Positions 1 through 35,527 of a stretch of DNA of 35,527 nucleotides are shown here, piece after piece; within the stretch, counting starts at the first letter, position 1; the number at the start of each line of letters is the position of its first letter. Below the pieces are notes generated by a model. That model did no database searches. It was not told the origin of the DNA and saw only the letters and a list, made by a program, of their open reading frames with translations. A program made the translations under genes and the position numbers. This DNA comes from a virus (Duplodnaviria; Caudoviricetes): the IMG/VR virus record IMGVR_UViG_3300037991_005327, positions 1 through 35,527 of that record; one strand, 5' to 3'.

Positions 1-1
1 A

Positions 2-181
2 GTTATGGTAGGCCATGATGGTACAAATGCTTATATTACACAATACGGCACACTAGTAAGTGGATCTACTCTAGGCACGTTTACTGCGGCAGTAAATGGA
101 GCAAACGTAGAACTTAAGGTCACAATGGGTTCAGCCACCAGTGCATCTTTGAAAGTTATACGCCAGACAGTAAACGTATAA
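2..181 (+). CDS. 3' end of a virion structural/tail-fibre-like protein (partial)
   Basis: Frame 2 reads VMVGHDGTNAYITQYGTLVSGSTLGTFTAAVNGANVELKVT...VNV* (TAA 179-181). It aligns by eye with the C-terminus of the next gene (VLHDGSNVYMTTYGSL...ADINGGNVRLRLT). Confidence 0.8.
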   Translation, partial: VMVGHDGTNAYITQYGTLVSGSTLGTFTAAVNGANVELKVTMGSATSASLKVIRQTVNV

Positions 182-184
182 ATA
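177..184 (+). promoter_or_regulatory. T4-type late promoter TATAAATA
   Basis: Exact T4 late consensus, overlapping the upstream stop codon and lying 24 nt before ATG 209. Confidence 0.8.
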
Positions 185-208
185 CTTGCACAATAAGAGA
201 GTGTAGGT

Positions 209-2500
209 ATGGCAATTAAAATAGATCACCAGCAAAATCTGTTAAAAACTCAAACCAATGAATTGAAACTAGATATCACCGGTTCGCTGACTTTACCGTC
301 AGGTGCAACTTCGGATAGATCAGGATCACCTAACACAGGTGATATAAGATTCAATACAACTACAACTAGATTTGAAGGCTATACTGGTAGTGCATGGAAA
401 ACATTTACTACCATTATGCAGGATATTGACAAAGATACGTATGTCACTGTTGAAGATAGTGATGGCACAGATAACGATCAAATTGATTTTTTTACTGCTG
501 GATCACAACGTATGGTTATCCATTCAGATGGTAACATAGGTATAAATCAGGCCGCTCCTACAAAACTGTTAGATGTTGGCGGATCTTTTAAAGCAACAGG
601 TGATGCAACACTAGATTCTACTTTGCTGGTAGGTGGTATTGCAGATTTTGATGCAAGAGTTGATATCAATGATGGTACCACAAGTTCTAGTACTTCTACA
701 GGTGCATTGGTTGTATCAGGTGGTGCTGGTATTGGTGGTGCGTTAAACGTTGGTGGAGACATGAACGTTGGTGGTACAGTTACCATGAGTGGTAACTTTC
801 AAGTAAGTGGTACTCAAACACAACTTGTCAGTACATCAATTAACCAAGCACTCATTAAATTAGGCGAAGGCACTACAACACAATCAGTTGACCAAGGGTT
901 TATTGTTACTCGAGGCGATGGCGTATCTACAAACACAAATAACGTGGGTGCCATATATGACGAAAGCGAAGATGAAGTTGCTTTTATTTCATGTCCTACA
1001 GAAGATGGACAAACTTCTGGTAATGTAAACATTGTAGATTATATCAAAGTACACCTAGGTGAATTAGAAGCAGAAGATAATTTAACTGTCAAAGGTATTA
1101 CATCACTCACTGGTAATTTAACATCACAGGGTACAGCAACATTCACTGAAATGACAGTAGGTGATCTAAACAATCAAAAATTTATTATTGCTGGAGCCAG
1201 TGGTAGGCTTACAACTGACAACGCAATATTGTTTGATGGTACCAATGTAAAGTTTGATACAAATGGTGCTTTACAAATACCAGGCGGAAGTACTGCACAA
1301 AGACCAGGAACACCAACTGTTGGTATGATACGTTACAATACCAATGATTTAGAATTTGAAGGTTACATAGGCGGTGCATGGAATAGACTTTCTGCCACTA
1401 ATTTCTTAGAACTAACAGATACACCTGCATCATTTGATCCTGGTAAGTTTTTACGAGTAAACGCAGGAGGTACAGAAGTTGAGTTTGTGGATTCGGCCGC
1501 TGACGTTGTAGATGACCTATCTCCACAGCTAGGTGGTAACCTAGACATGAACGGCAAAGATATTACTGGTAAAGGTAATATCAACATTAACAGTGATGAT
1601 GACACTAATGCAGTTGGCCCTAGCATTACACTTGATAGACAGAGTGCAACACCAAGCGGAGGAGACGGAATTGGTGTTATTAAATTTGATGCTTACAATA
1701 GTGCAGGCACTCCTGCTACAAAAACCTATGCACAAATATATGGATACCTAAGAGATATAACAGCAACCAATGAAGATGGTGCAATTAGAATAAGTGTACT
1801 GAAAGATAGTGTAAACACAATCGTTGCTGAGTTTGACAGAGAAGGTGTACGCATTGGTAAAGATGCAGACCTTATATTTGAAGGTTCCACAGACGACGGA
1901 AATGAAACAAAACTTACAGCCACAGATCCTGGTCAAGACAATACTATAACTTTACCAGATGCATCTGGTACTGTAATGTTAAATGTTGTTGAAGATACAA
2001 CACCACAACTTGGAGGTGCATTAGATTTAAATGACAAAGATATCACAATAGCAACCAATGGTCAAAGTGATATTGGTACAGGATCTAATCAAATTGGCAC
2101 ACTTTATGCACAAAATATTGGTAGCCAAGCCAATCAAGTTGGCACAGTCTTTACTAACAACATCACAATGCACAATGCATATCACAGTCATGCCAGTACA
2201 GCAACCAGTTCATCCACAGCAGAATTTAATGTAGATCAATGGCCCATAGCAACATATAGAAGTGCAAAATATTTTATATCATGTGAAAACACCACAAGTT
2301 CAATATATCAAATCACACAGATACTGGTATTGCATGACGGATCAAATGTATACATGACAACTTATGGTTCATTGTTGAGTGGTGCAAATCAGTTTACAAT
2401 TTCAGCAGATATTAATGGTGGTAATGTAAGATTAAGACTTACTCCTGCCAACACTAATAATATGAATTACAGATTCATTGCTGAGAAACACTTAATCTAA
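209..2500 (+). CDS. Modular tail fibre / virion structural protein (763 aa)
   Basis: G/T/S/D-rich. Carries two 'PxGxTxxRxxxPxxGxIRxNTxxxxFEGYxGxxW' modules and two 'VVxDxxPQLGGxLDxNxKDI' repeats typical of aquatic myovirus fibre proteins. Confidence 0.75.
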   Translation: MAIKIDHQQNLLKTQTNELKLDITGSLTLPSGATSDRSGSPNTGDIRFNTTTTRFEGYTGSAWKTFTTIMQDIDKDTYVTVEDSDGTDNDQIDFFTAGSQRMVIHSDGNIGINQAAPTKLLDVGGSFKATGDATLDSTLLVGGIADFDARVDINDGTTSSSTSTGALVVSGGAGIGGALNVGGDMNVGGTVTMSGNFQVSGTQTQLVSTSINQALIKLGEGTTTQSVDQGFIVTRGDGVSTNTNNVGAIYDESEDEVAFISCPTEDGQTSGNVNIVDYIKVHLGELEAEDNLTVKGITSLTGNLTSQGTATFTEMTVGDLNNQKFIIAGASGRLTTDNAILFDGTNVKFDTNGALQIPGGSTAQRPGTPTVGMIRYNTNDLEFEGYIGGAWNRLSATNFLELTDTPASFDPGKFLRVNAGGTEVEFVDSAADVVDDLSPQLGGNLDMNGKDITGKGNININSDDDTNAVGPSITLDRQSATPSGGDGIGVIKFDAYNSAGTPATKTYAQIYGYLRDITATNEDGAIRISVLKDSVNTIVAEFDREGVRIGKDADLIFEGSTDDGNETKLTATDPGQDNTITLPDASGTVMLNVVEDTTPQLGGALDLNDKDITIATNGQSDIGTGSNQIGTLYAQNIGSQANQVGTVFTNNITMHNAYHSHASTATSSSTAEFNVDQWPIATYRSAKYFISCENTTSSIYQITQILVLHDGSNVYMTTYGSLLSGANQFTISADINGGNVRLRLTPANTNNMNYRFIAEKHLI

Positions 2501-2506
2501 AATAGG

Positions 2507-2512
2507 TAAATA
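2507..2512 (+). promoter_or_regulatory. Late promoter (GG)TAAATA
   Basis: TAAATA in the intergenic gap ahead of the fibre gene; GGAGAGGG RBS precedes ATG 2560. Confidence 0.65.
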
Positions 2513-2559
2513 ATAACAATATACAATAGTGTAGCCTTAACCGTGGAGAGGGAAGCGAT

Positions 2560-5500
2560 ATGGCAACTTTTCAACATAATTTTAAGGTCAAGAACGGCCT
2601 TACAGTAGAAAACTCAGCTGGTAACGATAGCGAAATTGTACTCAAAGATGCATCAGCTACCGCACTAGTAATTAAAGAAGGCAGTACAGCCTTTCTTACA
2701 TTTGACACAAGTAATGGTGCAGAAAAAATTGCGTTCAACAAATCAGTTGACTTTGGTGGACAAACCATTACAAACTTACCAACAGCATTTACAATCAGTG
2801 ATGGTTCTAATTCATCTGCCATAGCAGGTGGTGGTACACTCACAGTACAAGGTACTGCCAATGAAGTAGCAGTAGCAGAATCATCTGGCACAGTCACAGT
2901 TGGTTTGCCTACCAATGTTACAATCACAGGTAATTTAACAGTTAATGGAACAACCACAACTGTTAACAGTACCACAATGACTGTGGATGATCCTATTATG
3001 ACACTAGGTGGCGATACTCCTCCTGGCTCAGATGATAACAAAGACAGAGGTGTTGAATTTCGTTGGCATGATGGTTCAAATCCCAAAGTTGGTTTCTTTG
3101 GTATGGACGACTCAGACAACAAATTTATGTTTATCCCTCAAGCATCTAACACCAGTGAAGTTATGTCAGGTTCTGTTGGTGGAGCAAAATTTGGTGCTGT
3201 AGATGTAACTGGTTTAACAAACTCTGCTCTTACAGATAATAGAATTACGATTGCAGGTGCATCAGGTGTACTTGAAGATGATGCAAACTTTACATTTGAT
3301 GGCACTAACATGAAGATTGCAACAACTGGTTCTGTGCAAATTCCAGTTGGTAGTACTGCACAAAGACCAACTGCCGTTCAAGGACAATTACGTTATAACA
3401 CAGATGATAGTTCATTTGAAGGTTATGATGGATCAGCATGGGGCTCATTAGGCGGAGTTAAAGACGGAGATGGTGACACAACTATTTTAGCAGAAGATAG
3501 TGCAGGTGCAGACAATGATGAATTAGATTTTAAAACTGCTGGCACAGTAAGAATGACAATAGGTGCCACTGGTGATATCACATACGGTGATAGTTTAAAC
3601 AAAGTAACCATAGCGGCCGCAACTGGTAACACAGTTATTGCAGGTACACTTGATGTTACAAGTGCAGTAAACCTAAATGCTACAACCTCAAGCACAAACA
3701 CAACATCAGGTGCTCTTATTGTAGATGGCGGTGTTGGTGTTGCTGAAAACCTAAACGTAGGTGGCGGACTAACTGTAACAGGTGCAAGTACACTCAATGG
3801 TAACATAGACATTGGTGATGCAAACACAGATACACTCACTATAACAGCCAAGGTTGACAGTAGTATTTTACCTGACCAAGACGGCACAAGGGAACTTGGC
3901 TCAGCTTCATTGCGTTGGCTAAACACACATACAGATAATATCAAAGCACAAGGTTACATTGATGGTGTTGATTATATGGACATTGACACTGGTGCAGGTA
4001 CTCCTGGTAGTGCCGCCGAAGGTAGAATATTTTACGAAAATAACTTTGATGCTCTAGCATACTACACAGGCGATCAATCACAGATTATTAGAATTGGACA
4101 GAACACATTCCAATATGTTTATAACGATACAGGTGCAACAATTGGTGCCGGTAAGGCTGTGCGATACAGCGGTGGACTCACAGCTGGTGGTATGAAGATT
4201 TCACTTTCAGATAAAAGTTCAACTGATGTACAACACACAATAGGTTTAACATTTGGCAGTATTGCCAACACAGGTTATGGTTATGTTATGATACAAGGTT
4301 TGTATTTTAACTTAGATACAAGTGCGTTTGCCGTTGGTGCTCCGCTGTATGTTGATACAGCAGGAAGTCTAACAGCAACTTCACCAACCTATCCTAACTT
4401 TAGTGTTGAAGTTTGTAAAACTACAAAACAACATGCAAGTACAGGTGTTGTTTATGTTGATATGATCAACAACATGGCGGCAAGTTTTAGAACCACAGGT
4501 AATGCACGTTTTGATGGTGATGTTGTTATTGGTGGTAACTTAACTATTTTGGGTACCAGTGCTAGTACAGATGTTAACTCGTTGAACGTGGAAGATCCTT
4601 ATGTGTTCTTGGGTGCTGGTGACAGTATTGGTACAGTTAACTTTTCAGGTAGTGGACTCAATGACGCAACATTCCATGGATTGTTTGAAGGTACAGCAAG
4701 TACAACATATTATGTAAAAATTGATGGTACTGGTTCTCCAGATACATTTAGTTGGAGTAAAGATAACTTTTCATCCACAGAAGCAACTGGTGTAAACATT
4801 ACTGGAGCAGAACAAACACTAGACAATGGTATCAAAGTTAAATTTAATGCAACATCAGGACACACAAGCAATGATACATGGAACGGTGTCGCCGCTCCAA
4901 CAAACATTGACCTTGGTGTGGTTGGATTTAGAAACACAGGTGCGTCTGGTGTAGGATTTACACAGGTTGGTTTATTCTTTGATGTTACAGATCAAAAGTT
5001 TAGAATATTTGATGAATATGATCCTGTATTGACAGGCAACGTTAACACAGCAGATTCAAGTTTTAGTTTGGGTACGCTGGTTGCTGATACAATGGAAGCA
5101 ACAACATTCACTGGTAACCTAGTAGGTTCAGCATCAACGGCCGCAGAAGCACAAACCATACACACAATACAAAGAGGTGCCGTAGATGCCGCTCATTATG
5201 TAAACATTGTTGACAGTGATGATTCATCGATGGCAGTTAACCAAGTGTACACAGATGCTGGATTGTCATACAATCCAAGCAGTAATAATCTTACTGTGTC
5301 AGGACAAGCAATAGCAACTTCATTTCAAGTATCAGGATCAACTGGTGTTTACTTTGAAGGTGCAACAGACAACACAAACGACACGCTGTTAACAGCAACA
5401 GATCCAACAGCAAACAACACAATCACTCTACCAGACTCATCGGGTACTGTGGCACTTACCAGTCAACTTAACAACTTTGTTAGTGATACTGGAGGTTCAT

Positions 5501-6927
5501 TCACAGGTGATGTTACATTCACAGGTGACAACTACAATGTGGTTTGGGACAAATCAGATGATGCAATGGAATGGGGCGATAATGCCAAAGCAACATTTGG
5601 TACTGGTGCTGATTTCACAATTAGACACGATAGTTCAAATGATACCACTTATATGGAAGAATCTGGTGCTGGTAGTTTAATCATGAAAGTTGATGACATG
5701 TATATCCAAAATGCCGCTGGAAATACAAACATTGCAAAATTTGTTGATGGTGGTGGAGTAACTTTATATCATAATAGTAATACTCAAGCATTTGAAACTA
5801 CAACTACCGGTGTATCAATTAAAATGGGCACTGATAAAAATATAGCATTCACAGGTGGTATAGGTGAAATTGGTAGTGTTCCAGGTTTTCAAGGTACCAA
5901 TGACGCCGGTAGTGCATTAACTTCAATTGGTATGCGTGGTACAGATATAAGATTTGCAACTGCCTCCGCTGAAGCAATGAGAGTAGATAGCAATGGTAGA
6001 TTAGGTATTGGTATACAGGCTCCAGACTACCCTTTAAATGTAGCAGGAACTCCTATATCATCTGCAAATGAAAAAGCACTTCTATCACTTTATGATACAG
6101 ATACAGCTTATAATGGTACAAACCCTGGTGGTGGTATTGCTTTTAGATCTCTTTATAATTCTGGTGGTTCTTCTACTGTTAGTACTGCAACTATACAAGG
6201 CATAAAAGAAAACGCTACAGATGGAAATTACGATACTGCATTACGATTCACCACAAGAGCAAATGGTGGAAATTTAACTGAAAAAATGAGAATCGATAGT
6301 GCTGGTAATGTTGGTATTGGTGTAACTCCTACTGCCAAGTTACATATTGAGGTTGCTGATAACACTGAATTTTTAAAAGCAACAATAACAGGAAACGAAG
6401 CATGGGCATTTAAAGGCGCCTCTGGAGCAGGTGCAGTAGACTATGTATCATTTGGTATATCTGGCGGTACACAATGTATGGTATGGCAAGAAGATGGCGC
6501 AGTTGGTATTGGTAATACTGCTCCAACTTGTCCATTGGATGTTACTGGTGAAATACGTGCATCCAATGATGTTACTGCGTTTTATTCATCTGATAGAAAT
6601 TTAAAAGAAAACATAGAAGTTATTGCAGATCCAATTGGAAAAATTACTGCAATGCGTGGTGTAATGTTTGATTGGACCGACGAACATATTCAGTCAAGAG
6701 GTGGAGAAGATGGTTATTTTGTACGTAAACATGACATTGGTGTTATTGCTCAAGAAGTTGAAGAAATACTACCAGAAGTGGTACGTGAAAGAGATGACGG
6801 AACCAAAGCAGTTGACTATCAGAAAATGGTTGCACTACTCATAGAAGGTATGAAAGAACAACAAGAACAAATAAAAGCCTTGACAGAACAGGTAAATTCT
6901 ATTATAACTAATAGTAGCGAGAAATAA
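2560..6927 (+). CDS. Long tail fibre/spike with C-terminal intramolecular chaperone (peptidase S74)
   Basis: C-terminal FYSSDRNLKENI...VMFDW...IGVIAQEVEEILPEVV...VDYQKMVALLIEGMKE plus a coiled coil (from about 6589). 'MRIDSxGNVGIG' repeats. Shares modules with 209..2500. Confidence 0.88.
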   Translation: MATFQHNFKVKNGLTVENSAGNDSEIVLKDASATALVIKEGSTAFLTFDTSNGAEKIAFNKSVDFGGQTITNLPTAFTISDGSNSSAIAGGGTLTVQGTANEVAVAESSGTVTVGLPTNVTITGNLTVNGTTTTVNSTTMTVDDPIMTLGGDTPPGSDDNKDRGVEFRWHDGSNPKVGFFGMDDSDNKFMFIPQASNTSEVMSGSVGGAKFGAVDVTGLTNSALTDNRITIAGASGVLEDDANFTFDGTNMKIATTGSVQIPVGSTAQRPTAVQGQLRYNTDDSSFEGYDGSAWGSLGGVKDGDGDTTILAEDSAGADNDELDFKTAGTVRMTIGATGDITYGDSLNKVTIAAATGNTVIAGTLDVTSAVNLNATTSSTNTTSGALIVDGGVGVAENLNVGGGLTVTGASTLNGNIDIGDANTDTLTITAKVDSSILPDQDGTRELGSASLRWLNTHTDNIKAQGYIDGVDYMDIDTGAGTPGSAAEGRIFYENNFDALAYYTGDQSQIIRIGQNTFQYVYNDTGATIGAGKAVRYSGGLTAGGMKISLSDKSSTDVQHTIGLTFGSIANTGYGYVMIQGLYFNLDTSAFAVGAPLYVDTAGSLTATSPTYPNFSVEVCKTTKQHASTGVVYVDMINNMAASFRTTGNARFDGDVVIGGNLTILGTSASTDVNSLNVEDPYVFLGAGDSIGTVNFSGSGLNDATFHGLFEGTASTTYYVKIDGTGSPDTFSWSKDNFSSTEATGVNITGAEQTLDNGIKVKFNATSGHTSNDTWNGVAAPTNIDLGVVGFRNTGASGVGFTQVGLFFDVTDQKFRIFDEYDPVLTGNVNTADSSFSLGTLVADTMEATTFTGNLVGSASTAAEAQTIHTIQRGAVDAAHYVNIVDSDDSSMAVNQVYTDAGLSYNPSSNNLTVSGQAIATSFQVSGSTGVYFEGATDNTNDTLLTATDPTANNTITLPDSSGTVALTSQLNNFVSDTGGSFTGDVTFTGDNYNVVWDKSDDAMEWGDNAKATFGTGADFTIRHDSSNDTTYMEESGAGSLIMKVDDMYIQNAAGNTNIAKFVDGGGVTLYHNSNTQAFETTTTGVSIKMGTDKNIAFTGGIGEIGSVPGFQGTNDAGSALTSIGMRGTDIRFATASAEAMRVDSNGRLGIGIQAPDYPLNVAGTPISSANEKALLSLYDTDTAYNGTNPGGGIAFRSLYNSGGSSTVSTATIQGIKENATDGNYDTALRFTTRANGGNLTEKMRIDSAGNVGIGVTPTAKLHIEVADNTEFLKATITGNEAWAFKGASGAGAVDYVSFGISGGTQCMVWQEDGAVGIGNTAPTCPLDVTGEIRASNDVTAFYSSDRNLKENIEVIADPIGKITAMRGVMFDWTDEHIQSRGGEDGYFVRKHDIGVIAQEVEEILPEVVRERDDGTKAVDYQKMVALLIEGMKEQQEQIKALTEQVNSIITNSSEK

Positions 6928-6930
6928 ACT

Positions 6931-7140
6931 ATGGCACTACCGGCAACAGGCGCCCAGATATCAATGAGTACAGTTCGTACTTTTTTTAACGGACAATCAG
7001 GCATTCCTGGTTCGAATTCTAATTTGTTATTGAGTGCAACATTTGGTGCATTTATTACACCTAGTGTTACAACAAATACAAAACTCAGTGCTACATTTGG
7101 CGGTTGGCAAAATGGTAATTCCACTGGTGCAAGTCCATAA
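6931..7140 (+). CDS. Small Ser/Thr/Gly-rich protein (69 aa), probably virion/fibre-associated
   Basis: Starts 3 nt after the fibre stop. MALPATGAQISM-type N-terminus; internal LSATFG repeat. Confidence 0.7.
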   Translation: MALPATGAQISMSTVRTFFNGQSGIPGSNSNLLLSATFGAFITPSVTTNTKLSATFGGWQNGNSTGASP

Positions 7141-7205
7141 TAAACATCTCACCCTTGGTGTGTACAGATATATACTAAGAAATGTAAAACCTTAGGAGGT
7201 AAAAC

Positions 7206-7700
7206 ATGGCAGAGAAAAATATCGTAGATACTGCGATTATTCATCGTACAAGATATGAAATAGAAACGTTCGTGTTAGGCGAACATCCGCATCCTGCAAG
7301 ACAGGCACAACTGCTTATCAATGAAATACGTAGAGTACGTGCAGGAGTAGTTATTGAAAGCGGAGAACATGCAAAAGCCGGTTTAGAAGCTGAGCTTAAA
7401 ATTTTAGAAGATATTCTAGCAGATATGAGTCAAAAACATGATGTTCCAGCATTGCTTGAAAACATTGAAACATATGAAGAGCAATATTGGGTAGACAGAC
7501 TTGCCCGAATGGCGGCAATTGATATTTTGACCATTGGCAAAATTCAACCTGATCATATGAATCGTATTGCGGCTCTTAATGATACAGCCTTTGCAAACTG
7601 TGTGAAAACAACTGCAAATCTTGCCAAACTGTTAAATGATGGTGTTGTACAAGCAGAACGCCAACTTTCACAGGACATGGTTCCACAAGATATGATGTAG
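7206..7700 (+). CDS. Hypothetical helical/coiled-coil protein
   Basis: Strong AGGAGG RBS; 164 aa ORF with EEQYWVDRL motif. Confidence 0.8.
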   Translation: MAEKNIVDTAIIHRTRYEIETFVLGEHPHPARQAQLLINEIRRVRAGVVIESGEHAKAGLEAELKILEDILADMSQKHDVPALLENIETYEEQYWVDRLARMAAIDILTIGKIQPDHMNRIAALNDTAFANCVKTTANLAKLLNDGVVQAERQLSQDMVPQDMM

Positions 7701-7707
7701 GTGATAC

Positions 7708-8430
7708 ATGGTAAGTGTACCTTCTACATATGTAAACAATGATGGTTATAGGATTGCAATATGTATTCCTGTAATGGATCAATGCAGTACAATGTTTACT
7801 AGAAGTTTAGCCAATCTTATGCATAAATGCGGACAGGATAGAAAGTCAGTTTCTATTCACATGCAGTATGGCAGTAACGTAACAATGCAGAGAGATGCTC
7901 TTGCAAGAGAGGCACTAGAAACATCAGCTGATTTTTTGATGTGGCTAGACAGCGACATGCATTTTCCTAGTGATACCATTGATAGGTTATTGAACAGGAA
8001 AGCAAAAATTGTTGGAGCTCCTTATACCACAAGAGTAAAACCAATTAGAAGTACTGCATTTAAAAGTGCCATGGACTATGATGCAAGATTGAATAGATCT
8101 GTAGATGGCGGTATTGAAAAAGTTGCGGCCTTAGGGTTTGGTTGTGTGTTAATTCACAGAGAAGTGTTCGAAACAATGAACAAGCAAGATCCTAATGTAA
8201 TGCGTAAATTAGATGTGGTAGATGCAGTCGTACATGATTATTCAGATCCTCCATGGTTCGGTGTTAAATACGATAGTAAGTCTGAGACAATGATGGGCGA
8301 AGACATTTACTTTTTTGAAAAAGCATCTAAGGCCGGATTTCAAGCATATGCAGATTTTGAACTTGCTCAAAGTATTGCACATGTAGGAAGTAAAGTTTAT
8401 ACTTTAAAGGACATCGAAGATGGAAACTGA
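7708..8430 (+). CDS. Glycosyltransferase (GT2-like, GT-A fold)
   Basis: IAICIP N-terminal strand, FLMWLDSDMHFP (DxD), GFGCVLIHREVF, GEDIYFF, late His (AHVG). Confidence 0.85.
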   Translation: MVSVPSTYVNNDGYRIAICIPVMDQCSTMFTRSLANLMHKCGQDRKSVSIHMQYGSNVTMQRDALAREALETSADFLMWLDSDMHFPSDTIDRLLNRKAKIVGAPYTTRVKPIRSTAFKSAMDYDARLNRSVDGGIEKVAALGFGCVLIHREVFETMNKQDPNVMRKLDVVDAVVHDYSDPPWFGVKYDSKSETMMGEDIYFFEKASKAGFQAYADFELAQSIAHVGSKVYTLKDIEDGN

Positions 8431-9544
8431 ACAATTAATGTGGAGACCAAACTGGAACAAACAGTTTGATATAAAACATTTAAAAGAAATTCGCGGAGAA
8501 ACACCGGTATCACCTTGGCAACGAGTACTTGCAAGATGTATTTCTCCTTTTCCAAAACTGTATGTTGAAGACATCAATGACATGGAAACTGTCAATGTTA
8601 TGGCAGAAGGATATGCAAACGAAGTCAGTCACATTTGGGTAATCAATGAAAATTATCCTATTGCTGATGATTTTCCTTGGCATTGGAGACCAGAAGGTAC
8701 AGACACAAATTATGTTTATGAATTTCCTGTAGTCAGTTATAGAAGCAAACGCCCACTAGGTTGGGACGTGGTACGTTTAGTACCTACTAGCGGTAATCCA
8801 AAAAGTGTTATTCGCAGTAGAATTATTGCTGGATATGTTGACTCAGAATTTGATATTTGCTTCATAAGTTATCATGAACCTGAAGCAGACAGAAATTTCC
8901 AAAGACTAGCAGAAAAATATCCGGAAGCTCGGCATATTAGAAACATACGAGGAATTGGAAATGCATACAAAGAAGCTGGAGCAACCAGCCAAAGTGAAAT
9001 GGTATGGATAGTAGACGCAGATGCAGTAATAATGGATCACTTTCGTTTTGATTTTGTGCCTCCTAAAAGCAAACGAAAGAACACAACATATTGCTGGCGT
9101 GCCCGTAATCCTATCAACGGATTGGAATACGGCTTTGGTGCAGTAAAATTATTTCCAAGACAACAGTTGATGAAACTAGGTAACAAAATGCCCGATTTTA
9201 GTACCAGCGTAGCGTTTTTTCAACCAATTGATCAGGTTAGTAATATAACTGCATTTAACAAAGATCCATATCGTACATGGAGATCAGCTTTTAGAGAATG
9301 TGCTAAACTCTCAAGTAACATTATCTCCAACAGTAAAGTTGACGAAAATACTGAACGGTTAGATACTTGGATGAACATCGATAATGGTGCTCGTTTTGGC
9401 AGATACGCATTGCGTGGAGCCAAAGAAGGTGCTGATTATGGAAAGAAACATGCAGGAAGTCCAGACCAACTCGCAATGATCAACGACTTTGATTGGCTTA
9501 AAAAGGAATTTTTACAGTCGATGAAAAAGAAACTAACTGTTTAA
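8420..9544 (+). CDS. Phage glycosyltransferase-like protein (GT-A)
   Basis: DICFISYHEP, WIVDADA (DxD), NPINGLEYGFGAVKLF, WRSAFRECAKL; overlaps the upstream glycosyltransferase. Confidence 0.7.
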   Translation: METEQLMWRPNWNKQFDIKHLKEIRGETPVSPWQRVLARCISPFPKLYVEDINDMETVNVMAEGYANEVSHIWVINENYPIADDFPWHWRPEGTDTNYVYEFPVVSYRSKRPLGWDVVRLVPTSGNPKSVIRSRIIAGYVDSEFDICFISYHEPEADRNFQRLAEKYPEARHIRNIRGIGNAYKEAGATSQSEMVWIVDADAVIMDHFRFDFVPPKSKRKNTTYCWRARNPINGLEYGFGAVKLFPRQQLMKLGNKMPDFSTSVAFFQPIDQVSNITAFNKDPYRTWRSAFRECAKLSSNIISNSKVDENTERLDTWMNIDNGARFGRYALRGAKEGADYGKKHAGSPDQLAMINDFDWLKKEFLQSMKKKLTV

Positions 9545-9994
9545 GCTAGAGATCCAATCGGGGCCATTTGTATTAGAATTTCTTTTATAGATGGTCCCAA
9601 TTTTTTTGACCATAGTTTTATCATACAGAATATTCTTGCTACCTGGATGTAATGGTCTAGGCCAGTTACCTATTTTAACCCAACAATAACCATCGCTTTC
9701 GTTGTTCAACAACGGAACAAATTCTTCGTATACTGCAACCACAAATGTGTTGTAGGTAAACTCTTTGTTTTTGCTGGTAAAAATATGCAAAGGATGTACT
9801 TTTTGTACATCAGGCAACATGCCTATTTCTTCTTCTAATTCACGTAACAGAGTTTCAATGGGTCTTTCATCTGGTTCAGCTTTGCCTCCCCAAAATGCCC
9901 ATGTTCTAGGATGTGTGTTGTTTTGACTTCTTTGCTGTAAACAAATTCTACCTGTGTCTAATGCAAGTATCAAACAACCAGATGCTTGTATCAA
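9533..9994 (-). CDS. NUDIX hydrolase
   Basis: Nudix box GGKAEPDERPIETLLRELEEEIG. Likely TTG start at 9994 in a TTGA overlap with the gp15 stop (the ORF track extends to 10009). Confidence 0.92.
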   Translation of the reverse strand: MIQASGCLILALDTGRICLQQRSQNNTHPRTWAFWGGKAEPDERPIETLLRELEEEIGMLPDVQKVHPLHIFTSKNKEFTYNTFVVAVYEEFVPLLNNESDGYCWVKIGNWPRPLHPGSKNILYDKTMVKKIGTIYKRNSNTNGPDWISSLNS

Positions 9995-11352
9995 ATGTAG
10001 ATTCTCCAAAATCCTGGTTTATGTCTAGATTGCCAAGCATGTACCCAATCTTCGCCATTGAAGTAATACAACTGATTGTCGGCTGTATTGGTTACATATT
10101 GTGCAGTTGAACCGTTTGCACTGGCGTCAAAGCTGACTACCCAACCAAATCCATTATACTCGATGATATCACCTTTTCCGGCAACGCTGGCCCAAACTGA
10201 TGAATTGTCATTGGTTGTTTTATCAGTTAATATATATCGTTGTCCTGCGGCCGCCGCCGGCAATATTCCATCTCCTGGATAATTTGCTTGAGGATTTACA
10301 ATTCTATCTACTGTGGATTGTGTGGTTGCTGGTAGTGTGTTAGTATCTATAGTAAAGGTTAAATGGTTGACATTGCCTGGATCATATGCGATAGTACCAA
10401 TAACATCACTGTCATCATCGTCTGGTGTACCTGCTAAACGCAATCTAAGTTGACTGTACCCATCATTGATTCTTCCTATAGGCGACAATGTTTTTTCCCA
10501 ATCAAGTGTTTCACCTTCGCTGTCCACAGTGGTTGTATTTTGGTTTTGTAATTTTACTGTGGTTGCATCTGTGATTTCAATCCAATATTGACTTGGAGTA
10601 ATTACTGTGTATGATAAACTATCATAAGTGTAACTTTTCTTTGCTTCAAATAGATCCACTTGGTCTTCGTCCATTGTGTAAAGTTTTGTTAGAATAGTGT
10701 GTATAAGTTTGCTTCTGTTGAATTTTGCAGGAGGTGTTAGATACACCAAACTTCTAAATTGTAAAGTAGCAATTTCAATTACATCTTCTGTTCCAACAGG
10801 TTGTTGTCTGCTTGTAAATTGTATGTTTGTTAATTCATTATAACTTAGAGCTGTCCAATCAAACGGATTTTTACTGCTATGCAGATCAATGAGTGGATCA
10901 AACAGTATGAGCAACTGTTCTAATAATTGTAGTTTTTGATCTGTGTTACTGGTCCAAACATCTACATTAATATCTAACATGTAAGGCACAGGTGCATGTT
11001 TTGTAATTTGATATGTGTTACCAGGATTAGTGGTGTAATCACCGGTTGCTTCATTGAAATCTTTTTCATATATTGTTTCACTTTTCTGAAACCCGGAATG
11101 CATTCTGCGTGTTGGATCCTGTTGCATTCCAGTGATATAACATGTGATTTGCGGAACACTCAACATTTTGTTTTCTGAATTCTCACGCATTATTGCCGCC
11201 GCCATGCGTGTTGGATCTCCGTATTTTGCTGGCACCGTTCTATATATTGGATCGCCATTATCGCCTTCGCCAATTTGTACACTAAAGTTAGAAAACATTC
11301 GTACGAATTGAATCAAGTGTCTTCTCATTTGTTTGTCATAAAAATAGTTCAT
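9991..11352 (-). CDS. gp15: Tail terminator / sheath stabiliser (T4 gp15-like) with C-terminal extension
   Basis: YFYDKQMRRHLIQFVRMFSNF...VPAKYG...PVPYMLDINVDVWT...QLLEQLLILFDP matches the gp15 family pattern; adjacent to gp14. Confidence 0.8.
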   Translation of the reverse strand: MNYFYDKQMRRHLIQFVRMFSNFSVQIGEGDNGDPIYRTVPAKYGDPTRMAAAIMRENSENKMLSVPQITCYITGMQQDPTRRMHSGFQKSETIYEKDFNEATGDYTTNPGNTYQITKHAPVPYMLDINVDVWTSNTDQKLQLLEQLLILFDPLIDLHSSKNPFDWTALSYNELTNIQFTSRQQPVGTEDVIEIATLQFRSLVYLTPPAKFNRSKLIHTILTKLYTMDEDQVDLFEAKKSYTYDSLSYTVITPSQYWIEITDATTVKLQNQNTTTVDSEGETLDWEKTLSPIGRINDGYSQLRLRLAGTPDDDDSDVIGTIAYDPGNVNHLTFTIDTNTLPATTQSTVDRIVNPQANYPGDGILPAAAAGQRYILTDKTTNDNSSVWASVAGKGDIIEYNGFGWVVSFDASANGSTAQYVTNTADNQLYYFNGEDWVHAWQSRHKPGFWRIYI

Positions 11353-12422
11353 TACGTTGTCTTCTTAGTTTTTGCTACTGTGTTCAATGATTGCCTTACA
11401 TCAAACTCTTCATTGTTTACACTATCTTTGCCTAGTTGATTTACAAATTCATCAACTGATCCAAAAGTGTTTCTATCCCATGTGTTTTCATTTATGTTAT
11501 CATAAAGTCTAACCCATTTTGCACCACGTCTTACAAACAATCTGTTTGGATCAAAATCTGTACGTAAGAAATAATCGCCTTGATTTGGGTTTGCTGGAAA
11601 ACTTAATCCACTTGCTAGGCTTTCGCCGTAAGCCCAATCAGTGTTAGGATTGGCATTATCTGATGTGGTATATAGATGACTGGTATCATAATTACCACCA
11701 CCTGATGCTTCAGCTTCTTCAACTATCTTTTTGTTGACATCCATTTCTGCATTGTATGTGCTTACAAGACTTGCTAGACTGTTTTCATCTTCGTTGCTAC
11801 CAAGTAGATTACTGTATTCTTGTGCATCATTCAATGGTGCCAGTTTAACTCTCCAAATGTGTGGATACCATGTTTGTGAAAATCCTTCACTGCCACGAGC
11901 GGCATCTGTTACACTATAAAATTTTGGTATTGGTGCTTTGCTTTGATCAAGTGCTAGTTCATCTAATAGATGTGGTAATTCAACAACATCACCTGCCATC
12001 AATCTACGACCTAATTTTGAAACCATATCATTCATGTGGAATGTCATAAACAGAGTATCATTGGTTAAGAATAGTCCAAACTGTGATAGATCAAAGTCTG
12101 TGTCAGCAACATTGTATACACCACGTAATTCATATATGTCTGGATCATACACACGATCTCTGTTTTCTAAAAACAGTATATCCTGTACATCTAGCTCACT
12201 GATATCTGGCTCTACGTTAGTAAGGTTACCATTGGCATCCGTGGCACTACTATCAGTATACTTAGGCTGGGTTTTGTCGTCTTGATCCGCTACATCTTGT
12301 GGCCCAATGTACTTGTGTACTATTACACCCACTCCACCAATGTCGAATTGTTCGCGAATTGTTTTATCCATAAAATAGAAATCATTTGTCTTTGTTGGTT
12401 TGTAAAGCGTTAATCTAGGCAT
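11352..12422 (-). CDS. gp14: Neck protein (T4 gp14-like)
   Basis: REQFDIGG, DILFLENRDR, DLSQFGLF, LMAGDVVELPH; lies directly upstream of the gp15-like gene. Confidence 0.75.
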   Translation of the reverse strand: MPRLTLYKPTKTNDFYFMDKTIREQFDIGGVGVIVHKYIGPQDVADQDDKTQPKYTDSSATDANGNLTNVEPDISELDVQDILFLENRDRVYDPDIYELRGVYNVADTDFDLSQFGLFLTNDTLFMTFHMNDMVSKLGRRLMAGDVVELPHLLDELALDQSKAPIPKFYSVTDAARGSEGFSQTWYPHIWRVKLAPLNDAQEYSNLLGSNEDENSLASLVSTYNAEMDVNKKIVEEAEASGGGNYDTSHLYTTSDNANPNTDWAYGESLASGLSFPANPNQGDYFLRTDFDPNRLFVRRGAKWVRLYDNINENTWDRNTFGSVDEFVNQLGKDSVNNEEFDVRQSLNTVAKTKKTT

Positions 12423-13173
12423 CTTTGCTGTCCTTTATTTCTTCTAGCATTGATTCTAGAATATCTATATGGTGCGGATTTTCTGGACCCATGTCACTGC
12501 CTGTTAAAAATTGTATGTCTTTGTCTGCAGGTATATCTGCTTCTAATACTCTAAGGAAAGTTTCACTGCCTATTTCATCTACCCAAGATAAATTGCCAGC
12601 ATACAAACCTACACTGGTAAAATCATATGATTTTATATTATCTACATTTACATTTGCCAGTGGTTTATTGTACAACATGAATTCTGCGTTTGCACAGTTT
12701 ACATCTACAATGATTGGTGATATATCCCAATCATCAAATTCATCATCATCAAAATTAGGCTGTGCTATAAAATGTATATTCTCTTTGGCTTCCATTAACA
12801 ATAAAAGATTATGCATTGCATCTTCGCTTACATGTTTATCTTGTAGCATATCACTTCCAACCATAAAAGGCATGTTTACCATTAACAAATGTGTGAAACC
12901 TTTTTGTTTAAAAATTGCTAGGTAATCTCTTGGATCTTTACTGCCTATTGCATTAAGCCCATCACCTGCATCTTGTAAATCAAGACTGGACGACTTTTCA
13001 CCCATTGGAATCAAAGAAGTATTAAAACACGATCCAATCCACAATGTGTCTGCTTTTTCAATACCCAACTTTGCTAACTGGTTTTGTGTGTACGATTTTA
13101 AAATAGCACCTAGTTTGTTGTGTGTATCAATGTTAATTTCGGGTAATCCCCAAACAATAGCACCAAGTTTCAT
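12415..13173 (-). CDS. Hypothetical protein (252 aa)
   Basis: GGAGA RBS and a late promoter upstream; overlaps the gp14 start by 8 nt. Confidence 0.75.
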   Translation of the reverse strand: MKLGAIVWGLPEINIDTHNKLGAILKSYTQNQLAKLGIEKADTLWIGSCFNTSLIPMGEKSSSLDLQDAGDGLNAIGSKDPRDYLAIFKQKGFTHLLMVNMPFMVGSDMLQDKHVSEDAMHNLLLLMEAKENIHFIAQPNFDDDEFDDWDISPIIVDVNCANAEFMLYNKPLANVNVDNIKSYDFTSVGLYAGNLSWVDEIGSETFLRVLEADIPADKDIQFLTGSDMGPENPHHIDILESMLEEIKDSKDA

Positions 13174-13193
13174 CTATAGATCTCCATATACTG

Positions 13194-13199
13194 TATTTA
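13194..13199 (-). promoter_or_regulatory. Late promoter (GG)TAAATA for the minus-strand ORF-gp14-gp15-NUDIX operon
   Basis: TATTTA on the + strand; reverse complement reads GGTAAATAcagtatatGGAGAtctatagATG. Confidence 0.75.
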
Positions 13200-13203
13200 C
13201 CGA

Positions 13204-13236
13204 TTGACAAAACTAACTAGTGTATGTTACTATAAT
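13204..13236 (+). promoter_or_regulatory. Sigma70-type early promoter
   Basis: TTGACA (13204-13209), 18 nt spacer, then TACTATAAT (13228-13236). Confidence 0.75.
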
Positions 13237-13260
13237 AGAAACAAACATAGGAGTGTAACC

Positions 13261-14499
13261 ATGGCTAGCGGAGTTAAAGTTAGAAAAAAGAAGAAATCTT
13301 CAGCACCTAGACGCGGAACTAGAGGCTTACAAGCACCTAGTTTTGAAGGTTGGGAACAGTTGGATGGACAACAATTTCACAGATTGAAAACAACTGTGCA
13401 TGATTTCTACTATATGAATTACAAATACAACGACAATGTAGAACATGCATTTACATGGATGAAACAGAATGGCTATACAAAAAACGATATAGCAAGTGTT
13501 AGAAAAGCCGGCAAATATCAAATAGTGCTGGGCATTCAATGTAAGTTACTGCTAGATGGTTGTCCTGAATACAATGAAAAAGAACAAGAGTATTGGCAGT
13601 CATGTCCTGGTACCAGTGGCGATCTTGCACCAATGACTGAATGGATTAAAAAACGTATAGGAGAGCTTATTGAAACAGGCTCAACTATGATTGAGGAAAA
13701 GAAAGAAGAAGAAAAGAAAACTAAAAAAGGTTATGTTCCTACAATACAAGAACGTTTAGAAGAGGCCGCAGAAGAAAAAATTGAAGACATAGAAACTTGG
13801 ATTGATGAGTTTTTAATTGATCCACAGAAGAACAAACTCAAAGACAAAAACATTCTGCAAACTCTCAAACGTGTAGGCACTAACTTGGGACATGTTAGAT
13901 TCATGCGTAAATGGTACACAGGTCCATTGGAAGAATATCGTGAACTAGACTCTTTGCCTTCTCCAAACAAACGTGATGAAATGCAAAAGCAATTAGAAGA
14001 AGGTTATGATCATCTAAACAAAGCACAACGCAAAGATGCTCTACAGTTTTATGAAAGATTGTTTCAAGCATTTGATATACTGTTGGCTGAAAATAAACAC
14101 AACAGAATAGTCAGAAAGCCTAAACAAAAAACTGCCGCCGAACAGGTTAAAAAACTGAAGTACAAAGTATATGACAGTGATTTTGGTGTAACCAGTAAAG
14201 AACCAGCAGAAATTATTGATTCAACAATGTTGGTGGTGTTTAACTGTAAAACACGAAAACTTGGCATTTATGTGCCAGAGCAACATGCAACTCTTAAAGT
14301 GAAAGGTACAACAATACAGTTCTTTGATGCACAACGTAGTGTGCAAAAAACTATTAGGAAACCCAAAGAAGTATTGTCGCAATGGAAAAAGATCACAAAA
14401 CACAAGGTACCGAAGCAATTTGAATATCTCAAAACAACTGAAACCAAACTCAATGGTAGATTCAACGCAGAAACAGTGATACTTCAGGTGTTTAAGTAA
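13261..14499 (+). CDS. Hypothetical protein of a type seen in T4-like phages (early)
   Basis: AGGAG RBS at 13249-13253 supports ATG 13261. Basic C-terminal domain NCKTRKLGIY...VKGTTI...QKTIRKP...NGRFN. Confidence 0.8.
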   Translation: MASGVKVRKKKKSSAPRRGTRGLQAPSFEGWEQLDGQQFHRLKTTVHDFYYMNYKYNDNVEHAFTWMKQNGYTKNDIASVRKAGKYQIVLGIQCKLLLDGCPEYNEKEQEYWQSCPGTSGDLAPMTEWIKKRIGELIETGSTMIEEKKEEEKKTKKGYVPTIQERLEEAAEEKIEDIETWIDEFLIDPQKNKLKDKNILQTLKRVGTNLGHVRFMRKWYTGPLEEYRELDSLPSPNKRDEMQKQLEEGYDHLNKAQRKDALQFYERLFQAFDILLAENKHNRIVRKPKQKTAAEQVKKLKYKVYDSDFGVTSKEPAEIIDSTMLVVFNCKTRKLGIYVPEQHATLKVKGTTIQFFDAQRSVQKTIRKPKEVLSQWKKITKHKVPKQFEYLKTTETKLNGRFNAETVILQVFK

Positions 14500-14506
14500 A
14501 CACTCC

Positions 14507-14514
14507 CATAAATA
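14507..14514 (+). promoter_or_regulatory. Late promoter CATAAATA
   Basis: TAAATA lies 5 nt before ATG 14520; no SD. Confidence 0.7.
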
Positions 14515-14519
14515 CAGTT

Positions 14520-15218
14520 ATGAGATTTTGGGAACTAACTGAAGCACGAGTTGAACCAGACTGGGAATTTATAGCAGACCTTGAGCCTGCTATAGATGAT
14601 GCTTTGGCAGATTACCAAGAATTCCTACAAGCCAACAATGATAAAGATGATATCAATGAGCTAGAAGAACTGCTCAATTTTGAAACTGAAGACTTTCCAA
14701 TAGAATTTATTACAGACTATTCTGAACGCAAAGATCCAGATGAATGGATAAGTGCGGCCGCAGATTGGACTGAAAAAGAAGGCAAGTTTATGACTGTGTA
14801 TCTACATGCTAAGAATTTAGATAAAGTGTATGGTCCTAAAACTTTCAAAAAAATATTGATGAGAATGTTGCAACACGAAACCATACATTGGAATCAATAC
14901 GACAAAATGGATCAAAAAGTATTGCCCAAATACAAAAGTGGTTACATGAAAGGCTTGGATCAAGTTAAAAAAGGTGGCACACAAGCAGATCTAATGCGTA
15001 GTTACCTGCGTGATCCACATGAACTTATGGCATACGCCAGTGATCTAGCAGATGAAATGAAGGACTTAGACAATCCTGAGGCTGTGCTTCGTAACCCAGA
15101 AGCATACAGAAAAGAACTGCCGAGTTATGATAGAATGCGTAATTCATTTCCAGCAAATGCAAAGCAAATCAAACAACTGCTAAAGTATACGGCAGACTAC
15201 TTCAAACAAGGTAAATAG
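14520..15218 (+). CDS. Putative zinc metalloprotease (HExxH)
   Basis: HETIH at 14874-14888 and downstream YLRDPHELMAYA (third-ligand Glu motif of zincins). Confidence 0.7.
   Translation: MRFWELTEARVEPDWEFIADLEPAIDDALADYQEFLQANNDKDDINELEELLNFETEDFPIEFITDYSERKDPDEWISAAADWTEKEGKFMTVYLHAKNLDKVYGPKTFKKILMRMLQHETIHWNQYDKMDQKVLPKYKSGYMKGLDQVKKGGTQADLMRSYLRDPHELMAYASDLADEMKDLDNPEAVLRNPEAYRKELPSYDRMRNSFPANAKQIKQLLKYTADYFKQGK
15212..15217 (+). promoter_or_regulatory. Late promoter (GG)TAAATA
   Basis: TAAATA lies 5 nt before ATG 15223. Confidence 0.65.
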
Positions 15219-15222
15219 TAGT

Positions 15223-15963
15223 ATGGCACTTAAAGAAGATTTAACAAAAGAAATAGAGCTACGACTTGGTGGACAGATGGTCGATGTTGAACTCGATCCT
15301 GAACATTATGACTTGGCTATTAAAAAGAGTTTTGAAAAATACAGACAACGCAGTGAAAACTCAGTTGAAGAAGCATACGTATTTTTAGAACTCAAAGAAG
15401 ATATTCAAGAATACACATTACCCACTGAAATAGTTGAAGTGCGTGATATTCTCACAAGAACAAGTGGCACTAATGCCAGTTCAGGCAACGACTTTGAACC
15501 ATTTGAGGCGGCATATTTAAACACATATCTACTTGCAGGTGGTAGAGCAGGCGGACTAGCAACGTTTGATGCTCTGCAACAACACAGAGAAACACTAGGT
15601 AAATTGTTTGGCAGTGAATATCTGTTTACATGGAATGTTAGAAATAGTAAACTTACTGTACACAGAAAACCAAAAGCAAATACATCTGTGGTGCTTTGGG
15701 TATACAAATATGTTGATGATGAAAGTTTATTAACAGATATCTATGCAGGTCCTTGGTTAAAAGAATATTCGTTGGCACATGCAAAACTTATGTTAGCAGA
15801 AGCACGTGGCAAGTTCAATACCATTGCAGGACCACAAGGCGGAACAAGTCTTAATTCAGAAACATTAAGAGCTGATGCACAAGCCAGTATTGAAAAACTA
15901 GAACAAGATCTTAGATTGTTCGCCGCTGGTGAAAGCAGTATTGGTTATGTTACGATTGGTTAG
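15223..15963 (+). CDS. gp13: Neck protein (T4 gp13-like)
   Basis: LRLGGQMVDVELD, WLKEYSLAHAKLMLAEARGKF...PQGGTSLN match the gp13 pattern. Confidence 0.85.
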   Translation: MALKEDLTKEIELRLGGQMVDVELDPEHYDLAIKKSFEKYRQRSENSVEEAYVFLELKEDIQEYTLPTEIVEVRDILTRTSGTNASSGNDFEPFEAAYLNTYLLAGGRAGGLATFDALQQHRETLGKLFGSEYLFTWNVRNSKLTVHRKPKANTSVVLWVYKYVDDESLLTDIYAGPWLKEYSLAHAKLMLAEARGKFNTIAGPQGGTSLNSETLRADAQASIEKLEQDLRLFAAGESSIGYVTIG

Positions 15964-16222
15964 AGTCGTGTACACTCAAGGCAATTAGTGCATAGTGTAA
16001 AACTTTTTGTAAGTCTTTCCTATTATACCCATCTTTTTTTCCGTATCGTTGAGCATACTTCATAATATTGCCTATGCAAAAACCTTCGCCGTGTCCGGCA
16101 TCTATGATAAATTCAGTGGCCTGAAATTTGTTTTTGCTATAGTGTTGATCATATGTTGAATCAACATATGCTTGTAATTCTTTTATTAAATTTTCTTCAT
16201 TGAACTTGTAGTCAATAGCCAT
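15950..16222 (-). CDS. DUF3310-like protein
   Basis: HY...FCIGNIMKYAQRYGKKDG...DLQKVLHY; GAGGA RBS. Confidence 0.85.
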   Translation of the reverse strand: MAIDYKFNEENLIKELQAYVDSTYDQHYSKNKFQATEFIIDAGHGEGFCIGNIMKYAQRYGKKDGYNRKDLQKVLHYALIALSVHDSNQS

Positions 16223-16248
16223 GGTTATCCTCTCAATTATGTTATTTC

Positions 16249-16277
16249 ATTATATACTAAATTGTACTCGAAGTCAA
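16249..16277 (-). promoter_or_regulatory. Sigma70-type promoter for the DUF3310 gene
   Basis: Reverse complement reads TTGACT-17 nt-TATAAT. Confidence 0.85.
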
Positions 16278-16330
16278 GCCATTATATACGTATTTAATGG
16301 CTATAAACCGTGGTTTTAAGCAGGGTACGG

Positions 16331-16336
16331 TAAATA
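16331..16336 (+). promoter_or_regulatory. Late promoter (GG)TAAATA for the sheath gene
   Basis: Intergenic TAAATA 31 nt before ATG 16368. Confidence 0.75.
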
Positions 16337-16367
16337 CATATATCACTTTAAGAGAAGGGGAAATTAA

Positions 16368-18848
16368 ATGGCTACATTAACATCACCAGGTGTTTCAGTT
16401 AGTGTTTCAGACGAGTCAGCCTACGCCGCCCCAGGCGGAGGCACAATACCATTTATCATGGTAGCCACAGGACAGGATAAAACCGATCCTACAGGTAGTG
16501 CATCAGACTCAATCGCACCAATGACTAAGAGTGCAAAAGCAAACACACCACTACTGGTAACATCTCAAAGAGAATTAACACAAAACTTTGGAGATATTTT
16601 CTTCAGAAAAAGTGGATCAACACCTATTGTTGGAGACGAAACCAGCGAATATGGATTGTTGGCCGCTTATAGCTTTTTGGGACAAGGTGGTAGTGCGTAT
16701 ATTTCAAGAGCAAACGTAAACACTACTCAGCTTATCCCTACAACAACAGAACCAACTGCCTCATATGCAACAGCAAACAGTTGGTGGTTAGACACAGACG
16801 CCAGTGAATATGGTATCAATAAATGGAATGCAACTTCTAGTGTTTGGGAAAAACAGACTCCAACCATTGAAGTTAACAATGCCGCCACTGATGCACATAC
16901 ATTAGGAGCCAGTGGATATTCAATTACAACTTCAGTAACCAATGGTAACTTCCTTGTTGTAGTACACCTAGACCAAGACGGTAATGCATCACTTGAATAT
17001 TTCTATGGAATTTCAAATGCATGGGAAGAACTTGACTTTGATGGTAATCTTTCATCAGGTGAAACTGTTTCATGGGCACCACACTATACTGCTCCAGCAT
17101 CACCAGGTGCAGGAGATGTTTGGATCAAAACTACTTCACCAGGCAATGGTATAGATTTAAAAATTTACGAACATTCAGGTACAGGTAGTTGGGTATTACA
17201 AACTGTGCAAGGTGTTACAAACGCAGGTGCTGGCGAGGAAACAGTAATTGGTAACTTTATTCCACAAGATGGTTCAAGCACAACTGCATTGACATCTTCA
17301 AGTGCCGTACCAGGCAACTATTTGTTAGACGTAGATGCTAACACTAAAGCATTAATCATCATTCAAAGAGTATCGGCCGCAGGCGGAGTTGAAGTACTTG
17401 ATACTTTAACAACCAAAAAGGCTCAAAACGCAGAACCAACTGGTACTGCATCAGATGGTCAATACTGGTTTGATAACACACTTACTGGACTAGATGTCTA
17501 CAAAGTAAATGGTAGTAACTATACAACTATTGCTCCAACTTATAGCACAACGGCTCCAACAGGACCAAGTGCAGGAGATATTTGGATTGACACAACAAGT
17601 GCTGGTTATGGCTTAGCAAATGAGCGTGACTATCCAAAAATTTATCAGAGAAATGCTGGTAATAGTGCATGGGTACTTCATAGTAATGCAGATCAAAGTA
17701 CATCAAATGGTGTTCTATTTGCTGATATTACAGACACGGCCGCAGATGCAACAGATGGCGGTAACGCAACAGAAATTACTGGTGCTCCAGATGCCGCGAT
17801 TTATCCAACTGGAATGGTTGTAATTAACATGGCTCAAAGTAAAAATACTGTGAGAGCATATAATTCAACAGCAGGTAAATGGAGAAATGGTGCTTCTAAT
17901 CATGCAGACGGTTCAGGTGCGTTTGGTAGATTTGCACAACGTAAAATTATTGCAACTGCTTTACAAGCCACAGCCTCTGACACTGATAACCTAGATGAAA
18001 ATTTAAGTTACTCACTTATTGCCGCTCCAGGATATCCAGAACTAGCAGACGAAATGGTAACAATGAACAACAACAGAGGCAATACTGCTTTTGTAATCAT
18101 TGACTCACCATTACGTAAGTCACCAACTGAAATGGTAACATGGGTTGGTGGAACAGCAACCACTGAAAATGGTGAAGATGGTCTAGTAACCAAAAACACA
18201 TATTCAGCAGTTTACTATCCGCCACTGAAGGCAACTGAACCAACAGCAGGTTCAACTGTCGTAACATACCCATCACACTCTGTGCTTTACCAAATTGCAG
18301 TAAGTGATGCTGTATCATTTCAATGGTTTGCACCAGCAGGACTTAACAGAGGTGTTATTTCTAACGCATCTGGAGTAGGTCATGTAGATGGCGAAAACGA
18401 ATTCAAGGCAACTGCATTGACAAACAGTCAAAGAGATGCATTATATTCTGCCAAAGTAAATCCGATTGCAAACTTTCCAGATTCTGGAATAACAATCTTT
18501 GGACAAAAATCATTGCACGGAACAACAAGTGCATTGGATCGTGTTAATGTTGCACGATTGGTAGCATATTTGCGTGAAAGATTTGACGTGTTGGCAAGAC
18601 CTTTCTTGTTTGAACCTAATGATGAAACAACAAGAGATCGAGCAGGATTACTGTTTACAAACTTCCTATCAGACATTCAAGCAAAAAGAGGCTTGAGTGA
18701 CTTTGCAGTGGTTTGTGACACATCCAACAACACACCAGCGAGAATAGACAGAAATGAATTATACATTGATGTTGCTATTGCTCCTGCAAAGAGTATAGAA
18801 TTCATCTATATTCCAATCAGAATTGTTAATACAGGGCAACTTGCCTAA
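16368..18848 (+). CDS. gp18: Tail sheath protein
   Basis: N-terminal LTSPGVSVSVSDES; C-terminal WFAPAGLNRG, RDALYSAKVNPI, GQKSL, DRVNVARL, FLFEPND, VCDTSNNTP, PAKSIEFIYI. Confidence 0.96.
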   Translation: MATLTSPGVSVSVSDESAYAAPGGGTIPFIMVATGQDKTDPTGSASDSIAPMTKSAKANTPLLVTSQRELTQNFGDIFFRKSGSTPIVGDETSEYGLLAAYSFLGQGGSAYISRANVNTTQLIPTTTEPTASYATANSWWLDTDASEYGINKWNATSSVWEKQTPTIEVNNAATDAHTLGASGYSITTSVTNGNFLVVVHLDQDGNASLEYFYGISNAWEELDFDGNLSSGETVSWAPHYTAPASPGAGDVWIKTTSPGNGIDLKIYEHSGTGSWVLQTVQGVTNAGAGEETVIGNFIPQDGSSTTALTSSSAVPGNYLLDVDANTKALIIIQRVSAAGGVEVLDTLTTKKAQNAEPTGTASDGQYWFDNTLTGLDVYKVNGSNYTTIAPTYSTTAPTGPSAGDIWIDTTSAGYGLANERDYPKIYQRNAGNSAWVLHSNADQSTSNGVLFADITDTAADATDGGNATEITGAPDAAIYPTGMVVINMAQSKNTVRAYNSTAGKWRNGASNHADGSGAFGRFAQRKIIATALQATASDTDNLDENLSYSLIAAPGYPELADEMVTMNNNRGNTAFVIIDSPLRKSPTEMVTWVGGTATTENGEDGLVTKNTYSAVYYPPLKATEPTAGSTVVTYPSHSVLYQIAVSDAVSFQWFAPAGLNRGVISNASGVGHVDGENEFKATALTNSQRDALYSAKVNPIANFPDSGITIFGQKSLHGTTSALDRVNVARLVAYLRERFDVLARPFLFEPNDETTRDRAGLLFTNFLSDIQAKRGLSDFAVVCDTSNNTPARIDRNELYIDVAIAPAKSIEFIYIPIRIVNTGQLA

Positions 18849-18860
18849 TTAAAACAACTA

Positions 18861-18888
18861 GAATAGGCCCTTTTGGGCCTATTCGTTT
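18861..18888 (+). terminator. Hairpin/intrinsic terminator after the sheath gene
   Basis: GAATAGGCCC-TTTT-GGGCCTATTC, a perfect 10-bp stem with a short T tail. Confidence 0.75.
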
Positions 18889-18916
18889 GACCCCGAAAAA
18901 TTTTCTTGGACTTTTT

Positions 18917-18924
18917 CATAAATA
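18917..18924 (+). promoter_or_regulatory. Late promoter CATAAATA for the tube gene
   Basis: Downstream of the terminator, upstream of GGGAG RBS and ATG 18974. Confidence 0.75.
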
Positions 18925-18973
18925 CATTTAGCTTCATTAAGAAGAAGAGAATTTAACTATTGGGAGTTATGCA

Positions 18974-19603
18974 ATGGCACTTAACAAATTTACAGTTCCT
19001 GTAGATGGAGGAAGCGGACCAGCCGCGATGCCGAAATTACAATTTCGTTTTCGTGTACTATTGAATGGATTCGGAGATAATCCAGGAAATACTGTAGCTA
19101 TTACAGAAAATGTGGTCAGCGTAACCAGACCAGGAATTACATATGATGAAACAACACTAGATGTTTACAATTCAAGAATTTACATGCTTGGAAAACACAC
19201 ATGGGATCCTATCACACTCGTTGTGCGTGATGATATAGGTGGCGATGTTGTCCAGGCGGTTAACGCACAATTATCAGCACAGACAGATCATGAGAATCAA
19301 GCAACACCATCTGCCGCATCTAATTACAAATTTAAAACTGTAATTGACATGCTAGATGGTACAAACAGCGGAGGCTCCGGCGGAAGTGTTGTACCTATTG
19401 AATCATTTAAACTAGAAGGCGCAATGCTTACAAACGTTACATTTGGTGACGTAGCATATGCAACTAGTGAACAAGTTCAAATATCAATGACAATACGTTA
19501 TGATAACTGTGAACATTCACTGGATTCAGGCGCAACTAATACACTAGCACCAGGACAAGGTGGTGCTTCAAGTACACCAGGTACACAAAGAGCTACTGGC
19601 TAA
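18974..19603 (+). CDS. gp19: Tail tube protein
   Basis: Follows the sheath gene; PKLQFRFRV, VTRP, GKHTWDPITLVVRDD, YKF, ISMTIRYD. Confidence 0.88.
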   Translation: MALNKFTVPVDGGSGPAAMPKLQFRFRVLLNGFGDNPGNTVAITENVVSVTRPGITYDETTLDVYNSRIYMLGKHTWDPITLVVRDDIGGDVVQAVNAQLSAQTDHENQATPSAASNYKFKTVIDMLDGTNSGGSGGSVVPIESFKLEGAMLTNVTFGDVAYATSEQVQISMTIRYDNCEHSLDSGATNTLAPGQGGASSTPGTQRATG

Positions 19604-19616
19604 GTAAGGTAATGTT

Positions 19617-20495
19617 ATGGGATTCAAAAATTATGCAGTCGATGTTTATGGACCTAATACAGGTAGCATCAAACTCCCAAAGCAAAAGTACCAGTATGCT
19701 GTAGAATTTTTGACTGACCTTGCTGAAAACAAAATGATGGGAAGGCAATTTAACGTATCAACTGTTACATTGCCTTCCGTACAATATCAAACACAGACAA
19801 ATAATGCATACAATAGAAAAGTAATATCAATACTGAACAAACAGTATTCACCTGTTACTATGACTATTAGAGACGACAGAGAAGGTGTTCTCAATCAATT
19901 TTTATCAGAATACGATCAACACTACTTTGGAAAACCAGGTTCTACACGAAGCACTGATATGAGAAACACTAGTTTTCAAGAGAATGAAAATTTAAAAGTT
20001 GTTAACAGAAAAGATCCTATCAATATGATCATGATTCATAACTTTTCTGGTACATCAGACACAGGACAGTTTGCAGAAAAAATTCCAGCAAACACAGGCG
20101 ATCCTGCAATCACAGGATTTGATCCTGGAACATTGGTATTTGCAAATACTGTAGAACCACAGTCTTATGGACAAAACACATACATGTTGTACAGGCCTGT
20201 AATTACTAATGTTAGCAGAGATACATTATCATATGCAGATTCAAGCATCGTAGAATTTAGTATTGGATTTGAATATGAATATTTTGAAGTTGAATTTGTT
20301 CCAGGTGCAGAGAACAAGCAACCAATAGCACATCGTCAGAACTTTAATGCCAATTTATCACCTAGTTATGATCAAGGTGGTACTGCCGTTAATACAACAC
20401 AAACTTTTACTAATGGAGATCCTGGAAGTTATACCGGGGCTGATGTTGGTGCTTCATCTTATTATCAAAGTATTGGCGGCTCGGGCCAAAGATAA
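19617..20495 (+). CDS. Tail tube-fold paralogue / baseplate tube initiator (gp54-like)
   Basis: PKQKYQY, VTLPS, NAYNRK, YSPVTMTIRDD, LSYADS...FEYE parallel the tube protein motifs. Confidence 0.6.
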   Translation: MGFKNYAVDVYGPNTGSIKLPKQKYQYAVEFLTDLAENKMMGRQFNVSTVTLPSVQYQTQTNNAYNRKVISILNKQYSPVTMTIRDDREGVLNQFLSEYDQHYFGKPGSTRSTDMRNTSFQENENLKVVNRKDPINMIMIHNFSGTSDTGQFAEKIPANTGDPAITGFDPGTLVFANTVEPQSYGQNTYMLYRPVITNVSRDTLSYADSSIVEFSIGFEYEYFEVEFVPGAENKQPIAHRQNFNANLSPSYDQGGTAVNTTQTFTNGDPGSYTGADVGASSYYQSIGGSGQR

Positions 20496-20950
20496 TGGCA
20501 CAGTATATCCAAGGCGCATTTAAACCACAGAACCCTACTAAGTATATAGGTAAGCATACTCCACGTTATAGAAGTGGTTGGGAATTGGCTTTTATGCGTA
20601 TGTGTGACAATCACCCTAATATACTTGCCTGGGCCAGTGAAGCACACAGAATACCATACATCAATCCAGTTACTGGCAAGAAAACTTCATATGTGCCGGA
20701 TTTCTTTATGATATATGCAGACAAGAATGGCAAAAAACATGCAGAGATTGTGGAAGTCAAACCAAACAGTCAGGTTATGGGCAATGCTCGTAGCACACAT
20801 GACAAGATGCATGCCGTGGTAAATGAAGCAAAATGGCGAATGGCAAGACAATGGGCAAATCAACAAGGCATGGGATTTCGTGTTATAACAGAAAACGAAA
20901 TGTTTAACAAGCCAAAAAGTAATAAGCCTAAAAGAAGGAAAAAACGTTGA
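20495..20950 (+). CDS. gp4: Head completion nuclease (T4 gp4-like, TnsA-N fold)
   Basis: FKPQNPTKYIG, YRSGWE, WASE, IPY, YVPDF, EVKP, NEAKW, FRVITE. Confidence 0.92.
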   Translation: MAQYIQGAFKPQNPTKYIGKHTPRYRSGWELAFMRMCDNHPNILAWASEAHRIPYINPVTGKKTSYVPDFFMIYADKNGKKHAEIVEVKPNSQVMGNARSTHDKMHAVVNEAKWRMARQWANQQGMGFRVITENEMFNKPKSNKPKRRKKR

Positions 20951-21435
20951 CCAAGAAATTAGAAGAAGAGTTTAACTTGCCTCCTATAGAAAAAGAAGAA
21001 GTTAAAACTGAACTCACAATGGCACCTGACGAAATACAACAGGTTATAGCAACAGCAGACAAAATAGATTCAGCATTACCACAAGTAACAGGACTTAATT
21101 CACTTGATACAGACATGGACAGTTATGCACAAAAGGCCATGGATACATTTGATGATCTAGTAGCATTAGGCAACAATGTGGAAGATAGGCATGCGGCCTT
21201 GATTTTTGATGTGGCAAGTAAAATGATGAACAATGCAATTACAGCCAAAACAGAAAAAATGAACAAAAAACTAAAAATGATAGACCTACAGCTTAAAAAA
21301 GCAAGGTTAGATAGAGATGGCAACGGCGCCAATGGTACTGTGATTCACCATGACAGTGAACAGATCACAAGCGACAGAAACAGTATGATTGAAAGCCTTA
21401 AAACCATAGCAGACAGCTTAAAGAAAGATAAATAA
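20947..21435 (+). CDS. Helical protein, possibly terminase small subunit
   Basis: TTG start overlaps the gp4 stop. Size and the helical 'IFDVASKMMNNAITAK' segment are compatible with a small terminase, but no diagnostic motif is visible. Confidence 0.4.
   Translation: MTKKLEEEFNLPPIEKEEVKTELTMAPDEIQQVIATADKIDSALPQVTGLNSLDTDMDSYAQKAMDTFDDLVALGNNVEDRHAALIFDVASKMMNNAITAKTEKMNKKLKMIDLQLKKARLDRDGNGANGTVIHHDSEQITSDRNSMIESLKTIADSLKKDK
21429..21434 (+). promoter_or_regulatory. Late promoter (GA)TAAATA
   Basis: Overlaps the upstream stop; GGAG RBS precedes ATG 21454. Confidence 0.6.
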
Positions 21436-21453
21436 CTTTAACGGAGCGATAAC

Positions 21454-21990
21454 ATGAATTATTTAAAAGCATATTTGACAGAATCAAAATCCAGTTATAG
21501 TTACAGAATCAAAACCTCTGAAGAAGTTTCGGATGAAATGATGGACGCACTTGAAGAACATCTTAAAAAGTATGAAGTAAAAAGTGTAAATTCACCCAAG
21601 CGAGGAATTTTACAAAGTGCTCCAATTGATTTTCCAGGTGAAAGAGGTGTTAATGTAACAACTATTGATTTTGATAGTGACCAACCAGCAAGTCAATTTG
21701 GCTTGATGACAGAACTAGTAAGAATATGGAACATTGGCGAAAACAAAATTAAAGTAAGAGCACACAATGAACCAGCAATGGCTAGAGAACTTGCAGAAGA
21801 AAAAGCAAAAAAAGATGAAGAATACAAAGTTAAATTAGAATCAGAAGACTATAGTGCAGATGATGTAGAAAAAGTAGATCATGCAGAATACTATGGCGAA
21901 GATTTCAAAACAAAATTCGTAGACGAAATGATGAAACTTAGAAGAGAGCAAATGCCAGAAGGTGTTGGCTACGAAGGAGAAAAGGCATGA
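21454..21990 (+). CDS. Hypothetical late protein, probably head-associated
   Basis: N-terminus MNYLKAYLTE; under a late promoter. Confidence 0.7.
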   Translation: MNYLKAYLTESKSSYSYRIKTSEEVSDEMMDALEEHLKKYEVKSVNSPKRGILQSAPIDFPGERGVNVTTIDFDSDQPASQFGLMTELVRIWNIGENKIKVRAHNEPAMARELAEEKAKKDEEYKVKLESEDYSADDVEKVDHAEYYGEDFKTKFVDEMMKLRREQMPEGVGYEGEKA

Positions 21991-22661
21991 ACTTAGATGA
22001 ATTAAGAAAACTAGCTGGAATGCCACAAACTGAGTGGGCCAACAGTCCAGCAAACACAAAACACCCTGAACCAGAAGAGGTACAGGCCCCAGAAGCAGAT
22101 GTAAACCAAAGTCTTAGACAGTACATGAATGCAGATCCTATGCCAGTAAAGGTTGTAGAAGGTGAAGATAAAGTGTTTGAAGATCATGAAGTAGAAGACA
22201 TGATGGCAAAATTTAAGGAATATCTCAGCGAGGATGAAGCAGTTGAGGAACAAGCTCAAGAGGAAGTTGTTGAGCAGGCAATTGAAGAAAAGAAAGCAAA
22301 ACCTGATTATATAGATATTGATGGCGATGGTGACAAAGAAGAGTCAATGAAAAAAGCCGCCAAAGATAAAGATAAAGAAAAAGCTGATGAATCAGTAGAA
22401 GAAGGCAGAAAACCTTATCCAGGAGAGTATGATTATACTGATGACAAGTATATGCATTCCGATGGTACACCAAAATCAGATGATGACGATGATGACGACG
22501 ACGATGACGACAAGAAAAAGAAAAAGAAAAAAGCCAAAGAGTCAGTTGAAGAAAATCAAGACATTGCAGATCTTAAAAAACTTGCAGGCATTGGTGAAAC
22601 AACTACAGATCAAACAGTATCAGCAGATATTTCAGCATTGAAGAAATTGGCAGGTATCTAA
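21987..22661 (+). CDS. Highly charged prohead core / internal head protein candidate
   Basis: LxKLAG(I/M) three times, ESVEE repeats, DIDGDGD motif, D11-K7 run. Confidence 0.6.
   Translation: MNLDELRKLAGMPQTEWANSPANTKHPEPEEVQAPEADVNQSLRQYMNADPMPVKVVEGEDKVFEDHEVEDMMAKFKEYLSEDEAVEEQAQEEVVEQAIEEKKAKPDYIDIDGDGDKEESMKKAAKDKDKEKADESVEEGRKPYPGEYDYTDDKYMHSDGTPKSDDDDDDDDDDDKKKKKKKAKESVEENQDIADLKKLAGIGETTTDQTVSADISALKKLAGI
22479..22532 (+). repeat. Low-complexity GAY x11 / AAR x7 tract (poly-Asp then poly-Lys)
   Basis: gatgatgacgatgatgacgacgacgatgacgac followed by aagaaaaagaaaaagaaaaaa. Confidence 0.9.
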
Positions 22662-23329
22662 TGGAAATCCAAGACAAAATCAGACAATACCTAGGCGAAG
22701 ATGCAACTGATCAAGAGAAGCATGAAAAACTCAATGATATTTTTCTAGCACTTGAACAACTAAACAGCGAAGTTGACGAATTAGATGTTCTTGATAGAGA
22801 TGATGCATCAACTGGTGTAGGTGATTTAACAGATCAACTTACAACTTTTAAAAAGCTGATTGGTGGTCTGTATTCTGTTTTGGATAGAGCAGGCAAAGTT
22901 GTACCAATGGAAGCACAAGAAGGCGAAGTTGAAGAAGCAGATGAAATTATTCAATCTATACCATCAAAAACTATTAAACTTGCTGGTGATAGTATCTGGG
23001 ACAGAGATGGTGAAAATCCAGAATCAGTACAAGTATCAAATGTTACAATCGAAAATCCATATGAACCAGGTGGTTACATGGATGATGACGAAGATGATGG
23101 TTACAGAAAAGTAAGCGTAGAACATGATGGTCCATGGACGATCTATACAGACAGTGGCTTTGAAAAAGCAATCAGTAAAATGGTAGGATTCACAGTAGTG
23201 TTCACAGAACAAGGCATGCAAGAAGATGGTATGGCTAGCATGGAAGGTGGATCCGAAGGATTTGACGAAGCAAAAAATACACCCGTTAGTGACGATATAA
23301 AACGGCTTAAATCATTAGCCGGAATTTAA
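22661..23329 (+). CDS. Acidic hypothetical protein, probably internal head protein
   Basis: Coupled by TAATG to the upstream gene; ends in DIKRLKSLAGI. Confidence 0.7.
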   Translation: MEIQDKIRQYLGEDATDQEKHEKLNDIFLALEQLNSEVDELDVLDRDDASTGVGDLTDQLTTFKKLIGGLYSVLDRAGKVVPMEAQEGEVEEADEIIQSIPSKTIKLAGDSIWDRDGENPESVQVSNVTIENPYEPGGYMDDDEDDGYRKVSVEHDGPWTIYTDSGFEKAISKMVGFTVVFTEQGMQEDGMASMEGGSEGFDEAKNTPVSDDIKRLKSLAGI

Positions 23330-23340
23330 TTAGAAACTTG

Positions 23341-23367
23341 GGCGGCAATTTATTGTCGCCTTTTTTT
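23341..23367 (+). terminator. Rho-independent terminator
   Basis: GGCGGCAA...TTGTCGCC stem followed by T7. Confidence 0.9.
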
Positions 23368-23376
23368 CTGACTAGG

Positions 23377-23382
23377 TAAATA
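23377..23382 (+). promoter_or_regulatory. Late promoter (GG)TAAATA
   Basis: Directly after the terminator; TAAATA-ctagt-ATG. Confidence 0.75.
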
Positions 23383-23387
23383 CTAGT

Positions 23388-24431
23388 ATGAGAGCAAGTG
23401 AATTATTATTTGAATACGAAAGCCTTGAACAGGCCAAAGCAGAGATAATCAAAACTATCAATGCTTTAGATCCTAACGAACAGAATCAAGAATTACTGGA
23501 TAAAGTATACACAGTTTTAAATTCTGGCAACGTTACAGGTAGATTTTCTAGTGTATTGCCTAAAACACTACAGGGCGAATACAACGAAATACAAACAATG
23601 AAAATTGCTGGCAAGATTGCAGAAGCTCAAATTAGTTTTCAAGACAAAATGAAATTTGCAGACAGCCTAGCACAAGATAATGTAATCAATCACAAACTGT
23701 TACTCACACCTGGTATACACACACTAGATGCATTGTGCAACAATGATCCTATAAACAAAGCAATGTTTGATCATCTAAAAACATTTGGTGTTTCAGACAA
23801 GATGAAAGGTCCTTGTGAACATGGTTTAGCAATACTCAGTGGCAGTATTACTATTCAAGGCAAGGGTGATGTTGATGTAAATGGTGTTCCTGTTGAAATC
23901 AAAGCCGCGGCCAGTGGCAAAGGTATAAGTGGTGGACGATTTGGAGAAACTGGAGAAGTACCTCCTTATGATACAATATTAAATCACATGCACAGTTTTG
24001 AATGGCTCAAAGGACCATTAGACGAACAACGAGCAAAGTCAGTAAATGGTGCAATCAATCTCAGAACATTTGTTAATTTAGTAAACAACATTCCAAATGT
24101 AAATCCTGCGGATAGACAAAGACTTGGCAATGGATTATCACAGATGTTCTTTAATGGTAATGGTGGAGACTTTGAAAGTGCATTTAATAGACCAGGTGCA
24201 GATCCAAATCTAGTAAACAGAGCATGGATTAAAAGTCAATTTAATTGGTACAAGAATAGCGATATGGGTGGACGATGGGAGATATTAGCTGGTATCATGT
24301 TTGGTTATAATACAATAGGTGTAGTAAGGCAACCAGCAGATCTAGATGGTATGACTCTTGCAAGTGACACTATCTATCTATTGTATGGCAAACCAATGGA
24401 AGCTCTATTCCAATTCAATCCTAGAGGCTAA
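23388..24431 (+). CDS. Putative PD-(D/E)xK nuclease-fold protein
   Basis: GPCE...KGDVDVNGVPVEIK (E...D-x8-E-x-K; D to K spans 23868-23903). Confidence 0.55.
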   Translation: MRASELLFEYESLEQAKAEIIKTINALDPNEQNQELLDKVYTVLNSGNVTGRFSSVLPKTLQGEYNEIQTMKIAGKIAEAQISFQDKMKFADSLAQDNVINHKLLLTPGIHTLDALCNNDPINKAMFDHLKTFGVSDKMKGPCEHGLAILSGSITIQGKGDVDVNGVPVEIKAAASGKGISGGRFGETGEVPPYDTILNHMHSFEWLKGPLDEQRAKSVNGAINLRTFVNLVNNIPNVNPADRQRLGNGLSQMFFNGNGGDFESAFNRPGADPNLVNRAWIKSQFNWYKNSDMGGRWEILAGIMFGYNTIGVVRQPADLDGMTLASDTIYLLYGKPMEALFQFNPRG

Positions 24432-24434
24432 CAT

Positions 24435-25994
24435 ATGTCAGTAGATACCGGGCTAATCAAACGCCCTCACAAATCACAAACATTTTCAAAAGATGCAATG
24501 ATGGAATTAGCACAATGCATGGCTGATCCAAAGTATTTTGCTCTTAACCATTGCTATATTCAACACCCTACTAAAGGTCGCATGAAGTTTGACTTGTATG
24601 ATTATCAGGTAGGCTTAATAGATGTGTATCACAATCACAGATACAGTATAGCAATGTTACCTAGACAAACAGGCAAATCCACATGTGCGGCCGCATATTT
24701 GTTATGGTATGCAATGTTTAAACCAGACAGTACAATACTAATTGCGGCTCACAAATATTCAGGTGCTCAGGAAATTATGCAACGTATCAGATACATGTAT
24801 GAAACCTGTCCTGATCATATACGTGCAGGTGTGACTGCTTATAATAAAGGCTCATTGGAGTTTGATAATGGTTCACGTATTATAGCACAAGCAACAACAG
24901 AAAACACAGGACGTGGTTTGTCGCTTACACTGGTATACTTGGACGAGTTTGCATTTGTGCCTCCTAGGGTTGCACAAGAATTCTGGACTTCATTATCACC
25001 AACACTATCAACAGGTGGTAAATGTTTTATTACTTCAACGCCAAACCAAGATGATGATCAGTTTGCTCGTATATGGAAAGATGCTTGTAAAACATTAGAT
25101 GAATACGGAGAAGAACAAGAGCTTGGTAAAAACGGATTCAAAAGTTTTCAAGTGCATTGGAGCGAACATCCTGAACGTGATGATGCATGGGCTATCAGTG
25201 AACGTGCAAAAATAGGTGAAGAACGTTTTAGACGTGAACATGAATGTGAATTTATTGCATGGGATGAAACACTTATTAACAGTTTAAAATTACCTGATCT
25301 AGAAGGTATAGAACCTAAACTAAGACAAGGACAAGTGCGTTGGTACAGTACGCCAAACAAAGGACACACATATATTGTTGGGTTAGACCCTAGTTTAGGA
25401 ACAGGCGGAGACAATGCCGCGATACAGGTGTATTCATTGCCTGGCTTGGAGCAAGTAGCAGAATGGCAACACAACAAAACTCCAATACAAAAACAGATTC
25501 GCATCATGTTTGATATTATAAATTATATCAATGATCAAGGTGTGGGCGAAATCTATTGGTCAGTGGAGAACAACACACTAGGAGAGGCCGCTCTTGTAGC
25601 CATCAATGAATTTGGTGAAGACAAATTTCCGGGCACATTTTTAAGCGAACCTAAAAAGGCAGGTAATGTGCGTAGATTTAGAAAAGGATTTACAACAACA
25701 CATAGAACAAAATTAAGTTCTTGTGCAAAATTTAAGCAATGGATTGAAACAGATCACATGAAAGTACGCAGTAAAAACCTAATACGTGAAATAAAAACAT
25801 TTGTAGCACGTGGTAATTCATATGCGGCCAAAGATGGTGAAACAGATGATTTGGTAATGGCAACCATTCTGTGTACACGTATGATACAGAGTGCAGTAAA
25901 GTTTGATGAAAATGCATTCAACATGTTGAATGACATAGGTCCAAGTGAAGAAAATGAAGATGTAAGAATGCCAATGCCTATAGGAATGATCTAA
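24435..25994 (+). CDS. gp17: Terminase large subunit
   Basis: Walker A PRQTGKST, Walker B VYLDEFAF, ITSTPN coupling motif, nuclease GLDPSLG and DDLVMA. Confidence 0.97.
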   Translation: MSVDTGLIKRPHKSQTFSKDAMMELAQCMADPKYFALNHCYIQHPTKGRMKFDLYDYQVGLIDVYHNHRYSIAMLPRQTGKSTCAAAYLLWYAMFKPDSTILIAAHKYSGAQEIMQRIRYMYETCPDHIRAGVTAYNKGSLEFDNGSRIIAQATTENTGRGLSLTLVYLDEFAFVPPRVAQEFWTSLSPTLSTGGKCFITSTPNQDDDQFARIWKDACKTLDEYGEEQELGKNGFKSFQVHWSEHPERDDAWAISERAKIGEERFRREHECEFIAWDETLINSLKLPDLEGIEPKLRQGQVRWYSTPNKGHTYIVGLDPSLGTGGDNAAIQVYSLPGLEQVAEWQHNKTPIQKQIRIMFDIINYINDQGVGEIYWSVENNTLGEAALVAINEFGEDKFPGTFLSEPKKAGNVRRFRKGFTTTHRTKLSSCAKFKQWIETDHMKVRSKNLIREIKTFVARGNSYAAKDGETDDLVMATILCTRMIQSAVKFDENAFNMLNDIGPSEENEDVRMPMPIGMI

Positions 25995-25998
25995 AAAG

Positions 25999-26006
25999 TA
26001 TAAATA
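25999..26006 (+). promoter_or_regulatory. T4-type late promoter TATAAATA
   Basis: Exact consensus; TAAATA-ctagt-ATG 26012. Confidence 0.8.
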
Positions 26007-26011
26007 CTAGT

Positions 26012-27346
26012 ATGGAAAACGTTATAGCAGATAAAATATTTGACTTTGTAAAAGCATTTGGCGAAGATGTGGTGCTGTTTACTCAAGAGGGTGAAAGCAC
26101 ATTAGACACAGCTCAAGCAAAACGTTTCTATCTTAAAGATAGCAAAATAATGATTCATTATGATACCAATGAATCCAAGTCAGAAATTCGTGTAAGCTAT
26201 GGCGGAGAACGTCCTATACAAGAATTTAGAAAACTGTTTGCAGGCATCAAATCAATAGCACAGAAGAATTTGATTGAGTTTAGCCTACAAAAGTTCAGCA
26301 AACAGATTGAACCCAAGGACTTCGCTTATCAAGGAACAGTAGCTATGCAACAACAAACAATGGAAAGTTATGGAAGACCATATGGGTATTCCAAAACAAG
26401 TTATCAAGATCTTAAAGATAGTAGAATTATTATCAAACATAAAAAGTCAGTAGATGAAGAGGTACGTGGTAGTAGAAGCAGAAACATCCAAGCAATTTAC
26501 CTTGAGAATAGTGCGGGTGAAAGATTTCAATATCCACATAATCATCTAGCTGGTGCTAGAGCAATGCTACGACATGTTAAAGAAGGCGGAACTCCATATG
26601 ATGACTTTGGTCAACACATCATTGAACAAAGCAAAGAACTTGGAGATTTATATAAGTTTGAACGTTGGGTAAACAAAAACGGATTACTAGAAGGCAATGA
26701 TGATGTAGTAGAAGCAGTTAAAGAACAAAAGAATAACATACGTGAACACATGAAAAAACTGCAATCACAGGCATATTACGAAGCATGTTCCTGTGAATAT
26801 CAAAGCAGAAAAGATACTATATCACCTGCAAAAGTTAACAAGATGCGTGAAAGGTTCACAGCAAAGCATTTCGATGAAGGTCTTAATGATGCATTAGGTG
26901 TGGTAACACGTCTAATGAAAGAAGCAAATTACAAAGATGAAGCAAGACAGAATGCTATCGATCTGTATGGATACATACAAAAGAACAGGTCGGCTTTGAG
27001 TTTTAACGGTGTTAGCAAAGACGATCCAGCTAACCCACACGCTCAAGATCCTGCTAAGTGGGAAGGCAGAGAAGGACCCATTGCATTCAATAATGCTATG
27101 GCGGGTTATCTAGCAATGCGTAGTAATGATGATGAAGTATTTAATCGTCTTACTCGACTTGGAGATGATATGGCTCATGGTTATATCAAAGACCCAAAAA
27201 TTATTAAAGGCGTAAAGAATATACTTGACTATCTGTATAAAAATGCTACAATAGGTGAAGCATCTGTAGAAACAGGTCCAAGCATTGAGCATCAGGCAGT
27301 CGAGTCACTTGAAGAGTCATTTGAAAATTTTATACCAAAGTTTTAA
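26012..27346 (+). CDS. Hypothetical late protein (444 aa)
   Basis: Long ORF under a late promoter; SRSRNIQAIYLENSAGERF...LAGARAMLRHV segment. Confidence 0.8.
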   Translation: MENVIADKIFDFVKAFGEDVVLFTQEGESTLDTAQAKRFYLKDSKIMIHYDTNESKSEIRVSYGGERPIQEFRKLFAGIKSIAQKNLIEFSLQKFSKQIEPKDFAYQGTVAMQQQTMESYGRPYGYSKTSYQDLKDSRIIIKHKKSVDEEVRGSRSRNIQAIYLENSAGERFQYPHNHLAGARAMLRHVKEGGTPYDDFGQHIIEQSKELGDLYKFERWVNKNGLLEGNDDVVEAVKEQKNNIREHMKKLQSQAYYEACSCEYQSRKDTISPAKVNKMRERFTAKHFDEGLNDALGVVTRLMKEANYKDEARQNAIDLYGYIQKNRSALSFNGVSKDDPANPHAQDPAKWEGREGPIAFNNAMAGYLAMRSNDDEVFNRLTRLGDDMAHGYIKDPKIIKGVKNILDYLYKNATIGEASVETGPSIEHQAVESLEESFENFIPKF

Positions 27347-27353
27347 TTTTTAC

Positions 27354-27382
27354 TTGACACTTTTGTTGTTTGGCTGTATACT
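27354..27382 (+). promoter_or_regulatory. Sigma70-type promoter for gp32
   Basis: TTGACA-17 nt-TATACT. Confidence 0.88.
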
Positions 27383-27438
27383 GAAAGATATAGTCAAGCA
27401 AATTGGCAATACATTAGGCACATATAGGAGAAAACATT

Positions 27439-28446
27439 ATGGCAACATTGGCAGAAATTCGTGCAAAACTATTAGCACAAGAAAATACAGGAGGTTCCAG
27501 ATCCTCAGGTGGAGATAACGCAATATTTCCTTTCTGGAACTTAGCAGAAAATACTTCCGCAACAGTTAGATTTTTAAACGATGGTGATACTACCAACGAT
27601 TTCTTTTGGCGTGAACGTCAAATGATTCGTTTGGATTTCGCTGGCATTAAAGGTCAGGCTGATAGCAAACGAGTTACAGTGAATGTACCTTGTATGGAAA
27701 TGTGGGAACCAGCTGGTTCTTGCCCGGTACTACAAGAAGTACGTGCATGGTTTAAAGACCCAAGTCTTGAGGATATGGGTAGGAAGTATTGGAAAAAACG
27801 TTCTTATATTTTCCAAGGCTTTGTAGTTAACAGTGATCTGCAAGAGGATTCAACACCAGAGAACCCAATTCGAAGGTTTATTATGGGTCCGCAAATCTTT
27901 AATATTATCAAACAGGCATTAATGGATCCGGACTTTCCGGCTCTACCAACAGATGCCAACGAAGGTACTGACTTTAAAATTCACAAAACTACAAAGGGTC
28001 AATATGCTGACTATAGCACAAGTAATTGGTCAAGACGTGAACGTAGTTTAGATCAAAACGAACTAGATGCCATTGAGGCACATGGTTTGCATAATCTAAA
28101 TGATTTCATGCCAGCTCGACCAACTGCTGAGCAAATTGATGGTATCAAACGTATGTTTGAAGCATCAGTTGATGGTCAACTTTATGATCCAGAAGAGTTT
28201 GGACAGTTTTATCGTCCTATGGGAATGCCAGCACCTGCAGGTGCTCCAAAGGCAACTCCTGCTCCTCAACCAGCACCAACACCAGTAGCAGAAACTACAC
28301 CAGCACCGGCTCCTGCACCAGCAGAACCAGTAGCTGAAACACCTGCTCCTGCTCCAACTCCTGAACCAGCAACTGCTGATGCATCAGGTGATAAACCGAG
28401 TGCTCAGGATATCCTAGCAAAAATTAGAGCTCGAAAAAGCGACTAA
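27439..28446 (+). CDS. gp32: Single-stranded DNA-binding protein (gp32-like)
   Basis: ATVRFL, CPV, YWKKRSY, GTDFKIHKT..GQYADYSTSNW; AGGAG RBS; lies upstream of uvsX. Confidence 0.9.
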   Translation: MATLAEIRAKLLAQENTGGSRSSGGDNAIFPFWNLAENTSATVRFLNDGDTTNDFFWRERQMIRLDFAGIKGQADSKRVTVNVPCMEMWEPAGSCPVLQEVRAWFKDPSLEDMGRKYWKKRSYIFQGFVVNSDLQEDSTPENPIRRFIMGPQIFNIIKQALMDPDFPALPTDANEGTDFKIHKTTKGQYADYSTSNWSRRERSLDQNELDAIEAHGLHNLNDFMPARPTAEQIDGIKRMFEASVDGQLYDPEEFGQFYRPMGMPAPAGAPKATPAPQPAPTPVAETTPAPAPAPAEPVAETPAPAPTPEPATADASGDKPSAQDILAKIRARKSD

Positions 28447-28460
28447 TAGAGATAAACAAT

Positions 28461-28489
28461 AGCAAAGGGGCACCAGTCCCTTTGCTTTT
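28461..28489 (+). terminator. Intrinsic terminator after gp32
   Basis: AGCAAAGGGG-caccag-TCCCTTTGCT followed by TTT. Confidence 0.8.
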
Positions 28490-28506
28490 CATTAGAGGAG
28501 AAAACT

Positions 28507-29607
28507 ATGGCAAAACCTTTTGACGTAAGTAAATTCCGCAAGAGTATTACAAAGAGTGTACCTGGACTCAGTAGCGGATTCAGAGATCCTGACACATGGA
28601 TTTCAACAGGTAATTATACACTTAACAAACTAATCAGTGGTGACTTTCATAAAGGTGTTCCACTAGGAAAAGTAACAGTATTCGCTGGAGAATCGGGTGC
28701 TGGCAAAAGTTTTATTTGTTCTGGTAACTTGATTAGAGAAGCACAAAAGCAAGATATTTTTTGTATCTTGATTGATTCAGAAAATGCACTTGATGAAAAA
28801 TGGCTACAAGCATTAAATGTTGATACCAGCGATGACAAGTTATTGAAACTGAATGTAGCAATGATTGATGATGTTGCTAAAGTTATCAGTGATTTTACCA
28901 AAGATTACAAGAGTGAATATGCTGATAAAGATCCTGAAGAGCGACCAAAAGTGTTGTTTGTGATTGACTCATTGGGTATGATGTTGACACCCACAGATGT
29001 TGATCAGTTTACCAAAGGTGATATGAAAGGTGATATGGGTAGAAAACCCAAGGCACTTACTGCACTTGTAAGAAACTGTGTAAACATGTTTGGTGATTAT
29101 AACATTGGATTGGTAGCAACAAACCACACATATGCTTCGCAGGATATGTTTGATCCTGATGATAAAATATCAGGTGGACAAGGCTTTATCTATGCATCAA
29201 GTATTGTTGTTGCAATGCGAAAACTTAAATTAAAAGAAGATTTAGATGGTAATAAAGTAAGCACAGTACAAGGTATCAGAGCCGCCTGTAAGGTTATGAA
29301 AACTCGATTTGCTAAACCTTTTGAAAGTGTGCAAATTAAGATTCCATATGAAACTGGTATGAATCCATACAGTGGTTTTGTTGAGTTATGTGAATCCATT
29401 GGACTTCTTACTAAAACTGGTAATAAATTAGCCTACACAAGTCCTGTAACTGGAGAAGTTCATAGTTATTTCAGAAAACAATGGACAGAAGATAAATTAC
29501 AGTTAATAATGGACGAATGGGGCACAAAAGATTTACCTGAACCTGAATCAAATGAAGAGCCATTACAGGAGATACCAGTAGATGAGATTATCGACGAGCG
29601 AGAGTGA
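28507..29607 (+). CDS. uvsX: RecA-like recombinase UvsX
   Basis: WISTGNYTLN, Walker A GESGAGKS, IDSENA, VIDSLG, NHTY, SGG. Confidence 0.95.
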   Translation: MAKPFDVSKFRKSITKSVPGLSSGFRDPDTWISTGNYTLNKLISGDFHKGVPLGKVTVFAGESGAGKSFICSGNLIREAQKQDIFCILIDSENALDEKWLQALNVDTSDDKLLKLNVAMIDDVAKVISDFTKDYKSEYADKDPEERPKVLFVIDSLGMMLTPTDVDQFTKGDMKGDMGRKPKALTALVRNCVNMFGDYNIGLVATNHTYASQDMFDPDDKISGGQGFIYASSIVVAMRKLKLKEDLDGNKVSTVQGIRAACKVMKTRFAKPFESVQIKIPYETGMNPYSGFVELCESIGLLTKTGNKLAYTSPVTGEVHSYFRKQWTEDKLQLIMDEWGTKDLPEPESNEEPLQEIPVDEIIDERE

Positions 29608-29842
29608 ACTATTAGTTGAAGTTTGGAGTTCACTGAAACAACATATCGAACGTAAAAACAGAAACGATGCCGCGGAAGGTTTTGTACAAACATTACTGAA
29701 TAGCGGATTGGATATGGAAAATGTGTACGAAGAATTTTATGGACTAGATAACTATCTTGATCGTGCATTAAATCTTCATGCAGAGTTCGAGGAAACAGAG
29801 GACGACGAAGAAGAATGGCTCGACGAAGAATTTGATGAGTAG
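29582..29842 (+). CDS. Small acidic hypothetical protein
   Basis: Lies between uvsX and uvsY and overlaps both; AGGAG upstream. Confidence 0.7.
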   Translation: MRLSTSESELLVEVWSSLKQHIERKNRNDAAEGFVQTLLNSGLDMENVYEEFYGLDNYLDRALNLHAEFEETEDDEEEWLDEEFDE

Positions 29843-30293
29843 TTGGTTTAACACACTCACAAAAGATCTAAGCAAGTTACCCGATGCAATAGATTGGTAC
29901 AATACTGAGCTTGATGGTGCTAGACCTGAATGCAGTCTTAAGGGTAATTTAGAACGTAACAGTAGAGAAATTCCAGGTATTGTTGAACACAGATTCAATC
30001 AACTGCAAGAAGTTGAAGCAATTCTGGAGTTTCTCAACATTGAATTACGTAAGTTAAGAAGCAAAAAGTTTCGCAAATACATGGAAAATTACAACAGATC
30101 ATTGAGCAGTAGAGATGCTGAAAAGTTTGCTGATGGTGATTCTGATGTGATTGATCTACAACATCTAGTCAATGAATTTGCACTTGTTCGCAACAAGTAT
30201 ATGGGTCTAATCAAAGCACTAGATGCCAAGCAATTTCAACTTAATAATATCACAAAAATTAGAGCGGCCGGACTAGAAGATGTAACTCTTTAA
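29835..30293 (+). CDS. uvsY: Recombination mediator UvsY
   Basis: Helical; YNRSLSSRDAEKFADGD, KQFQLNNITKIRAAGLED. Start placed at MSSW (29835). Confidence 0.85.
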   Translation: MSSWFNTLTKDLSKLPDAIDWYNTELDGARPECSLKGNLERNSREIPGIVEHRFNQLQEVEAILEFLNIELRKLRSKKFRKYMENYNRSLSSRDAEKFADGDSDVIDLQHLVNEFALVRNKYMGLIKALDAKQFQLNNITKIRAAGLEDVTL

Positions 30294-30301
30294 AAAAGAG
30301 G

Positions 30302-30330
30302 TTGACCATTACACCAAGATGTCTTATACT
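30302..30330 (+). promoter_or_regulatory. Sigma70-type early promoter
   Basis: TTGACC-17 nt-TATACT with an A-tract upstream. Confidence 0.85.
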
Positions 30331-30360
30331 ATATGTATAGTTAGAAAAAAAGAGGTCGTA

Positions 30361-30708
30361 ATGAACAAATATAAACTTTTCCAAATACATCTTACAGATG
30401 CTGAATACAACAAAGTAAATGCTGAAGGGCATGATTCTGTTGAAAAACACATGACAAAATTAGACATGTCATTCAGTGATGATCCAGGTGCTCTTGCCAA
30501 AAAAGCATTTGACAATGCTTGGTACACACATGTATCAAACATAACTGCTGACAGCATTGAAAAAGTGTTTGAAGTTGGCAACATTGGTCCAGAAGAAAAC
30601 ATTGAGCGACTTGCTCCTATGTTCTCTGTTAGTGTTGGTGATGTAGTTGAAGATCCATCAGGCAAACAGTTTGTTTGTGCTAGTTTTGGTTGGAAGGCAG
30701 TTGCTTAA
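30361..30708 (+). CDS. YodL-like domain protein
   Basis: YKLFQI N-terminus, VFEVGN, SVSVGDVV, FVCASFGW; GAGG RBS before ATG 30361. Confidence 0.6.
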   Translation: MNKYKLFQIHLTDAEYNKVNAEGHDSVEKHMTKLDMSFSDDPGALAKKAFDNAWYTHVSNITADSIEKVFEVGNIGPEENIERLAPMFSVSVGDVVEDPSGKQFVCASFGWKAVA

Positions 30709-30891
30709 ATGAAAGTTAAATTTGTCAATAAAGGTTATGGAACCGATGATGGTTTCAAAGAAGTTGAAGTTGTTAAGACAGAACTTTCAGTATTTGGGTG
30801 GCCACAACTTATTATAAAAAATCCATGGTGGACCGGTGATACACTGGTTTGCCAATGGGAAAATAATGAGTGGGTATGCGATTTAGATTAA
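30709..30891 (+). CDS. Small hypothetical early protein
   Basis: Starts immediately after the upstream stop; 60 aa, Trp-rich. Confidence 0.7.
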   Translation: MKVKFVNKGYGTDDGFKEVEVVKTELSVFGWPQLIIKNPWWTGDTLVCQWENNEWVCDLD

Positions 30892-30899
30892 TAAAAAGG

Positions 30900-30931
30900 T
30901 TGACATCTAAAGCAAGATGTCTTACTATAAT
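30900..30931 (+). promoter_or_regulatory. Sigma70-type early promoter
   Basis: TTGACA-17 nt-TACTAT(AAT). Confidence 0.85.
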
Positions 30932-30954
30932 AGTATAACAAAAGAAAGACTATT

Positions 30955-31170
30955 ATGATAGAAACAAAATTAACATTTACATACGTTACACCACTTCAAG
31001 GAAGACGTAAAACTTATACACTTAGAACAGTAGGTCAAACCAAAAAGGCTTCTAAGGAAAAAGTGATGCAAATGTTTATGAAGGAAAAAGGTCCGTTGGG
31101 TATGAAGGACAGAATGGGTTGCATTGACTCAATTAGTTTTAGAAAAGTAAAAGATTGCTGGGATATATAA
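30955..31170 (+). CDS. Small basic hypothetical early protein
   Basis: First ORF after the promoter; 71 aa. Confidence 0.7.
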   Translation: MIETKLTFTYVTPLQGRRKTYTLRTVGQTKKASKEKVMQMFMKEKGPLGMKDRMGCIDSISFRKVKDCWDI

Positions 31171-31344
31171 ATGACAGAGCTATTACAAGATATCAATAAC
31201 TTAGAATTGTTGTTAGAAAAACTAGATCAAGGCGATCAAATACAAGTCTTAGAAGTCGTGCATAAAATGATTTCAGATAAAAGAGCTGAATTTGAAAAAG
31301 CTGAACAACAGATGGAGCAAGAAGCAAATGACGTTTGTGGGTAA
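31171..31344 (+). CDS. Small coiled-coil hypothetical protein (57 aa, not in the ORF track)
   Basis: ATG directly after TAA; reads MTELLQDINNLELLLEKLDQGDQIQVLEVVHKMISDKRAEFEKAEQQMEQEANDVCG*. Confidence 0.75.
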   Translation: MTELLQDINNLELLLEKLDQGDQIQVLEVVHKMISDKRAEFEKAEQQMEQEANDVCG

Positions 31345-32068
31345 ACAAAAACCAACATACAATCTAGAGATTGTTATGCAATATGCGGTTGCAGTAACTG
31401 ACTATCAAGGTTTTATCAGCAGTGGTAATGGTTGGTATGATCATGAAACTGAAAGTCGTCATCATGATAACAAAACTGTTATTGGCTTTATGTTAGATGG
31501 AAATAAAGCCAAAGACCAACATGCGAAAGCCTGTTTGGAACTGATTGAAAATAATTTTACATCAATCAATGATCGTGCAAAAGAAATCATTGAACATTTT
31601 CAGCAGAGTTTGACTTTCAAAAAACTTAGCTCTACTCTTAATGGATTTGAAGAAAGAGTTGCATCATTCATAATGAATGATAAGGTGGACAGGTTTGGCG
31701 TAAGTGTTATTGCTAGTCTGCCAAAAAGTTATGGTGTAGATCAAAAACGTGAAGAGTTTTCAGATCTTATGGCCAAGTACAAACGTACTAGTGAATATGT
31801 GGGTAAAATTAGTAGCCGAGTTTCATTGGATCTTAATGTGATTGATATCAAATATCTACGAAACTTTGGTAACTTTATTGTAACCACAGTATATGATGAT
31901 AAACATATTGTTAAGTTTTTCTGGAACAAAGATCCAGACTTAACCAAAGTAATGGATGGTAAAACTATTAGTATTACCGCTCGTGTTAAAGGACATGAAA
32001 TTAGCAAATACACTAATTGTAAAGAAACAATGTTAAATTATATGAAAATAGAGGAAATAAAAGGTTGA
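31328..32068 (+). CDS. Hypothetical protein, possible C-terminal OB-fold
   Basis: GGAG at 31314-31317 supports ATG 31328. C-terminal beta-rich YVGKI...ISITARVKGH...ETMLNYMKI. Confidence 0.7.
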   Translation: MTFVGKQKPTYNLEIVMQYAVAVTDYQGFISSGNGWYDHETESRHHDNKTVIGFMLDGNKAKDQHAKACLELIENNFTSINDRAKEIIEHFQQSLTFKKLSSTLNGFEERVASFIMNDKVDRFGVSVIASLPKSYGVDQKREEFSDLMAKYKRTSEYVGKISSRVSLDLNVIDIKYLRNFGNFIVTTVYDDKHIVKFFWNKDPDLTKVMDGKTISITARVKGHEISKYTNCKETMLNYMKIEEIKG

Positions 32069-32096
32069 CCTTTTATGCACCCTGTCGTATTATAAT
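32065..32096 (+). promoter_or_regulatory. Sigma70-type early promoter
   Basis: TTGACC-17 nt-TATTAT(AAT). Confidence 0.85.
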
Positions 32097-32133
32097 AGTG
32101 TAGGTAACAAAAACAAGTCAAGGAGTGAGACAC

Positions 32134-32973
32134 ATGGCTACTAAATTAAAAATTTCCAAAAATACAAAAGTAACTGTCAAGAAGGCTGAGAAAGTCGAGA
32201 CAGATGCTCAAGTGATCAAACGTTTACGTGAACGATTTGATATTTTGAATGACATGACACAAGCATCAGTTGATGGTGTTGTACGAGGTATGGTTGTTAC
32301 TGGACCTCCAGGTGTTGGTAAGTCATTTGGTGTTGAGCAGGTGCTTAACGAAAACAGAATGTTTGATAAGATGGCTGGTAAGCGAGATCGTTTCCAAGTT
32401 ATCAAAGGTGCTTCAAGTGCCATTGGTTTGTACAAAGTTCTTTATGAAAACTCAGACAAAGGGTCTGTGTTGGTTATGGATGACTGTGATACAGTATTAC
32501 ATGATGAAACATCATTGAACTTGCTTAAGGCCGCACTTGATAGTGGTGCCAAGAGAATGTTGAGCTGGAACACAGATAGTGCTCTGCTAAGACGTGAAGG
32601 TATTCCTGATAGGTTTGAATTTAAAGGTTCAGTTATCTTTATTACAAACTTGAAGTTCGAAGGTACACGAGGTAAACTTAAAGATCACCTAGATGCTATT
32701 ATGTCCAGGTGTCACTATTTGGATCTTACACTTGATACTATGAGGGACAAGTTCCTAAGGTGTAAGCAGTTGGTTAAAGATGGTATGCTTAATAGCTACA
32801 AGTTCGAAAAGGGGCAGGAAACTGCACTAATGAATTACATGGATGCAAACAAAGAAAACTTGAGAGAAGTTAGTTTGCGAATGGTAACAAAGATTGCTGA
32901 TCTTATGAAGCATCAACCCAAGGGCTGGAAAAGGTACGTTGAGGTTACATGCATGAAGAGAAAGGTCAGCTAA
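32134..32973 (+). CDS. AAA+ ATPase
   Basis: Walker A GPPGVGKS, Walker B LVMDDCD, sensor IFITN, SRC arginine finger; AGGAG RBS supports ATG 32134. Confidence 0.9.
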   Translation: MATKLKISKNTKVTVKKAEKVETDAQVIKRLRERFDILNDMTQASVDGVVRGMVVTGPPGVGKSFGVEQVLNENRMFDKMAGKRDRFQVIKGASSAIGLYKVLYENSDKGSVLVMDDCDTVLHDETSLNLLKAALDSGAKRMLSWNTDSALLRREGIPDRFEFKGSVIFITNLKFEGTRGKLKDHLDAIMSRCHYLDLTLDTMRDKFLRCKQLVKDGMLNSYKFEKGQETALMNYMDANKENLREVSLRMVTKIADLMKHQPKGWKRYVEVTCMKRKVS

Positions 32974-32978
32974 GAGTC

Positions 32979-33054
32979 ACGGTCCAACCTACGCCCTCTC
33001 TCACTCCAATGGACCGTAGAGGAGAAGTCAACAAACGGCTTCTCCTCACCTTTT
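32979..33054 (+). terminator. Tandem hairpins: regulatory stem-loop plus intrinsic terminator
   Basis: ACGGTCCA/TGGACCGT (32979-33017), then GAGGAGAAGTC/GGCTTCTCCTC (33019-33047) followed by accTTTT. Confidence 0.75.
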
Positions 33055-33060
33055 ATGCAG

Positions 33061-33089
33061 TTGACAAAATCCAAAAAATAGGCTATAAT
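33061..33089 (+). promoter_or_regulatory. Perfect-consensus sigma70 promoter for uvsW
   Basis: TTGACA-17 nt-TATAAT. Confidence 0.9.
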
Positions 33090-33096
33090 CATAAAC

Positions 33097-34548
33097 ATGA
33101 AGTGTAAAATTGTACTCAAAGATGAAGTGAATTGCAAGGTAGAAGGACTAGCAACCAGCACTAGAAGAAAGTGTATGGACAAGCTCAAGTTCTTTTTGCC
33201 TTATGCATATCACGTGCCAGCATACAAACTGGGTCGCTGGGATGGTACTGTACAGTTTTTTAGTATGGGTGGTAGCACCTATATAAATTTACTAGACGAA
33301 GTACTGCCTATACTTGAAGCAGATGGTTACGAAATAGAACTGGATGATCACAGACAGCATGTGGACTTTGCCACAGAAGCCGTAGACGAAAACACATATA
33401 CAAATCTAACTTGGCCCAAAGGTCATCCGGTAGAAGGCGAACCCATTGTGCTACGTGACTATCAGGTTGATATTATCAATCAGTTTTTAGATACACCACA
33501 ATGTGTTCAAGAGATAGCCACAGGTGCAGGCAAAACATTAATTACGGCCGCACTCAGTGAACGAGTAGAACAGTATGGTCGTACTGTGGTGATAGTACCC
33601 AACAAAGATTTGGTTCGTCAAACTGCTGAAGACTATGAAAACATGGGATTAGATGTTGGTGTTTACTTTGGTGACAAAAAAGAAATGAACAAAACACACA
33701 CCATATGCACATGGCAGAGTTTGAACACAATGGAAAAACGTTTTAGAGATGGGTTAAGTGAAACCAGTTTAAATGAGTTTTTGCAAGGTGTTGTTTGTGT
33801 TATGGTAGACGAAGTGCATCAAGCAAAAGCAGATGTATTAAAGAAACTGTTAACAGGTCCATTCAGTAATGTGCCATTACGTTGGGGACTAACAGGCACA
33901 ATACCCAAAGAGCAACACGAGTTCTTTGGCATACGTGCTGGACTAGGACAGGTTATTAACAAACTGTCAGCACATGAATTACAAGAAGAAGGCGTACTTG
34001 CAGAATGTAACATTGATGTTATACAGATGCAGGATACAGCCGAATTTCCAAACTATCAAAGTGAGCTTTCATATTTGGTAACTGATCAAAAGAGGCTAAA
34101 TTATATTAGTGGCCTTATAGATGAAATGAGCAAGAATGGTAATACATTGGTGCTTGTTGATCGTATTAAGTGTGGTGACAAACTACAGGAACTGCTACCA
34201 AATGCAACCTTTGTGAAAGGAGCAATGAAAAGTGCAGACAGAAAAGACACATATACAGAAATTAACGAATCTACGAACATGGTTGTTATTGCAACTTATG
34301 GAGTTGCCGCGGTGGGAATCAATATTCCTCGCATTTTTAATCTTGTTCTTATTGAGCCTGGTAAATCTTTTGTAAGAGTTATACAGAGCATAGGTCGTGG
34401 CATACGTAAAGCCAAGGACAAAGACCATATACAAATTTGGGATATAACATCAAGTTGTAAGTTTAGCAAAAGGCATCTTACTCAACGTAAGAAGTTTTAT
34501 AGGGAGGCACATTACCCTTTTTCAGTGCAGAAAGTCGATTACATATGA
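33097..34548 (+). CDS. uvsW: SF2 DNA helicase UvsW
   Basis: WDG, LRDYQ, ATGAGKT, DEVH, GLTGT, QSIGRGIRK, HLTQRKKFY. Confidence 0.93.
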   Translation: MKCKIVLKDEVNCKVEGLATSTRRKCMDKLKFFLPYAYHVPAYKLGRWDGTVQFFSMGGSTYINLLDEVLPILEADGYEIELDDHRQHVDFATEAVDENTYTNLTWPKGHPVEGEPIVLRDYQVDIINQFLDTPQCVQEIATGAGKTLITAALSERVEQYGRTVVIVPNKDLVRQTAEDYENMGLDVGVYFGDKKEMNKTHTICTWQSLNTMEKRFRDGLSETSLNEFLQGVVCVMVDEVHQAKADVLKKLLTGPFSNVPLRWGLTGTIPKEQHEFFGIRAGLGQVINKLSAHELQEEGVLAECNIDVIQMQDTAEFPNYQSELSYLVTDQKRLNYISGLIDEMSKNGNTLVLVDRIKCGDKLQELLPNATFVKGAMKSADRKDTYTEINESTNMVVIATYGVAAVGINIPRIFNLVLIEPGKSFVRVIQSIGRGIRKAKDKDHIQIWDITSSCKFSKRHLTQRKKFYREAHYPFSVQKVDYI

Positions 34549-35045
34549 AAATACTAACCATAGAAAATGAAGGATACGAGCTGGATCATATACCAGAACA
34601 GATAGATGATTTTCGCTATTGTGTTTTAGATTACACAAATCCAGCACAAGCAGATTATATTTTTGTGCCACTTGTGTTTTTAGAAAGTTTTAATGCTCCT
34701 GCAATCACACTCAAAATTGGTGGACACAGTCTAATGATGCCAGTGGATTGGAGCATTGTGATAGCAGATCCAGACATGGGCGATCCAGAAGTAATGCAAC
34801 TCACAAGCATCAATGATAGAGGCTTTACTGCATTTTCAATGAATCCTATGGCAGGTTATATGGCAGAGTATTTGGATATAGAATTTACAGGTGTATTCCA
34901 AGACATGAAATGGTATTTCCCAAAACTTAAATATGGACATATACTAGCAGTACCAGTGGAAGATAAGAAAAAACCTCGTTGTGCTTTCTTTGTGAAAGAT
35001 GCAAACAAGGTTCCTGAGGTACTTGACATAAACAAATTGGTGTAA
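34545..35045 (+). CDS. Hypothetical protein coupled to uvsW
   Basis: ATGA overlap with the uvsW stop; 166 aa. Confidence 0.8.
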   Translation: MKILTIENEGYELDHIPEQIDDFRYCVLDYTNPAQADYIFVPLVFLESFNAPAITLKIGGHSLMMPVDWSIVIADPDMGDPEVMQLTSINDRGFTAFSMNPMAGYMAEYLDIEFTGVFQDMKWYFPKLKYGHILAVPVEDKKKPRCAFFVKDANKVPEVLDINKLV

Positions 35046-35049
35046 TATA

Positions 35050-35283
35050 ATGGATGATATGCAAGAAGAAGATGAACACATTTTAAAGATCTCAATTGAG
35101 ACAATGGATATGTGTACCAAATTTTTAGAAGATGGTGCACCACCCATGGCAATAGCAGGTGTATTAATGGCAACTGCATCACGTATGTATCAAGATGCAC
35201 TATCGCCACATGAATGGGAAATGCTATTGGATTCAGTTAAAGAAACAACCACATGGGGTAAACACAAAGGTACAATGCACTAA
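35050..35283 (+). CDS. Small hypothetical protein
   Basis: 77 aa, tightly packed in the operon. Confidence 0.7.
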   Translation: MDDMQEEDEHILKISIETMDMCTKFLEDGAPPMAIAGVLMATASRMYQDALSPHEWEMLLDSVKETTTWGKHKGTMH

Positions 35284-35527
35284 TGGCAGACATGAGCATA
35301 CAAAATGAAATGAGAGTGCTGGACACCAGAGATACTTCATGGTTTCCAAGTCTTAATGATGAAGAACTTAAAAAGCTCAGTATATTTGTATTGCAACGTT
35401 GGATGAGTGCTTTGCAGAGCAGTGATGTAGGTTTACAAGAACACTATTTAGAATATGTAAATGAATTCAGCAACAGGCACTATAACACAATTCGTCATTA
35501 TCCTGAACTGCAAATACGACTGCTTCA
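35283..35527 (+). CDS. 5' part of a protein, possibly clamp-loader small subunit (gp62-like); runs off the window
   Basis: TAATG overlap; reads MADMSIQNEMRVLD...IFVLQRWMS...EYVNEFSN...HYPELQ. The 'RxxS...NExxN' pattern resembles gp62. Confidence 0.45.
   Translation, partial: MADMSIQNEMRVLDTRDTSWFPSLNDEELKKLSIFVLQRWMSALQSSDVGLQEHYLEYVNEFSNRHYNTIRHYPELQIRLL

What the first reader, a model, noticed from the sequence alone, without database searches (positions are those of the whole stretch)
1..35527. Apparent genome-wide avoidance of GCWGC: Ala-Ala is written GCSGC
Seen: lone alanines are mostly GCA/GCT, as expected in AT-rich DNA. Yet all of the dozens of Ala-Ala pairs I checked use GCC-GCN or GCG-GCN (near 551, 3612, 4012, 10246-10260, 11185, 14133, 14753, 16881, 23904, 24686, 29281, 34305). 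I found no GCAGC/GCTGC by eye, although a rough composition estimate predicts on the order of 20 sites. GATC, GGCC and GCSGC are common. Known: TseI/ApeKI recognise GCWGC and BbvI recognises GCAGC. Inference: strong selection against a host restriction or motif-sensing system, which would fingerprint the host. A phage-encoded nuclease that cuts this motif in host DNA is an alternative.
Basis: partly seen in the sequence, partly recalled or inferred. Interest (0 to 1): 0.8.

Follow-up and report, generated by a model that had tools for sequence, protein, structure and literature searches.

The report
Phage purges only unshielded restriction sites
This piece of an uncultured marine giant phage contains no GCWGC at all and has also lost eight other restriction-type DNA words except where a G is followed by A or G, which likely means it dodges a panel of host DNA-cutting enzymes by recoding only the sites that a predicted guanine modification leaves exposed.

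Summary
GCWGC occurs 0 times against 43-47 expected, and 51 of 51 Ala-Ala pairs start GCC/GCG. The window is about a tenth of a marine PA5oct-like jumbo phage.

GCWGC is one of nine purged palindromes. In 65 kb of this phage's genes, copies without a G-purine step (GA/GG on either strand, in or beside the site) are absent for GCGC (0/28 expected), GCNNGC (0/30), GCN7GC (0/51), AAGCTT, CAATTG, CGCG, CTGCAG and GTGCAC; copies with the step persist. Other GC-GC spacings are normal. Relatives carry a DpdA-like/QueDE/FolE cluster, and one has almost the same panel.

Best reading (0.62): pressure from several host Type II enzymes plus a 7-deazaguanine shield at G-purine steps. The shield does not rescue GCWGC. 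The cluster was not seen in this phage's own 72 kb, and the host is unknown. The 23388 protein has a restriction-nuclease-like motif and is enriched in purged genomes, but it is intact in unpurged ones. This scan's notes report GCWGC purges and G-flank survival on other DNA.

The parts
1..35527 (.). Fragment of a marine PA5oct-like jumbo myophage with no GCWGC, and no GCGC, GCNNGC or GCN7GC lacking a G-purine step
   Evidence: TerL 56% to PA5oct/Paride; held by marine metagenomes of 11 studies, two runs marked as possible source
6416..21329 (.). All seven GCGC sites (6416, 6497, 6950, 19419, 19530, 20514, 21326), each with G directly 5' on one strand
10247..10257 (-). Example Ala run written with GCS codons (three overlapping GCSGC) in the tail-sheath-stabiliser gene 9991-11352
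23388..24431 (+). 347-aa protein of an unnamed, phage-restricted family with invariant E144, D161, E170, K172 (PD-(D/E)XK-like); candidate nuclease, probably not the cause of the purge
24435..25994 (+). Terminase large subunit, used as marker for relatives
16368..20950 (+). Tail sheath, two tail-tube genes and head-closure gene (contractile-tailed phage)
27439..34548 (+). ssDNA-binding protein, UvsX, UvsY, small ORFs, AAA ATPase and UvsW-like helicase (second marker)

Best explanation
GCWGC is absent from this phage and eight other palindromes survive only with a G-purine step, likely because several host Type II restriction enzymes cut its DNA and a predicted 7-deazaguanine-type modification of G in GA/GG steps shields only some copies. 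Shown: zero GCWGC; zero copies of GCGC, GCNNGC, GCN7GC, CGCG, AAGCTT, CAATTG, CTGCAG and GTGCAC without such a step; survival of copies with it; synonymous recoding; loss of about a quarter of Ala-Ala and Ala-x-x-Ala pairs. Inferred: the cutters are orthodox host enzymes; the shield is a DpdA-type guanine exchange acting on the first G of GR, inside the site or one base outside it. GCWGC has no internal GR step and a flanking G does not save it, so every copy had to go. GCSGC always carries GGC on one strand, so the target may be GCWGC (TseI type) or GCNGC with the S half shielded; sequence alone cannot separate these.
For: (1) Codon-shuffle null on 65 kb of this phage's genes, unshielded observed/expected: GCGC 0/28, GCNGC 0/57, GCNNGC 0/30, GCN7GC 0/51, AAGCTT 0/13, CAATTG 0/10, CGCG 0/9, CTGCAG 0/5, GTGCAC 0/5. 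The scan covered all 2+2 and 3+3 palindromes with gaps 0-9 and expectation >=5 and gave 16 hits in the unshielded class and 2 in the shielded class. (2) GC-N3,4,5,6,8,9,10-GC are at expectation; the purged spacings are the ones known as Type II sites (enzyme names recalled). (3) Same rule in relatives: G003 AGCT 123 of 123, GCGC 61 of 61, CATG 647 of 648 survivors carry the step; G057 CATG 275 of 275, CTNAG 274 of 274. (4) GA/GG-containing palindromes such as GATC, GGCC, GANTC, GGNCC, CCNGG are near expectation here. (5) GCWGC-zero travels with GCGC-zero across 126 dereplicated loci: 37 both, 72 neither, 12 and 5 discordant. (6) G003 encodes QueE, QueD, FolE, a preQ0 transporter and a TGT-like protein beside its DNA polymerase; homologues of that protein are in PA5oct and next to the que cluster of Vibrio phage 2.275.O. 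(7) G092 carries a 63%-identical homologue and the same panel, apart from a weaker AAGCTT loss, at different GC content. (8) PA5oct DNA resists enzymes in a way read as a modified G in GA and/or GG (PMC12191111, passages); CAjan DpdA modifies GA and GGC and this blocks EcoRV and HaeIII (PMC7544227, passages). (9) Protein level: AA 98 vs 133 +/- 10, AxxA 95 vs 133 +/- 10, AxA 167 and AxxxA 150.
Against: No dpdA or que gene was seen in this phage's own ~72 kb, so the shield genes are borrowed from relatives. The TGT call is an ESM-Atlas lead only (score 0.94, 17% of that cluster carry PF01702; no Pfam, PHROG or NCBIfam hit). No host, and so no host enzyme, was identified. G-flanked GCWGC is not spared (0 vs 29). 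Shielded copies are also reduced: GCGC 10/40, AAGCTT 1/6, GTGCAC 1/7, CTGCAG 6/17. Some GR-containing sites are depleted: TCGA 59/127 and CCGG 53/89 here; GGCC 111/272 in G003; TGATCA 0/23, AGATCT 1/17, GATC 79/190 in G064. G056 has the DpdA-like gene and no purge. PA5oct (100 kb) shows the rule only for CTGCAG and AGTACT and the reverse for AAGCTT, and 50 kb of Vibrio phage 2.275.O showed no unshielded-class purge. The cross-locus counts are not phylogenetically independent. Few R-M systems and one GCWGC-methylating genome were reported for marine MAGs (PMC8919816, passages), which sits badly with a rich host panel.
Confidence: 0.62

Rival explanations
1. Host Type II panel as above, but the shield at GR/YC steps is another chemistry (methyl, glycosyl or acyl mark on G or on the paired C), or the enzymes' own flank preferences.
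For: No dpdA seen in this phage. Flank rescue at position -1 is more than published deazaguanine data show. Glycosyltransferase-like genes lie in the window (7708-9544; weak hits) and in the G003 cluster.
Against: One GR rule covers many different sites, inside and beside the site, which unrelated flank preferences would hardly give. C5 methyltransferases in 0 of 50 records; N6/N4 type in 11 of 50 (5 over cut-off), none in G001-G003, G014, G057 or G064.
Confidence: 0.15
2. The absolute GCWGC purge is self-protection against the phage's own 23388 nuclease, delivered to cut host DNA, while the other sites reflect host enzymes.
For: Invariant E...GD...ExK motif across 96 aligned members. Best structural rows are HinP1I (Z 3.9, rmsd 5.5, 151 aligned), MspI (3.4), HhaI (3.3) and entry 3ndh (3.2). 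The Atlas' nearest named clusters are HinP1I, SmaI and Eco47II at 0.78-0.80. The near subfamily sits in GCWGC-zero loci 17 of 22 times vs 16 of 55 background. GCWGC alone ignores the flank rule. The G056 copy has a stop codon and normal GCWGC; complete G046 lacks the gene and has only partial loss.
Against: Intact copies sit in unpurged phages: sister G004 (191/178), G005 (299/295), G059 (418/454), G054 (98/187). The distant subfamilies match background (20 of 62). The state flips between close neighbours on the gene tree. In the near subfamily GCWGC-zero coincides with GCGC-zero (13 both, 4 neither, 1 GCGC only). G014 is purged with no copy in the 23% seen. The structural scores are in the range of common arrangements.
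Confidence: 0.12
3. The pressure comes from modification-dependent (Type IIM/IV) enzymes that cut GCGC, GCNGC, GCWGC or GCNNGC once cytosines in the phage DNA are modified.
For: GCNNGC, GCWGC and GCNGC are listed as Type IIM sites (PMC6286503, passage). GpC-specific cytosine modification exists in a marine phage (PMC12783734, passages). Two BisI-family structures (Eco15I, NhoI) appear weakly.
Against: No PF00145 gene in 50 records. It does not explain GCN7GC, CAATTG, CATG, CTNAG or TACGTA purges, nor survival with GR steps.
Confidence: 0.07
4. Codon-pair or mutational bias with no nuclease involved.
For: Most expected GCWGC sites (38 of 45) fall on Ala-Ala pairs.
Against: The loss is strand-symmetric and complete over 307 kb. 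It is limited to spacings 0, 1, 2 and 7. The unpurged sister writes 77 of 89 Ala-Ala pairs with GCW first, while the window uses GCS at all 29 it keeps.
Confidence: 0.02

Closest known systems
Restriction-site avoidance in non-temperate dsDNA phages (Rusinov et al. 2018, PMC6286503; passages seen)
   Same: Complete loss of short palindromes that match orthodox Type II sites, by synonymous recoding, in a lytic-type dsDNA phage.
   Different: Nine sites at once. Loss is conditional on a G-purine step and leaves a protein-level trace (AA, AxxA). The host and its enzymes are unknown.
DpdA 7-deazaguanine DNA modification of phages CAjan (GA, GGC), iggy (GA), 9g, nt-1 (PMC7544227, PMC10484667, PMC6884629; passages seen)
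   Same: Predicted target is the first G of GA/GG; relatives carry FolE, QueD, QueE, a preQ0 transporter and a TGT-like gene.
   Different: Here the motif is read from which sites survive, not from chemistry. It seems to cover GG followed by any base and to act from one base outside the site. The gene was not seen in this phage's own fragment.
Pseudomonas jumbo phage PA5oct/Paride (Wroclawvirus)
   Same: Closest cultured terminase (56%), the same gene order around TerL, a 34% homologue of the TGT-like protein, and DNA reported resistant as if G in GA/GG were modified (PMC12191111).
   Different: PA5oct shows little purge in the 100 kb tested and has no 23388 homologue.
Monomeric Type II endonucleases HinP1I/MspI/HhaI (for the 23388 protein)
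   Same: PD-(D/E)XK-like motif; top weak structural rows.
   Different: Z only 3.3-3.9, no sequence match, no partner methyltransferase, phage-restricted family, often the C-terminal domain of 700-2300-aa proteins.

Membership tests
Restriction-site avoidance | Site count far below composition- and codon-aware expectation | tested here: met
   0 vs 43-47
Restriction-site avoidance | [quoted passage not shown] | tested here: met
   GCWGC = TseI (PMC3643589, abstract start); other matches (HhaI, Cac8I, MwoI, BstUI, HindIII, MfeI, PstI, ApaLI) are recalled; the other GC-GC spacings are normal
Restriction-site avoidance | Host encodes the cognate R-M systems | not testable with these tools
   Host not identified
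DpdA 7-deazaguanine DNA modification | Phage encodes a DpdA/TGT-fold transglycosylase | tested here: inconclusive
   Not in this phage's 72 kb; a TGT-like protein in 12 of 50 related records, mostly fragments; the fold call rests on an Atlas lead
DpdA 7-deazaguanine DNA modification | preQ0 pathway genes (folE, queD, queE, queC) nearby | tested here: inconclusive
   FolE, QueD, QueE and transporter in G003; queC not searched; none seen in this phage's fragment
DpdA 7-deazaguanine DNA modification | Protection follows a GA/GG motif | tested here: met
   Indirect: survivor analysis, with exceptions listed
DpdA 7-deazaguanine DNA modification | Modified base detected in DNA | not testable with these tools
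   Needs LC-MS or nanopore of virion DNA
Type II restriction endonuclease (23388) | PD-(D/E)XK catalytic residues conserved | tested here: met
   E144, D161 and K172 invariant, E170 >=90% in 96 sequences
Type II restriction endonuclease (23388) | Fold match to a solved restriction enzyme | tested here: inconclusive
   Best Z 3.9, rmsd 5.5, 151 aligned; Foldseek E >= 0.75; no PDB sequence hit to a nuclease
Type II restriction endonuclease (23388) | Cognate methyltransferase, or absence of one fixed site in every carrier | tested here: not met
   No C5 methyltransferase in 50 records and no N6/N4 type in G001-G005; intact carriers G054, G058 and G062 listed no near-absent 4-7-mer in the Markov scan
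Type II restriction endonuclease (23388) | Sequence-specific cleavage | not testable with these tools
   Needs an assay

The most novel reading that the evidence does not exclude
The flank-proof, total loss of GCWGC is self-protection against the phage's own weapon: 23388 is a member of a large, undescribed family of virion-delivered restriction-like nucleases of aquatic jumbo phages, swapped between sister phages, that shred host DNA at GCWGC. The phage protects itself by erasing the site rather than methylating it, on top of a deazaguanine shield whose target motif can be read from the genome sequence alone.
Probability: 0.12. Interest if true: 0.85.

Novelty: new variant of a known kind. 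Interest (0 to 1): 0.47.

Why it matters
Site avoidance and deazaguanine shielding are each known. Here they appear to fit together: the genome lost the copies a GA/GG modification would leave bare. If true, the target motif of an unseen DNA modification, its reach one base beyond a site, and the restriction repertoire of an unknown host population can be read from sequence alone. Shared panels (this phage and G092) could then group uncultured phages by host, and each purged word predicts a methylation motif to look for in marine methylomes. It also shows restriction pressure changing protein sequence (Ala-Ala and Ala-x-x-Ala down by a quarter).

Tried and rejected
1) One GCWGC system only: rejected, nine words are purged. 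2) 23388 subfamily determines the purged word (for example TTAA in the sister): rejected, the state is scattered on both trees. 3) A phage methyltransferase shielding unpurged carriers: PF00145 in 0 of 50 records; PF01555 in 11 of 50, mostly unpurged records, specificity unknown, not followed up. 4) More REase-like genes in G003 for its extra words: a crude motif screen of 274 ORFs found none convincing. 5) Whole-protein fold searches gave nothing clear; PDB-sequence and PADLOC scans gave no nuclease family; the absence of a strong fold match does not exclude a family. 6) Cultured or cellular homologues of 23388: none in 50,697 phage records; one MAG contig in the single genome scan, done with subfamily alignment A4 only. 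7) Chloroflexi as host (they methylate GCWGC, TTAA, CGCG): unsupported, no link found. 8) G092 as the missing part of this genome: rejected (GC 0.34 vs 0.38, only paralogue-level matches). 9) Laying public contigs on the window showed strain variation but no route to the rest of the genome. Print searches listed no title or abstract on flank-conditional purging; most papers were seen only as listings, and no supplement was opened (the enzyme table of PMC12191111 may bear on flank effects).
Full report
OBSERVATION. The window holds no GCAGC and no GCTGC. Three nulls expect 42.8 (Markov), 47.4 +/- 6.9 and 45.3 +/- 3.8 (synonymous-codon shuffles of 39 genes, lowest of 1000 = 32). All 51 Ala-Ala pairs start with GCC or GCG, against 123 of 804 Ala codons before other residues. 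On double-stranded DNA a TseI-type site (GCWGC) and a BbvI-type site (GCAGC, recalled) are the same set of places, so they cannot be told apart.

WHAT THE DNA IS. Tail fibres, sheath, tubes, terminase, ssDNA-binding protein, UvsX/Y/W. The closest cultured terminases are PA5oct/Paride (56%), Phosso, Atu_ph07 and Vibrio phage 2.275.O. Two 99.8%-identical records are rated 15-16% complete at 54-59 kb, so the genome is about 360 kb. They add about 37 kb downstream, also without GCWGC. Twenty public runs from 11 studies hold the DNA, nearly all marine metagenomes; two may be its source.

RELATIVES. Among 160 terminase and helicase loci the purge is patchy, and other words are purged instead or as well: TTAA in the 82%-identical sister, also ACGT, GTAC, TGCA and AGCT. 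After dropping loci under 11 kb, dereplicating 90 to 57 and requiring an expectation of 7, 16 of 55 are GCWGC-free. In long records GCWGC is 0/208 (G003, 307 kb), 0/226 (G057), 0/79 (G064), 0/103 (G014), but 967/893 (G056), 418/454 (G059), 191/178 (sister G004) and 486/781 (complete G046).

THE 23388 PROTEIN. It belongs to a family of 271 clusters at 50% identity with no Pfam, PHROG, NCBIfam or PADLOC match for the window's copy, no cultured-phage homologue, and an invariant E...GD...ExK motif. The core model is confident (pLDDT 95.7). Four of the top five structural rows are Type II endonucleases, but only at Z 3.2-3.9; the Atlas' nearest named clusters are also restriction enzymes, at lead-only scores. 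Some members end 700-2300-aa proteins, a few with an amidoligase domain. Virion packaging is an inference from its place among genes whose PA5oct neighbours were found by mass spectrometry. Near homologues lie in GCWGC-free loci 17 of 22 times (loci >=8 kb, dereplicated; Fisher p 0.0002 against background, not independent), distant ones 20 of 62 (p 0.84). The exceptions keep the catalytic residues, include the sister phage, and mostly lack the other purges too. I rank it below the host explanation.

THE WIDER PATTERN. Notes from this scan on other genomes said that surviving sites carry a G-purine step; I tested this. With a codon-shuffle null, copies with no GA/GG step on either strand in or directly beside the site are absent in the window for GCGC (0/12), GCNGC (0/29), GCNNGC (0/13) and GCN7GC (0/22), while spacings 3-6 and 8-10 are normal. 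On 65 kb of coding DNA (window plus extension), a scan of all 2+2 and 3+3 palindromes with gaps of 0-9 gave 16 hits in the unshielded class. These reduce to nine words: GCGC 0/28, GCNGC 0/57, GCNNGC 0/30, GCN7GC 0/51, AAGCTT 0/13, CAATTG 0/10, CGCG 0/9, CTGCAG 0/5, GTGCAC 0/5. Two hits were in the shielded class. Survivors place the step either on the site's own G (CGCG+R, CAATTG+R, CATG+R in relatives) or one base 5' of it (G-GCGC, G-AGCT). In G003, 123 of 123 AGCT, 61 of 61 GCGC and 647 of 648 CATG survivors carry it; these motifs were picked after seeing the purge, so the test is the shuffle expectation, not these ratios. G056 shows none of these purges and G010 only CTGCAG. Across 126 loci, GCWGC-zero and GCGC-zero coincide in 37, are both absent in 72 and disagree in 17. 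Ala-Ala (98 vs 133) and Ala-x-x-Ala (95 vs 133), the pairs that make GCNGC and GCN7GC, are reduced, while Ala-x-Ala and Ala-x-x-x-Ala are not. Where the unpurged sister has Ala-Ala (77 of 89 GCW-first), the window has GCS at all 29 pairs it keeps.

THE LIKELY SHIELD. G003 encodes QueE, QueD, FolE, a preQ0 transporter, a glycosyltransferase-like protein and a 487-aa protein with a TGT-like Atlas neighbour beside its DNA polymerase. That protein has homologues in 12 of 50 related records, in PA5oct and in Vibrio phage 2.275.O, where it lies two genes before the que cluster. G092 carries it and shows the window's panel (GCWGC 0/61, GCGC 0/23, GCNNGC 0/20, GCN7GC 0/63; AGCT, CATG, TACGTA and CTNAG kept; AAGCTT 6/27), though it is a different phage. 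In print, from passages read: CAjan DpdA modifies G in GA and GGC, which blocks EcoRV and HaeIII (PMC7544227); iggy uses GA only (PMC10484667); dpdA loss removes resistance (PMC6884629); PA5oct DNA resists five enzymes as if G in GA and/or GG were modified (PMC12191111); PA5oct has a deazaguanine system (PMC7824862).

AGAINST. The cluster was not seen in this phage's 72 kb. G-flanked GCWGC is not spared (0/29). Shielded copies of several words are still reduced, and some GR-containing words are depleted here (TCGA 59/127, CCGG 53/89) and in G003 and G064. G056 has the gene and no purge. PA5oct follows the rule for two words and reverses it for AAGCTT. No host was found; GCWGC methylation is reported for Chloroflexi in a lake and for one marine genome (PMC6329791, passages; PMC8919816, passages and section 16), and that marine study found few R-M systems.

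VERDICT. The feature is real and stronger than described. It is restriction-site avoidance of a known kind (PMC6286503, passages), in a variant where the purge fills the gaps of a likely base modification. Confidence 0.62, interest 0.47.

Noticed in passing
L003/L004/L171-L173, G004: The closest sister phage (82% TerL) has purged TTAA (13/114) and CGCG (8/53) instead of GCWGC, and carries a 49%-identical 23388 copy from another branch of the gene tree at the same position: host switch and gene swap between sisters are both possible.
   Followed up: partly
L186, L310, L345, L358, L377 and proteins P0037, P0066, P0075, P0096: The 23388 domain is the C-terminal part of 900-2300-aa proteins, some with an Amidoligase_2 domain, resembling polyvalent injected proteins.
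   Followed up: partly
G056:195066-196055: The 23388-family gene has an in-frame TAA in a 302-kb record with no purge at all, although that record has the TGT-like gene.
   Followed up: partly
L029, L037, L043, L045, L058, L059: A subgroup lacks GGCC as well as GCWGC while keeping GCSGC, so GG does not shield every enzyme's site.
   Followed up: no
G010, G059, G060, G067, G073 (L541-L545): N6/N4 methyltransferase genes over the Pfam cut-off occur only in records without the GCWGC purge where I counted it; specificity unknown.
   Followed up: no
window 14520-15218: 232-aa protein with an HExxH motif and an N-terminal M-R-x-x-E-L start like that of 23388; possible virion-borne metallopeptidase.
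   Followed up: no
window 7708-9544: Two glycosyltransferase-like genes and a NUDIX hydrolase (9533-10009) between tail-fibre and neck genes; weak family hits.
   Followed up: no
window about 22412-22583: Asp/Lys low-complexity repeat in the 224-aa gene 21987-22661; contigs break there.
   Followed up: no
L259, L273, L274 (G003): Long arrays of radical-SAM-like and sugar-modifying genes, judged from N-terminal sequence only; IscU-like and UvdE genes nearby.
   Followed up: no
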